NCBI GenBank assembly: GCA_042408215.1
Contig: JAYFMW010000030.1
Coordinates: 1-64,000, forward strand
Source: Microcoleus sp.
GTDB taxonomy: Bacteria; Cyanobacteriota; Cyanobacteriia; Cyanobacteriales; Microcoleaceae
Length of the DNA: 64,000 nt
Direction of reading: 5' to 3'
How positions within the stretch are numbered: the stretch's first letter is position 1; each line of letters starts with the position of its first letter. Shown here one piece after another: positions 1 to 64,000 of this stretch. The notes beneath the pieces were generated by a model. The model had not been told where the DNA came from, searched no databases, and saw only the letters and a list, made by a program, of their open reading frames with translations. A program made the position numbers and the translations under genes.

Positions 1-4
1 GTGT

Positions 5-90
5 GATTCGATCGCCTGCTGCGACTCGATCGCCCGCCTCTGGCTCGATCGCCCACACCGACTCGATCTCCTTGTGCGGGCGATCGTTAA
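5..90. repeat. Short tandem repeat, ~4 units of 18-19 bp with HIP1-like core (GA)CTCGATCGCC
   Basis: gattcgatcgcctgctgc / gactcgatcgcccgcctct / ggctcgatcgcccacacc / gactcgatctccttgtgc, then gcgatcg. May continue upstream of the window. Confidence 0.7.
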
Positions 91-222
91 AAGATGTCAA
101 ATGGGTTCTATAAAATATTTATAAAGAACAGGATTGTTGGGAGAAAGCGTTACTAAATTATCCGCTGCATACCGCCTCAACGCAGCATCAGTTGCAGAAA
201 CAATCAGCCTTTCCTCTCTTAA

Positions 223-533
223 GCGATCGCCAGCGAATGACCCGGAGGAATTTTTCTTAAACTATAAGTCGCCGGCCGGCAAATTGCCGAGGGAATCAGT
301 TGATTCTAAAATGCCTGCAACTGTACCAACAGCAACGGTATTTCCCGGCTCGATTTTCTCCAAACTCTCAGCAATTGATAATCGTAAAGTTTTACGCTAC
401 AGTTTTTTCAAGCCTATCAAAATAGCGATTAGCGTGCGGGATTCAAGGTATCGCTATCGTTTTACGCGTGTATGCTGCATTCTTCGCGAGCGGGCTCTCC
501 ACAAACCGAGGATGCCTCTTTTTGAGCGATCGC
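223..533. repeat. HIP1 octamers GCGATCGC at 223-230 and 526-533 (others seen at 13489 and 15337)
   Basis: Exact matches to the cyanobacterial highly iterated palindrome. Confidence 0.8.
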
Positions 534-698
534 TCCCGGGTCGAAAATTCGCTCTAGTTGAGAGTCAGGTTGCTGACACCGCCGCCACTGCTGGATTTGC
601 CCGAAGTGGGTAGGGTGTCCGAGCAGTGAATGACTTTCCAAGCGGTGCTGCCGAGCAAGAGGAAACGGGCGCTTAGGAAGCTTGGAGTGGATTCGTTA

Positions 699-734
699 AT
701 TTAAGTATTTTCCTGCCTGATTTAAGTATTTTCC
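699..734. promoter_or_regulatory. Direct repeat ATTTAAGTATTTTCC x2 with 21-bp period; possible regulator binding site
   Basis: Exact 15-bp repeat at 699-713 and 720-734 in the AT-rich leader. Function is inferred. Confidence 0.4.
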
Positions 735-1213
735 CGCATGAAAACCGTTACTTTTATAAAGACTTAACATAAGTCAAACAACTCTCAGTAAATATACAGA
801 AATTTCTTCTGAGTTGCAGCAGCAAAAACTATAAAGTTCAGTATTGTAACTAATATATTTATAATCTAGTCTAGCCGATAATAAGGATGAGCAACAAGTT
901 AAGCGCAGTCGTAGGAGTAAGCGTAAGTAAAGATTCCTCGAATTTGCTCAACGCCAAATCAATCAATTAAAAATCAAGGGTGCAGCCATGACTTTAACAA
1001 AGCCATTTCGATTGCGTTTTCCCCAAAAAAGTAGCAAAAGCACAAATTTTGCAACCCCTACCTTGACTGTTAATCCTACAACAGACAGTTTGAGAGCTCG
1101 AACATCAAGCAAAACAATCAATAATAATAGTCCTGGACGCATAGACTCTACTTGTATGATGCGCCGCTCCCCGCCTTACCACTACAGATAGTGTCAAAAT
1201 TGACCCGTTGAAT

Positions 1214-1271
1214 CGAGGACTGAATAAATTGAGCCGAGGACTGAATAAATTGAGTCTAGGACTCAATAAAT
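1214..1271. repeat. 21-bp tandem repeat (~2.8 copies) CGAGGACTGAATAAATTGAGC
   Basis: Units at 1214-1234, 1235-1255 and 1256-1271 (degenerate). Confidence 0.85.
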
Positions 1272-1452
1272 AGCGAAAGCGAGTAACAATAGCTTCGCGG
1301 GCTACAGTCGTTTAAGGAGTACGGAAGAGCCTTATAACTCCATTCAAACAGGCGACTCGACCAAAGCGGGTAACATAATTGCAACTCGCATCTCCTCAAA
1401 AAGATAAGTGACGCATCCAAGCTTACCAAAACTATTATTTAACCCTCAAATC

Positions 1453-1457
1453 AGGAG
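1453..1457 (+). promoter_or_regulatory. Shine-Dalgarno AGGAG for the giant gene
   Basis: AGGAG lies 9 nt upstream of the GTG at 1467. Confidence 0.7.
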
Positions 1458-1466
1458 TGCAAGCGA

Positions 1467-4400
1467 GTGCCTTTAACAGACCCGATTGGAGAACCTTTAA
1501 TAGAAAAACAGGAATCCTTAATTCCCGGACTTGCCCCGACAAAGCCCCCTCTGCTGCCGGGAATTCAAACCTCAAAACCTTTATTATATCAAGCTTCGGC
1601 AGAATCATCCGAATCCGAACAACTTAACTTAAACTTAATAGAACCAGCAAGCGAACCCGCATCCGAATTCAGTCGAACAGAAACTGATGCTTTTATTATT
1701 AATAAAGCCTCCGATCTGAACAGCATATCTTCTGCCAACACCAGCCCTCTGATAACTAACAGCACTCTCAGGGATACCACAAATTCTGAAGTTGACCCCC
1801 TAATTGGTAAACTCGACTCCGACTTAGCAGACCCCCTAACCAACCCAAATCGAATTGCCTCAAATAACGATACTTCTGATTTTAATAAACCCGCTCTAAA
1901 CGCACCTGCAATCGACTCCTCAATCAGCTACTCAGAATTCAATAAAACCACAGCAACTACAACCGCTGCGAGGGATGAATTACCTGCTGAAAACTCAACA
2001 CAATTACCCGCAGCCGCAGTTGCCAAATCCGACCAAGAAAACAGCCCAAAATTACCGGATGTAACTGCCTACACAACGAGCGAAAAAGCTTCGGACAAAA
2101 CGCCATTACCCGCTACCGCTGAAACGACTTCAAAACCCGAAGAACACCAAACGTCCTTATCATCAGGGACTACACTCTTCTTCGAGTCATCACCAAACAA
2201 AATATCACCTGCAACTGCATCAACGTCTGACAATTCAGGAGCAAATACAACATCACCCGCAACTGCGTCAGCCGCTGAAAACCCTGAACTAGATCGAACA
2301 TCACCCGTAACTACATCAACGACCGATCGATCAGAACCAGATCGAACATCACCCGTAACTACATCAACGACTGATAAATCAGAACCAGATCGAACATCAC
2401 CTCCAACTGCATCAGCCGCTGAAAACTCAGAACCAGATCGAACATCACCTGCAACTGTATCAACGATTGACAAATCAGAACCAAATCAAACATCACCTGC
2501 AACTGTATCAACGACTGATAAATCAGAATCCAACAAAACCTCAGTTGCGACTGCATCAACTCCTGACAAATCAGAACCCAACAAAACCTCACCTACCGAA
2601 ATCTCCACCACCAAAAACTTAGATACAGCCACTAATCTAGAACCCAATAAAACCTCAACCCCAGAACCAGATCGAACCTCAACTCCCCCAACCAACATCA
2701 ACTTTGACTCAAACGCATTCACTGTCGATGAAAAAGGAATAATCGGCATACAATTCACATCCGACGGCGGCTGGTATAGCGGACAACTAGCCATCGTCAG
2801 CCTACTCGGAATGGAAAAATTCGTTCCCGGTTCCCTTGCCTTCATCTTTGAAGCAGCAAGTCGAGCTTTAAGCAACTCGACAAAGGGCTACATCGCAATT
2901 TCTGACGATTTAGAAGGAGCATATTACACCGATCCTAACTGCTCAGAAAACCTCAATTCCGGGCAATACCTCGGCACAAAAACATTTGCCATGACGCCTG
3001 GGGACAAATTCTTCTTCATGCTAGTACCCAACGACACCGTACAACAAGTATACGACAACCCCGCAATCGGCGGCGACAAAAAACCCCTATTTTCAATAGC
3101 TACAGACAATCCCAGCGACAGCTTCAGTATCGGTCAAATTGCCGACATTACAGGAGAAGGCAAACTCTTTGTCATGGAAGACATGGGGCTGATTCAAGGA
3201 AGCGATATCGATTACGATGATATCACATTCCGTGTCACGGGCGCTACATCCAAAATCGTTCCCCTCAGTCAATTAGTTGACCCATTCTCAGCATCAATTC
3301 ACTCCCAGTTAGTTCAAAAACTGAAGGGTGAATCGGATAAATCCGAGCCGAAGTTTACCGCAGAATCAACTGTTACCAATTCCGGCGATAAATCCCAGGG
3401 AGAAACACCATCGATAACTGCTGATAACGACCAACAAAAACCTCAGCCAACAGCAGCAACAGTTGCTAACTCAGACAGCCAAGAATCGCCACCAACAGCA
3501 GCAACAGTTGCTAACTCAGACAGCCAAGAATCGCCACCAACAGAAACATCAATAGTTGGCAAATCCGATACTGAAGAATCGCAACCAACAGAAACATCAA
3601 CAGTTGGCAAATCTGATACTCAAGAATTGCAACCAACAGAAACATCAACATTTGGCAAATCTGATACTGAAGAAGCGCAACCAACAGCAACATCAACATT
3701 TGGAAAATCAGACAGCCAAGAATCACCACCAACAGAAACATCAACAGTTGGCAAATCAGATAGTCAAGAATCGCAACAAATAGAACAAACAGCCTCTCCC
3801 CTAGAGACACCAAGTGTTAGCCCTAATGAATTAAATTCGGAAATAGAACGGCCAGTATCAGCAGAATCAATTGTCAGCGAGTCAGCAGATGCTGAATTAA
3901 TTAAAACCGACACAACTGCAACTAATCGCATTCCTAAATTGCCGGCTCAAGCCGACTATGCTGTAAATAATGCTGCTTCCCCACCAACCGCTGAAACTCT
4001 GCTAATTCCCACTCCCATCGCGTCACAGCCTCCTGCAAAAACATCTGAGATTGCCGATAATTTTGGCGAAGAATTGCCAAGAGAAACCGATGACAATCTT
4101 TCTAATGCTGCGTCACAATTGCCGACAAAAATTTCTGAGGTTATTCCCGCAGAAAAGGCTGTTGGCACCCAGGAAAATGACCGAGATGTTACCGAAGCCG
4201 CAGCCGAATTTGAAACCGAACAATTTCCCACAACAACCGCTGAGATTATTGCTACAGAAAACGTTGCCGATTTAATTGAATATGACACCACCTTCCCTGA
4301 AATAACAGCCGAATTTGAAACCAAACAATTGGTGACAAAAACCGAGTCAATTGTTGCCACACCCGAAGCGGATGATACGGTTGAACGCGAACTCCCTGTT

Positions 4401-7400
4401 GCTGAAATAACAGACGAATTTGCCAGCCAACAATTGCTACCAAAAACAGACGATTTCGCTCTTGCAGAATTCACTGCGGATACAATTGCTACGGACATCG
4501 CTGTCACCTTCACAGCAGCAGAATTAGAGACTGAAAACTCCCCGGCAATTGTCGTTAATTCTCTCGAACCCGACCCGCTAATTTCCAACTCAAACTCTAG
4601 CGTACAAACCGATTTTTCTATACAGACACTTTTCTCAACTCCATCAGAAACAGCAGCAGGTACGGCACTGATAGCCTCAGTCGAAACCAGCGTTTCACCC
4701 TCAACTCTTAAATCCCCACCCTCACCAAATTCAAACACTTATAATAGCAATTCAACTCCCACAGAAACTACCGTCGCCCAGCCCACATATTCTGCTACCG
4801 AAATTGCGCCAAAACCCGCAGATGTATCGAGCGGTTGGCAGCCGTTAGAGGTAGAAGAACCTGCTCAATTTTCGGACGATATTGCAAACAGTCAATCTTC
4901 TTCAACACAGGGTGCAGGCAACTTCCAAAGCAATATCAATCCCCCAAGAAATTTATCAATAACAACAACAGCCAATTTACCAATCCCCGGTACTTTCCTT
5001 GTAGATAACCAAGGAAAAGTCAGATTTGACTATGTATTTGACGGCGGCTCCTTTGAAGGCGAACTCGGAATTTTCAGCCTAGCCGGAATGGAAGCATTTA
5101 CACCAGGAACTCCAGAATTCATTGCCGAAGCATTCCGTAGAGTTTTAAGCAATTCCACCGACGGACACATTGTAATTAGCGACTCTACAGAATCCGCAAA
5201 ATTCACCGGTGCGATGCCCTTCGATGGGGACTGGGACAGCGGCGAATATCAGGGTATAAAAACTTTCAATATGACCCCAGGCGACACCTTTGCCGTCATG
5301 TTAGTCCCCAATGCTACAGTACAGTCATCCCTCCAATCCTCATATTCGGGAAATTGGTTCCCCGAAAACCGCCCCTTATTCAGTATCTCCACAGCCAATC
5401 CCAACGATACATCTTACGTGTTGCCGATCGCCGACACAACCGGAACGGGGAACACTTTTGCGATGGAAGATATGTCAGCCGCTAACTCTGACAGCGACTA
5501 CAATGACCTAATCTTCACGGTAATTGGGGCCACCGGGAACGCACCGCCGCTTTCATCCGTCATCAATCCTGCAAAAGAATGGCGCAATACTCCGCTAGGA
5601 CAGGAACTGATAGAATACGCCAATAGTTTGATTCCACCTTCATTACCGAACGATGATATTATCAGATTGGTAGAAGGAGAAATATTTGCCAACACTTACG
5701 AGCGTACCTTAACCATCCCCACATCTGGCTCATTCCTCAACATCAGCCTTGCCAACCTCAACTTCGATACTTCCGACACCAAATCAATTAAGGATGCCTT
5801 TGAAATAGCATTAGTCGATAATTCAGGAAAATCCCTAGTCCACACCATTTCCCCAGGCAAAAATGCCTTCTTTAATAGTACCGAAGGGCAACAATCTCAA
5901 CTAGCATCGGGCGTTACTTTCAATGGCTCTAATATCAGTGTAAACTTATCGCAAATCGCGCCTGGTACGACGGCTACACTACAAATACGGTTAGTCAACA
6001 ACGACAGCGATAAAACTACGCAAGTAGGCATCACCTCAATTGCCATCCAACCTGCATCGGCTGCAACGGCTCCCGTAACAGCATTGCCCTTTCAGGATGT
6101 ATCCCCTAACGCACCAGTCAATTTCGCCCGCTTGCAGGACGTTTCAAGCCGGCTGGGGGCAGAATACAAACAGACTTCCTTCAATTCAAGCAGTAAAATT
6201 CTTTACGCCGATTTAGCTGTAAAAAATACAGGTCAGTATCCGGTTCGGGGTACGCTTTTGGTAGCGATAAACAAGATTAGCGACCCAACGGTGCGACTGT
6301 TGGATGCAGACGGAATCACGCCGGAAGGAATTCCTTATTACGACATTAGCAAACTGGTTGGCGGCGGCATTTTAGAACCAGGGGAACTGACATCAACCGA
6401 TACGTTAAAATTTTACAATCCTCAAGGAGTTCAGTTTAGTTACGATTTAGTATTTTTAAGCCAGTTAAATCAAGTTCCACAATTTAAGGCGACACCAAAT
6501 ACGGAAGCTTTGGTAGGTAAAAGTTACGTTTATACTGCAATTGCTGTTGATGCCGATGGGGATGCGCTGACTTATTCCTTGTTGGAAAAACCGTTGGGGA
6601 TGGAGATAGATGCTCAAACCGGGATTATTAGTTGGAATCCGGTTGCCGGAGATATTGGAAATCACGCGGTGACCGTGCAGGTTGAGGATGGAAAAGGTGG
6701 AATTGCCAAACAAAAATATGTGCTTTCAGCTATTAATGCGCCGCCGAATCGACCTCCGATTTTTACTTCGACGCCAGTTGTTGATGCGTGGCTCAAGCAA
6801 CCTTACACCTATGACTCTCACGGAGTAGACCCCGACAGCGATACAGTCAGCTACAGCCTGATTGTCGGCCCAGAGGGAATGAAAGTTAACCCCAGCACGG
6901 GTCTTGTAGAATGGACGCCGCCGGCCGTTCTCGTGCTGGGAGATACGGTACTGGGTAAAATTAGCTTGCCAGGGGAAAGCGACGAATTTACCTTCAGCGG
7001 CACGGCCGGAGAGCGCATTTACATAGACCCGCTGCAATACACCGGTGCTGCTGGAAATTGGAAATTCGACATCATCAGCCCCAGCGGTCAGAATGTATCG
7101 ACTGGGGACTTAAACAGCAACAAAATCCTCAACCTGACAGAAACCGGCAATTACCGCATAGTAACATCAGCCACCGGCGACACCACCGGCAGCTACGGTT
7201 TCAGCGTTATCGACCTCGGCTTAGTACCCGCAGTGCGCTTCGATACAACCATCAAAGGCACTCTAAGTCCCGGTTCGGAAGACGACGTATTTCGCTTCAC
7301 CGGCAGCAAAGGTCAAAAACTCTTCTTCGACAAGCTTAGCAACAGCGGCGCTTTGGATTGGGTACTCTACACGGCCGACAATAAAACACCCATTTATAAT

Positions 7401-10400
7401 AATTTTGACGACATGGAGCTGTACTTGCCGTCCGACGGCGAGTACCTACTGGCGCTGCGCGGCAAATCCAGCTTTACCAGCACCGTCGATTACTCGTTTG
7501 AGATTATCACGCCCGACGAAATCACAGTACCCATCATCCCAGGCAGCAACGCCGCACCCAACAGCATTTACGGCCTCCTCAAAGAAAAAGGGGAAAAAGA
7601 CTTCTACACATTCACAGGAGAACCAGGACAGCGCATTTACTTCGATCGCCTGTTCTACAAGCAAGATATCGCGAATTACTACTGGCCGCACACAGCAAAA
7701 CTGATCGGTCCCAGCGGTAGCTCTGAGGCAATTCACAATCTCGATTACAACTACGACGGAAATCCGATTACTTTGAAGGAAAGCGGTACTTACCGCATAG
7801 AAATTGACGCGACTGAAGAAAATACGGGTACTTACAGCTTTAGCGTTCTCGACTTAGCTCTGGCAACGCCCCTGGAGCCAGATACCGACATCAGCGGCAC
7901 CCTCAACCCGGGTCAAGAAACGCATTTATATCAGTTTGCGGGCTCGAAAAACCAGCGCCTCTTTTTGGATACACCGGGGGGAACCGCAAATACAAACTGG
8001 ACTCTTTACGATTCCGGGAATAACGTGGTTCCCTATGGTGACGCTTCCCAGAATACTGACATGGAAGTGGTGCTACCGAACTCCGGCACTTACACGCTGG
8101 CAATCAGGGGCAACAACGGCAATACCCAAGTTAACTACTCGTTCAAAGCAATTACTCCCGACTTGCAAGCCGGGACGCTGGCATTTAATGTCCCAGTTTC
8201 GAGTTCCATCAGCGAAAAAGGCGAGCGGGACGTTTACACCTTTACCGGCAGCAAAGGGCAACGGGTGTTCCTCGATACGCTGATAGAGACGCCCAATAAT
8301 CTAGCCACTTTAGTTAGTCCCAGCGGCACTAAAATCATCGACAACGTTCAGATGTACGCGGACTATTGGCGGAATCCTATCCTGATGCCGGAATCCGGGA
8401 CGTACTCGCTGACAGTAGACGGTTCGGGAGAATCGACAGACAGCTACAGTTTCCGCCTGATAGATGTTAACGCCGCGCCAGTCTTGCAAAAAGATGCCCT
8501 AAGCCCGACCTCTGGTACGCTGAATCCTGGGAGAGCGATACAGTTCTATCAATTTACAGGAGCCAAAGGCTCACGCGTTTACTTCGACAGCCAAGAAAAC
8601 TCCCCCAACACCAATTGGCACCTCTACAACTCCAACAATGACAAACTCGCCGAAGTAGGTCTTTCTAGTGACTTTGAACAAGTTTTGCCGGGAGACGGTA
8701 CCTACTACCTAATGCTGCGGGGTGAAAACAGCACGCCCGTCAACTACAAAATTCAGCTAGTTACCACGACCTCGCCTCCTACCTCGCTGAGCCTAAATGC
8801 TCTAATTCAAGGCAATATCGCCAAATTAGGGGAACAAGATGTCTACACCTTTACAGGTACTGTCGGTCAAACGCTGTACTTCGACCCCCGCACCGGCAAC
8901 AGCAATATCACCTTTAAAATTAACAATCCCAGCGGTAAAGAGGTTTTGAGCGGTGACACCAACTCAGATCGCGGGCCCTTCACCCTCACCGAACCGGGGA
9001 CTTACAAGCTGACCGTTGATGGCAGTAACAATACTACTGGGAATTACAGCTTCATTCTCAAAGACAAAGACACGGCACCACTCCTACCCTTGGGAAGCCC
9101 TATCAACGGCAGTTTGGGAGCCAAAGAAACAGTCCTGTACAAAGTAGAGGGTAAAGCAGGACAGCAGTTGAGCTTCCTTAGTCAGAACGCTACCCCAGCC
9201 CCCGATTCCGAGTGGGTGCTGTACGCTCCTCAAAACCTGCTGACACCTGAGTCTTATTATGAAAGCAACAGAGTCGGTGGGACAAACCTTAACACCAACT
9301 TCACGCGCACGCTGCCCGTTGACGGCACTTACATCCTGGCCCTACGGAATACATCAGCAAACCAAGTCAACTATAAAGTTCAAGTCAATAGCACCCTGCC
9401 ACCATCAACACCCAATAGCGGACTGTCCGTGTTGCACAGCAGTACATTATCGATACCGGGCGAAGTGGATGACTACTCCTTCACAGCCGCATCGGGGACG
9501 CTGGTTTATTTTGACGGTCGGGGCAATGACTGGACAAAGCGAGTTAGACTTTATAATCAAGACAATAGTATTGTCTTTGACAACCTAGACAACCAGAGCG
9601 ACTACGGTGCTTATCAGCTAACGCTTTCAGGCAACTACAAACTGCAAGCCTACGGTTATTACACCGATACCACGGGCAGTTACAGCTTCCAATTGGTCGA
9701 TCTCAAAGCGGCACCGACCTTGGCTTTAAATGCCACAACAAATGTTCCCTTAAATCCTCTGGAGACAAAAGCATATAAATTCACGGGACAAGTCGGTCAA
9801 AAAGTTTGGTTAGATGGTTTAAATAGCACTTCCAACAACGTTACAGCAAGGCTGTTAAATTCGAGCGGGTTGCCAATAGCTTCAACAGGGGATTTGCAAG
9901 GGGATATTGCATTGCAAACTTTAGAAGCGAATGGCGAATATTATTTAGTGCTGCAATCTAATAATACGTCGGCAACTACAGCCAACTTCCGACTGCTGGA
10001 CACCACCACAAGTGCAATAAATTTAACTACCCTAGATAATAAAACTGTATCGGGCAACTTTGGTACGAGCAAGCGAGAAACTTTATTATATAAGTTTCAA
10101 GGCTCAGAAAACCAGACCCTCTATTTTGATTCTAAGGATGGGGATTGGTACAACTACTACCAGCTATACAGTCCCGACGGCAAACTCGTTTTCAATCAAT
10201 ACGGGGTCTGGGATTTCGAGCAAAAGCTGCCCAGTTCCGGCGAGTACGTGTTAGCTTTTCTGGGCAACAACCAAACTAATAACAATTACAGTCTGCAAAT
10301 CATTACTCCAACAGATGTTACATTGCCATTACTAATTGGTAATCCTGTCAATGGAGAAATTGCCAAAGCTGGTCAGCAAAATACTTATACTTTTAGAGGC

Positions 10401-13400
10401 ATAGAAGGTCAGCGTTTGTGGTTCGACAGCCTCGCTAGTGCAGGTAGCATTTATGGTAAATTGTATAGCCCAACAGGGGTGCAGTTGTGGGAACAAGGGG
10501 TTGGGAACGATCGCGAACCCACTACTCTCAAAGAAACAGGTGATTACCGCTTCGTAGTAGACGGTGCTGCGGATACCACCGGAAATTTCAGTTTCCGCTT
10601 TCTCGATTTGGCGAATGCACAACCCACTACTTTAGATGCGAATATTGAAGGTAATTTCGGGACTTCTAAGCGCGAAACTAACCTGTATAAATTCGCAGGA
10701 GCAGAGGGTCAGGAAGTCTATTTTGACCGCACAGAGGGCAATTCTTACAACTCATACTACCTATACGCTCCCGACGGTCAGCGCTTATTGTTCCAATATA
10801 TTTACAGCGATTCTGATTTAGTAAAGCTCCCAAGTTCGGGCGAATACACTTTAGTTTTAAGTGGCAACGAGCAACCAGACAACAATTACAAGCTGCAGAT
10901 GGTAACGCCCGATCTCGTTACTCAACCTCCTCACACAATTGGTAATTCGATTAAGGGAGAAATAAGCGAAGCCGGAGAATACGATACCTATACTTTCACC
11001 GGGAGTCCCGGTCAAAAATTGTGGTTTGACAGTTTGTTCGCTTCCAGCAACATCACTGCTTACTTGTCTTCCCCAACCAAAAAAGATATTTGGAGTCAAA
11101 ATGCTGGTTACGACCACCAATTAACAGATTTATTAACTTTAGATGAAGCGGGAACTTACACTCTAAAAGTAGACGCTTCTGGAGACAGCACAGGCGCTTA
11201 TGAATTCCGCTTCCTCGACTCAATTCAAGCAAACACTACTTTATTAGACTCACCGATTGAGGGTAATTTTGGTACTGGCAAACAATCTGCCAATGCCTAC
11301 AAATTCACTGGCAATAAAGGTCAACCTCTCTATTTTGACCGCAGTGACCGCACTGACTACAACGATTATTATAATTCTTATTACCTCTACGACTCTTACG
11401 GCAAGAGAGTTTTGGGTCAAAGTTTATCTTATGACTATGAATTGTCTGCCTTGCCTAACCAGGGTGAATACACTCTAATTTTTGCAGGAAATGACAGACC
11501 GAACAATAATTATTCTCTCAAAATAGTCACGCCCGACCTGATTACTACTCCTTACCAAATCGGCCATACTGTTAGCGGTACGATTGGCGAAGCTGGGGAG
11601 CAGGATATTTATGCTTTCCAAGGAAAGCTAGGTCAAAAGCTGTGGTTTGACAGCTTGGAAAATTCATCAACAAATCTGACAGTAAAACTGGTAGACCCGG
11701 ATGGAGTAACGGTTTTCCCCGATTGGTATAACACTCAATATGCTTCATACGATCGAGAACCTGTAATCCTTACCAAAGAAGGCAATTACAAGCTGATTGT
11801 AGATGGTTCCAATGACAGTGCGGGGAATACCTACAGTTTCCGCTTGCTCGATTTAGCGGCTGGCAAACCATTGACTTGGGATGCTCCTATTTCGGGCAAC
11901 TTCGGCAGTAGCAAGCGCGAAACTCAAGTCTATAAATTTCAAGGTACAGAAGGCAACTATTTATACTTCGATTTGACAGCCGGAGATCCCTACAATTACT
12001 ATTATCTTTACGACCCCTACGGCAAACGCCTGACCTATCAAGGATTGGGTACTGATTACGAACTGGCTTTGCCGTTAACGGGCGAGTACGCATTAGTTCT
12101 ATCCGGTCAGGATAGACCTAATAATTACGGATTAACAGTGGTGATGCCTGAGTTAAAAACAGTACCTTTAACTCTCGGACAAACAGTTACTCAAAGTATC
12201 GATAAAGCAGGTGAAAAAGACACCTATAGTTTTGAAGGAAAGGTTGGAAAAAAGCTGTTTTTTGACGGTATAACTGGGAACGGCAACTTGTCGGTACAAC
12301 TCTACGATCCTTTTGGCAACTTAGTTGTTGACCCATCAGGCTATCCAATAAGTAACCGCAGTACAAATAGTGACTGGCTGCCACAGGCTTTGACTGCCAA
12401 CGGAACTTACCGCTTAGTAATTGATGCCAGCAACAATACCACAGGCAATTACAGTTTTAAATTGAGCGATTTGACCTCTTCTTCCCCTCTGAATTTGACT
12501 TCCCCCAATACCGGCACTGCTGAAATAGGGGAAGTTGATTTGTATCAAATTATCGGCAGTCAGGGTCAAGTATTAAACTTCGATTTAAATGCTGCTGCGT
12601 GGAACAATGGAAATTGGGTGCTCTACGGACCTGACAACAAAGCAATAGCCACCCCGCAAGGGAATTCGCCAGATTTTCTCGTAGCGCTACCGACAGCGGG
12701 TTTGTACACTTTAGCCGTTACCGGAAACAACACTTCACCCGTCAGCTATAGTTTCAGGGCGACCGACATTACGCCAGCACCGACTGCCAGCACGGGACTC
12801 AATTCTACAATTAGCGGCACGCTAACAGCCGGCAACCCTAAAAATTACAAATTCACCGCCAATGCCGGCACACAGATATTCTTAGACAGCATCAACAATA
12901 GTAACTGGGAAATCAGGTCAAGCCTAATTGCCCCCGATGGTAGCAAAGTATTCGACAACCAAGACAGTCGCTACAATACCCTACCCAAAGTATTGCCGCT
13001 TTCAGGGGAATATACTCTGCAAATATACGGCTATTACCCATCTTCAAATGGTAGCTACCAATTCCGCATCGCCGAGTTGCCTAACAGTCTCAGAAGTCCC
13101 ACAACTAACTACTTAGAAATAGGCAGCCCCGTATCGGGAACGCTGTCCGGGACTGAGGCAAAAGTTTATACTTTTGATGGCGTGGAAGGACTGCGGGTAG
13201 CTTTCAACGGCATAGTGGGAACTAATGTCTCTGCAACTTTATACAGCCCGACAGGGGAAGCAGTATTTACCAGAGGTAATTTCCAGTCCACTGACTTCCC
13301 ACCAGTCACTCTGACTCAAAACGGTTTGTACCAACTGGTAATAGAAGGGGAACAAGCGAGCAATCAAAACTACTCGTTCCAACTCCTAGAACTGTCCTCT

Positions 13401-16400
13401 GCTGCTTCCATGCCCTTTAACTTGCCAGTAACGGGTGCTTTAACAAACGGACAGCAGAGTAAATTTTACAAGTTTGAGGGCAATCAGGGCGATCGCTTGT
13501 TCTTCGATTCTATTGTCGGCAATTCTTCAAACCTCTGGAAGCTAATCGGCCCGGACAACAAGGTGGTAAACGGCGGCAGTAATTGGCTCGGTAATGATTT
13601 GGAAGTGGAACTGCCAGCTACAGGAGAGTACGCTCTGCTAATAGAGGGCGGGACTTCCAGCGCCCCGGTCAATTACCAATTCCGCGCTTTTCGTTACGAG
13701 AAAACGGCAGCCGATATCGTGACTCCGGGGACGGGGGAAACGGGCAGCAATACGGGCGGCTCGACTGGTTTGTATCCCGTGAAGCTGGAAGCATCAGACG
13801 GGCGCGGTGGCAAGGATATCCAAGAATACAGCATTCGGGTGTGGCCCGACCCGACCAACAGCAACCCGGTTATCGTCAGCGAACCGGTGCAGCGCTTCGG
13901 ACTCGACGATAAAATTTACCGCTATCAGTTGAAAGCGGTTGACCCCGACGGCGACCGACTCAAATACCGCTTGGTTGACGGTCCCCTGGGGGCATTAATT
14001 AACGGCGATAGCGGAGAATTGCTGTGGTTCCCAGAAAATGTTTTACCCGGAAGTAAGGCTGACTTTACCGTGGAGGTGGCAGACCCGCGCGGCGGATTGG
14101 GATTGCAAAAGTTTACCGTAGATGCTTACGGCGCTTTGGGTAAAATTCAGGGAGCTGTATTTGACGATTTAAACGGCAACGGTTTCCGCGATTCTAAATT
14201 AGTTAAAGGTAACAATCCGGCGATCGTGATGGCAATCGATGTTTCCGGCAGTACCGCTGCCCCGTTTGATGGCCCGCTTGGGGTAGATGATGTCCTCAAA
14301 GCTCAAGTCGCCGCCACCCTAACTCTGATCGATACGTTAATAGCTCAAGGTTTGGGAGATAGAGTCAATATCGGGTTAATTCCCCACAAAGAAAGCGCCC
14401 AGATTCAAGATATGGACCCCACAACGCCTGGAGTTCAGCCCTACACGACACCCTTGGCAGATAAAAACAGCAACGGCATCCCCGACATCCGGGAAATTCT
14501 GGCAAGTGGCACTTACACCACCCCCAACGGTCACAATGACTTTACCAAAGCCGTACAGGCGATCGACCTTCTTGTTCCTTTGATGCCGGGAGATAAGAAC
14601 GTCATCTTCATGTCCGACGGCTACGGCGCTTTAGACCCGGCAGTAGCAGCTACCGTGCGGACTGACTTGCAAAATGCTGGCATCGGTCTGACAGCCTTCG
14701 GAATCGGCCAATATTCGACTTTGGATACCCTCAAAAAAATCGACCCAGATGCGGTAATTTTGAGCGATATAGACCAGCTATCGGCAGTTTTCGGCGGTTT
14801 TGACCCCCGCTACACTCTAGAGCCTTTGATGGAAAACGTGCCGGTCTACATAGACCTCAACAACAACGGCATACTAGACCCCAGCGAACCGAAGCAGTTG
14901 ACCAAAAAGAACGATTCTGAGTCTAATCTGGGGCAAACCAACTATCAGTTTACCTTTGACAATTTGGAGCCCGGTACTTACAAAGTGCGGGCTGTAGCGC
15001 CCAGCGGCTACGCCCAAACCGCTCCCAGCACGTCGGTATTTACCGATACGGTTACGGCTGCGGGACAAACTTTTACCCACCTGTTCGGCGTCCACAAAGC
15101 AGAAGAACCGCCCAACTCCGACCCCGCTTTCCTGACAGTACCGCCCGCATTCGGGTTAAAAGCTGGAGAACCCTTGGTTTACAGGGCTTTGGCTTCCGAC
15201 CCGGATGCGGATGAGTTAACTTACAGTTTGGTGCTGAGTCCCCCGGGGATGAGCGTTGACCCGAAAAACGGCACCGTAGTTTGGACTCCGACGGCGGCCC
15301 AGGTCGAAGAATATTATAAAGAACTGCGGGCGACGCGCGATCGCTTGATAGCCTTCGGTCGGGGAGACTTTGCACCCTCTACAGTCAAGTTTAATGTCGT
15401 GCTGCGGGCATCTGACGGGAAAGGCGGTCAAGCTTTACAGTACGTCGAGGTGGAACTGATACCGCCCAACAATCCTCCGGTCTTTACATCTGCTGCGCCA
15501 TCCAAAGAGCAACCTCAAGCGGGTAAGCGCTTCGAGTATCGCGCGGTAGCGGAGGATTCCGACAGCGACACTATTACTTACACTATTTTACCCGGTGCAC
15601 CAACTGGTGTGGCAATTAACCCAACTACCGGACTGGTGACTTGGACGCCGACAGCGGGACAGTTGGGAACGAATTCTTTCACCGTCAAAGCCAGCGACGG
15701 TAAAGGTGGGGAAGCCAAGTTGGAAGTGCCGCTGCGGGTAATTGAAGCAATTCCCAACCGCCCTCCTGACATTACATCCAGCCCCCGCACAGTAGCCCGC
15801 ATCGGCAACGGGTATTTCTACAAACTTGCTGCAACCGACCCCGACGGCAACCCTATCACCTTTACCTTGGTTTCTAAGCCAGTAGGGATGACTGTTGATG
15901 CGGAAGGTTTAGTGTCTTGGATTCCCACAGCTTCGCAAACCGGCTCGCAAGCAGTGTCGGTGTTGGCTAGCGACGGCTTTGGGGGAACCGACACTCAATC
16001 CTGGACTGTTAATGTCTCTAATTCGGCCGTTAACCGACCTCCAAGCATTACTTCGACACCGGATACGGTTACTAATTTGGAACGGGTTTACCGCTACCAG
16101 CTAGCTGCTACCGACCCCGAAGGAGACTATTTGCTGTGGAGTTTGGATAATGCTCCCAAGGGTATGGTAATCGATGCTAAAACTGGCGGTCTTAGCTGGC
16201 AACCTACTCCCGACCAAATTGGGGAACAGACTATTGCAGTGCGAGTGACTGATGCCCTCGGTTCTTATGTAGGCCAGGAATTCAGTTTGAAGGTAACAGG
16301 AATTAACACGCCACCTGCAATTGTTTCGGTTCCAGTCACAGTCGCCGGAATCAATCAAACCTACAAATATCAAGTATTCGGAACCGACCCGGAAAACGAT

Positions 16401-19400
16401 GCCCTGCGTTACAGTTTGGGAACCAAACCTTCGGGCATGAAGATTGACCAAAAGACTGGTTTGATTGAATGGACTCCCGCTGCTAATGCTGTAGGTTCTC
16501 TTGAAGTAGAGGTTTTAGTAACAGATACCCAGGGGGCGGTGGGGAATCAGAAATTTGCAGTAAAAGTAGGGACGGCCGCCATCAATGGGCCTCCAACTGT
16601 AGTTTCAACCCCCGTGTTTGCAGCATCTTTGGGGAGTGCGTACACCTATACAGTAAAAGCGACTGACCCGGATGGTAACGCTTTAACTTATCAGTTATTG
16701 AAAGCACCAATGGGGATGGCAATTAATCCTGCCACTGGATTGCTAACTTGGGACAATCCGACTGCTGGAAACCATCAAATAGTAGTCGGCGCTGTGGATG
16801 CTGGCGGTTTGGGTGCAGCCCAAGGTTTTACATTAACTGCGAGGGCAAATTCTACTCCTGTAATTCCCAATATTCCCCCGCAACAAGTCGCTAGCGGTCA
16901 ACCCTATCGTTACGATTTGAAGGCGAATGATGCTGAGGGGGATTTGCTTGTTTATTCTCTGTTGCAATCTCCCAGCGGCATGACTGTTGATGAATTCGGG
17001 CGGATTAGTTGGATCCCTAAATCAACTGATGTCGGTACGACTAAGCCAGTTCAAATTGCTGTCACCGATACTTTTGGCAAGACTGTTACTGTTTCCTACA
17101 ATTTAAGCGTTGTTGCCGATACAACACCCCCGAAAGTCAGTCTAATTGCTAGCAAAAATACAGCTAATCTCGGAGATTCTGTCACCTTTACCGTGAATGC
17201 TGTCGATAATGTGAAAGTCGAATCTTTAGGTTTAACTATCAACGGCACTCCTGTACTTTTAGATGCCCAAGGTCAAGCAACTGTCAAGGTCAATAATTCA
17301 ACTTCAATCGCAGCAATTGCTACGGCTAAAGATGCGGCGGGTAATGTGGGGAATGCGACTCAAGTTGTCAGGGCGATTGACACTACTGATGTCAATGCGC
17401 CGACGATCAACATCAGTTTAGAAGATGATGTTGATGTTTCTGCACCTCTGACCATTCGAGGTACGATAACTGACAGCAATTTAGATTACTATACTTTGTC
17501 AGTAGCCCCGATTGGTAGCACTCAATTTAAGGAAGTTTATCGGGGAACGACTACCGTTAATAATGGAGTAATTGCCACCTTTGACCCGACTATTTTAGCG
17601 AACGGCGCTTACACTCTCAAATTCACTGCTTTCGATACTAACGGTAACGGTTCGACTACTGAAAGAACGGTGAATGTTTCGGGCGATTTGAAGTTGGGTA
17701 ATTTCCGGTTATCCTTTACTGACTTATCAGTTCCCATGGCGGGAATTCCGATTAACATCACTCGAACTTACGATTCTTTGAATGCGAATAATGGCGATGA
17801 TTTCGGCTACGGCTGGCGGATGGAATTCCGAGATACTGATTTGAAAACATCCTTAAAAGCTGACCCGACTTACGAGGAGTTGGGGATAAATACTGTACCG
17901 TTTGACAGCAAGACTAAGGTGTTTATTACTTTACCCGGTGGGAAGCGAGAAACCTTTACTTTTAAGCCGACTTCGCATCATTTGAATCAGTATTTAGGGG
18001 CGGCTGGACCGGGGGCTGCGATGTACAAACCGGCTTTTGAGTCTCAAAAGGGTTCGACGATGACTTTGACGGTGAGGGATGCGAATTTAGTTAGGAATGA
18101 GAACGGGTATTATGGGGTGAACGGACAGCCTTTTAATCCTGAAAATCCTGCCTTTGGTGGGGTGTATGTATTGACTACGAAGGAGGGATTGGTTTACGAG
18201 ATTGATGCGAAGTCTGGGGATTTGCTGACTGCTACTGATAGCAATGGGAATAAGTTGACTTTCTCGGATGGGGGGATAAAGAGTAGTTCGGGTAAGTCGG
18301 TGACTTTTGAGAGGGATGTTGTTGGGAGGATTGTCGCTGTTGTTGACCCGGATGGGAAAAAGGTTAAGTACGAATACGATGCGAAAGGGGATTTGGTTGG
18401 GGTTAAGGATAGGGAGAATAATACTACAACGTTTAAGTATGAAGCTGCGAATAATCCTCACTTTTTGACTGAGGTTGTTGATGCGTTGGGAAGGAGTGGG
18501 GTGAAGACTGGGTATGATGATTCTGGTCGTTTGAAGCAGATGGTGGATGCCAACGGTTCGGCGGTGGAGTTGGTTTACGATGCCTCTAATTCGCTTCAGA
18601 AGGTTAAGGATGTTTTCGGTAAGGAAACGACTTATGTTTATGACAGTCGGGGGAATGTAGTTCAAAAAGTAAATGTACTTGGGGGGATTACACAACAAAC
18701 TTTTGATGAAAATAATAAATTGCTAACCCAAACCGACCCTCTCGGCAACACAACAACATATGCCTACGATAGTGGTGGAAACCTCATCTATATTACAGAT
18801 CCGTTGGGTAATAAAGCCTATTATAGCTATAACAGCTTTGGGCAAGTCACAAGCAGAACTGACCCGCTAGGTAATACGATTAGTTATACCTACGACAAAA
18901 GAAGAAATCTTCTCAACACAACTAACGCAGAAGGTAATACTATAAGAGAAACCACTAACCAGTTTGGTAACACTACTTCACTGACAGATGCTAACGGTAA
19001 CAAGACACGATTTGAGTACGATGACTTCGGCAATGTTATTCGTCAGATTGACGCTTTTGGCAATGAAACGGCTTATACCTATAACAGTAATGGCGACCAA
19101 ATCACAGAGACTGTTAAAGTAACAACCCTGAATGGTTTGCGACAACAGACAACAAGCTGGACTTATGATTCTCAAGGTCGAGTTCAGACTAAAACTAATT
19201 CAACAGGCAATGTCATCAGGCACGAATACGACATACTCGGAAACTTGACTGCGGTGATTGAAGAGGGTGCAATCGCTCGCCGTACTGAATATCGCTATAA
19301 TGCTAAAAACCAACTTGTAGAAACTTTGTACGCTGACGGTACATCAGAGAAAAGTGTGTATGACGAAGCAGGTCGTCTGATTGCTGAAACCGATCGAACC

Positions 19401-22400
19401 AATCAAACAACTCGCTATATCTATGATGCTTTAGGACGGTTAATTGAAACCATTTATCCCGATAGCACACCTGGAAACCTCGCAGATAACCCTAGAACTA
19501 AAAGCGAATACGATAAGGCAGGTCGCATAACTGCTTCTACCGACGAACGAGGCAACCGTACTGAGTATGAGTATGATAAGGCAGGTCGTCGAACCCTGGT
19601 TCGCGATGCACTGAGGCGTGAAACTACTTATACCTACGATGCGATGGGGAACCTGCTAACTGAAACGGATGCCCTAGGTCGAACGACAAGGTATGCTTAT
19701 GATAAGGTGGGACGCAGAACAGAAACTTACTTGGCCGATCGCACTGGCGCCATAACCAAATACAATAAAGCGGGACTCAAAGTTGCCGAAACAAATCAAG
19801 CCGGTCAAACAACTAATTTTGTTTACGATGCCCTAGATAGACTGGTTGAAGTAATTCATCCAGATAGCACACCTAACGACCTGTCTAACAACCCCAGAAC
19901 TAAAACAGAATATAACGAACTAGGTTGGGTTATTGCTTCCATTGACGAGTTGGGCAATCGTACTGAATACGAATATGATGCAGTAGGTCGCATAATTGAG
20001 TCTCGCAGTAGCTGTGCTTGTCGCCGCAAAACCTACACCTATGACGAGTTTGGAAATCGGATTACTGAAACCGACCAACTAGGACGTACTAACAGGTTTG
20101 TATATGATGAGCTAGGTCGCATCAAACAAACTTATTTTGATGACAACACTTATACAACTAATGTTTACGACGACCTCGGTCGCATCATTTCCACAACCGA
20201 CCAAGCCGGCAAGAAAACGGCGTTCGAGTACGATGTTCGAGGACAACTCGTTGCCGTAGTAGATGCTTTGCAACAAAGAACTGAATACGGCTACGACTTC
20301 AGTGGCAACTTAACCAGCATTAAGGATGCAAACAACAATATTACCCGCTACGAGTACGACAAACTCGGTCGTCGCATTGCTGTAATTTTGCCCAAAGAAC
20401 AGCGGTCAGAAATCACCTATGATGCTGTTGGAAATGTGTTGAGTGCCAAAGATTTAAATGGCAAAACCGTTACTTATGAGTACGACAAACTTAACCGCTT
20501 GGCTGCCGAAAAATTCCCCGATGGAACCTCGCTAAAGTATACTTACACGAGTACCGGACAGCGCCAAACAGCAACTGAAACAAAGGGTGGAATTGTTCGC
20601 ACTACGACTTATGAATACGACGAACGTGATCGCCTTGTTTCTCGAACTGAACCTGATGGGCGGAAAGTAGAGTATACTTACGACCAAGTTGGCAATATCG
20701 CTGCGGTAAAAACTCCTTCGGGTACTGCGATCAACACTTATGACAAGTACAACCAGCTCAAAACTGTGACTGACCCTGACGGTGGATTGACGGAGTACAT
20801 TTATGACAAAGCTGGTAACCTCATCCGCACACAATTGCCTAACGGTACTGTTGAAATTCGCGAGTACGACAAGCTGAATCGCTTGACTTTTACGAAAAAC
20901 TTTAGGGTCGATCCTGTATCGGGGCAGGAGGTGGTAATTTCTAGTTATCGCTACACTCTTAATGCGGCAGGACAGCGGACGAAAGTAGAGGAAAATAGCG
21001 GTCGGATTGTTGAGTACAGCTACGATGATTTGTATCGATTGATTGAAGAAAAGATTGTTGACTTTGTTGCGGGCGATCGTACTATCCAGTATGGCTATGA
21101 TGAGATAGGAAACCGCGTGACCCGCAATGATTCAATACAGGGGTTGACAACTTACACCTATGATGAAAATGACAGGTTACTGAATGAAACCCTCAACGGT
21201 CAAGTCACTACTTACGCTTACGACAACAACGGCAATCTCCTTTCCCGTTTTAAGAACAATACTGATAAAGCAGTCAACACTTGGGATTTTGAAAATCGCT
21301 TGATAGGGGCCCAGGTAACAGATGCTTCGGGAACTCGCAATATTGAGTACCGATATGACGCTGATGGGGTGCGGGTGGCAACAATAGTTAACGGACAAGA
21401 AACTCGTTATTTGATTGATGCCAATCAGTCTCATGCTCAAGTATTGGAAGAGTATTCTCCCAATGGAAATTTGCAAGCATCTTATGTTTACGGATTGGAT
21501 TTGGTTTCGACTGAGAGAGGGAGCGATCGGGTGTTCTATCATGTAGATGGGCTGGGAAGTACGAGAGCTTTAACTAATGGCGCTGGCAATGCGATCGACA
21601 CTTATACTTATGATGCTTACGGGAATTTAATTGGGAAAACAGGCAATACAGTTAATAACTACTTGTATGCGGGCGAGCAGTACGATCCGAATTTGGGTGA
21701 CTATTACTTGAGGGCGAGGTATTACGATACGGAAACCGGACGCTTTGGCGCTAGAGATCCGTTTGAAGGGGTTTTAACTGAGCCGCTGTCTTTGGCGAAG
21801 TATTCTTATGTTCATGGAAATCCGGTGAATGCAACTGACCCGAGTGGACTGTTTTTACAGGAACAGAGTTCAGTTATGTCCATTCTTACTATTTTGACAA
21901 CGATGACCTATATCATGGGTAGATCTCCAATAGGGACTCTTAGTACACTAGATGGGGACAATGCCTTAGTTCCTGGATATTTAAAAAATACCAGCCATAC
22001 AGGAGTTAATAAGTTCCTGAATACTGCAATAACTGGAAAATATTACCAGATTATAAGAAAAAAAGTTCAAGAGTGTAACACAACGGTTGGAGCAGGTAAC
22101 TGTGACTTGGAGGGATTCCCAATTATTGTTTGGGGACACGAGATACCAGAAATTACGCAACATACGCAAGAGGCTATTGTCCAGACTGGGCAGTCTTTCC
22201 TAGCTCGCATTTCCCCTGGGTGGAACAATACTCCTACAGGCCGTGTGAAAAAATATTCAAACGGAGCCGAATATCCAGCTCCGTGGTATGATTTTACGCC
22301 AGAGTGTCCTTGGGATAACGATAATCCCATGCGATACTTTAATTCTCGCTCTGGTCGAGACTGTGATGAGTACCCATACAACTCTACTTTACAAGGTGGT

Positions 22401-22652
22401 CCCTTGAATTACGATGCTGGTAAGGTTTCTTTAAAGCTTGTTAATAGTCAACAAAACAAGACTCAAGGTGTTTTCCTTGGTGGTGAATTTGATAAGAACA
22501 CTCGCGGATTTTACCAATACGCTCCTGTTTTGCCTAACCATCCCAAAGACAGTTGGTTTGGAGTTCAAGTTACTCACGATCAGACGCATTGGATAGATAA
22601 AGAGGGTAATGAGCGAGATATAAATACTGGTGATCCCTGGTTTCCATTTTAA
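1467..22652 (+). CDS. Giant (7061 aa) Rhs/YD-repeat adhesin-toxin: disordered repeats, 2x DUF4114-like, He_PIG/cadherin-like repeats, PPC-like array, vWA inside a SdrD-B-like domain, Rhs cage, C-terminal NucA/NucB-type DNase
   Basis: Uninterrupted ORF with RBS. MED...DxDYxD motifs (~2700-3250, ~4980-5530). DPDGD..Y.L...P.GM.I...TG...WTP repeats. MIDAS DVSGS at 14238. YD repeats from ~18150. Rhs core YLRARYYD...NPVNATDPSG (DPSG at 21837). Tip motif RDCDEYPYNSTLQGG...N..QG. Confidence 0.95.
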   Translation: MPLTDPIGEPLIEKQESLIPGLAPTKPPLLPGIQTSKPLLYQASAESSESEQLNLNLIEPASEPASEFSRTETDAFIINKASDLNSISSANTSPLITNSTLRDTTNSEVDPLIGKLDSDLADPLTNPNRIASNNDTSDFNKPALNAPAIDSSISYSEFNKTTATTTAARDELPAENSTQLPAAAVAKSDQENSPKLPDVTAYTTSEKASDKTPLPATAETTSKPEEHQTSLSSGTTLFFESSPNKISPATASTSDNSGANTTSPATASAAENPELDRTSPVTTSTTDRSEPDRTSPVTTSTTDKSEPDRTSPPTASAAENSEPDRTSPATVSTIDKSEPNQTSPATVSTTDKSESNKTSVATASTPDKSEPNKTSPTEISTTKNLDTATNLEPNKTSTPEPDRTSTPPTNINFDSNAFTVDEKGIIGIQFTSDGGWYSGQLAIVSLLGMEKFVPGSLAFIFEAASRALSNSTKGYIAISDDLEGAYYTDPNCSENLNSGQYLGTKTFAMTPGDKFFFMLVPNDTVQQVYDNPAIGGDKKPLFSIATDNPSDSFSIGQIADITGEGKLFVMEDMGLIQGSDIDYDDITFRVTGATSKIVPLSQLVDPFSASIHSQLVQKLKGESDKSEPKFTAESTVTNSGDKSQGETPSITADNDQQKPQPTAATVANSDSQESPPTAATVANSDSQESPPTETSIVGKSDTEESQPTETSTVGKSDTQELQPTETSTFGKSDTEEAQPTATSTFGKSDSQESPPTETSTVGKSDSQESQQIEQTASPLETPSVSPNELNSEIERPVSAESIVSESADAELIKTDTTATNRIPKLPAQADYAVNNAASPPTAETLLIPTPIASQPPAKTSEIADNFGEELPRETDDNLSNAASQLPTKISEVIPAEKAVGTQENDRDVTEAAAEFETEQFPTTTAEIIATENVADLIEYDTTFPEITAEFETKQLVTKTESIVATPEADDTVERELPVAEITDEFASQQLLPKTDDFALAEFTADTIATDIAVTFTAAELETENSPAIVVNSLEPDPLISNSNSSVQTDFSIQTLFSTPSETAAGTALIASVETSVSPSTLKSPPSPNSNTYNSNSTPTETTVAQPTYSATEIAPKPADVSSGWQPLEVEEPAQFSDDIANSQSSSTQGAGNFQSNINPPRNLSITTTANLPIPGTFLVDNQGKVRFDYVFDGGSFEGELGIFSLAGMEAFTPGTPEFIAEAFRRVLSNSTDGHIVISDSTESAKFTGAMPFDGDWDSGEYQGIKTFNMTPGDTFAVMLVPNATVQSSLQSSYSGNWFPENRPLFSISTANPNDTSYVLPIADTTGTGNTFAMEDMSAANSDSDYNDLIFTVIGATGNAPPLSSVINPAKEWRNTPLGQELIEYANSLIPPSLPNDDIIRLVEGEIFANTYERTLTIPTSGSFLNISLANLNFDTSDTKSIKDAFEIALVDNSGKSLVHTISPGKNAFFNSTEGQQSQLASGVTFNGSNISVNLSQIAPGTTATLQIRLVNNDSDKTTQVGITSIAIQPASAATAPVTALPFQDVSPNAPVNFARLQDVSSRLGAEYKQTSFNSSSKILYADLAVKNTGQYPVRGTLLVAINKISDPTVRLLDADGITPEGIPYYDISKLVGGGILEPGELTSTDTLKFYNPQGVQFSYDLVFLSQLNQVPQFKATPNTEALVGKSYVYTAIAVDADGDALTYSLLEKPLGMEIDAQTGIISWNPVAGDIGNHAVTVQVEDGKGGIAKQKYVLSAINAPPNRPPIFTSTPVVDAWLKQPYTYDSHGVDPDSDTVSYSLIVGPEGMKVNPSTGLVEWTPPAVLVLGDTVLGKISLPGESDEFTFSGTAGERIYIDPLQYTGAAGNWKFDIISPSGQNVSTGDLNSNKILNLTETGNYRIVTSATGDTTGSYGFSVIDLGLVPAVRFDTTIKGTLSPGSEDDVFRFTGSKGQKLFFDKLSNSGALDWVLYTADNKTPIYNNFDDMELYLPSDGEYLLALRGKSSFTSTVDYSFEIITPDEITVPIIPGSNAAPNSIYGLLKEKGEKDFYTFTGEPGQRIYFDRLFYKQDIANYYWPHTAKLIGPSGSSEAIHNLDYNYDGNPITLKESGTYRIEIDATEENTGTYSFSVLDLALATPLEPDTDISGTLNPGQETHLYQFAGSKNQRLFLDTPGGTANTNWTLYDSGNNVVPYGDASQNTDMEVVLPNSGTYTLAIRGNNGNTQVNYSFKAITPDLQAGTLAFNVPVSSSISEKGERDVYTFTGSKGQRVFLDTLIETPNNLATLVSPSGTKIIDNVQMYADYWRNPILMPESGTYSLTVDGSGESTDSYSFRLIDVNAAPVLQKDALSPTSGTLNPGRAIQFYQFTGAKGSRVYFDSQENSPNTNWHLYNSNNDKLAEVGLSSDFEQVLPGDGTYYLMLRGENSTPVNYKIQLVTTTSPPTSLSLNALIQGNIAKLGEQDVYTFTGTVGQTLYFDPRTGNSNITFKINNPSGKEVLSGDTNSDRGPFTLTEPGTYKLTVDGSNNTTGNYSFILKDKDTAPLLPLGSPINGSLGAKETVLYKVEGKAGQQLSFLSQNATPAPDSEWVLYAPQNLLTPESYYESNRVGGTNLNTNFTRTLPVDGTYILALRNTSANQVNYKVQVNSTLPPSTPNSGLSVLHSSTLSIPGEVDDYSFTAASGTLVYFDGRGNDWTKRVRLYNQDNSIVFDNLDNQSDYGAYQLTLSGNYKLQAYGYYTDTTGSYSFQLVDLKAAPTLALNATTNVPLNPLETKAYKFTGQVGQKVWLDGLNSTSNNVTARLLNSSGLPIASTGDLQGDIALQTLEANGEYYLVLQSNNTSATTANFRLLDTTTSAINLTTLDNKTVSGNFGTSKRETLLYKFQGSENQTLYFDSKDGDWYNYYQLYSPDGKLVFNQYGVWDFEQKLPSSGEYVLAFLGNNQTNNNYSLQIITPTDVTLPLLIGNPVNGEIAKAGQQNTYTFRGIEGQRLWFDSLASAGSIYGKLYSPTGVQLWEQGVGNDREPTTLKETGDYRFVVDGAADTTGNFSFRFLDLANAQPTTLDANIEGNFGTSKRETNLYKFAGAEGQEVYFDRTEGNSYNSYYLYAPDGQRLLFQYIYSDSDLVKLPSSGEYTLVLSGNEQPDNNYKLQMVTPDLVTQPPHTIGNSIKGEISEAGEYDTYTFTGSPGQKLWFDSLFASSNITAYLSSPTKKDIWSQNAGYDHQLTDLLTLDEAGTYTLKVDASGDSTGAYEFRFLDSIQANTTLLDSPIEGNFGTGKQSANAYKFTGNKGQPLYFDRSDRTDYNDYYNSYYLYDSYGKRVLGQSLSYDYELSALPNQGEYTLIFAGNDRPNNNYSLKIVTPDLITTPYQIGHTVSGTIGEAGEQDIYAFQGKLGQKLWFDSLENSSTNLTVKLVDPDGVTVFPDWYNTQYASYDREPVILTKEGNYKLIVDGSNDSAGNTYSFRLLDLAAGKPLTWDAPISGNFGSSKRETQVYKFQGTEGNYLYFDLTAGDPYNYYYLYDPYGKRLTYQGLGTDYELALPLTGEYALVLSGQDRPNNYGLTVVMPELKTVPLTLGQTVTQSIDKAGEKDTYSFEGKVGKKLFFDGITGNGNLSVQLYDPFGNLVVDPSGYPISNRSTNSDWLPQALTANGTYRLVIDASNNTTGNYSFKLSDLTSSSPLNLTSPNTGTAEIGEVDLYQIIGSQGQVLNFDLNAAAWNNGNWVLYGPDNKAIATPQGNSPDFLVALPTAGLYTLAVTGNNTSPVSYSFRATDITPAPTASTGLNSTISGTLTAGNPKNYKFTANAGTQIFLDSINNSNWEIRSSLIAPDGSKVFDNQDSRYNTLPKVLPLSGEYTLQIYGYYPSSNGSYQFRIAELPNSLRSPTTNYLEIGSPVSGTLSGTEAKVYTFDGVEGLRVAFNGIVGTNVSATLYSPTGEAVFTRGNFQSTDFPPVTLTQNGLYQLVIEGEQASNQNYSFQLLELSSAASMPFNLPVTGALTNGQQSKFYKFEGNQGDRLFFDSIVGNSSNLWKLIGPDNKVVNGGSNWLGNDLEVELPATGEYALLIEGGTSSAPVNYQFRAFRYEKTAADIVTPGTGETGSNTGGSTGLYPVKLEASDGRGGKDIQEYSIRVWPDPTNSNPVIVSEPVQRFGLDDKIYRYQLKAVDPDGDRLKYRLVDGPLGALINGDSGELLWFPENVLPGSKADFTVEVADPRGGLGLQKFTVDAYGALGKIQGAVFDDLNGNGFRDSKLVKGNNPAIVMAIDVSGSTAAPFDGPLGVDDVLKAQVAATLTLIDTLIAQGLGDRVNIGLIPHKESAQIQDMDPTTPGVQPYTTPLADKNSNGIPDIREILASGTYTTPNGHNDFTKAVQAIDLLVPLMPGDKNVIFMSDGYGALDPAVAATVRTDLQNAGIGLTAFGIGQYSTLDTLKKIDPDAVILSDIDQLSAVFGGFDPRYTLEPLMENVPVYIDLNNNGILDPSEPKQLTKKNDSESNLGQTNYQFTFDNLEPGTYKVRAVAPSGYAQTAPSTSVFTDTVTAAGQTFTHLFGVHKAEEPPNSDPAFLTVPPAFGLKAGEPLVYRALASDPDADELTYSLVLSPPGMSVDPKNGTVVWTPTAAQVEEYYKELRATRDRLIAFGRGDFAPSTVKFNVVLRASDGKGGQALQYVEVELIPPNNPPVFTSAAPSKEQPQAGKRFEYRAVAEDSDSDTITYTILPGAPTGVAINPTTGLVTWTPTAGQLGTNSFTVKASDGKGGEAKLEVPLRVIEAIPNRPPDITSSPRTVARIGNGYFYKLAATDPDGNPITFTLVSKPVGMTVDAEGLVSWIPTASQTGSQAVSVLASDGFGGTDTQSWTVNVSNSAVNRPPSITSTPDTVTNLERVYRYQLAATDPEGDYLLWSLDNAPKGMVIDAKTGGLSWQPTPDQIGEQTIAVRVTDALGSYVGQEFSLKVTGINTPPAIVSVPVTVAGINQTYKYQVFGTDPENDALRYSLGTKPSGMKIDQKTGLIEWTPAANAVGSLEVEVLVTDTQGAVGNQKFAVKVGTAAINGPPTVVSTPVFAASLGSAYTYTVKATDPDGNALTYQLLKAPMGMAINPATGLLTWDNPTAGNHQIVVGAVDAGGLGAAQGFTLTARANSTPVIPNIPPQQVASGQPYRYDLKANDAEGDLLVYSLLQSPSGMTVDEFGRISWIPKSTDVGTTKPVQIAVTDTFGKTVTVSYNLSVVADTTPPKVSLIASKNTANLGDSVTFTVNAVDNVKVESLGLTINGTPVLLDAQGQATVKVNNSTSIAAIATAKDAAGNVGNATQVVRAIDTTDVNAPTINISLEDDVDVSAPLTIRGTITDSNLDYYTLSVAPIGSTQFKEVYRGTTTVNNGVIATFDPTILANGAYTLKFTAFDTNGNGSTTERTVNVSGDLKLGNFRLSFTDLSVPMAGIPINITRTYDSLNANNGDDFGYGWRMEFRDTDLKTSLKADPTYEELGINTVPFDSKTKVFITLPGGKRETFTFKPTSHHLNQYLGAAGPGAAMYKPAFESQKGSTMTLTVRDANLVRNENGYYGVNGQPFNPENPAFGGVYVLTTKEGLVYEIDAKSGDLLTATDSNGNKLTFSDGGIKSSSGKSVTFERDVVGRIVAVVDPDGKKVKYEYDAKGDLVGVKDRENNTTTFKYEAANNPHFLTEVVDALGRSGVKTGYDDSGRLKQMVDANGSAVELVYDASNSLQKVKDVFGKETTYVYDSRGNVVQKVNVLGGITQQTFDENNKLLTQTDPLGNTTTYAYDSGGNLIYITDPLGNKAYYSYNSFGQVTSRTDPLGNTISYTYDKRRNLLNTTNAEGNTIRETTNQFGNTTSLTDANGNKTRFEYDDFGNVIRQIDAFGNETAYTYNSNGDQITETVKVTTLNGLRQQTTSWTYDSQGRVQTKTNSTGNVIRHEYDILGNLTAVIEEGAIARRTEYRYNAKNQLVETLYADGTSEKSVYDEAGRLIAETDRTNQTTRYIYDALGRLIETIYPDSTPGNLADNPRTKSEYDKAGRITASTDERGNRTEYEYDKAGRRTLVRDALRRETTYTYDAMGNLLTETDALGRTTRYAYDKVGRRTETYLADRTGAITKYNKAGLKVAETNQAGQTTNFVYDALDRLVEVIHPDSTPNDLSNNPRTKTEYNELGWVIASIDELGNRTEYEYDAVGRIIESRSSCACRRKTYTYDEFGNRITETDQLGRTNRFVYDELGRIKQTYFDDNTYTTNVYDDLGRIISTTDQAGKKTAFEYDVRGQLVAVVDALQQRTEYGYDFSGNLTSIKDANNNITRYEYDKLGRRIAVILPKEQRSEITYDAVGNVLSAKDLNGKTVTYEYDKLNRLAAEKFPDGTSLKYTYTSTGQRQTATETKGGIVRTTTYEYDERDRLVSRTEPDGRKVEYTYDQVGNIAAVKTPSGTAINTYDKYNQLKTVTDPDGGLTEYIYDKAGNLIRTQLPNGTVEIREYDKLNRLTFTKNFRVDPVSGQEVVISSYRYTLNAAGQRTKVEENSGRIVEYSYDDLYRLIEEKIVDFVAGDRTIQYGYDEIGNRVTRNDSIQGLTTYTYDENDRLLNETLNGQVTTYAYDNNGNLLSRFKNNTDKAVNTWDFENRLIGAQVTDASGTRNIEYRYDADGVRVATIVNGQETRYLIDANQSHAQVLEEYSPNGNLQASYVYGLDLVSTERGSDRVFYHVDGLGSTRALTNGAGNAIDTYTYDAYGNLIGKTGNTVNNYLYAGEQYDPNLGDYYLRARYYDTETGRFGARDPFEGVLTEPLSLAKYSYVHGNPVNATDPSGLFLQEQSSVMSILTILTTMTYIMGRSPIGTLSTLDGDNALVPGYLKNTSHTGVNKFLNTAITGKYYQIIRKKVQECNTTVGAGNCDLEGFPIIVWGHEIPEITQHTQEAIVQTGQSFLARISPGWNNTPTGRVKKYSNGAEYPAPWYDFTPECPWDNDNPMRYFNSRSGRDCDEYPYNSTLQGGPLNYDAGKVSLKLVNSQQNKTQGVFLGGEFDKNTRGFYQYAPVLPNHPKDSWFGVQVTHDQTHWIDKEGNERDINTGDPWFPF
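2197..2690 (+). repeat. Intragenic 51-bp (17-aa) tandem repeat, ~9-10 units
   Basis: TSPxTxSTxDKSEPDR-type units, e.g. gatcgaacatcacccgtaactacatcaacgac repeated. Confidence 0.9.
3445..3780 (+). repeat. Intragenic 45-bp (15-aa) tandem repeat, ~7 units
   Basis: PTETSTVGKSDSQES-type units. Confidence 0.9.
6921..13763 (+). repeat. Array of ~22 divergent ~100-aa PPC-like (pre-peptidase C-terminal) beta-domains within the giant CDS
   Basis: Recurring G.I...GE.D.Y.F.G..GQ...FD....L..P.G....L...G.Y.L.V.G....TG.YSF pattern. Confidence 0.75.
17880..18660 (+). repeat. Conserved hinge block present six times (17880-18660, 23933-24716, 35154-35936, 42304-42843, 49471-50052, 60608-61384)
   Basis: Near-identical DNA encoding ...GVNGQPFNPENPAFG...DPDGKKVKYEYDAKGDLV...TTYVYDSRGN; partial in cassettes 4 and 6. 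Confidence 0.9.
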
Positions 22653-22660
22653 AGAAAGTT

Positions 22661-23827
22661 ATGACTTCAGAATTAACCAACGCTTTAAACCGAATCTTAA
22701 GCTGGATAGAGCGACATGAACCCTCGTGGATTGAGTATCTATACCCTGGCTTATCAAAGGATGAGATAGATGACTTAGTAAGAGATTTACCACTCCAATT
22801 TCCTCCTGAACTCTATGAACTATATCAGTGGAAAAATGGTGCAGTAGAAGGAGATGAGTGGAAGGAAACAGCTTGGATCTTTCATAGTTGGACTTTTAGA
22901 CCTCTACAAGAGGTCGTTTCAGGGCTGCGCCGGGAGAGTTCCAGATATCAAATAAATAATATAATCTATATAGATCTAACTAAGTTTTACTGGGAAAGTT
23001 TTAATTATTTAAGTATTTTTTATCACATTTTATGGGAAGATAATGGGTGCGTTTTAATTAATAACATACTAAATTTTTGTCCGATAATTTTTCAGCGACT
23101 TGAAGAAGGAGAGTTAACTTTACTTGAAAAGTATACAAGTTTAACCAGTATGATGCTAACCATCGCAGAATGTTATGAAGCAGGAGCTTACTTTATAGGG
23201 GATTATATTTCTCGCAACCCTGAAAAAGAATATCAAATTTGGCGTAAATATAACTCCCAGATTATAGAAATTGCTATACAAGCTATTCAGCAAGGCTCTT
23301 TGTGTGGTCGGTTTTTTACATATTTCTCCAACGACCTAATCGAATTTAAAGACCCAAGAACTGTGGAGCCTCTAATTCAAGGGTTGCAATTACTCAATCA
23401 TCAGAATGTAGAGCGATTGAACCAGCAGAATAACGATCCATTTCTCTATTACGATCCCAAAGAAGAGGTAGCCAGAATTTTGGGAGAGTTAGGCGATACT
23501 AGAGCTGTGCCTGTTCTAATTGCCACTCTCAAAGACGATTGTCATAATAATTGGGATTACCAAACTAAAGTCAGTGCAGCAAAGGCTCTGGGTCAGCTCA
23601 AAGATGAACAAGCAACTTACCCTCTCATTGAAGCTTTACAAAATAGCGAGGGTGAAGTTCGACATATGGCAGTTTGGGCGTTAGGTGAAATCGGAGATTT
23701 AAGAGCAGTAGACTCTCTAACTGATGCTTTGCGAGATAGTGATTATAGGGTAAAACAAGCGGCAAATGAAGCCTGGGATAAACTGGCTGCAAAATTTCCT
23801 GAGATTGATGAAGAAATTCCTTTTTAA
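22661..23827 (+). CDS. Immunity protein: SMI1/KNR4 (SUKH) domain plus PBS-lyase HEAT repeats
   Basis: LYPGLSKDEID...FPPELYELYQWKNG (SUKH). AAKALGQL.D..A..PLIEAL HEAT repeats. Starts 8 nt after the toxin stop. Confidence 0.85.
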   Translation: MTSELTNALNRILSWIERHEPSWIEYLYPGLSKDEIDDLVRDLPLQFPPELYELYQWKNGAVEGDEWKETAWIFHSWTFRPLQEVVSGLRRESSRYQINNIIYIDLTKFYWESFNYLSIFYHILWEDNGCVLINNILNFCPIIFQRLEEGELTLLEKYTSLTSMMLTIAECYEAGAYFIGDYISRNPEKEYQIWRKYNSQIIEIAIQAIQQGSLCGRFFTYFSNDLIEFKDPRTVEPLIQGLQLLNHQNVERLNQQNNDPFLYYDPKEEVARILGELGDTRAVPVLIATLKDDCHNNWDYQTKVSAAKALGQLKDEQATYPLIEALQNSEGEVRHMAVWALGEIGDLRAVDSLTDALRDSDYRVKQAANEAWDKLAAKFPEIDEEIPF

Positions 23828-23830
23828 TTT

Positions 23831-26800
23831 ATACTTTTGGTGAAAGCGTTACTGTTTCTTACAATTTAAGCGTTGTTGCCGATACTTTCGCCCCTCAAAT
23901 CAACCTAATTGCTAGTAAAAATATACCTAATATTGGGGATAAATACTGTTCCTTTTGATAGCAAGACTAAGGTATTCATCACCCTACCCGGAGGTAAGCG
24001 GGAAACCTTTACTTTTAAGCCGACTCCGAGTCATTTGAATCAGTATTTAGGGGCTGCTGGGCCGGGGGCTGCGATGTACAAGCCGGCTTTTGAGTCTCAA
24101 AAGGGTTCCACGATGACTCTGACTGTTAAGGATGCGAATTTGATACGGAATGAGTACGGCGATTATTACGGGGTGAACGGGCAGCCCTTCAATCCCGAAA
24201 ATCCGGCTTTTGGCGGGGTGTATGTGTTGACTACCCAAGAGGGATTGGTTTACGAGATTGATGCTAAAACTGGGGATTTGCTGACTGCTACTGATGCGAA
24301 TGGGAATAAGCTGACTTTTAGCGATGCGGGGATTGCTAGCAGTACGGGTAAGTCGGTGACTTTTGAGAGGGATGTTGCTGGGAGGATTGTCGGTGTTGTT
24401 GACCCGGATGGGAAGAAGGTTAAGTACGAATACGATGCGAAAGGGGATTTGGTTGCTGTTAAGGATAGGGAGAATAATGCAACTCGGTTTGAGTATGAAG
24501 ATGAGGACAGACCGCACTTTTTGACTGAGGTTATCGACTCCTTGGGACGCAGTGGAGTTAAGACTGAATACGACGATTCCGGCCGTTTGAAGCAGATGGT
24601 GGATGCGAATGGTTCGGCGGTTGAGTTGGTTTACGACCCGAATAATTCGATTCAGAAGGTTAAGGATGTTTTTGGGAAGGAGACGACTTATGTTTATGAC
24701 AGTCGCGGGAACGTTTTAACTGAAATCGATCCGTTGGGTAAGAGGGTTGATAGGACTTTTGATGGGGATAATAATGTTCTGACGGAGACGGTGATTACCA
24801 CTGAGTTAAATGCGGCTGGGACTTCTGTTGAGGTGCGGCAAAAGACTGAGTGGACTTACGACGCCAAAGGGAATAAACTAACCGAAAAAGACCCGTTAGG
24901 GAATGTTTCTCGGTGGACTTACAACAGTCGCGGGCAGGTTTTGACTGAAACTGACGCTTTGGGGAATGCTGCGAGTTATACTTATTCTCCGAGTGGCAAT
25001 TTGCTGACGACTAAGGATGCGACGGGGAATGTTACTAAGTTCAGCTACGACATGAGGGGAAATATTCTAAGCCTCACCGATGCTGCTAATAACATCACCC
25101 GCTTTCAGTACGATGGTGGAGGTAACGTAACTAACTTAGAAGACGCATCCGGTAACAAAGCTACCTACACCTACGACAGCAACGGCAATATGCTGCGGGA
25201 AACAATGAAAGTAGCAACTCCCACTGGTGAAAAAGAATTAGTAACAGAATGGACTTACAACAAAGAAGGGAAAATTAAGTCAATTACCCAATCTGGGCGT
25301 ACTACAACTTACGAATACGACAGCAATGGCCGCCAAAGTGCCAGCATTGATGGGAATCGCCGAACCGATTACCGCTACGACTCTCAAGGTAAATTAGTCG
25401 AAACCATTTATCCTGACGATACTCCTAACAACTCTGACAATTCCCGAAGCATTACTGTTTACGATAAAGGAGGTCGTCAAAGGGCTACTATCGACGGTAA
25501 CGGGCGAGTTACCCACTACAAATACGACGATGCGGGACAGCTAATTGAAACCATTTACCCCAACGATACGCCAAATCAAATACAACAACTCCTGAACGCT
25601 ATTTCTCCCGGTACGACTCCCCAATCTGTTGACTGGACCACTGTCGTTTATCCCGACGCCACTCCTACTTATTTAGCCAACAATTCTCGGACGAAAACTG
25701 AATACTACAAAAACGGGCAAGTCAAAGCCGAAATCGATATTTCGGGGAACCGTACCGAGTACGAATACGATGCAGCAGGTCGCGTCAGTCTCACTCGTTT
25801 TGATACTAACAATTACATCAGATACACTTACGATGCAGTTGGAAATCGCAAGACTGAAACTGTTTTTGCGGAAGGAACTTCGACAACTACTGTTTATAAC
25901 AGTCAAGGTTTAGTAACGGCAATTACCGACCAGAACGGCAAAACTACTCAGTTTGAATACGATGCTAAAGGGCAACTGAAAGCTGTTATCGATGGCGCAC
26001 AAAAACGCACTGAATACACCTACGATTCTGCTGGCAATTTGAAAACTGTCAAGGATGCTTTGGGTCAGGTAACGGCTTATGAATACGATGACAAAGGTCG
26101 CCGCAAGGCTGTAATTCGACCGGATAACAAGCGTTCTACTTTTGTTTACGATGATGTTGCTAACACTGTCACGATTACGGATTTTAATAACAAGACGGTT
26201 AAGTATACTTACAACGACCAAAATCAAGTTATTGCTAAGCAGTATCAGAATGTCAGCGGTGCAACTGTTAGCGTTACTTACGCTACAAATGGGTTGGAAG
26301 AAACAATTACTGACAGTCGGGGTGCAACTGTTTATAAATACGACAGTTTGGGGCAGGTAATTTCTCGGAAAGACCCGGTTGGTCCTTATCTTGCTAGCGG
26401 GAATTCGATTGAATATAAGTATGAATCCGGGCAAGTTAGTGAGGTTAAGACTCCAACTCGCACGACTGGCTATACCTATGATTCTGAGGGGCGTTTGAAG
26501 ACGGTTAGTACGCCGGATATGGGGGCGGTAACGTATGACTACGATTCTCTGGGGAATCTCTGGAAAACTTCGTATCCGAACAATTTAGTTGAGACTCGTA
26601 TCTACGATGGTTTGGGTCGTTTGGATTTGGTGAAGACTGTTAAGGTTGACCCGGTGACGAAGCTGGAGTTGCAGGTTGTTTCTAGTTACGATTATGCGGT
26701 TGATAATGTTGGTAATCGCAAGGAAGTATTAGAAAATAGCGGTCGTAAGGTTGAGTACAAGTATGATGATTTGAATCGGTTGTTGGAGGAGAAGATTACT

Positions 26801-28279
26801 AATGACCCTAGTGGGAATAATCGGGTTGTTAGTTATACTTACGATGCTGTGGGGAATCGGTTGACTAAGACTGATTCGGTGAGTGGGGTAACTACTTATA
26901 CTTACAATAGTTTGAATCAACTCTCTACGTCTGTAACTAATGGTTTAACTACTACTTATATCTACGATAGTAATGGGAATTTGATTTCGGAGGTGACTGG
27001 AAGCAATTCTACTGTTTATCGGTGGGAGAATGATGGTGAGAATCGGTTGATGGGGGTGACGGTTAATGAGGGTGGTGTTACTCGGAATGTTGGGTATCAA
27101 TATAATGCTCAGGGGATAAGGGTTGGTAAGGTTGTTGATGGGGTGGAGACTCGGTATTTGATTGATGAGTTACAGCCTTATTCTCAGGTTTTGGAGGAGT
27201 ATGATGCTGCGGGTAATGCTAAGGGTTCTTATGTTTATGGGTACGATTTGATTGGTAAGTTGCAGGGTGGTCAATCGTCGTTTTATCACGTTGATGGGTT
27301 GGGTTCGACTCGGTTGCTGACGAATGGTTTGGGTGGGATTACTGATAGTTATGCTTATGATGCTTATGGCAATTTAATTGCTTCGGCTGGTGGTTCTAGT
27401 AATGCTTATTTGTTTGCTGGGGAACAGCGGGATTCTGAGACTGGGTTGGATTATTTGCGGGCGCGATATTATGACCCGTTTTTAGGGAGGTTTGTTTCGG
27501 CTGATGCTTATGAGGGGACGCTGGATGACCCGATGAGTTTGCATGATTATCAGTATGCTCATGCTAATCCGGTTGTTAATACTGATCCATCAGGCTTTAT
27601 CACTCAATCAGAGCTAACAGCCATGTTTAAGATCATTGATATCCTGGTGACAATTGCTAATCCAGACCCTTTGAGTATTGCTTTGCTAGTTACTCCCCCG
27701 GGTGTACCGGCTGGCTTTGTAAAAGGACTGAATAAGGTTTGGAACTCAGCCGCACGTGGACCTCTGTTTGCTAGGATGGCTAAAGGAGTTGCAAATGGTG
27801 CAGCGTTGTTTGTTAAGGGAGAAGAATCAGCGCTATCTGCATACCAATTCCTCTTTGGAGATCTAAAATTGCTCCCTTTCATTAGCGATGAATATCTTGA
27901 AGCACTAAAAGTTTCATTAAATTTGGGTAAAGGTTATAAAGTAGTTGACTTTGTTGCAGAAGGGAAGAAAGGGCTTATATTTGTGGAAGCTAAGCCCAAA
28001 CTGACCTCAAAATATATAAATCAGGCTGTTGCTCCAGGTGGTAAATTTGTTGGAACTAAAGATATATTGGAAAAACTCTATGGAAAAGGAGGTGACGCTT
28101 TTCCAGGCATAGAAAAACAGATAATTACATCCACAGATTTATCAGAGATAGCCACTCGTACAGGACGTGCTTATTGGAGAAAGACAACTGGTTTACCTGG
28201 TGAATTCCAACTTTTTAAGGGGGCTGAGCCAGTTATGGCGAACGATCTACCAGTGTTTCTCCAAGAAGTAGTGAACTGA
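23831..28279 (+). CDS. Orphan Rhs cassette 2 (5'-truncated; ORF 23909-28279): Rhs cage plus PD-(D/E)XK nuclease-like toxin
   Basis: Near-identical to the main gene from ELGINTV to YDSRGNV. YD repeats. NPVVNTDPSG at 27584. Tip VVDFVAEGKKGLIFVEAK. No credible start codon. Confidence 0.85.
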
Positions 28280-28325
28280 CGATTTTAATTTACGCTAACA
28301 GTGTGAGGTTTACGAGCAAGTAAAA

Positions 28326-30056
28326 ATGTTAAAGCAAATACTTCAAGTAGCTCAAGAGATAGAAAGTACGTTTGAGAGAAATCAGGCATTCGCATACGTC
28401 GTTCAAGCGCTCGCTCAAACGGGGCAATTTGAGCGAGCGCTCACAATTGCTGAAACTATTGAATATCCCTACAAAAAAGTTGATGCTTTGACTAGCATTG
28501 CTCGGGCTTATTCAAAAGCTGGTCTCCAGGAGAAAGCATCTGAAATTTTAGAGCAAGCTCTTCAAGTTACTCAGTCGAATTTGAAAGATCCAGATAATCG
28601 CCTGAGTGTGATGGAGATTCATCAATTAATTCTTGGTCTCATTACTAAAACTTACGTTGCTATTGGACAGTATAGCCAAGCTATTCAAGTTGCTCAAAAT
28701 TATTCCGATCGCGCTCAGAATGAATCTTCTAGCCCCATCAGGGACGACTGGTTTTTAGATCCCGCCAGGAGAGCTGAGCTATTGGAATTAGCTAAAGCCG
28801 AAAATTTTCAGGAACTCACTCAGACATTGCGAGTGACGGATAATGAGATTACTCGCGAACACCAAGCTACAACATTAGCCGAAGTAGCCTGCGAGTGTGC
28901 AAAGGCTGGACAATTACAGTTTGCTATGCAAGCGTTGCAGTCGGCTGAGTCAATCGGATTCCCGAAAGAGTCGCTAGCAGGAGCACTAAAGTTACAAGCA
29001 CTATCTGCGATTGCTGTGAAGTATGCAGAAATTGGAGAATATAACCTAGCTATTCAGACGCTTGAAAAAATTGACGCTATTGGTTGGATATCTAGCACAT
29101 TGAAAAAAATTGGCTGCTATCTGGCAAAAACTGGGCAGTACGATCGAGCTTTTAAATTGATTGAAACAATAGAGCGTGCCCCTGAAAAAAATGAGGCTTT
29201 AGAGGAATTGGCTAAACAGTATGCAGAAACAGGAAATTATGACAAAGCACTTCAGGTTGCTAAATCAATCAAAGATATTGACTATAAGGATTCGGCTGTC
29301 TTGAGAATTGTTGAAAAATATGTTGAATCTGCTCAGTACGAGCAAGCCTTCCAGATCGCGAAAAGAGCTAGGAGGAAGGATTTTAAATTAGATTTATTGA
29401 TAGCCATTGCGGAAGCTTCGGCCCAAATAAAAGAAGAAAGTCAAGTCTCTGAAATTCTATCTCAACTTTTACAGTTATCCGCAGAATTCAAAAATAGCAA
29501 CGCCGAAAAAACTTCATTGCTAATTAAAATAGTTGAACCCTACATTAGGATAGGACAAAGTGGCAAGGCTTCAGAAATTTTATCCCAAGCATTGCTGGAA
29601 ACTAAGACAATAAAATCTCCAGGCTGGAAAGTCTGTGCGTTAACTGATATAGCAATTAAATATGCAGAATTTAGACAAGAGACTAAAAGTTTAGCCCTTT
29701 TAGCTCAGGCTATTGAAATTGTTGAAAGTGATGAAGCTATATTGAGTAAAGCAGATACTCTGGGTCACATAGCTAGCGCACTTACCGAAGCTGGACAGTG
29801 CGAACAAGCTCTACAGATTATTGACAGAATAGAAATTAGTGATGATTTTTCTTGGAGCAGGCAAGGAGCTGCAATGAGCAAATGTATGGCTTTATTTGCT
29901 GTAGCTAAGAAGTATGCGGAAATAAATCAAAAAGATAAAGCCACTGAGATATTATCTAAAATTTTTCTAGTACCATATCTGGACGATAGTAGTAAAGCAG
30001 GTTATATAGATACTGTGACTAAAATCTACTTTAGCATCGAAGATAATAGTCCTTAA
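28326..30056 (+). CDS. TPR-repeat protein, probable immunity to the cassette-2 toxin
   Basis: Repeated AL..IA..YA..GQ.D.A.Q.A..I helices; directly downstream of the toxin. Confidence 0.8.
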   Translation: MLKQILQVAQEIESTFERNQAFAYVVQALAQTGQFERALTIAETIEYPYKKVDALTSIARAYSKAGLQEKASEILEQALQVTQSNLKDPDNRLSVMEIHQLILGLITKTYVAIGQYSQAIQVAQNYSDRAQNESSSPIRDDWFLDPARRAELLELAKAENFQELTQTLRVTDNEITREHQATTLAEVACECAKAGQLQFAMQALQSAESIGFPKESLAGALKLQALSAIAVKYAEIGEYNLAIQTLEKIDAIGWISSTLKKIGCYLAKTGQYDRAFKLIETIERAPEKNEALEELAKQYAETGNYDKALQVAKSIKDIDYKDSAVLRIVEKYVESAQYEQAFQIAKRARRKDFKLDLLIAIAEASAQIKEESQVSEILSQLLQLSAEFKNSNAEKTSLLIKIVEPYIRIGQSGKASEILSQALLETKTIKSPGWKVCALTDIAIKYAEFRQETKSLALLAQAIEIVESDEAILSKADTLGHIASALTEAGQCEQALQIIDRIEISDDFSWSRQGAAMSKCMALFAVAKKYAEINQKDKATEILSKIFLVPYLDDSSKAGYIDTVTKIYFSIEDNSP

Positions 30057-30185
30057 TTATCAATAAATATGTCTTGAGGATTGGACTACGGAGCCACACG
30101 GATCAAACTTAAAGTTCTCCCACGACTTCTTCCAATCCTCTCCCAAAAGCTAAATATAGATCGCAAACTAACTTCCACTTCCCCC

Positions 30186-30215
30186 TGTACAAAAGCCACA
30201 CACACAGTATAAAAT
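30186..30215 (+). promoter_or_regulatory. Candidate sigma70 promoter TGTACA-N18-TAAAAT
   Basis: Both hexamers and the 18-nt spacing are conserved in the second copy at 55662-55691, while the spacer has diverged. Confidence 0.5.
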
Positions 30216-30243
30216 GCAACAAAATACCGCTGTACAAACAACC

Positions 30244-30954
30244 ATGACACCGAAAATAACCATCCAAGAACTAGCCTTATCCCTCACAGCCAAAAACCAC
30301 TCCCCAACCCTCCTCAACGCAGACTTCCTCAAATACAGCGGCATCGTCCCCGCCGATTGGGAACTCGCCCGCCCTCCCGTTTTCAGTCCCCAAATCTCTC
30401 AGGTTGCCTTCACCAACGGCATCAATATCGTCGCCCAATCGAACGCCATCACCTTCATCGAATCTCTCTCTACAAAATCACAAGAAGACGTAAAAATTCC
30501 TGCCATTATCCGCAAGTACGTTGAAGCACTACCCCGCACCGACTATCAAGCTTTAAGCATCAATCCCAGAAGCTTCATCACCTTTGAAGGGGGAGATGAA
30601 AATGCAGCTCGCGAGTTCATCACCTCCAGTTTATTATCCAAAGGAACGTGGTTTGATGTTGGGAAAGCTCCCGTCAAAGCTGCTGTCAATTTAGTGTACT
30701 CTCTCGAACAGGGAGAACTAAACTTGAGCGTTGCCGAAGCTATGCTGCAACTGCAAGAAGCCGAACCAACTCCCGCAGTATTGTTTTCCGGCAGCTTCCA
30801 GTACGAGATTGTAGGGGAATTAGAAGGCGAAAAACTGCAACACTTGTACAAGCTTTTGGAAAATTGGCAGCCGGATTTAGAAGCTTACAGAGAAATTGTC
30901 AACGAACGCTTTTTGGGGCTGAAAGAAGTTGAAGAGTTACCGTCTGCCGCGTAA
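30244..30954 (+). CDS. Conserved hypothetical protein, copy 1 (likely start ATG 30244; longest ORF from 30214)
   Basis: Intact ORF, highly similar to 55719-56426, whose start aligns with 30244. Motif NHSPTLLNxDFLKYSGIVPADWELARPP. Confidence 0.85.
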   Translation: MTPKITIQELALSLTAKNHSPTLLNADFLKYSGIVPADWELARPPVFSPQISQVAFTNGINIVAQSNAITFIESLSTKSQEDVKIPAIIRKYVEALPRTDYQALSINPRSFITFEGGDENAAREFITSSLLSKGTWFDVGKAPVKAAVNLVYSLEQGELNLSVAEAMLQLQEAEPTPAVLFSGSFQYEIVGELEGEKLQHLYKLLENWQPDLEAYREIVNERFLGLKEVEELPSAA

Positions 30955-30965
30955 AGGATAAGATT

Positions 30966-33900
30966 GTGGGGGCGATTGGGACGGGGGAAACGGGCAGCAA
31001 TACGGGCGGGGAGACCGGTTTGTATCCCGTGAAGCTGGAAGCGTCAGACGGTCAAGGTGGCAAAGATTTGCAGGAATACAGCATTCGAGTGTGGCCGGAC
31101 CCGACCAACAGCAACCCAGTCATTGTCAGCGAACCGGTGGTGCGCTTCGGACTGGACGATAAAATTTACCGCTATCAGTTGGCTGCGGTTGACCCGGACG
31201 GCGACCGACTCAAATACCGCTTGGTTGACGGCCCGCTGGGAGCATTGATTGACGGCGATAGCGGAGAGTTGCTGTGGTTCCCGGAAAATGTTGCGCCCGG
31301 AAGCAAAGCTGACTTTACTGTGGAGGTGGCAGACCCGCGCGGCGGTAAGGGCTTGCAAACTTTCCGCGTCGATGCTTACGGCGCTTTGGGTAAAATTCAG
31401 GGAGCTGTATTTGACGATTTAAACGGCAACGGTTTCCGCGATTCTAAATTAGTTAAAGGTAACAATCCGGCGATTGTGATGGCAATCGATGTTTCCGGCA
31501 GTACCGCGGCCCCGTTTGATGGCCCGCTTGGGGTAGATGATGTCCTCAAAGCTCAAGTCGCCGCCACCCTAACCCTCATCGATACGTTAATAGCTCAAGG
31601 TTTGGGAGATAGAGTCAATATCGGGTTAATTCCACACAAAGAAAGCGCTGCGATTCAAGATATGGACCCCACAACGCCTGGGGTTCAGCCCTACACGACG
31701 CCCCTGGCAGATAAAAACAACAACGGCATCCCTGATATCCGGGAAATTCTGGCAAGTAGCACTTACACTGTGCCCAACGGTCACAATGACTTTACCAAAG
31801 CCGTACAGGCGATCGACCTTCTTGTCCCTTTGATGCCGGGAGATAAGAATGTTATCTTCATGTCCGACGGCTACGGTGCTCTAGATGCCACTGTTGCAGC
31901 TCTCGTGGGGGCCGACCTCAAAACTAAGGGCATCGGCTTGACAGCTTTTGGTATCGGCAAATATTCGACCCTGGATACCATCAAAAAACTTGACCCCGAT
32001 GCGGTGATTTTGACCGATATCGACCAGTTAAGCAGCGTTTTCGGCGGTTTTGACCCCCGCTACACTCTAGAGCCTTTAATGGAAAACGTGCCGGTCTATC
32101 TGGATATTAACAACAACGGCATACTAGACCCCAACGAACCGAAGCAGTTGACCAAAAAGGACGATTCTGAGTCGAATCTGGGCAAAACCAACTATCAGTT
32201 TACTTTTGACAACTTAGTGCCCGGTACTTACAAAGTGCGAACTGTAGCGCCCAGCGGCTACACGCAGACAGCACCTAGTACCTCGGTTTTCACGGATACC
32301 GTGACAACTGCGGGGCAAACTTTTACTCACTTGTTCGGCGTGCACAAAGGTTCCCAAGAGTTGCCCAACTCCGACCCCACTTTTTTGACTGCTGCGCCAA
32401 CAACGAAGTTGAAAGCTGGGGAATCCCTAGTTTACAGGGCTTTGGCTTCTGACCCGGATGCGGACGAGGTAACTTACGGTTTGGTTCTCAACCCGGATGG
32501 AATGAGCGTAGACCCGAAGAACGGTACTGTAGTTTGGACTCCGACGGCTACTCAGGTTGAGGAATATTATAAAGAGCTACGGGCGACGCGCGATCGTTTG
32601 ATTGCTTTCGGTAGAGGAGATTCCGCACCACAGGCTGTGAAGTTCAATGTCGTGCTGCGGGCATCTGACGGCAAGGGCGGTCAGGCTTTGCAGTACGTCG
32701 AGGTGGAACTGATACCGCCCAACAATCCTCCCGTCTTTACATCTGCTGCGCCATCCAAAGAGCAACCTCAAGCGGGTAAGCGCTTCGAGTATCGCGCGGT
32801 AGCGGAGGATGCTGACGGCGATAATATTGTTTATACGATTTTACCCGGTGCACCGATTGGTGCCGCAATTAACGCGACTACCGGACTGGTAACTTGGACG
32901 CCGACAGCGGGACAGTTGGGAACGAATTCATTCACCGTCAAAGCCACTGACAGTAAGGGCTCAGAAGCCAAGTTAGAAGTGCCGCTGCGGGTAATTGAAG
33001 CGATTCCCAACCGCCCTCCTGACATTACATCCAGCCCCCGCACAGTAGCCCGCATCGGCAACGGGTATTTCTACAAACTCGCTGCAACCGACCCCGACGG
33101 CAACCCGATCACCTTTACTTTAGTTTCCAAGCCGGCTGGGATGACCGTTGATGCGGAGGGTTTAGTGTCTTGGATTCCCACAGCTTCGCAAACCGGCCCC
33201 ATCGCAGTATCGGTGTTGGCTAGCGACGGCTTTGGGGGAAGCGATACTCAATCCTGGACTGTTAATGTCTCTAATTCGGCCGTTAACCGACCTCCAAGTA
33301 TTACTTCGACACCGGATACGGTTACTAATTTGGAACGAGTTTACCGTTACCAGCTAACAGGAACCGACCCCGAAGGAGACTATTTGCTGTGGAGTTTGGA
33401 TAATGCTCCCAAGGGTATGGTAATCGATGCTAAAACAGGCAGTCTTAGCTGGCAGCCAACTCCCGAACAAATTGGGGAACAGACTATTGCAGTGCGAGTG
33501 ACTGATGCTAAGGGTTCTTATGTGGGTCAGGAATTCAGTTTAAAGGTAACAGGAATTAACACGCCACCTGCAATTGTTTCGGTTCCAGTCACAGTCGCCG
33601 GAATCAATCAAACCTACAAATATCAAGTAATCGGAACCGACCCGGAAAACGATGCCCTGCGTTATAGTTTGGGAACCAAACCTTCGGGCATGAAGATTGA
33701 TGCCCGGACTGGTTTAATTGAATGGACTCCCGGTACTAATGCTGTAGGTTCCCATGAAGTAGAAGTTTTGGCAACAGATACTCAAGGGGCTGTGGGAAAT
33801 CAGAAGTTTGCAGTATCTGTGGGGACGGCCGCCATCAATGGGCCTCCAACTGTAGTTTCAACTCCCGTATTTGCAGCATCTTTGGGAAGTCAGTACAGTT

Positions 33901-36900
33901 ATACAGTGCAGGCGACTGACCCCGATGGTGGCAGTTTAACTTATCAGTTATTGAAAGCACCAATGGGGATGGCAATTAATCCTGCAACTGGATTGTTGAC
34001 TTGGGACAATCCTACTGCTGGAAACCATCAAATAGTAGTCGGCGCTGTGGATGCTGGCGGTTTGGGTGCAGCCCAAGGTTTTACTTTAACTGCGAGGGCA
34101 AATTCTACTCCTGTAATTCCCAATATTCCCCCGCAGCAAGTCGCTAGCGGTCAACCCTATCGTTACGATTTGAAGGCGAATGATGCTGAGGGGGATTTGC
34201 TTGCTTATTCTCTGTTGCAATCTCCTTCGGGCATGACTGTTGATGAATTAGGTCGCATTAGTTGGGTTCCTAAATCGAATGATGTCGGTACGACTCAACC
34301 CGTTCAAATAGCTGTCACCGATACGTTTGGCAAGACTGTTACTGTCTCCTACAATTTAAGCGTTGTCGCGGATACTTCCGCCCCTAAAGTCAATATTGTT
34401 GCCAGCAAAAATACAGTTAATCTCGGAGATTCTGTCACGTTTACCGTCAATGCTGTCGATAACGTGAAAGTTGAATCTTTGGGTTTGACTATCAACGGCA
34501 CTCCTGTAGTTTTGGATGCACAAGGTCAAGCATCTGTCAAGGTAAATAATTTAGGCAGTATTACGGCAGTTGCAACGGCTAAAGATGCGGCTGGAAATGC
34601 CGGAACTGCGACTCAAGTTGTGGCTGCAATTGATACTAGCGATGTCAATGCGCCAACTATCAACATCAGTTTGGAAGATGATGCAGAAATTACCGCACCT
34701 GTCAATATAGTTGGCACAATTAGTGACAGCAATTTAGCTTACTATACATTGGAAGTTGCCCCGGTTGGTGGCGGGCAAATTCCGGGCGATGGCGGAGGAT
34801 TTAAGGAGGTTTATCGGGGAACAGCTGCCGTCACTAACGGAACGATTGCGACATTTGACCCGACTGTTTTGGCTAACGGCGCTTACGTTCTCAAGTTCAC
34901 TGCATTCGACGCTAACGGTAACGGTTCGACTACTGAAAGGACGGTGAATGTTGCTGGTGATTTGAAGTTGGGCAATTTCCGGTTGTCGTTTACTGATTTA
35001 TCTGTTCCAGTGGCGGGAATTCCGATTAACGTGACTCGGACTTACGATTCTTTGAATGCCAACAATAGCGATGATTTCGGTTACGGCTGGCGGATGGAAT
35101 TCCGGGATACTGATTTGAAGACTTCGCTAAAAGCTGACCCGATTTACGAAGAATTGGGCATCAATACCGTAGCATTTGACAGCAAGACTAAGGTATTCAT
35201 CACCCTACCCGGAGGTAAGCGGGAAACCTTTACTTTTAAGCCGACTCCGAGTCATTTGAATCAGTATTTAGGGGCGGCTGGGCCGGGGGCTGCGATGTAC
35301 AAGCCGGCGTTTGAGTCTCAAAAGGGTTCGACGGTGACTCTGACTGTTAAGGATGCGAATTTGATACGGAATGAGTACGGCGAGTATTACGGGGTGAACG
35401 GGCAGCCCTTCAATCCTGAGAATCCGGCGTTTGGTAGTGTTTATGTGTTGACGACTCTTGAGGGATTGGTTTACGAGATTGATGCGAAGTCTGGGGATTT
35501 GCTGACTGCTACTGATGCGAATGGGAATAAGCTGACTTTTAGCGATGCGGGGATTGCTAGCAGTACGGGTAAGTCGGTGACTTTTGAGAGGGATGCTGCT
35601 GGGAGGATTGTCGGTGTTGTTGACCCGGATGGGAAGAAGGTTAAGTACGAATACGATGCGAAAGGGGATTTGGTTGCTGTTAAGGATAGGGAGAATAATA
35701 CTACTCGGTTTGAGTATGGAGATGAGGACAGACCTCACTTTTTGACTGAGGTTATTGATTCGTTGGGACGCAGTGGAGTTAAGACTGAATACGACGATTC
35801 CGGTCGGTTGAAGCAGATGATTGATGCGAATGGTTCTGCGGTTGAGTTGGTTTACGACCCGAATAATTCGATTCAGAAGGTTAAGGATGTTTTTGGTAAG
35901 GAAACGACTTATGTTTATGACAGTCGCGGGAATGTTTTAACTGAGATTGACCCGTTGGGTAAGCGGATTGACAGGACTTACGATGCCGACAATAACGTTT
36001 TGACTGAAAGTGTAATTACCACTGAGTTAAATGCTGCTGGGAATCCGGTTGAGGTACGGCAAAAGACTGAGTGGACTTACGATGCCAAAGGGAATAAGTT
36101 AACTGAAAAAGACCCGTTGGGCAATGTTTCGCGGTGGACTTACAACAGTCGCGGGCAGGTTTTGACTGAAACTGACGCCTTGGGGAATACTGCGACTTAT
36201 ACCTATTCTCCTAGCGGGAATTTGCTGTCAACTAAGGATGCAAAGGGTAATGTTACTAAGTTCAGCTACGACATGAGGGGAAATCTTATCACCTTTACCG
36301 ATGCAGCCAATAAAGTTACTAACTTTACTTATGATGGTTCGGGAAATGTACTTTCGGTTGAGGATGCTAGCGGCAATAAAACAACTTTCACCTATGATAA
36401 CAGTGGGAATCGTTTAACTGAAACTCGCACGGTAACTACTCCTTCGGGCATTCAACAACTGGTTACTCAATCAACTTACGACAGTAACGGTAAAGTTAAG
36501 TCAACGACTGATGCCTTAGATCGAGTCACAAAATACGAGTATGATGGTAACGGGAATCAAATTGCTGTAATTGATGCCCGCAACAACCAAACCGAATACC
36601 GCTACGATAGTAAAGGTCAGCTTGTTGAAACGATTTATCCCGACAATACTCCCAGCAATTCCGCTGACAATTCGAGAACAATTAATATTTACGATAAGGG
36701 CGGTCGTTTGCGGGCAACTATTGACTCAGACAAGCAAGTAACGCATTACAATTACGACGATGCTGGACGTTTGGTGGAAACGATTTATGCTGATGGAGTG
36801 GATAGTTTGGGTCAGTTGGCAAGCGAGCTCGCGCCCGGTAAAACTCCTGCTACTATAGACTGGACGCAAGTTATCTATCCCGACATTGCGCCTGCTTTCT

Positions 36901-39605
36901 TGTCGGACAATCCTAGAAGCAAAACCGAGTATTACAAAAATGGTGATGTCAAAGCTGAGATTGATGAGTTAGGAAATCGCACCGAATACCGCTACGATAA
37001 TAACGGTCGGTTGGTGGAGGTAATTTATCCCGATAATACTCCTACTCTGGCTGACAATCCCCGAACTAAGACAGAATACGATGATTTGGGGCGGACAGTT
37101 GCGAATGTTGATGGTTTGGGACGGGTGACTCGCTACGAGTACGATAATTTGGGACGGTTGGTGAAAACTGTTTATCCCGATGCTACTCCCAACAATTTGT
37201 TAGATAATCCGACTTCTAAGACGGAATACGATAGTTTGGGACGGCGCATTTCTACTACTGACTCGGCTGGTAAAACTGTCAAGTACGAGTACGATGCTTT
37301 AGGTAGGTTGACTGCGGTAGTGCAGACTTTGAATCAGTCGGGAACTAATCCGATTAATTTAAGAACCGAGTACGGTTACGATGAAGCTGGACGGTTGATT
37401 TGGCAGGAGGATGCTGAAGAAAATCGGACTGAGTTTGAGTACGATAAAAACGGGCGTCGGGTTGCTGTAGAATTGCCGCTAACTCAAAGGTCGATTACTA
37501 CTTACGATGAGGTAGGAAACGTTAAGACTGTAACTGATTTTAACGGCAATACTGTTACCTACGGTTACGATGAAGAGAATCGTTTGACGAACAAACAGTT
37601 TTCTGTTATTGGTGAAGTTCCAGTTACGATGACTTACACTCCTAGCGGGCAGATTAAGACTGTTGTTAAGGGGCAGGAAACGACTACTTTTAATTATGAT
37701 GAATTGGGAAGGTTGGTATCGAGAATTGACCCATCAGGGCCGTATTTGGCAAGCGGGGCGACGATTGAGTACGGGTATGATGTCGCTGGCAATCGCACTT
37801 CTGTAAGGACTCCTGCGGGTGTGACTCAGTACGAATATGACGAGCAGAATCGCCTGAAGAAAGTTACCGATCCTGATTTGGCGGTGACGAGTTATTTCTA
37901 CGATGCTGTGGGGAATTTATCGAGGACGCAATTGCCGAATGGGGTTGTGGAAACTCGGGCTTACGATGAGTTGAATCGGTTGAAGTTGTTGGCTTATCAA
38001 AAGGATGGGGCGACGCTTCAAAGCTTTGATTACAGCTTAGATCCTGTCGGTCATCGGCGAGTTGTTACCGAACAAAACGGGCGCAAGGTTGAGTATGAAT
38101 ATGACGATTTGTATCGATTGATAAAGGAGACAATTACTGATTCGGTTCGGGGAAACCGCATGATTAGTTACGGTTATGATGCTGTGGGTAATCGGTTAAC
38201 TAAGACTGATTCTGTTGCTGGGGTGACGAGTTATGTTTATGACGGTAATGACAGGTTGTTGAGGGAGGAGTTGCGGCAGAATGGTGTTTTAGTAAAAACA
38301 ACTGAGTATCGTTACGATGCGAATGGGAATACTACTCGCAAGATTGAAAACGGTACTCAAGAGACGGTTTATACTTGGAATCAAGAGAAGCGTTTGGTTG
38401 GCGTTCAAACTCCTGCTGGCGAGAATATTAGTTATGCTTACGATGCGGATGGGGTGAGGGTAAGCAAGACTGTTAATGGGGTGACGACTGAGTATTTGGT
38501 TGACAGCAATCGGGATTATTCTCAAGTTTTGGAGGAACGGGTTAATGATGCTTTGATTGCTAGTTACGTCTATGGACTGGATTTGATTAGTCAGGAAAGG
38601 GGGAATGCTGATTCGTATTATTTGGTTGATGGGTTGGGCAGTACGAGGGGGTTGACGAATGCGTCGGGGGTGGTGACTGATACTTATAGTTACGATGCGT
38701 TTGGGAATTTAATTGTTTCTGCTAGTGCTACTGCTAATAATTATCTGTTTGCTGGGGAGCAGTTCGATCCTAATTTAGGCGATTATTATCTCAGACAGCG
38801 GTATTATGACCCTGAAACTGGAAGATTTACTCGGCGGGATGCTTATGAGGGAAACTTTGAAGATCCGATAACGTTACACAAGTACCTTTATGGCAATGCT
38901 AACCCAGTAAGCTTCATTGATCCAACAGGTTTTTTCTCCTCTTCGGCAGAGTTTTCGGTTGCAAATAATATTCGCGATACTCTGACAAAAATTTATGGAG
39001 AGGTAGCAAATCAAACCCTAAGCATTATTACAAGTGGCGGTCAATTTGGTCTAGAAGGCCTTGCTAGCCAATTAGCATGGAACCTCGCACCAGCCGTGTT
39101 TGATACTGGTAAGGATTTTATCAAAGCATTTGGGCGTAGTCCAAAAACTTCTTTTGAGCGAGCTAAAATATTTAGACAGACTCTAAACCTTGGAGAATTT
39201 AACCCGAAAGGCAGCCCAAACTTGGCATTTGCTGATATAAGACTTGGTAATAAAGGGCAAGAGTTTTCTGGCACGCTGCTTTCGCTCTCCGGTTCAACTA
39301 GAGTAAGAACTGCACCAGGCAGTGTTATAGAACCCATGCCAGGTTTAGTTGGCAACGTCTCTGGTAGTATAAACAGAAAGCTTACTCCAAGGATGGACAA
39401 TGGGTATTTGAGATCTAAGGATAGTGAAATCAAACTTTTGGAAGTCATAGCTGACAGGTACTCTGACAATCCCTCTATCAAAGGAAAAATTTACCTGTTT
39501 AGCGAACGCTCACCTTGTCAATCATGCAAAGAAGTGATTAGAGACTTTAAAAAGATGTTTCCGAATATTGAGGTTCGAGTAGAATGGAATCACACATTAC
39601 AGTAA
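30966..39605 (+). CDS. Rhs cassette 3 (2879 aa, lacks the N-terminal ~4,090 aa of the main protein): Ig repeats, vWA, Rhs cage, nucleic-acid deaminase toxin
   Basis: Homologous to the main gene from ~13728. AGGA 7 nt before the GTG. DPTG at 38919. Tip RSKDSEIKLLE...IYLFSERSPCQSC (Zn deaminase). Confidence 0.92.
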   Translation: MGAIGTGETGSNTGGETGLYPVKLEASDGQGGKDLQEYSIRVWPDPTNSNPVIVSEPVVRFGLDDKIYRYQLAAVDPDGDRLKYRLVDGPLGALIDGDSGELLWFPENVAPGSKADFTVEVADPRGGKGLQTFRVDAYGALGKIQGAVFDDLNGNGFRDSKLVKGNNPAIVMAIDVSGSTAAPFDGPLGVDDVLKAQVAATLTLIDTLIAQGLGDRVNIGLIPHKESAAIQDMDPTTPGVQPYTTPLADKNNNGIPDIREILASSTYTVPNGHNDFTKAVQAIDLLVPLMPGDKNVIFMSDGYGALDATVAALVGADLKTKGIGLTAFGIGKYSTLDTIKKLDPDAVILTDIDQLSSVFGGFDPRYTLEPLMENVPVYLDINNNGILDPNEPKQLTKKDDSESNLGKTNYQFTFDNLVPGTYKVRTVAPSGYTQTAPSTSVFTDTVTTAGQTFTHLFGVHKGSQELPNSDPTFLTAAPTTKLKAGESLVYRALASDPDADEVTYGLVLNPDGMSVDPKNGTVVWTPTATQVEEYYKELRATRDRLIAFGRGDSAPQAVKFNVVLRASDGKGGQALQYVEVELIPPNNPPVFTSAAPSKEQPQAGKRFEYRAVAEDADGDNIVYTILPGAPIGAAINATTGLVTWTPTAGQLGTNSFTVKATDSKGSEAKLEVPLRVIEAIPNRPPDITSSPRTVARIGNGYFYKLAATDPDGNPITFTLVSKPAGMTVDAEGLVSWIPTASQTGPIAVSVLASDGFGGSDTQSWTVNVSNSAVNRPPSITSTPDTVTNLERVYRYQLTGTDPEGDYLLWSLDNAPKGMVIDAKTGSLSWQPTPEQIGEQTIAVRVTDAKGSYVGQEFSLKVTGINTPPAIVSVPVTVAGINQTYKYQVIGTDPENDALRYSLGTKPSGMKIDARTGLIEWTPGTNAVGSHEVEVLATDTQGAVGNQKFAVSVGTAAINGPPTVVSTPVFAASLGSQYSYTVQATDPDGGSLTYQLLKAPMGMAINPATGLLTWDNPTAGNHQIVVGAVDAGGLGAAQGFTLTARANSTPVIPNIPPQQVASGQPYRYDLKANDAEGDLLAYSLLQSPSGMTVDELGRISWVPKSNDVGTTQPVQIAVTDTFGKTVTVSYNLSVVADTSAPKVNIVASKNTVNLGDSVTFTVNAVDNVKVESLGLTINGTPVVLDAQGQASVKVNNLGSITAVATAKDAAGNAGTATQVVAAIDTSDVNAPTINISLEDDAEITAPVNIVGTISDSNLAYYTLEVAPVGGGQIPGDGGGFKEVYRGTAAVTNGTIATFDPTVLANGAYVLKFTAFDANGNGSTTERTVNVAGDLKLGNFRLSFTDLSVPVAGIPINVTRTYDSLNANNSDDFGYGWRMEFRDTDLKTSLKADPIYEELGINTVAFDSKTKVFITLPGGKRETFTFKPTPSHLNQYLGAAGPGAAMYKPAFESQKGSTVTLTVKDANLIRNEYGEYYGVNGQPFNPENPAFGSVYVLTTLEGLVYEIDAKSGDLLTATDANGNKLTFSDAGIASSTGKSVTFERDAAGRIVGVVDPDGKKVKYEYDAKGDLVAVKDRENNTTRFEYGDEDRPHFLTEVIDSLGRSGVKTEYDDSGRLKQMIDANGSAVELVYDPNNSIQKVKDVFGKETTYVYDSRGNVLTEIDPLGKRIDRTYDADNNVLTESVITTELNAAGNPVEVRQKTEWTYDAKGNKLTEKDPLGNVSRWTYNSRGQVLTETDALGNTATYTYSPSGNLLSTKDAKGNVTKFSYDMRGNLITFTDAANKVTNFTYDGSGNVLSVEDASGNKTTFTYDNSGNRLTETRTVTTPSGIQQLVTQSTYDSNGKVKSTTDALDRVTKYEYDGNGNQIAVIDARNNQTEYRYDSKGQLVETIYPDNTPSNSADNSRTINIYDKGGRLRATIDSDKQVTHYNYDDAGRLVETIYADGVDSLGQLASELAPGKTPATIDWTQVIYPDIAPAFLSDNPRSKTEYYKNGDVKAEIDELGNRTEYRYDNNGRLVEVIYPDNTPTLADNPRTKTEYDDLGRTVANVDGLGRVTRYEYDNLGRLVKTVYPDATPNNLLDNPTSKTEYDSLGRRISTTDSAGKTVKYEYDALGRLTAVVQTLNQSGTNPINLRTEYGYDEAGRLIWQEDAEENRTEFEYDKNGRRVAVELPLTQRSITTYDEVGNVKTVTDFNGNTVTYGYDEENRLTNKQFSVIGEVPVTMTYTPSGQIKTVVKGQETTTFNYDELGRLVSRIDPSGPYLASGATIEYGYDVAGNRTSVRTPAGVTQYEYDEQNRLKKVTDPDLAVTSYFYDAVGNLSRTQLPNGVVETRAYDELNRLKLLAYQKDGATLQSFDYSLDPVGHRRVVTEQNGRKVEYEYDDLYRLIKETITDSVRGNRMISYGYDAVGNRLTKTDSVAGVTSYVYDGNDRLLREELRQNGVLVKTTEYRYDANGNTTRKIENGTQETVYTWNQEKRLVGVQTPAGENISYAYDADGVRVSKTVNGVTTEYLVDSNRDYSQVLEERVNDALIASYVYGLDLISQERGNADSYYLVDGLGSTRGLTNASGVVTDTYSYDAFGNLIVSASATANNYLFAGEQFDPNLGDYYLRQRYYDPETGRFTRRDAYEGNFEDPITLHKYLYGNANPVSFIDPTGFFSSSAEFSVANNIRDTLTKIYGEVANQTLSIITSGGQFGLEGLASQLAWNLAPAVFDTGKDFIKAFGRSPKTSFERAKIFRQTLNLGEFNPKGSPNLAFADIRLGNKGQEFSGTLLSLSGSTRVRTAPGSVIEPMPGLVGNVSGSINRKLTPRMDNGYLRSKDSEIKLLEVIADRYSDNPSIKGKIYLFSERSPCQSCKEVIRDFKKMFPNIEVRVEWNHTLQ

Positions 39606-39665
39606 CAATGAAAATTGCATATTTTTCAGCACCGACTAAAGCTTTGTTATACAAGTATAATGCTT

Positions 39666-39694
39666 TTGCATAAATGATTTAAGCTTGCTATAAT
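39666..39694 (+). promoter_or_regulatory. Sigma70 promoter TTGCAT-N17-TATAAT with extended -10 (TGcTATAAT)
   Basis: Perfect -10, TG extension and 17-nt spacer in the toxin-immunity intergenic gap. Confidence 0.65.
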
Positions 39695-39729
39695 AAAGCT
39701 GGCTAGGATGGTGGAGAATTTACCAAAAG

Positions 39730-40221
39730 TTGATAAAATTTATGTATCTTGAGAAATTCAAAGCACGGTTCGCAGAGTTACAGCATTTATTTCCATACAA
39801 ATTGTTGTCTTGTACGGAGGAACAAATCCACTCCCTTGAACGACAATATGGGCTAACTCTTCCTATGGCTTATAAACAGTTTCTACTGTGGGGAGGGGTT
39901 TGCGCCGGAGGACTTTTTGAAGGTTCTAACTATTCTTATGACGATCTTTCAGAACTGCGAGAAGGAGCTGAAGGACTTTTGGAGAGGGATGAGTTTCCAG
40001 AGCCACTTCCAAAAGACGCATTCGTACTTATGATGCATCAAGGTTATATATTTTGGTTGTTCAAAACTTCTGAGGGTGACGATCCACCCGTTTATGGTTA
40101 TGAAGAGCGTGACGTAGGAGTTCCACCAGTTCCTTTCAAAAAAATCTCTTCTAGCTTCAGTAAATTTTTAGAAGAAGCATTAGAAGAAGCATCTAATAGA
40201 CTCAAAAGGTTGCAAGAATAA
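39730..40221 (+). CDS. SMI1/KNR4 (SUKH) immunity protein (alternative start ATG 39742)
   Basis: CTEEQIHSLERQYGLTLPMAYKQFL...HQGY.F...GDDPPVY; follows the deaminase toxin. Confidence 0.88.
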   Translation: MIKFMYLEKFKARFAELQHLFPYKLLSCTEEQIHSLERQYGLTLPMAYKQFLLWGGVCAGGLFEGSNYSYDDLSELREGAEGLLERDEFPEPLPKDAFVLMMHQGYIFWLFKTSEGDDPPVYGYEERDVGVPPVPFKKISSSFSKFLEEALEEASNRLKRLQE

Positions 40222-40289
40222 ATTAGTGGAATCGCAATTCTTTTAGATTAGTTTCTCAAAGTTCCTCCGCTGAATTGGTACTGGCACCC

Positions 40290-43200
40290 CTCGGCATGGC
40301 ATTCGACACCAGCCGGCATGACATTCTCCGAAGGACTGATTAGTTGGACACCCGGAGTCTCCCAGCAAGGAACCTATCCCATCACCGTCAGAGTTAGCGA
40401 CGGTTTGGGAGGTTTAGCTACTCAAACATTCAACCTAACAGCCGATAATATTGCCAACAATCGCCCACCGAGTATTGATTCTACTCCCGCAGAACAAATT
40501 ACCAATCTCGCCAAGCTTTATCAATACAATTTGACTGGTAGCGATGCGGATGGAGACAGGTTGCTGTGGAGTTTAGACAAAGCACCATCCGGGATGATTG
40601 TTGACCCCCTATCTGGTTCTTTACGCTGGCAGCCGACGGCGGAACAAGTGGGAGAACATACTGTTTCTGTAAGAACAATTGACGGCAACGGTGGTTATGC
40701 AGTTCAAGAATTCAGTCTGACTGTCAGGGGAATAAATACGCCACCTACTATTGTTTCTAATCCTCCAACTTCATCTGCAACAGGACAAGTTTATACCTAT
40801 GCAGTTGCGGCTAAAGATTTGGAAAATGACCCGCTGACTTTCAGTTTAGTCAGCCATCCTGTCGGCATGGCAATTGACAGCAACGGCAGGATTCAATGGA
40901 CTCCGAATCCTACTCAAATCGGGCAGCATTCTGTGGAAGTTGCGGTGACTGATAAGCAGGGGGCAATTGCTACTCAAACTTTTACTGTCACTGCCGGAAC
41001 TACTGCTATCAACCTTCCCCCAACAATCACTTCCACACCTACATTCACAGCCTCACCAGGACGCCCTTACAGCTACCAAGTAACTGCCGCCGATGCTGAC
41101 GGTACTATCTCGCAATACCAGTTATTGCAATCTCCTACTGGGATGACAATTAATTCAGCTACTGGTGTTGTTACTTGGAACAATCCGACTGCTGGAAACC
41201 ATCAAGTGGTAGTCGGGGCTGTTGACAATTCGGGTACGGGTGCAGCCCAAGGTTTTGAGTTAATTGCCAGGGCTAATTCAGCAGCGGTTGTGCCAACTAT
41301 TCCGATTCAATCTGTTTCGCCCGGTGCCAGTTATCGCTACGATTTGAAGGCGACTGATGCGAAGGTCGATTTGTTGACTTTTGCTTTAATTCAATCTCCC
41401 AGCGGCATGACAGTTGATGAATTCGGGCGGATTAGTTGGAAGCCGAATGCGGATAATATCGGCAATCATCCGGTTTCTGTTAAGGTGACTGATACTTTTG
41501 GAGAAAGCGTTACTGTTTCTTACAATTTAAGCGTTGTCGCCGATACTGTCGCCCCTAAAGTCAACCTAATTGCTAGCAATAATACCGCTAATCTTGGTGA
41601 TTCCGTCACCTTCACCGTTAATGCTGTCGATAACGTGAAAGTCGAGTCTTTAGGCTTAACTATCAACGGCACTCCTGTTGCTATAGATGCACAAGGAAGA
41701 GCAACTGTCAAGTTAAATAACTTAACTCCCATCACGGCAATTGCCACTGCTAAAGATGCGGCCGGAAATGTGGGGAATGCGACTCAAGTTGTCAGGGCGA
41801 TTGACACTACTGATGTCAATGCGCCAATTATCAACATCAATTTAGCGGATGATGTTGATGTTTCTGCACCTCTGGTAATTCGAGGTACGATAACTGACAG
41901 CAATTTGGATTACTATACTTTGTCAGTAGCCCCGGTTGGTAGCAGTCAATTTAAGGAAGTTTATCGGGGAACTACTGCTGTCAATAATGGAGTAATTGCG
42001 ACATTTGACCCGACTGTTTTGGCTAACGGCGCTTACACTCTCAAATTCACTGCCTTTGATACTAACGGCAACGGTTCTACTACTGAAAGAACGGTCAATG
42101 TTGCGGGTGATTTGAAGTTGGGGAATTTCCGCTTATCCTTTACCGATTTGACGGTTCCGGTGGCGGGAATTCCGATTAACGTGACTCGGACTTACGATTC
42201 TTTGAATGCCAACAATAGCGATGATTTCGGTTACGGCTGGCGGATGGAGTTCCGGGATACTGATTTGAAGACTTCGCTAAAAGCTGACCCGATTTACGAA
42301 GAATTGGGCATCAATACCGTAGCATTTGACAGCAAGACTAAGGTATTCATCACCTCATCACTTCATCACCCTACCCGGAGGTAAGCGGGAAACCTTTACT
42401 TTTAAGCCGACTCCGAGTCATTTGAATCAGTATTTAGGGGTGGCTGGGCCGGGGGCTGCGATGTACAAGCCGGCTTTTGAGTCTCAAAAGGGTTCGACGG
42501 TGACTCTGACGGTTAAGGATGCGAATTTGATACGGAATGAGTACGGCGAGTATTACGGAGTTAACGGGCAGCCCTTCAATCCCGAAAATCCTGCCTTTGG
42601 TAGTGTTTATGTGTTGACTACCCAAGAGGGATTGGTTTACGAGATTGATGCTAAAACTGGAGACTTGCTGACTGCTACTGATGCGAATGGGAATAAGCTG
42701 ACTTTTAGCGATGCGGGGATTGCAAGTTCGACTGGTAAGTCGGTGACTTTTGAGAGGGATGTTGCGGGGAGGATTGTCAGTGTTGTTGACCCGGATGGGA
42801 AGAAGGTTAAGTACGAATACGATGCGAAGGGGGATTTGGTTGCCGCCACCGACCAAGAGCAAAACAAAACAGAATTCGTTTACAACACCGCTCGACCTCA
42901 CTATTTAGAAAAAGTCATCGACCCGCTAGGAAACACGGGAGTCAGAACTGAATACGATGACAAAGGTCGCTTGAAGAAAATAATTGACGCAGACGGCGAC
43001 CCCGTAGAGTTGATTTACGACCCAGACAACTCAATTCAAACCGTCAAAGATGCTTTCGGCAATCCCACTACCTATGTCTACGATTTGCGCGGCAATGTTG
43101 TCAAACAAGTCAATGCGTTAGGTCAAGAAACTAACTTCAAGTACGACGATAACAACAATTTAATCGAAACAAAAGATGCCGCCGGATTGGTAGCAAAATA

Positions 43201-46200
43201 CACCTATGACGCTAGCGGCAATCTCTTATCCCGTACCGAACCCTACTGCGGCTGTCCGGGTACGGTGCCTGGAATCACTAACTACACCTACAATAAATAC
43301 GGTCAGCCTACCTCCATTGTCATGCCAACAGGGGCATCCATAAAAATGGAGTACGATCGCGCTGGCAATATGCTAAAAATGCACGATGGACTCGGTAATG
43401 TCATCCAATCCTACGTCTACGATTCCCAAGGTCGAGTCGTTCAAGAAACCGATACCTTCGGCACTACTTATTACGGCAATTTCGATGCTTTTGGCAACCC
43501 CCGCTGGACGAAAGATGCGTCGGGTAACGAAACAACAATGACTTACAACGCTAAAGGTTTGTTGGAAACCATGACTGAAAATGGCGTTACTTCTACCTTC
43601 CAATATGACGGGCTTGGACGGCAAACCAGAGCTGACTACGGTGACGGTCTGTGGGTAGAATACGATTATGAAGGAGCAAGAGCAGATTGGACGACTGTAG
43701 AAGCCCCAACTATCGGCCGCATCGAACGCAAGTTTACGGATGACGGGAAGTTGGGAGGTTGGGTGACGAACGGCGGCGGCGAAATTAAATTTACCTACAA
43801 TGAAGCAGGTCAGTTGGAAACGGAAACTGACCCTAACGGTAGCGTTACCCGGTACGGCTACGACCAAATTGGCAGGGTTAAAAGCGTCAAAGATGAATCG
43901 ACGGGGGTGGAAACTATCTACCACTACGACGCGCTGGTAGGCGTTGACCCCGACCCAGGCGTAGCAGATAATTTGATAAGTAAGTTAGCAGGAACAACTG
44001 TGGTTTTGGATGCCAACACCCGCTACACGACCAGCTATACTTACAACTCTAACGGTCAGATGAAAACTATGACTGACCCGCGCGGTCAGGTCTGGAAGTA
44101 CCGCTACAATTCCAATGGAACGACAGTTATCGACCCGTTGGGAAGAGAGACAACTTCAGTACAGTCTCCTAATTACTTGCCCGTTGAAACGATTTATCCC
44201 GACGGAACCAAGTCGAAAGTTGAGTATCTTTTCAGCAACAACTTGCAGGAAGCGAAAGATTATCCGACTCGAATTGTAGACCGGGGCGGCAATGACCGCA
44301 AGTTTACTTACGATGATTTGGGACGGTTGAAGACGGTTACGGATTTGGGCGATGCTGTCTATACTTATCACTACGGTGAAAGCGGGTTGGAACGAGTGAC
44401 CGGGCCGAATCAAGCAACTTTGCTGTCCTATCAGTACGAGGATGGAAATCTCAAGAAAATTATCTATCCCGATGGCGGTGAAAAGGAATTTATTTACAAT
44501 TCACTTACCAACCGCCTCGAACAAATGAAGTTGCCCCAGCGGAGTAACTGTAAGTTACGAGTATGATGCGGCGGGACAGGAAAAGCGCAGGGTTTCCACA
44601 TTGGATGGAGAAGTTGTTTCTAACTGGGATGCAGAAACCGGTCAGCTTTTAAGCGTGACGGATGCTGCGGGAACGACTGCGTATCACTACGACCCCGATA
44701 CGGGTGCGCTGGCAGGTTTGGATTATCCTAATGGCGGCAGCATTCGCTACGAACGAGATGGTTTGGGTCGAGTTGAGAAGGTTGCGGTTAAAGCTGATAA
44801 GACTGCGCCTGATTCTACTGCTTACATAACTGAATACAGGTACGATGCGAATGGCAATGCGGATCGAGTGAAGGCAACTTCTCCCGGCGGTCAAGTGTTA
44901 GAAACTGCGATGGTTTATGATGAAGTAAACCGCCTCAAAGAAAGGACTTTGCCGAATGGGGTGAAGACGGTTTACCAGTACCAGGATAAGACTGATTTGG
45001 TTGAGAAGATTACTCATTTTGCTCCTGATGGGGTGACGGTGTTGGCATCTGTTGCTTACGAACGTAAGGGAATTGGAGAACCGACTAAGATTACTAGGGA
45101 AGATGGTTCTTATGTCAGGTTGGAGTACGATGCTTCGCTGCGGGTGGATAAGGAAAGTTATTACAGTGCGGCTGGGGTTTTGTTGCAGGAGATTGATTAC
45201 GGTTACGATGCTGCTGGCAACCGTCAAGTTGTATCAAACGGTTTGGCTGCGGGGACTTACAGTTACGAGAATGTCAATCAGCTTGCTTCGGTGACGAATG
45301 GGTCGAATGTGGAGACTTATACTTATGATGCTGGGGGACGGGTGGATGTTGTTAATAGAAATGGGGTGATTCGGGATTTTGATTACAATAGTGATAATTT
45401 GATTTCGCAGGTGAAGGATGCTGCGGGAAATGTGTTAGTTGAGTACGATTATGATAGTTCTGGTCGCAGGGTTGAGGTGAAGAGTGCGGCGGGTGAAAGG
45501 GATTATCTGGTTGCGCCTTCAATGGGTGATGGTTTGGAGTCGCCGCAGTTGGTGATGGATGGGAATGGTAATGCTAGTGGGTGCTTATGTGTATGCAGGA
45601 AATCAGCCGTTGATGCGGTTTGATGGCAGCGGGAATCCGGTTTATTATTTGACTGATGCGATGGGTTCGGTGATTGGGTTGGCGGGTGCTAGCGGTCAAG
45701 GTGTTGCTAAGTTTAATTATGATAGTTTTGGCAACCTAAAAAGTTCGTCTGGGACAGCAGCTTCTTTACCTGGGAATGCAGGTGGGGATTTCCGGTTCCA
45801 GGGTCAGTGGTTGGATGAGGAGACTGGTTTGTATAATTTCCGGGCTCGGTATTACGATCCTGAAACGGGGCGGTTTATGAGTTACGATCCGATAGATTTG
45901 ATTGAGATGGAGCCGGAGAGCAGCAATCCCTATCAGTTTGTTTACAACAACCCTCACGTTTATAGCGATCCGACTGGGATGTTTTCGATTATGGAACTTA
46001 ATGCAACAATAAGCGTACAAGATGCACTTAGCGCTTTAAAAACTTATGCCAGCAACGAAATCAAAGGCTACTTTAAAAATAAAATAGGCGAAGCTATGGC
46101 GGATTCATTCACTGGAATTGTCAAGCGTCTTCTGCCCTTCGCTGGTTTTGAGTTGGACCAACTTCCTGGGCAATTCAAAGATGGCACTAAGTTTGAGAAT

Positions 46201-46713
46201 TTCCTTAAAGGACAAATTTGCGGAATCTTTAATAGTGTAGGCGGACCTTTTCTAAATCGCTTGTGGTTAGAGCCAGGCGTCCTACAAGATGGGACACCAA
46301 CCCACGTAGGATTAAATTGCCAGGAATTATTCATTGAGGCAGACAGAAAAGCTTTTGGTACGTTAAAAAATATTGGGGGTTCGCGACCCGACTTCATCTT
46401 CAAAGAAGGCTCTCCTATGGATACAAATAATAAAGCTTATCTAATTGGAGATGTCAAATTAACTTTGCATGCGGCGCTGAAAGATATAACTGGTATAGGA
46501 AAGAAAAATTCTCCCTCTAAGCAGTGGACAGCCATTCGAGCATATGCTGAGAAAAACGTATTGCCAAAAACGGCTCTTTATATTACATTCAAACATGAAA
46601 GTAGCGGAGGAGGTAAACTTTCCGCTCAAGAAGAACAACAAGCAATTGCAAAAGCGGCAAAGAGTGCCTTCGACAAAGGAGTGTTACTGATCCTTGCTAA
46701 TCTTGTTGATTAA
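40290..46713 (+). pseudogene. Rhs cassette 4, 5'-truncated and broken by three +1 frameshifts (ORFs 40318-42384, 42326-44566, 44601-45623, 45559-46713); tip is a PD-DXK nuclease-like toxin
   Basis: Continuous Ig/Rhs homology across frame changes at ~42355 (16-nt insertion), ~44534 (CCCC run) and ~45572. DPTG at 45967. Tip SRPDFIF...LIGDVKL. Confidence 0.85.
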
Positions 46714-46739
46714 CTAATTTTTTAGGGATATTAAAAACC

Positions 46740-47648
46740 ATGCAAAATTCGTCCCCCCTGAAACATAAGGATTTACTAGAATCGGCAGTCTGTGATTTTT
46801 TTAGGGGGAATACCAAAAATTTAGAAGAGCTAATCCAAAGCGGATTTGACATTAATATCAGACTTGATGATAATAAAACTGCGCTTATGGAAGCAGTTCG
46901 AGCCGCAGATCTTTATGTTGTTAGATTGCTGGTCGAAGCAGGGGCTGATGTCAACGCTGAGACGGGTGGATACACAGCTTTATGGGATGCAGCCTACTGG
47001 GGATTACAGGAAATTTTTGACTATCTTGCACCCTTAACTTCTTCAGAGTTAAGACAAGAAGCAGAAGAGATACTTTCGGAAGGTTTACTGCGTCGTCAGA
47101 GACTAGATGATACTTTGACAGAAGACTTCATATCCGCTGCTGCAATGGGCAATGTTGAGGCAGTTATTGCTGCTATTCAAAGTGGAGTTAATGTTAATGC
47201 AATTGGTTCCGACGAAAATCCAGCTCTTACTATAGCTGCATACTGGGGTTGGGTAGCTGTGGTAAAGCTTTTGTTAGAGCATAAAGCTGATGCAAATTGT
47301 TTTACAGAAGATCAGCATGAAACTCCATTAACAATGGCTGCTCAAGGTGCGGGACTCGCACGATTCTCACACATAACTTCAGTGACAACAGATGACAACC
47401 AAGTCGCAATTATCGAACTTCTTTTGGCAGCAGGAGCAGATGTGAATGTAAGAACAAAAAAAGGTTGGACGGCTTTAGAAAACGCAGCTGTTTCTGGAAG
47501 TATTAGGGCAGTTAAGCTTTTGCTGGAAGCTGGTGCTGATATTAATGCCAAAGATATTGGGGGTTATACTGCGCTCAGCCGTGCGAAACAAGAAAAAAAT
47601 CAAGAGATTATTCAACTTCTTTTAGAGTGTGGAGCAAAAGAAGATTGA
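46740..47648 (+). CDS. Ankyrin-repeat protein, probable immunity to the cassette-4 toxin
   Basis: TALMEAV...VRLLVEAGADVNA and GWTALENAA...LLLEAGADINAKD. Confidence 0.9.
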   Translation: MQNSSPLKHKDLLESAVCDFFRGNTKNLEELIQSGFDINIRLDDNKTALMEAVRAADLYVVRLLVEAGADVNAETGGYTALWDAAYWGLQEIFDYLAPLTSSELRQEAEEILSEGLLRRQRLDDTLTEDFISAAAMGNVEAVIAAIQSGVNVNAIGSDENPALTIAAYWGWVAVVKLLLEHKADANCFTEDQHETPLTMAAQGAGLARFSHITSVTTDDNQVAIIELLLAAGADVNVRTKKGWTALENAAVSGSIRAVKLLLEAGADINAKDIGGYTALSRAKQEKNQEIIQLLLECGAKED

Positions 47649-47667
47649 AGCAAAAGGTTTTTGAGAT

Positions 47668-48645
47668 ATGGCTCGGTTTAATTATGATAGTTTTGGTAAT
47701 TTGCGGAATGCTTCGGGGACGGGGGCTTCTTTACCTGGAAATGCGGGTGGGGATTTCCGGTTCCAGGGACAGTGGTTGGATGAGGCGACTGGGCTGTACA
47801 ATTTCCGGGCTCGGTATTATGACCCTGAGACGGGGCGGTTTATGAGTTACGATCCGATCGAGCTGATTGAGATGGAACCCGAGAGTAGCAATCCTTATCA
47901 GTTTGTTTACAACAACCCTCATGTTTATAGCGATCCTACGGGGATGTTTTCGATGGCTGAACTTAACACCGCTGATGCTATGAACAACATCCTAAGCTCT
48001 ATGCAGACTTATGGCAGGCAGCAAACTCTTGAGTATTTTAAACAAAAAACAGGTGAAGCTGTGGGTCAAATATTGTTCAACGCCCTTGACAGCTTTATCC
48101 CCACTAGCAACCCATATCGAAGAGGAATACAAGCAGCCCTCGATGCAAGAGAAAGAGATACGGCAGGGAATATGTTTGAGTTTTTCTTGACAGATACGAT
48201 ATGTGAACTCCTGGAACCTATACAGTCATCTATCAACGATATCTGGCTTCAGCCACAGGTAAATAGAGCTGGTTTTGCTGGGGATAATGGCTATCATTGT
48301 CCTGCGAAAGTAGGATTTGATGACATTAGAAAAAACTGGTTTAGACCAGACTACATCGTCAGACGAGGGGAACCAACGAACCATAAACTAAAAAGCTGGT
48401 TAGTCGGTGATATTAAACTCTCTGTAAAAACTGTTAATGACTCCTATGTTGGAGCAAATGGTGGTTCTCCCAGGCAACCAGACCAGTGGTCTGCTATTAC
48501 TAACCACGCCAAAAAACAGGGTTACTTCATAACTGGATTTATAACACTGTTTGATGGAGGTAAACAGAGACAATTATATCTTCAAAACTTGCAGAAAAAA
48601 GCGGTGGAATCGGGAGTTATTGCTTTGATTGTTTCTATAGTATAG
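47668..48645 (+). CDS. Short orphan Rhs-CT cassette 5: last ~95 aa of the cassette-4-type core plus a paralogous PD-DXK toxin
   Basis: 47671-47965 is near-identical to 45706-45998. DPTG at 47932. Tip FRPDYIV...LVGDIKL. Confidence 0.88.
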   Translation: MARFNYDSFGNLRNASGTGASLPGNAGGDFRFQGQWLDEATGLYNFRARYYDPETGRFMSYDPIELIEMEPESSNPYQFVYNNPHVYSDPTGMFSMAELNTADAMNNILSSMQTYGRQQTLEYFKQKTGEAVGQILFNALDSFIPTSNPYRRGIQAALDARERDTAGNMFEFFLTDTICELLEPIQSSINDIWLQPQVNRAGFAGDNGYHCPAKVGFDDIRKNWFRPDYIVRRGEPTNHKLKSWLVGDIKLSVKTVNDSYVGANGGSPRQPDQWSAITNHAKKQGYFITGFITLFDGGKQRQLYLQNLQKKAVESGVIALIVSIV

Positions 48646-48684
48646 TAGAATACATTCATTGCAGAACATTGGTCAAAAATAATA

Positions 48685-49338
48685 ATGTCGCTGATTTATT
48701 TAAGGATTAATGGGGATGACGAATCAAAGCAAGGAGACACAAGACTCCATGACGCAATTGCCACGGGCGATTTGTCACGAATACAAAAATTTATTGAACA
48801 GGGGATTGATGTCAATCAATTAAACTATAAAGAGGGTTTTACCCCCCTAACACAAGCAGTTTTTTTGGGTCATTTAGAAATTTTAAAAGTTCTTATTGAA
48901 GCAGGGGCAAATTTAAGGCAATTCGACAATACACCTTCCACACCATTATGCTTAGCTGCTGAACTAGGTAATATAGAAGCGGTACGACTATTACTGGGGG
49001 CAGGAGCTAATGTCGATCTTGGAGGTTTAGAAAGTCCATTAGGGTGTGCTGTAAATTACGGTCATATAGATATTGCCAATATATTAATTAGCGCAGGTGC
49101 TAAGCTGAATTCAACAGATGAAAGTGGCATAACTCCTTTAATGCTTGCAGCGATATCAGGGCGTCTTGATTTGGCGCAACTTTTGGTTGAAGCTGGTGCA
49201 GATGTAAATGCAGTTGATGAGTATAAAAATACAGCTTTAAGGAAAGCTTCCGAAACCGGACACCAGGATGTGTTCAACTACTTATATCCCTTAACAGATG
49301 ACAAATTTCCCTATATTGATGAAGAAATTCCCTTTTAA
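48685..49338 (+). CDS. Ankyrin-repeat immunity protein ending in IDEEIPF
   Basis: GFTPLTQAV, GITPLMLAA...LLVEAGADVNA. Confidence 0.9.
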   Translation: MSLIYLRINGDDESKQGDTRLHDAIATGDLSRIQKFIEQGIDVNQLNYKEGFTPLTQAVFLGHLEILKVLIEAGANLRQFDNTPSTPLCLAAELGNIEAVRLLLGAGANVDLGGLESPLGCAVNYGHIDIANILISAGAKLNSTDESGITPLMLAAISGRLDLAQLLVEAGADVNAVDEYKNTALRKASETGHQDVFNYLYPLTDDKFPYIDEEIPF

Positions 49339-49470
49339 CCTAATTAGTAATTTCTCTCTTTTAGAGGCTGTTAGAAGTAACAATGTGCAAAAAGTACGCG
49401 CGGAGATTGCTAATACGAATCAAATCGGAGCATTATTTTTAATGCTTTAGACTCGGACTCGGACTGTCGA

Positions 49471-52400
49471 GGACGCGAATTTAGTCAGGAACAAGAACGG
49501 ATACTACGGAGTTAACGGACAGCCCTTCAATCCCGAAAATCCTGCTTTTGGTAGCATTTATATTCTGACTACCAAAGAGGGATTGGTTTACGAGATTGAT
49601 GCCGCGTCTGGAGACTTGTTGACAGCTACCGACAGCAATGGAAACAAGCTGACTTTTAGCGATGCGGGGATTGTTAGCAGTTCAGGTAAGTCGGTGACTT
49701 TTGAGAGGGATGTTGCTGGGAGGATTGTCAGTGTTGTTGACCCGGATGGGAAGAAGGTTAAGTACGAATACGATGCGAAAGGGGATTTGGTTGCTGTTAA
49801 GGACAGGGAGAACAATGCAACTCGGTTTGAGTATGAAGATGAGGACAGACCGCACTTTTTGACTGAGGTTATTGATTCGTTGGGACGGAGTGGAGTTAAG
49901 ACCGAGTACGATGATTCCGGTCGTTTGAAGCAGATGGTTGATGCGAATGGGTCGGCGGTTGAATTGGTTTACGACCCGAATAATTCGATTCAGAAGGTTA
50001 AGGATGTTTTTGGGAAGGAAACGACTTATGTTTACGACAGTCGCGGGAATGTTTTAACTGAGATTGACCCGTTAGGTAAGAGGGTTGACAGGACTTACGA
50101 TGCGGATAACAACGTTCTGACTGAAACCGATGGCGATGGAGTTACAACTAAATTTACCTACGACAATCGCGGAAACCTCCTGACAATTGAAGATGAAGGC
50201 GGCAACATCACCCGCATGACCTACGACAACCGAGGTCGCGCCACTTCAATCGTCTCGCCGACAGGTCTGAAAACCTCAGCTAAATACGACAGCCGCGGTA
50301 ACTTAATTGAAAGCGTTGACACCGACAATCTAAAAACAACTTACACCTACAACGCGCGCGGTCAACTGCTAACTCAAACCGCACCCGACGGTCAAGTTAA
50401 TAAGTTTGAATACGACGATGCAGGTAACATCAAACGCACGATTGACTGTCGCGGGAATCAGGTTGATTTTGATTACAATTCCAACAGCAGAATTGAAGTT
50501 GCTACAACTACATTTACCCTCAACGGTCAAACCCATACTTTGAAGATGGAATACGACTACGATAGCGAGGGTCGAATCGTTGCTAGCAGAACCAGTCAGG
50601 GTAACAACCAATCGATAATTTACGATGCTTTGGGACGGGTAAAATCAACAACTGACGTATTCGGCAACGTCACGACTTACCGCTACGATTTGTCGCTATC
50701 CCCTGGAGAAAACACCACTTTAATTGCAGGCGCAGGGCGGGCAGTTACTCGCATCGACGAAGTTACTTTGCCCGACAACACGCCAACCAACAGCACCGAC
50801 AATCCGAAAGTTATTAACAAGTACGATGCCGCCAACAATCTCATCGCTCAAATCTCTCCCACCGGGCTAGAAACCCGCTACGTTTACGATGCTTTGAACC
50901 GACGGACAGAGACAATTCTGCCGGATTTGACTCCCCTCGATTGGACTGACAATCCCAGGACAAAGACTGAATACTCGGACGGCAATCGGATTAAGTCGCA
51001 AACCGATATCTTGGGCAACAAAACCCAATACTTTTACAACGATATCGGTCAAATCGTGCGAGTTTTAGATGCTTTCAACAAGCCGACAACTTACACCTAC
51101 AACGCGGGCGGTCAGGTGGAAACAGTTACCGATTACCGCAACCGCAAAACTCAATACGTTTACGATGACAAAGCCCGAGTTAAGGAAGTTATTTACTTCG
51201 ACAATTCTCGCTTCAAACTCACCTACGATGATTTGGGCCGGGTCAAGACTGAAACTAACGAACTGAATCAAACCACCACCTACGAATACGATGCCAAAAG
51301 TCGGGTTAAAGCAGTTATTAACGCCAAAAACGAACGCACTGAATTTGAATACGACCACCGCAACAACTTAGTTCGAGTTACCGATTCGCTGCTGCAATCG
51401 ACCGCTTTCAAATACGACGAATACGGACAGCAAGTAGAAGCAACTTTTCACAACGGCGACAAAGTTGCGATGGGTTACGACCGATTCGGTCGCCTTATGG
51501 CCTACACCGATGAAAACCTCAACCCGACTAAATACAGCTACGACAATCTCAGCCAACTCACTCAAATAGAACAACCCAAGCAGGTAGTTAACGGTCAGTT
51601 GAAAGATACTTTCACCAAGTACACCTACGACAACCTATCTCGCTTGGAAAAGATTGAGGATGCCAATAATAAAGTTACCGAATTCGAGTACGACGATTTC
51701 AACCGCAACACCGCAACAATTCTGCCGTTGGGTCAAAGAAACCGCACCGATTACGACAAGTTCGGGCAAGTTACTGCGACCACTGATTTCAACGGCGACA
51801 AGATCGATTACAGTTACGATTCCTTCGGACGCTTGGATGGCAAAACTTTTACAGACCCCGATATCGCAGATGTTTCCTATACCTACGACCCGGTAACTTT
51901 GGGACTGGCAACCGTTACCGACAGACGGGGTGTAACTCAATATACCTACGATAATTACGACAGGTTGGCATCGATTTCGACGCCGGATTTGAAAACTGTC
52001 GGTTACGGCTACGATTTGTTGAGCAATATTACTTCTGTTGTCACTCCTGCGGCAACTACTACCTACGGTTACGATGCCTTAAACCGCTTGGATACTGTTA
52101 GCAAAGGTAATGATATTCTGGCGGATTACGATTACAATGCTGCGGGCAATCTCTCGAAGATTGCGCTAGGTGATGGTTCTGTTGAAGAACGCCAGTACGA
52201 TACCCGCAACCGCTTGAAACAAATTACAACCGAAAATTCAACGGGTACGGTTTTCAGCGATTTCAAATACACTCTCGATGGAGTTGGCAACCGCAAGAAA
52301 GTTGAAGAATTCGGCGGCCGCACTGTCGATTACACTTACGACAACCTCAACCGCCTGACTCAAGAAAAGATGGCGGGCGGCGTTACGTCCAATCGAACTG

Positions 52401-54494
52401 TAGATTACACTTACGATTCGGTTGGCAACCGCTTGACTAAGAATGATTCGGTGGCGGGGTTGGCTAATTATTCTTACGATGGCAATAACCGCCTGCAACA
52501 GCTAACTCAGGGTTCTCAAACTACTGCTTTCAATTACGATGATAACGGTTCGATAATACGGCGTTCTGACGGCACGCAAACTGTTACTTACGACTGGTTT
52601 AATGACGGCGAAAACCGCTTGGCGGGAGTTACTAATTCTGGTTCTGGAGGAATTTCTCAAACTGATTTTGTTTACGATGCTTTCGGCAATCGGGTAGCCA
52701 GCATTGATAACGGCGTCAGAACGAATTATTTGACTGCTTCAACTGGCGGTTTGCCGTCCGTTTTGATGGAGTACGATGCGGCGGGTCAAGTTACTGCCGA
52801 TTACACTCACGGACTCGGTTTGGTTTCTGCCACTCGCAACGGCCGGGAGGGATTCTACCACACCGACGGCATCGGTTCGACGCGGGCGATTACTGATAAT
52901 GTTGGTTTAGTAACTGACCGCTACACTTACGATGCGTTCGGCGGGTTGTTGAACCAAACGGGGACTTTCGGTAATTCATTCCAATTTGCCGGGGAACAGC
53001 GGGACGGTTCTACCGGATTGGATTATTTGCGGGCGCGGTATTACGACCCGAGTTTGGGGCGGTTCATCTCGAAAGATGCGTTTGCTGGCTCTTTAAGCGA
53101 CCCGATGAGCCAGCACGATTACCAGTACGCGCACGCGAATCCGGTGCGGTTTACAGACCCGACAGGCTACTTCTCGATGGGCGATCTGATGGCGACGCTG
53201 AGTGGGGTGTCGGCGCTGGCCGCGATCGGTGGGGTTAGTTTCGGTACGGGTTATATCGGTGGTGCTGTTGCTGGTGGGGCTAGCGGTGAGGAAGTTTTAG
53301 GAATGTTTGGAGAATGGGGTGCTGGTTTTGCCAACGGTGTATCGAGTGGTTATTTAACTGATGTTTATGAATACTCTACTGGGAATAAGATTGAACCGAA
53401 TCATGCGATGCTGTACAGTGCTGGGAATGTGGCTGGGATTGGGGTGTCTTTTCTGACTGGGATGAAGGCTGCTACTTGGGCTACTACTGCGATGGGGCCT
53501 TTGAAGTGGGTAGGTGTTGGGCTGGGTGCGGTAGATACGGGATTCGATGGTTATGGGGCGGCGACTGCTACTAATAATCTTAATCAGAGTTACCAGAATA
53601 ATGGTAAGTTTGAGGTTGAGGATGCTTGGAATCTGAGTGCTTATGTGCCTTTTGGTGTGGCGGCGATTAAGGGTGTTAAGGGTTTATTGGGTGTTGATAA
53701 TGCCCTTAAGAACAGTGCTGACAGTGCGGTAACAAAGGCTGGGAGTTGTTTTGTTGCTGGTACGGAGATTCTCACTGTTGACGGTATCAAGAATATTGAG
53801 GATATTCAAGTTGGAGATTGGGTAATTGCTGACGATCCTACTACTCCGGGGGGGATTGAGGCGAAGGAGGTTTTGGATACGTTTGATAATGAGGTAACTG
53901 AGCTGTTACGATCTTTATGTGGATGGGGAGGTGATTTCTACTACTGGTGAGCATCCTTTCTGGGTGCCGAATTTGGGATGGGTAAAAGCGAAGGATTTGG
54001 TTGTTGGATCGTTGTTACAGACGGATAAGGAGACGTTTGTTGATGTCGATAAGATAGAGCGGCGCGAGGGGAATTTCAAGGTTTACAATTTTGAGGTTGA
54101 GGGGTTCCCGACTTACTTTGTCTCGGAGTTGGGGATTCTGGTTCATAATTCATGCTATGACCCGGACAATCCAAACAGAATAGACTCAAGCACATTAAAT
54201 ATTAATGACTTGATTCAAGCATCTGGGGAACCTATTGGTAAAGGTGGTTTAACAAAAGCAGGCCGTGCATTAGATAAACACGCAGCAGGTCAGAGAGGAA
54301 GTTCTCCTTTTCCACCTTTAACAGGTAATAACGCGAACAAAAACTTAATAGCTGAACAACAAGTAAATGAGATACTCAATCATCCTGATGCTGTTTTTAT
54401 TAGACTTGGAAGAGGGGGAATTGAAGCTAGAGTTCCTGATGGACGTGGAATAAGGTTTGAAGCAGATGGTAGTTTTAGTACATTTGTAGATTAA
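49471..54494 (+). pseudogene. Rhs cassette 6 (5'-truncated; ORFs 49583-53950 and 53919-54494): Rhs cage, Gly-rich hydrophobic segment, polymorphic-toxin HINT domain (frameshift ~53906), small C-terminal toxin
   Basis: DPTG at 53156. CFVAGTEI...TTGEHPFW...VYNFEVE...LVHN-S HINT motifs are split across a +1 shift. Tip GRALDKH...PDGRGIRF. Confidence 0.85.
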
Positions 54495-54504
54495 GAGGGT
54501 CAAA

Positions 54505-54756
54505 ATGGCTATAAATCTAGATTCCGGTTTTGAAATCCTTTATCTTAGTGACATAAAATATGATGAAATGACTGTTGAAATACAATATAAGGGACAACAG
54601 GTCGCACAAATAAATAAAGATAAAGGTGTCGATCGAATGGAAATAGATATATACTCTGAATATGTTACTCCAGATTTTGTGTCAGAACTGAAATTCCCAC
54701 TGAGTGACTTTTTAGAAGCAATAAATGTAGCTAGTAAAGCTTTAAAAGATGCTTAA
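54505..54756 (+). CDS. Small immunity protein for the cassette-6 toxin
   Basis: 83 aa, GAGGG RBS, immediately after the toxin; paralogous to 55357-55599. Confidence 0.8.
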   Translation: MAINLDSGFEILYLSDIKYDEMTVEIQYKGQQVAQINKDKGVDRMEIDIYSEYVTPDFVSELKFPLSDFLEAINVASKALKDA

Positions 54757-54788
54757 ATTAATTCTCCGTTAGTACAATCTCCCTGATT

Positions 54789-55347
54789 CTACCGGGGGAA
54801 CATCCTTTCACCGACGCCCGATCGCGGTAGGGTTGAAGCGAAGGATTTAACTGTCGGGTCGTTGTTGCAAACTGATGAGGAGACGTTTGTTGATGTCGAT
54901 AAAATAGAGCGGCGCGAGGGGAATTTCAAGGTTTACAACTTTGAGGTTGAAGGGTTCCCGACTTACTTTGTCTCTGAGTTGGGGGTGCTGGTTCATAACT
55001 CATGCTACGACCCATCTCATCCAAACAGAATAGATCCAACCACACTAGATTTAAAGGAGCTGGTTAATGCCGCAAATGAACCTTTGGGTAAAGGTGGCTT
55101 AACTAAGGGTGGTCGAGCATTAGATAAGCACGCAACAGGTCAGAGAGGAGTTTCTCCTTTCCCACCTTTAACCGGGAATAACGGTAATAAAAATCTAATT
55201 GCTCAACAACAAGTTGATGAGATTCTATATCATCCTGACGTTGTTTTTGTTGGGATTGGAAACAAGGGTGCTGTTGAAGCTAGAATTCCTGATGGACGTG
55301 GAATAAGATTTAACGGTGATGGTAGTTTGGCGGGATTTGTAGATTAG
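54789..55347 (+). pseudogene. Short orphan cassette 7: C-terminal HINT half plus a paralogue of the cassette-6 toxin (ORF 54862-55347)
   Basis: Starts at the TGEHPF relic (ctaccggggaacatcctttc). LLQTD.ETFVDVDKIERREGNFKVYNFEVEGFPTYFVSELG.LVHNSCYDP is shared with 53919-54494. Confidence 0.85.
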
Positions 55348-55356
55348 GAGATAAAA

Positions 55357-55599
55357 ATGGCGATTAAGTTAGATTCCGGGTTTGAAATTCTCCGTTTCAG
55401 CGATTTAAATTACGAGGAAATAACCGTAGAAATTCATTATAAAGGCGAAGCAATTGCACAAATAAATAAAGATAAAGGTCTTGAGATGCTAGAAATAGAA
55501 ATATATACAGGGTACGCACAACCCGACTTTGTACCAAAATTTGGACTTAGTGATTTATTAGAAGCATTAAATGAAGCAAAAAAGTTACTTCAAGATTAA
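55357..55599 (+). CDS. Small immunity protein for the cassette-7 toxin
   Basis: AGGAG RBS. MAIxLDSGFEIL...TVEI.YKG..IAQINKDKG is shared with 54505-54756. Confidence 0.82.
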   Translation: MAIKLDSGFEILRFSDLNYEEITVEIHYKGEAIAQINKDKGLEMLEIEIYTGYAQPDFVPKFGLSDLLEALNEAKKLLQD

Positions 55600-55661
55600 T
55601 CCATTGCCTACTCTGTTCAACAATGGTCTCCGTTCGCACTCTTTGAATAACACGTGTTCCC

Positions 55662-55691
55662 TGTACAAAAACCAACTACCACGCATAAAAT
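55662..55691 (+). promoter_or_regulatory. Candidate sigma70 promoter TGTACA-N18-TAAAAT (copy 2)
   Basis: Same hexamers, same spacing and nearly the same distance to ATG (27 vs 28 nt) as 30186-30215. Confidence 0.5.
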
Positions 55692-55718
55692 ACAAACAAT
55701 ACCACCTTACAAACAACC

Positions 55719-56426
55719 ATGGCACCAAAAATAACCATCCAAGAATTAGCTTTAGCCCTAACTGCCAAAAACCACTCTCCCACCCTCCTTAACTCGGATT
55801 TCCTCAAATACAGCGGCATCGTCCCTGCCGACTGGGAACTCGCCCGCCCTCCCGTTTTCAGTCCCCAAATCTCTCAAGCCGCCTTCACCAACGGCATCAA
55901 CATCGTCGCCCAATCGAACGCCATCACTTTCATCGAATCCCTGAGCACAAAATCACAAGAAGACGTAAAAATTCCCGACATTATTCGGAAGTACGTTGAA
56001 GCTTTGCCCCGCACCGACTATCAAACATTGAGCATCAATCCTAGAAGTTTTATCACCTTTGAAGCAGGCGATGAAAATGCAGCCCGCGAGTTTATCACGT
56101 CCACTTTACTCGCAAAAGGCACTTGGTCTGATGTGGGGAAAGCTCCTGTCAAAGCTGCTGTCAATTTAGTTTACTCTTTAGAACAAGGAGAACTTAACTT
56201 GAGCGTTGCCGAAGCATTGCTGCAACTGCAAGACGCCGAGCCAACTCCCGCAGTATTGTTTTCCGGCAGCTTTCAGTACGAAATTGCAGGGGAATTAGAA
56301 GGCGAGAAACTGCAACACTTGTACAAGCTTTTGGAAAATTGGCAGCCCGATTTAGAAGCTTACAGGGAAATCGTCAACGTGCGGTTTTTGGGGAAAGAAG
56401 TTGAAAAGTTGCCGTCTGCCGCGTAA
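55719..56426 (+). CDS. Conserved hypothetical protein, copy 2
   Basis: Intact 235-aa paralogue of 30244-30954 with many synonymous differences. Confidence 0.88.
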   Translation: MAPKITIQELALALTAKNHSPTLLNSDFLKYSGIVPADWELARPPVFSPQISQAAFTNGINIVAQSNAITFIESLSTKSQEDVKIPDIIRKYVEALPRTDYQTLSINPRSFITFEAGDENAAREFITSTLLAKGTWSDVGKAPVKAAVNLVYSLEQGELNLSVAEALLQLQDAEPTPAVLFSGSFQYEIAGELEGEKLQHLYKLLENWQPDLEAYREIVNVRFLGKEVEKLPSAA

Positions 56427-56437
56427 AGGATAAGAAG

Positions 56438-59400
56438 GTAGGGGCGATTGGGACGGGAGAAACGGGCAGCAATACGGGCGGCTCGACTGGTTTGTATCCC
56501 GTGAAGCTGGAAGCATCAGACGGGCGCGGTGGCAAGGATATCCAAGAATACAGCATTCGGGTGTGGCCCGACCCGACCAACAGCAACCCGGTTATCGTCA
56601 GCGACCCCATAGTCCGCTTCGGACTGGACGATAAAATTTACCGCTATCAGTTGAAAGCGGTTGACCCCGACGGCGACCGACTCAAATACCGCTTGGTTGA
56701 CGGTCCCCTGGGGGCATTGATTGACGGCGATAGCGGAGAATTGCTGTGGTTCCCAGAAAATGTTTTACCCGGAAGTAAGGCTGACTTTACTGTGGAGGTG
56801 GCAGACCCGCGCGGTGGTAAGGGCTTGCAAACTTTCCGCGTCGATGCTTACGGTGCTTTGGGTAAAATTCAGGGAGCCGTATTTGACGATTTAAACGGCA
56901 ACGGTTTCCGCGATTCTAAATTAGTTAAAGGTAACAATCCGGCGATCGTGATGGCGATCGATGTTTCTGGCAGCACGGCTGCTCCGTTTGATGGCCCGGC
57001 TGGAGTAGATAACGTTCTCAAGGCTCAAGTCGCCGCCACCCTAACTCTCATCGATACATTAATAGCTCAAGGTTTGGGAGATAGAGTCAATATCGGCTTG
57101 ATTCCCCATCAATACACCGCCCAAATTCAAGATATGGACCCCGCAACGCCGGGAGTTCAGTTCTACACGACGCCCAACGCAGATAAAAACAACAACGGCA
57201 TCCCCGATATTCGGGAAATTCTGGCAAGCAGCACTTACACTGTGCCCAACGGTCACAATGACTTTACCAAAGCCGTACAGGCGATCGACCTTCTTGTTCC
57301 TTTGATGCCGGGAGATAAGAATGTTATCTTCATGTCCGACGGCTACGGTGCTCTAGATGCCACTGTTGCAGCTCTCGTGGGGGCCGACCTCAAAACTAAA
57401 GGCATCGGCTTGACAGCCTTCGGAATCGGCAAATATTCGACCCTGGATACCATCAAAAAACTCGACCCCGATGCGGTGATTTTGAGCGATATCGACCAGT
57501 TAAGCAGCGTTTTCGGCGGTTTTGACCCCCGCTACACTCTAGAGCCTTTAATGGAAAACGTGCCGGTCTATCTGGATATTAACAACAACGGCATACTAGA
57601 CCCCAACGAACCGAAGCAGTTGACCAAAAAGGACGATTCTGAGTCGAATCTGGGCAAAACCAACTATCAGTTTACTTTTGACAACTTAGTGCCCGGTACT
57701 TACAAAGTGCGAACTGTAGCGCCCAGCGGCTACACGCAGACAGCACCTAGTACCTCGGTTTTCACGGATACCGTGACAACTGCGGGGCAAACTTTTACTC
57801 ACTTGTTCGGCGTGCATAAAGGTTCGCAAGAGCGGCCTAACTCCGACCCCACTTTTTTGACGGCTGCGCCAACAACGAAGTTGAAAGCTGGGGAATCCCT
57901 AGTTTACAGGGCTTTGGCTTCTGACCCGGATGCCGACGAGGTAACATACGGTTTGGTTCTGAACCCGACTGGAATGAGCGTAGACCCGAAGAACGGTACT
58001 GTAGTTTGGACTCCGACGGCTACTCAGGTTGAGGAATATTATAAAGAGCTACGGGCGACGCGCGATCGTTTGATTGCTTTCGGTCGAAGGGAGGCGGCAC
58101 CCTCTACGGTGAAGTTCAATGTCGTCCTGCGGGCATCTGACGGGAAAGGCGGTCAAGCTTTGCAGTACGTCGAGGTGGAACTGATACCGCCCAACAATCC
58201 TCCCGTCTTTACATCTGCTGCGCCATCCAAAGAGCAACCTCAAGCGGGTAAGCGCTTCGAGTATCGCGCGGTAGCGGAGGATGCTGACGGCGATAATATT
58301 GTTTATACGATTTTACCCGGTGCACCGATTGGTGCCGCAATTAACGCGACTACCGGACTGGTAACTTGGACGCCGACAGCGGGACAGTTGGGAACGAATT
58401 CATTCACCGTCAAAGCCACTGACAGTAAGGGCTCAGAAGCCAAGTTAGAAGTGCCGCTGCGGGTAATTGAAGCGATTCCCAACCGCCCTCCTGACATTAC
58501 ATCCAGCCCCCGCACAGTAGCCCGCACCGGCAACGGGTACTTCTACAAACTCGCTGCCACCGACCCCGACGGCAATCCCATCACCTTTACTTTAGTTTCT
58601 AAGCCAATTGGAATGACTGTTGATGCGGAGGGTTTAGTGTCTTGGATTCCAACAGCTTCGCAAACCGGCCCCATCGCAGTGTCGGTGTTGGCTAACGACG
58701 GCTTTGGGGGAAGCGACACTCAATCCTGGACTGTTAATGTCTCTAATTCGGCCGTTAACCGACCTCCAAGTATTACTTCGACACCGGATACGGTTACTAA
58801 TTTGGAACGAGTTTATCGCTACCAGTTAACAGCTACCGACCCCGAAGGAGACTATTTGCTGTGGAGTTTGGATAATGCTCCCAAGGGTATGGTAATCGAT
58901 GCTAAAACAGGCAGTCTTAGCTGGCAGCCAACTCCCGAACAAATTGGGGAACAGACTATTGCAGTGCGAGTGACTGATGCTAAGGGTTCTTATGTGGGTC
59001 AGGAATTCAGTTTAAAGGTAACAGGAATTAACACGCCACCTGCAATTGTTTCGGTTCCAGTCACAGTCGCCGGAATCAATCAAACCTACAAATATCAAGT
59101 AATCGGAACCGACCCGGAAAACGATGCCCTGCGTTATAGTTTGGGAACCAAACCAGAAGGCATGAAGATTGACCAAAAGACTGGTTTGATTGAATGGACT
59201 CCGGCTACTAATGCTGTAGGTTCTCTTGAAGTAGAGGTTTTAGCAACAGATACCCAGGGGGCGGTGGGGAATCAGAGATTTGCAGTATCTGTGGGCACTA
59301 CTGCTATCAATCAGCCTCCAACTGTAGTTTCCAGCCCCGTATTTGCAGCATCTTTAGGGAGTGCGTACACCTATACAGTACAAGCGACTGACCCGGATGG

Positions 59401-62400
59401 TAACGCTTTAACTTATCAATTATTGAAAGCACCAATGGGGATGGCAATTAATCCGACAACTGGATTGCTAACTTGGGCTAATCCGACTGCTGGAAATCAT
59501 CAAATAGTAGTCGGTGCTATAGATACTGGCGGTTTGGGGGCAGCCCAAGGTTTCACATTAACTGCGAGGGCAAATTCTGCGCCAGTTATTCCTACCGTAC
59601 CTGCTCAGCAATCTGTTGCGATGGGTGCTACTTATCGTTACGATTTAAAGGCAACTGATGTTGAGGGAGATTTGCTTTCTTATTCTCTGTTGCAATCTCC
59701 AAATGGCATGACTGTTGATGAATTTGGGCGGATTAGTTGGGTTCCTAAATCGAATGATGTCGGTACGACTAAACCGGTACAAATTGCGATTACCGATACG
59801 TTTGGCAAGACTGTTACTGTTTCCTACAATTTAAGCGTTGTTGCCGATACTGTCGCACCGAAAGTCAATCTAATTGCAAGCTCGAATGCGGCTAATGTTG
59901 GGGAGTCGGTTACGTTTACAGTCAATGCTGTCGATAACGTGAAAGTGGAATCTTTGGGTTTGACGATTAACGGCACTCCGGTTGTCATAGATGCACAAGG
60001 CAAGGCAACTGTCAAGTTAAATAACTTAACTCCCATCACGGCAATTGCCACAGCTAAAGATGCGGCTGGAAATGTGGGGAATGCGACTCAAGTTGTCAGG
60101 GCAATTGATACTAGCGATGTCAACGCGCCAATTATCAACATCAGTTTAGAAGATGATGTTGATGTTTCTGCACCTCTGGTAATTCGAGGTACGATAACTG
60201 ACAGCAATTTGGATTACTATACTTTGTCAGTAGCCCCGGTTGGTAGCAGTCAATTTAAGGAAGTTTATCGGGGAACGAATGCTGTCAATAATGAAGTAAT
60301 TGCGACATTTGACCCGACTGTTTTGGCTAACGGGGCTTACGTTCTCAAATTCACTGCTTTCGATACCAACGGTAACGGTTCGACTACTGAAAGAACGGTG
60401 AATGTTGCGGGCGATTTGAAGTTGGGGAATTTCCGGTTGTCGTTTACTGATTTGACGGTTCCGGTGGCGGGTATTCCGATTAACGTGACTCGGACTTACG
60501 ATTCTTTGAATGCGAATTCCAGCGATGATTTCGGTTACGGCTGGCGGATGGAATTCCGGGATACTGATTTGAAGACTTCGTTAAAAGCTGACCCGACTTA
60601 CGAGGAGTTGGGGATAAATACTGTACCGTTTGACAGCAAGACTAAGGTGTTTATTACGTTACCTGGTGGTAAGCGGGAAACCTTTACTTTTAAGCCGACT
60701 CCGCATCATCTGAATCAGTATTTAGGAGGGGCTGGGCCGGGGGCTCAGATGTTCAAACCTGCTTTTGAGTCTCAGAAAGGTTCGACGGTGACTCTGACGG
60801 TTAAGGATGCGAATTTGATACGGAATGAGAACGGGTATTATGGGGTGAACGGGCAGCCTTTCAATCCCGAAAATCCGGCGTTTGGTAGTGTTTATGTGTT
60901 GACGACTCTTGAGGGATTGGTTTACGAGATTGATGCGAAGTCTGGGGATTTGCTGACTGCGACAGATGCGAATGGGAATAAGCTATCTTTTAGCGATGCG
61001 GGGATTAAGAGTAGTACGGGTAAGTCGGTGACTTTTGAGAGGGATTTTGCTGGGAGGATTGTCGGTGTTGTTGACCCGGATGGGAAGAAGGTTAAGTACG
61101 AATACGATGCGAAAGGGGATTTGGTTGCTGTTAAGGATAGGGAGAATAATACTACGACTTTTAAGTATGAAGATGAAGACAGACCGCACTTTTTAACTGA
61201 GGTTATCGATTCGTTGGGACGCAGTGGAGTTAAGACTGAATACGACGATTCCGGCCGCCTCAAGCAGATGGTGGATGCGAATGGTTCGGCGGTGGAGTTG
61301 GTTTACGACCCGAATAATTCGATTCAGAAGGTTAAGGATGTTTTCGGTAAGGAAACTACTTACGTTTACGACAGTCGCGGGAATATTTTAACTGAAATCG
61401 ACCCGTTAGGGAAGCGGATTGACAGGACTTACGATGCGGATAACAACGTTCTGACTGAAACCGATGGCGATGGAGTTACAACTAAATTTACCTACGACAA
61501 TCGCAGAAACCTCCTGACAATTGAAGATGAAGGCGACAACATCACTCGCATGACCTACGACAACCAAGGTCGCGCCACTTCAATCGTCTCGCCGACAGGT
61601 CTGAAAACCTCAGCTAAATACGACAGCCGCGGTAACTTAATTGAAAGCGTTGACACCGACAATCTAAAAACAACTTACACCTACAACGCGCGCGGTCAAC
61701 TGCTAACTCAAACCGCACCCGACGGTCAAGTTAATAAGTTTGAATACGACGATGCAGGTAACATCAAACGCACGATTGACAGTCGCGGGAATCAGGTTGA
61801 TTTTGATTACAATTCCAACAGCAGAATTGAAGTTGCTACAACTACATTTACCCTCAACGGTCAAACCCATACTTTGAAGATGGAATACGACTACGATAGC
61901 GAGGGTCGAATCGTTGCTAGCAGAACCAGTCAGGGTAACAACCAATCGGTAATTTACGATGCCTTGGGACGGGTAAAATCGGCAACTGACGTATTCGGCA
62001 ACGTCACGACTTACCGCTACGATTTGCCGCTATCCCCTGGAGAAAACACCACTTTAATTGCAGGCGCAGGGCGGGCAGTTACTCGCATCGACGAAGTTAC
62101 TTTGCCCGACAACACGCCAACCAACAGCACCGACAATCCGAAAGTAATTAACAAGTACGATGCCGCCAACAATCTCATCGCCCAAATCTCTCCCACCGGA
62201 CTAGAAACCCGCTACGTTTACGATGCTTTGAACCGACGGACAGAGACAATCATACCCGATAAAACTCCCCTCGATTGGACTGACAATCTCAGGACGAAAA
62301 CCGAATACTCCGACGGCAATCGAATTAAGTCGCAAACCGATATCTGGGGCAACAAAACCCAATATTTTTACAACGATATCGGTCAAATCGTGCGAGTTTT

Positions 62401-64000
62401 AGATGTTTTCAACAAGCCGACAACCTACACCTATAACGCAGGCGGTCAAGTCGAAACAATTATCGATTACCGCAACCGTAAAACTCAATACGTTTACGAT
62501 GACAAAGCGCGAGTTAAGGAAGTTATTTCCTTTGATAATTCCCGATTTAAATTAACCTACGATGAATTGGGTCGGCTCAAAACTGAAACCAACGAACTGA
62601 ATCAAACCACCACCTACGAATACGATGCCAAAAGTCAAGTCAAAGCGGTTATTAACGCCCTAAACGAACGCACTGAATTTGAATACGACAAGCGTCGCAA
62701 TTTAGTTCGAGTTACCGATGCACTCTTACAATCGACTAGCTTCAAATACGACGAATACGGGCAGCAAGTAGAAACGATTTTCCAAAACGGCGACAAAGTT
62801 GCGATGGGTTACGACCGATTCGGCCGCCTCACCAGTGCCAGAGATGAAAATCTCAACCAGACCAAATACACCTACGACAATCTCAGCCAACTCACTAAAA
62901 TAGAACAGCCCAAGCAGTTAGTTAACGGTCAGTTGGAAGATACTTTCACTGAGTATACTTACGACAATCTATCTCGCTTGAAACAGGTCGAGGATGCTAA
63001 CAAAAACGTCACCGCTTTTGAGTACGATGAATTCTCCCGCCCGAAAGCAACTGTTTTGCCACTGGGTCAAAGAAACCTCACCGCTTACAACAAGTTCGGG
63101 CAAGTTAAATCTGCTACTGATTTCAACGGTGATACGATTAATTACAGTTACGATCCGTTTGGGCGTTTGGATGGCAAAACTTTTACCGATCCGAACATTC
63201 CTGCTGTTTCTTATGCCTACGACCCGGTAACAACTAATCTGGCAACTGTTACGGACGGGCGCGGGGTGACTGGCTACGGTTACGACAATTACGACAGGTT
63301 GCAAACCATTACGACGCCAGACCAAAAAGTCGTTCAATACGGCTACGATTTGTTGGACAACATTACTTCTTTGGTAACGCCAACGGGAACGACAACTTAC
63401 GGTTACGATTCGTTGAATCGCTTGGATACTGTTTCTAAAGGCACTCGGGTTCTGGCGGATTACGATTACAACAAAGTTGGCAATCTCTCTGAAATTAAGT
63501 TGGCTGACAGTTCTGTAGAGTCACGCAAATACGATTCTCGCAACCGCTTGGAACAAATCACTACCAAAAATTCTACGGGGACGGTGTTCAGCGATTTCAA
63601 ATACACTCTGGATGGGGTTGGGAACCGCAAGAAAGTTGAAGAGTACGGCGGCCGCACTGTCGATTACATTTACGACCCCCTCAACCGATTGACTCAAGAA
63701 AAGATGGCGGGCGGTGTTACTGGAAATCGCACGGTTGATTACACTTACGATTTGGCGGGAAATCGCTTGACTCGCAACGATTCGGCGGCGGGATTGGCGT
63801 CTTATTCCTACGATAAAAACAACCGCTTGCAACAGTTAACTCAAAAAAGTCAAACAACTTTGTTTGGTTACGACAGTAACGGTTCGCTGAAACAGCAATC
63901 TGACGGTACTCAAACTGTTAACTACGATTGGATTAATGATGGGGAAAATCGTTTGAAGCGAGTGACTGATTCGGGAGCAGGAGGGACTTCTCAAACTGAT
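56438..64000 (+). CDS. Rhs cassette 8 (partial; open to the window end, not in the ORF track): Ig repeats, vWA, cassette-6-type Rhs cage
   Basis: Reads VGAIGTGETGSNTGGSTGLYPVK from 56438 (GTA where cassette 3 has GTG). The same frame was checked at 57101, 58082, 60602 and 63962. 61430 onward parallels 50096 onward. Confidence 0.88.

What the first reader, a model, noticed from the sequence alone, without database searches (positions are those of the whole stretch)
21849..53236. All released toxins begin with a type IV pilin-like N-terminal helix: possible pilus-hijacking toxin delivery
Seen: right after the DPxG site, the otherwise mostly unrelated tips share one helix. CT1 (21849) LFLQEQSSVMSILTILTTM. 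CT2 (27599) ITQSELTAMFKIIDILVTIANP. CT3 (38934) FSSSAEFSVANNIRDTLTKI. CT4 (45982) FSIMELNATISVQDALSAL. CT5 (47947) FSMAELNTADAMNNILSSM. CT6 (53171) FSMGDLMATLSGVSALAAI. Known: Rhs aspartyl autoproteolysis cuts about one residue after DPxG, and mature type IVa pilins begin FTLIELMIVVAIIGILAAIAIP (F1, E5, I12, L16, P22). Cleavage would expose F1-S-x-x-E/D5-L6 in CT4, CT5 and CT6. CT2 matches IIGILAAIAIP as IIDILVTIANP, including P22. CT1 and CT3 keep the E5/I12/L16 spacing one residue off. Inference: autoproteolysis may create a prepilin-peptidase-independent pilin mimic. It could let the toxin insert into, or be reeled in by, the retractile type IV pili that filamentous cyanobacteria use for gliding. 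Positions 7-11 are more polar than in true pilins, so it may instead be an amphipathic membrane-entry helix.
Basis: partly seen in the sequence, partly recalled or inferred. Interest (0 to 1): 0.88.

Follow-up and report, generated by a model that had tools for sequence, protein, structure and literature searches.

The report
Shared helix starting Rhs toxin tips
The toxin tips released from this cyanobacterium's Rhs proteins do begin with a shared helix that resembles a pilin's first residues, but it fails every test for being a pilin and is more likely the start of a reusable module that helps toxins enter target cells.

Summary
All six tips read as written at the stated coordinates. The motif hydrophobic-[S/T]-x-x-[E/D]-hydrophobic sits directly after the Rhs self-cleavage site in 9 of 16 Rhs ends of this genome. 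It occurs in 36 of 143 tails from the 150 nearest Rhs representatives, against about 1% of random windows.

The pilin interpretation is only weakly supported.
- No tail matched Pfam N_methyl, and none of the 10 proteins scanned against NCBIfam matched a pilin family.
- Tails score about 0 bits on a cyanobacterial pilin model, where real pilins score about 56.
- Residues 6-22 are far too polar for a pilin.
- E/D at position 5 is present in only half of the tails.
- The residue before the cut is L/Y/M/F, not G.
- Toxin domains follow, not a pilin head.

An in-register likeness of the consensus is nevertheless real: the commonest residue is the same at 12 of 22 positions, and the score beats every column permutation. 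I explain it by a generic helix start signal (capping box plus hydrophobic staple) followed by a small-residue helix-packing stripe.

Best reading: the helix is the first element of conserved modules of about 55-200 residues. These modules abut the cleavage site, occur only behind Rhs cores, and are combined with many different toxins. They probably act in membrane entry, as CdiA-CT entry domains do. That function is inferred, not shown.

The parts
21609..21851 (+). Rhs1 core end (TIGR03696) ending ...DPSG-L; predicted cut after L at 21851
21852..21911 (+). CT1 first helix (FLQEQSS...). No S/T cap, acidic residue at position 4. Followed by a NucA/NucB-type DNase at about 22344-22484.
27356..27598 (+). 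Rhs2 core end ...DPSG-F
27599..27664 (+). CT2 first helix I-T-Q-S-E-L ... IIDIL ... NP. E5, I12, D14, L16, P22 conserved in relatives. Toxin domain unassigned.
38691..38933 (+). Rhs3 core end ...DPTG-F
38934..39167 (+). CT3 'module A'. Amphipathic helix 1 (cap shifted by one residue), acidic loop, then a hydrophobic Pro/Gly-containing second helix. A BURPS668_1122-family deaminase follows at about 39204-39587.
45718..45981 (+). Rhs4 core end ...DPTG-M (gene upstream split into four overlapping ORFs)
45982..46131 (+). CT4 two-helix N-terminal extension (model helices 3-21 and 27-50, pLDDT below 50), starting F-S-I-M-E-L
46264..46710 (+). CT4 toxin domain, alpha/beta with a PD...(D/E)xK-like motif; probably a restriction-endonuclease-fold nuclease
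   Evidence: fold matches weak only
47683..47946 (+). Orphan core-end fragment ...DPTG-M
47947..48084 (+). CT5 first helix F-S-M-A-E-L. Weak match to module A positions 1-46 (E 0.009). Toxin homologous to CT4 (28% identity).
52928..53170 (+). Rhs5 core end ...DPTG-Y
53171..53746 (+). CT6 'module B'. F-S-M-G-D-L helix running into a Gly/Ala-rich hydrophobic helix, then a conserved all-helical region of about 190 residues.
53747..54494 (+). Pretoxin HINT domain split between two frames near 53919-53950, then the distal cassette
22661..23827 (+). Candidate immunity gene (SUKH-1 + HEAT)
39730..40221 (+). Candidate immunity gene (SUKH)
46740..47648 (+). Candidate immunity gene (ankyrin repeats)
48685..49338 (+). 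Candidate immunity gene (ankyrin repeats)

Best explanation
The shared helix is the first structural element of conserved 'pre-toxin' modules that begin exactly at the Rhs aspartyl self-cleavage site and sit between that site and the catalytic toxin domain.

Its opening pattern (hydrophobic 1, Ser/Thr 2, Glu/Asp 5, hydrophobic 6) is the textbook start signal of an alpha-helix. Ser/Thr is the N-cap, Glu sits at N3 (the capping box), and the flanking hydrophobic pair is the hydrophobic staple. Pilins, whose long helix also starts at residue 1-2, carry the same signal. Together with a stripe of small residues around positions 14-18, this explains the likeness.

Behind the cap come different continuations:
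- an amphipathic helix plus a hydrophobic Pro/Gly helix (module A, the CT3 type);
- a Gly/Ala-rich hydrophobic helix and about 190 helical residues followed by a HINT self-cleaving domain (module B, the CT6 type);
- a two-helix extension (CT4/CT5).

Shown: the modules are real, abut the cleavage site, occur only behind Rhs cores, and are combined with many toxin types.

Inferred: this organism has no type VI injector, so the module probably carries the toxin across the target's cytoplasmic membrane, as the N-terminal entry domain of CdiA-CT toxins does. In module B the HINT domain would then cut the toxin free.
For: Modularity. In all-against-all BLAST of the first 45 residues of 224 distinct tails, 59 fall into one cluster that includes CT3-CT6. 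That cluster is joined to 21 distinct clusters of C-terminal regions. Of the similar pairs, 204 are similar only at the N-terminus and 139 at both ends.

Module A profile (A3, 19 sequences). It found 22 proteins among 8000 scored candidates from the 5.8-billion-protein collection. All were Rhs proteins or orphan fragments starting in or at the core end. They carry six different toxin or processing families: PF01375, PF15643, PF15644, PF14424, PF14412 and PT-HINT. In 401 cyanobacterial genomes it matched in 4. The five strong matches (E 1.8e-15 or better) and CT5 begin directly or a few codons after a core end; the seventh, weak match (G215, E 0.008) was not checked against a core end.

Space for a module. 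The recognised toxin domains start about 40-200 residues after the cut.

Module B. Its architecture is core | helix + Gly-rich region | PT-HINT | toxin, with TreTu_C in P0046 and SsdA_C in P0050. Eighteen members in my data share about 190 conserved residues.

Structure models. In both models the helix begins at residue 3, so the cap would be residue 2. In CT4, residues 1-56 form two helices with pLDDT below 50, separate from the better-predicted toxin domain. Module B is all-helical.

Hydropathy in module A. Helix 1 never reaches membrane-span hydropathy (0 of 19). The second region does in 9 of 19.

Residue preferences at the cap positions in 143 tails:
- position 1: F65, M16, Y13, L12;
- position 2: T52, S43;
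- position 5: E53, D18, Q12;
- position 6: L21, V20, I18.
These match the capping-box and N'-N4 hydrophobic-patch description in PMC11101637 (passages).

No type VI sheath gene (PF05943) was found in this 99.98%-complete genome.

Precedent. CdiA-CT entry domains need precise cleavage to become translocation-competent (PMC9424206, abstract).
Against: No experiment or structure shows membrane binding or translocation. Both models are of low confidence (mean pLDDT 66 and 53; N-terminal helices below 50), so packing cannot be judged.

The capping explanation is drawn from general protein knowledge. I could not test it on solved helices.

It does not by itself explain why columns 12-19 of the tails (I-I/A-G/N-I-L-A-G/A-I) track the pilin columns (I-I-G-I-L-A/S-A-I) better than any of 1000 column permutations.

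CT1 lacks the S/T cap.

The cap sits at offset 0 in 63 of the 74 [ST]xx[ED] boxes found in 72 box-bearing representative tails. Such strict spacing would also suit a function that needs the free N-terminus, pilin-like or not.

No homology to known CdiA entry domains was found; no Pfam family covers the modules.
Confidence: 0.55

Rival explanations
1. Pilin mimicry. Self-cleavage exposes an F1...E5 helix that behaves like a mature type IV pilin N-terminus and is taken up, inserted or reeled in by the target's type IV pilus or related machinery.
For: The consensus likeness is in register.
- The commonest residue is the same in tails and pilins at positions 1, 2, 3, 5, 6, 12-17 and 19, which is 12 of 22.
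- hhalign of 142 unselected tails against 42 pilins gave probability 79%, E 1.5e-5, score 11.9, positions 1-23 on 1-23. Motif-selected tails scored 23.7, against a maximum of 11.0 for motif- and hydropathy-matched random windows.
- Tails are enriched for weak pilin-model scores: 16 of 144 reach 5 bits or more, against 1 of 144 shuffled tails and 5 of 4059 random windows.
- A clostridial tail family shows E5, G14 and P22 in some members.
- The cap is almost always at the very first residue.
- Pilin genes are present in every genome checked.
Against: Curated HMMs.
- Pfam N_methyl: 0 of 6 tips at E<=1.
- 0 of the 20 most pilin-like tails at E<=10.
- Not among the 25 most-matched families in 104 representatives, where the families listed last have 2 members.
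- None of the genome's 6 N_methyl matches is at an Rhs end.
- No pilin family in NCBIfam for 10 proteins at E<=0.1.

My pilin model. Pilins score a median of 55.6 bits, tails a median of -0.4 and a maximum of 14.3. The six tips score CT2 5.4, CT1 2.5, CT5 0.1, CT6 -0.2, CT4 -4.2, with CT3 unreported.

Hydropathy of residues 6-22. Pilins have a median of 3.0 and a minimum of 2.0. None of the 36 F1-[ST]2-[ED]5 representative tails reaches 2.0, and they carry a median of 4 strongly polar residues. The pilin set was filtered for no polar residues at 6-20, so its 'zero polar' count is by construction.

Other features. E/D at 5 occurs in only 71 of 143 tails and F1 in 65 of 143. The residue before the cut is never Gly in the 16 own ends. 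CT2's family has an invariant Asp at position 14.

Topology. A pilin-like span would leave the toxin domain in the periplasm, the wrong side for nucleases and deaminases (inference).
Confidence: 0.05
2. Producer-side role. The helix serves self-cleavage or packaging inside the Rhs cocoon. It could present the scissile bond to the aspartyl protease plug, or tether the otherwise unfolded toxin, as the ordered linker reported for RhsP does.
For: The helix always abuts the cut. The motif goes with one core subtype (...NPVxxxDPxG-[L/Y]) and is rare behind other subtypes.

A preprint states that in RhsP the linker between core and toxin is ordered while the toxin is not. It also states that TMHMM tends to call the C-terminal cleavage site a membrane span (10.1101/2024.02.26.582050, passages).
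Against: Within the same core subtype, many tails have quite different residues after the cut (for example L|ATTV, L|SRIG, F|TPLY, N|FTEQ). The protease therefore seems not to demand the motif, assuming those proteins cleave.

The conserved region runs on for 55-200 residues and includes membrane-grade hydrophobic helices, more than a cleavage determinant needs.
Confidence: 0.2
3. Recombination scar. The conserved start is only the tail of the homology tract used to swap toxin cassettes, with no function of its own.
For: Between the CT4 and CT5 loci, DNA identity stays high (about 92%) through the first three codons after the cut. The E-L-N codons are also identical before identity falls to about 50%. 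Orphan cassettes start inside the core end.
Against: The motif is kept at the amino-acid level among tails whose cores and codons differ, in at least three phyla: cyanobacteria, Bacillota MAGs and an Acidobacteriota MAG. Conservation continues well past any junction, through module A (about 75 residues) and module B (about 190 residues).
Confidence: 0.1

Closest known systems
CdiA-CT N-terminal cytoplasm-entry domains (contact-dependent inhibition toxins)
   Same: Both are modular N-terminal parts of a polymorphic toxin tip that are combined with many different toxin domains. Both begin at a precise proteolytic site, VENN in CdiA and DPxG+1 here. In CdiA the exact new N-terminus is needed for membrane translocation (PMC9424206, abstract).
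   Different: The carrier is an Rhs cocoon rather than a CdiA filament. The cut is made by the Rhs protein's own aspartyl protease. No sequence relation to known entry domains was found. Function here is untested.
Pre-toxin domains of polymorphic toxins (PT-HINT, PT-VENN, PT-TG; Zhang et al. 2012, PMC3482391)
   Same: Both are conserved segments between the delivery part and the toxin. CT6 and its relatives carry PT-HINT directly behind module B.
   Different: Modules A and B match no Pfam or NCBIfam family. The 300,000 characters held of that paper contain no occurrence of 'pilin' or 'glycine zipper'.
Type IV pilin N-terminal helix (class III signal, Pfam PF07963 N_methyl)
   Same: F-[T/S]-L-x-E-[L/V/I] sits at the new N-terminus after an aspartyl-protease cut. 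Hydrophobic residues at 12, 13, 15, 16 and 19 and small residues at 14, 17 and 18 appear in the consensus.
   Different: The tails fail the curated HMMs. They are much more polar. E5 is not invariant. There is no Gly before the cut and no pilin head domain. The cut is made by a different protease.
Tse5-CT, an Rhs-encapsulated membrane-inserting toxin of Pseudomonas aeruginosa
   Same: A hydrophobic C-terminal fragment is released by the same kind of cut (L1168|I1169) and kept inside the cocoon until delivery to a membrane (PMC10684867, passages). CT6-type tails give weak glycine-zipper matches.
   Different: Tse5-CT is itself the pore-forming toxin and is delivered by a type VI system. Here the hydrophobic module precedes separate enzymatic toxins, and no type VI sheath gene was found.
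Helix capping box with hydrophobic staple
   Same: The positions and residue preferences agree: N' hydrophobic, N-cap S/T, N3 E/D/Q, N4 hydrophobic. Model helices start at residue 3.
   Different: This is a general structural signal, not a functional family. It says nothing about what the helix does next.

Membership tests
Type IV pilin N-terminal domain (PF07963 N_methyl / prepilin-type cleavage-methylation domain) | Match to the curated HMM above its cut-off (21.2 bits) | tested here: not met
   0 of 6 tips (E<=1). 0 of 20 chosen tails (E<=10). Not among the top 25 families in 104 representatives. The genome-wide scan finds 6 pilin genes, none at an Rhs end. No pilin family in NCBIfam for 10 proteins.
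Type IV pilin N-terminal domain | Gly at -1 after a short basic leader (prepilin peptidase site) | tested here: not met
   The residue before the predicted cut is Y6, L5, F3, M2 in the 16 own ends, and L61, Y52 in 143 representatives. The genome's own PilA has ...QDQG|FTLIE.
Type IV pilin N-terminal domain | Hydrophobic residue 1 (usually F) and near-invariant E5 | tested here: inconclusive
   F1 in 13 of 16 own tails and 65 of 143 representatives. E/D5 in 9 of 16 and 71 of 143. E5 in 42 of 42 pilins, which were selected by a pattern that demands it.
Type IV pilin N-terminal domain | Uninterrupted hydrophobic stretch from about residue 6 to 22 | tested here: not met
   Kyte-Doolittle mean for residues 6-22: pilins median 3.0 (minimum 2.0). 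Six tips: -0.28 to 1.76. 0 of 36 motif-bearing representatives reach 2.0.
Type IV pilin N-terminal domain | Globular pilin head after the helix | tested here: not met
   What follows is a DNase, a deaminase, a nuclease-like fold or HINT plus toxin.
Type IV pilin N-terminal domain | Profile-profile likeness to pilin alpha1 | tested here: inconclusive
   hhalign probability 79% (unselected tails) and 94% (motif-selected, circular), both above permutation and matched-window controls. Absolute scores are low (12-24). Short hydrophobic helices are prone to such matches (my knowledge).
Rhs C-terminal autoproteolytic core end | TIGR03696 match ending in PxxxxDPxG + one hydrophobic residue | tested here: met
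   16 matches over the cut-off in the genome, six of them at the finding's sites.
Rhs C-terminal autoproteolytic core end | Actual cleavage at that bond | not testable with these tools
   Inferred from Tse5 and RhsA.
Entry/translocation domain of polymorphic toxins (working analogy, not homology) | N-terminal part of the tip, exchangeable between toxins | tested here: met
   One N-terminal cluster of 59 tails is joined to 21 C-terminal clusters. Module A occurs with six toxin or processing families.
Entry/translocation domain of polymorphic toxins | Mediates passage of the target's cytoplasmic membrane | not testable with these tools
   There are only indirect hints: hydrophobic second helix in 9 of 19 module A sequences, weak glycine-zipper matches, and no type VI sheath gene.

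The most novel reading that the evidence does not exclude
Self-cleavage of these Rhs proteins manufactures a pilin-like N-terminus (F-T/S-L-x-E, then I-I-G-x-L-A) without a prepilin peptidase. The released module uses it to engage the target's type IV pilus, competence or type II secretion platform in the cytoplasmic membrane, as a way in or as a way to jam that machinery. The hydrophobic module B and clostridial-type tails would be the best candidates.
Probability: 0.05. Interest if true: 0.9.

Novelty: new variant of a known kind. Interest (0 to 1): 0.45.

Why it matters
How Rhs toxins that are not fired by a type VI system reach the cytoplasm of a target cell is unknown. This covers the Rhs toxins of cyanobacteria, Bacillota and Acidobacteriota. 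A conserved, exchangeable module that starts at the exact residue exposed by self-cleavage is a concrete candidate for that step, and it can be tested with simple mutants. It would extend the CdiA rule, that precise processing switches on an entry domain, to a second large toxin class.

My searches of the held library and the passages I read turned up no description of these modules or of the pilin-like consensus. That is not proof of absence from print.

Tried and rejected
1. P'-side requirement of the protease. I considered that the motif might simply be this. I gave it low weight because tails with unrelated first residues follow the same core subtype.

2. Variable spacing of the cap. I expected it to argue against a pilin-like register. 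It does not: among the 74 [ST]xx[ED] boxes in 72 box-bearing representative tails, 63 sit at offset 0. Only the own genome shows several shifted copies (4 at +1, 1 at +2).

3. Phyletic test against pili. It has no power, because pilin genes are in all 61 of 61 and 5 of 5 genomes checked.

4. Foldseek of the CT4 model against the PDB. No match at E<=0.001. Several weak rows are restriction-endonuclease-fold nucleases, which I used only as a hint.

5. Module B model. Too low in confidence (mean pLDDT 52.9) to send to a fold search.

6. Homologue searches for the CT4 and CT2 tails. They gave only 4 proteins and 1 protein, so the alignments are shallow.

7. Earlier notes of this scan. Nothing near this place.

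8. Complex prediction with PilA. Not run, because I do not claim binding and neither outcome would be decisive for hydrophobic helices.

9. Rows dropped. Of 280 core-end domain hits, 4 with an incomplete profile end and 10 without a literal [D/x]PxG were left out. Two of these (P0038, P0047) have tails starting L|FSA and L|FTI. Tails shorter than 25-30 residues and exact duplicates were also removed.

Full report
SETTING

The window is the first 64 kb of contig C30 of a 7.36-Mb genome. The genome is close to Microcoleus: two core ends are 97% and 93% identical to Microcoleus sp. S13_C3. The region is a classical polymorphic-toxin island on the + strand. It holds:
- five large or broken Rhs genes with Ig-like and cadherin-like repeats and RHS repeats;
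- one orphan core-end-plus-tip cassette;
- small genes of typical immunity families between them (SUKH, ankyrin, HEAT, TPR).

Among the tips, CT1 is a NucA/NucB-type DNase and CT3 a BURPS668_1122-family deaminase. CT6 contains a pretoxin HINT domain. CT2, CT4 and CT5 have no Pfam family. CT4 and CT5 are homologous (28% identity). They share a PD...(D/E)xK-like motif, and the model's alpha/beta domain gives only weak fold matches, several to restriction-endonuclease-fold nucleases.

The six strings are in the sequence at the stated places. The assumed cut, after the residue that follows DPxG, is what was found experimentally for Tse5 (Leu1168|Ile1169, N-terminal sequencing; PMC10684867, passages). 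It also fits RhsA, where density ends after W1350 of PxxxxDPxG[W/L/F] (PMC8765631, passages).

The genome has 16 core ends by TIGR03696. The first released residue is F in 13 of them. An acidic residue lies at position 5 in 9 and at positions 5-7 in 15.

HOW WIDE IS THE MOTIF?

I built a profile of 15 core ends that stops at the cut, so that tails could not influence the search (A1). I used it three ways.

(a) Against 1.84 billion representative proteins there were 264,868 hits at E<=0.001. The best 150 were taken.

(b) Against one genome per species, 79 loci were kept, mostly Paenibacillus and other Bacillota.

(c) TIGR03696 was run over 401 cyanobacterial genomes. 59 had a match, and 30 loci were fetched.

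From 280 domain hits I obtained 266 tails; 14 were dropped as listed under Tried and rejected.

In the 143 distinct representative tails the preferences are:
- residue before the cut: L61, Y52;
- position 1: F65, M16, Y13, L12;
- position 2: T52, S43;
- position 3: L50;
- position 5: E53, D18;
- position 6: L21, V20, I18.

The six-residue pattern hydrophobic-[ST]-x-x-[ED]-hydrophobic begins exactly at position 1 in 36 of 143 representative tails and 9 of 16 own tails. It does so in 5 of 24 of the cyanobacterial sample and 6 of 76 of the other-phyla sample. In random windows, 150 of 12,177 had it at any of seven offsets.

The motif therefore belongs to one core subtype (...NPVxxxDPxG-L/Y). It is not cyanobacteria-specific: it also follows core ends in Clostridia/Oscillospiraceae MAGs and an Acidobacteriota MAG.

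IS IT A PILIN N-TERMINUS?

By curated models, no.
- Pfam N_methyl matched 0 of 6 tips and 0 of the 20 most pilin-like tails even at E<=10.
- It is not among the 25 most-matched families in 104 representatives.
- Over the whole genome it finds six pilin genes and nothing at Rhs ends.
- NCBIfam gave only the Rhs core models, which end at the cut.

A model of 42 cyanobacterial pilin N-termini scores pilins at a median of 55.6 bits. Tails score a median of -0.4 and a maximum of 14.3. The six tips score between 5.4 (CT2) and -4.2 (CT4).

Residues 6-22 of pilins have a mean hydropathy of 3.0 (minimum 2.0). The six tips range from -0.28 to 1.76. None of the 36 motif-bearing representatives reaches 2.0. 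My pilin set was filtered to have no polar residue at 6-20, which makes part of that contrast circular.

The residue before the cut is never Gly. CT2's 'IIDIL...NP' is conserved in relatives, but with an invariant Asp at 14.

A REAL LIKENESS REMAINS, AND I REPORT IT FULLY

hhalign of the 142 unselected representative tails against the pilins aligns 1-23 on 1-23, with probability 79% and score 11.9. Tails without the motif still give 41%. Motif-selected tails give 94% and score 23.7. Random genome windows selected by the same three positions give a score of 8.2 +/- 0.7. Windows also matched for hydropathy give 9.3 +/- 0.8, maximum 11.0. Column-permuted alignments give at most 11.3.

Column scores of the unselected set sum to 8.1 bits for positions 1-6. 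They sum to 12.2 bits for positions 7-23, against 3.9 +/- 1.7 when those columns are permuted (0 of 1000 as high). The commonest residue is the same in tails and pilins at positions 1, 2, 3, 5, 6, 12, 13, 14, 15, 16, 17 and 19.

WHAT EXPLAINS THE LIKENESS?

Positions 1, 2, 5 and 6 are the classical start signal of a helix. They correspond to a hydrophobic N', a Ser/Thr N-cap, Glu/Asp/Gln at N3 (capping box), and a hydrophobic N4 (staple). This is as described in PMC11101637 (passages) and in the Munoz and Serrano papers it cites, which I did not read.

Both structure models start their first helix at residue 3. A pilin's long helix starts at the same place relative to its cut, so it carries the same signal.

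Positions 12-19 (I-I/A-G/N-I-L-A-G/A-I) form a hydrophobic stripe with small residues four apart. I recognise this from general knowledge as a helix-helix packing pattern. I regard it as convergent, but I cannot prove that.

WHAT THE HELIX BELONGS TO

The helix is the first element of longer conserved modules.

Module A (CT3 type; alignment A3) has three parts:
- helix 1, never of membrane-span hydropathy (0 of 19);
- an acidic Gly-rich loop;
- a Pro/Gly-containing hydrophobic helix that reaches that level in 9 of 19 and is often followed by basic residues.

Its profile finds 22 proteins, all Rhs or orphan fragments, with six different toxin or processing families behind it. In 401 cyanobacterial genomes it matches in 4. 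The five strong matches and CT5 begin directly or a few codons after a core end; the weak seventh match was not checked. CT5 matches it weakly (E 0.009).

Module B (CT6 type; 18 members) runs from the same start into a Gly/Ala-rich hydrophobic helix and about 190 conserved, predicted all-helical residues (low confidence). In several members it is followed by PT-HINT and then a toxin such as TreTu_C or SsdA_C.

In CT4, residues 1-56 are two low-confidence helices set apart from the toxin domain.

Overall, 59 of 224 distinct tails cluster by their first 45 residues and join 21 different C-terminal clusters. The big C-terminal cluster '0' is probably inflated by Gly-rich low complexity, because filtering was off.

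MECHANISM I THINK MOST LIKELY (55%)

No type VI sheath gene was found in this essentially complete genome. The released tip must therefore cross the target envelope on its own. A conserved, exchangeable, partly membrane-grade module that starts at the residue exposed by self-cleavage is the obvious candidate. This parallels CdiA-CT entry domains, whose activity needs the precisely processed N-terminus (PMC9424206, abstract).

In module B the HINT domain would free the toxin from the module. The idea that this is triggered in the reducing cytoplasm is my inference.

Shown: anatomy, distribution and modularity. Inferred: membrane action.

RIVALS
- A producer-side role in cleavage or packaging (20%). 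A preprint notes an ordered core-toxin linker in RhsP, and notes that TMHMM tends to call the C-terminal cleavage site a membrane span (10.1101/2024.02.26.582050, passages).
- A mere recombination tract (10%). The CT4/CT5 junction is compatible with it, but the cross-phylum motif and the length of the modules are not.
- Pilin mimicry (5%).

VERDICT

The pilus-hijacking interpretation is unsupported but not excluded.

The modules match no Pfam or NCBIfam family. My four literature searches on this point and the passages read found no description of them. I rate this as a new variant of a known kind, namely a pre-toxin or entry domain of polymorphic toxins.

Noticed in passing
window 40318-46713 (+): The Rhs gene that ends in CT4 is split into four overlapping ORFs (40318-42384, 42326-44566, 44601-45623, 45559-46713). 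It is either frameshifted or carries assembly errors.
   Followed up: no
window 53747-55347 (+): The pretoxin HINT domain behind CT6 is split between two frames. Profile positions 2-47 lie in the Rhs ORF ending at 53950, and positions 58-137 in the ORF 53919-54494. A further ORF (54862-55347) starts with only the last about 40 HINT positions. This looks like an orphan cassette that could recombine through the HINT end rather than the Rhs core end.
   Followed up: partly
window 1467-22652 (+): A single 7061-residue open frame carries DUF4114, many Ig-like/cadherin-like repeats, DUF6531 (the Rhs N-terminal plug), RHS repeats and a DNase tip. It is one of the largest Rhs proteins I saw here.
   Followed up: no
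loci L019-L095 (other phyla) and L096-L125 (cyanobacteria): The residue just before the predicted cut differs by lineage. It is H in 39 of 76 tails of the mostly Paenibacillus sample, E in 6 of 24 of the cyanobacterial sample, and L/Y in the subtype studied here.
   Followed up: partly
L098, L105, L122, L125, L024, L026, L093: In lineages without the motif, many Rhs tails still begin with a strongly hydrophobic, Gly-rich, membrane-span-like helix directly after the cut. A hydrophobic start of the released tip may therefore be a general theme.
   Followed up: no
P0127, P0134, P0137, P0149, P0152, P0154, L048, L057: A family of tails, some of them from Clostridia/Oscillospiraceae MAGs, reads Y|[M/K]-S-x-x-[E/G]...A-[V/I]-I-G-A-L...I-V-P-N. 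Some members have E5, G14 and P22. This is the most pilin-like group found, yet none matches Pfam N_methyl at E<=10.
   Followed up: partly
window 23909 and 49583 (+): The ORFs of the two roughly 1455-residue Rhs proteins begin without an obvious signal peptide or known trafficking domain. No type VI sheath gene was found in the genome. How these proteins leave the cell is open.
   Followed up: partly
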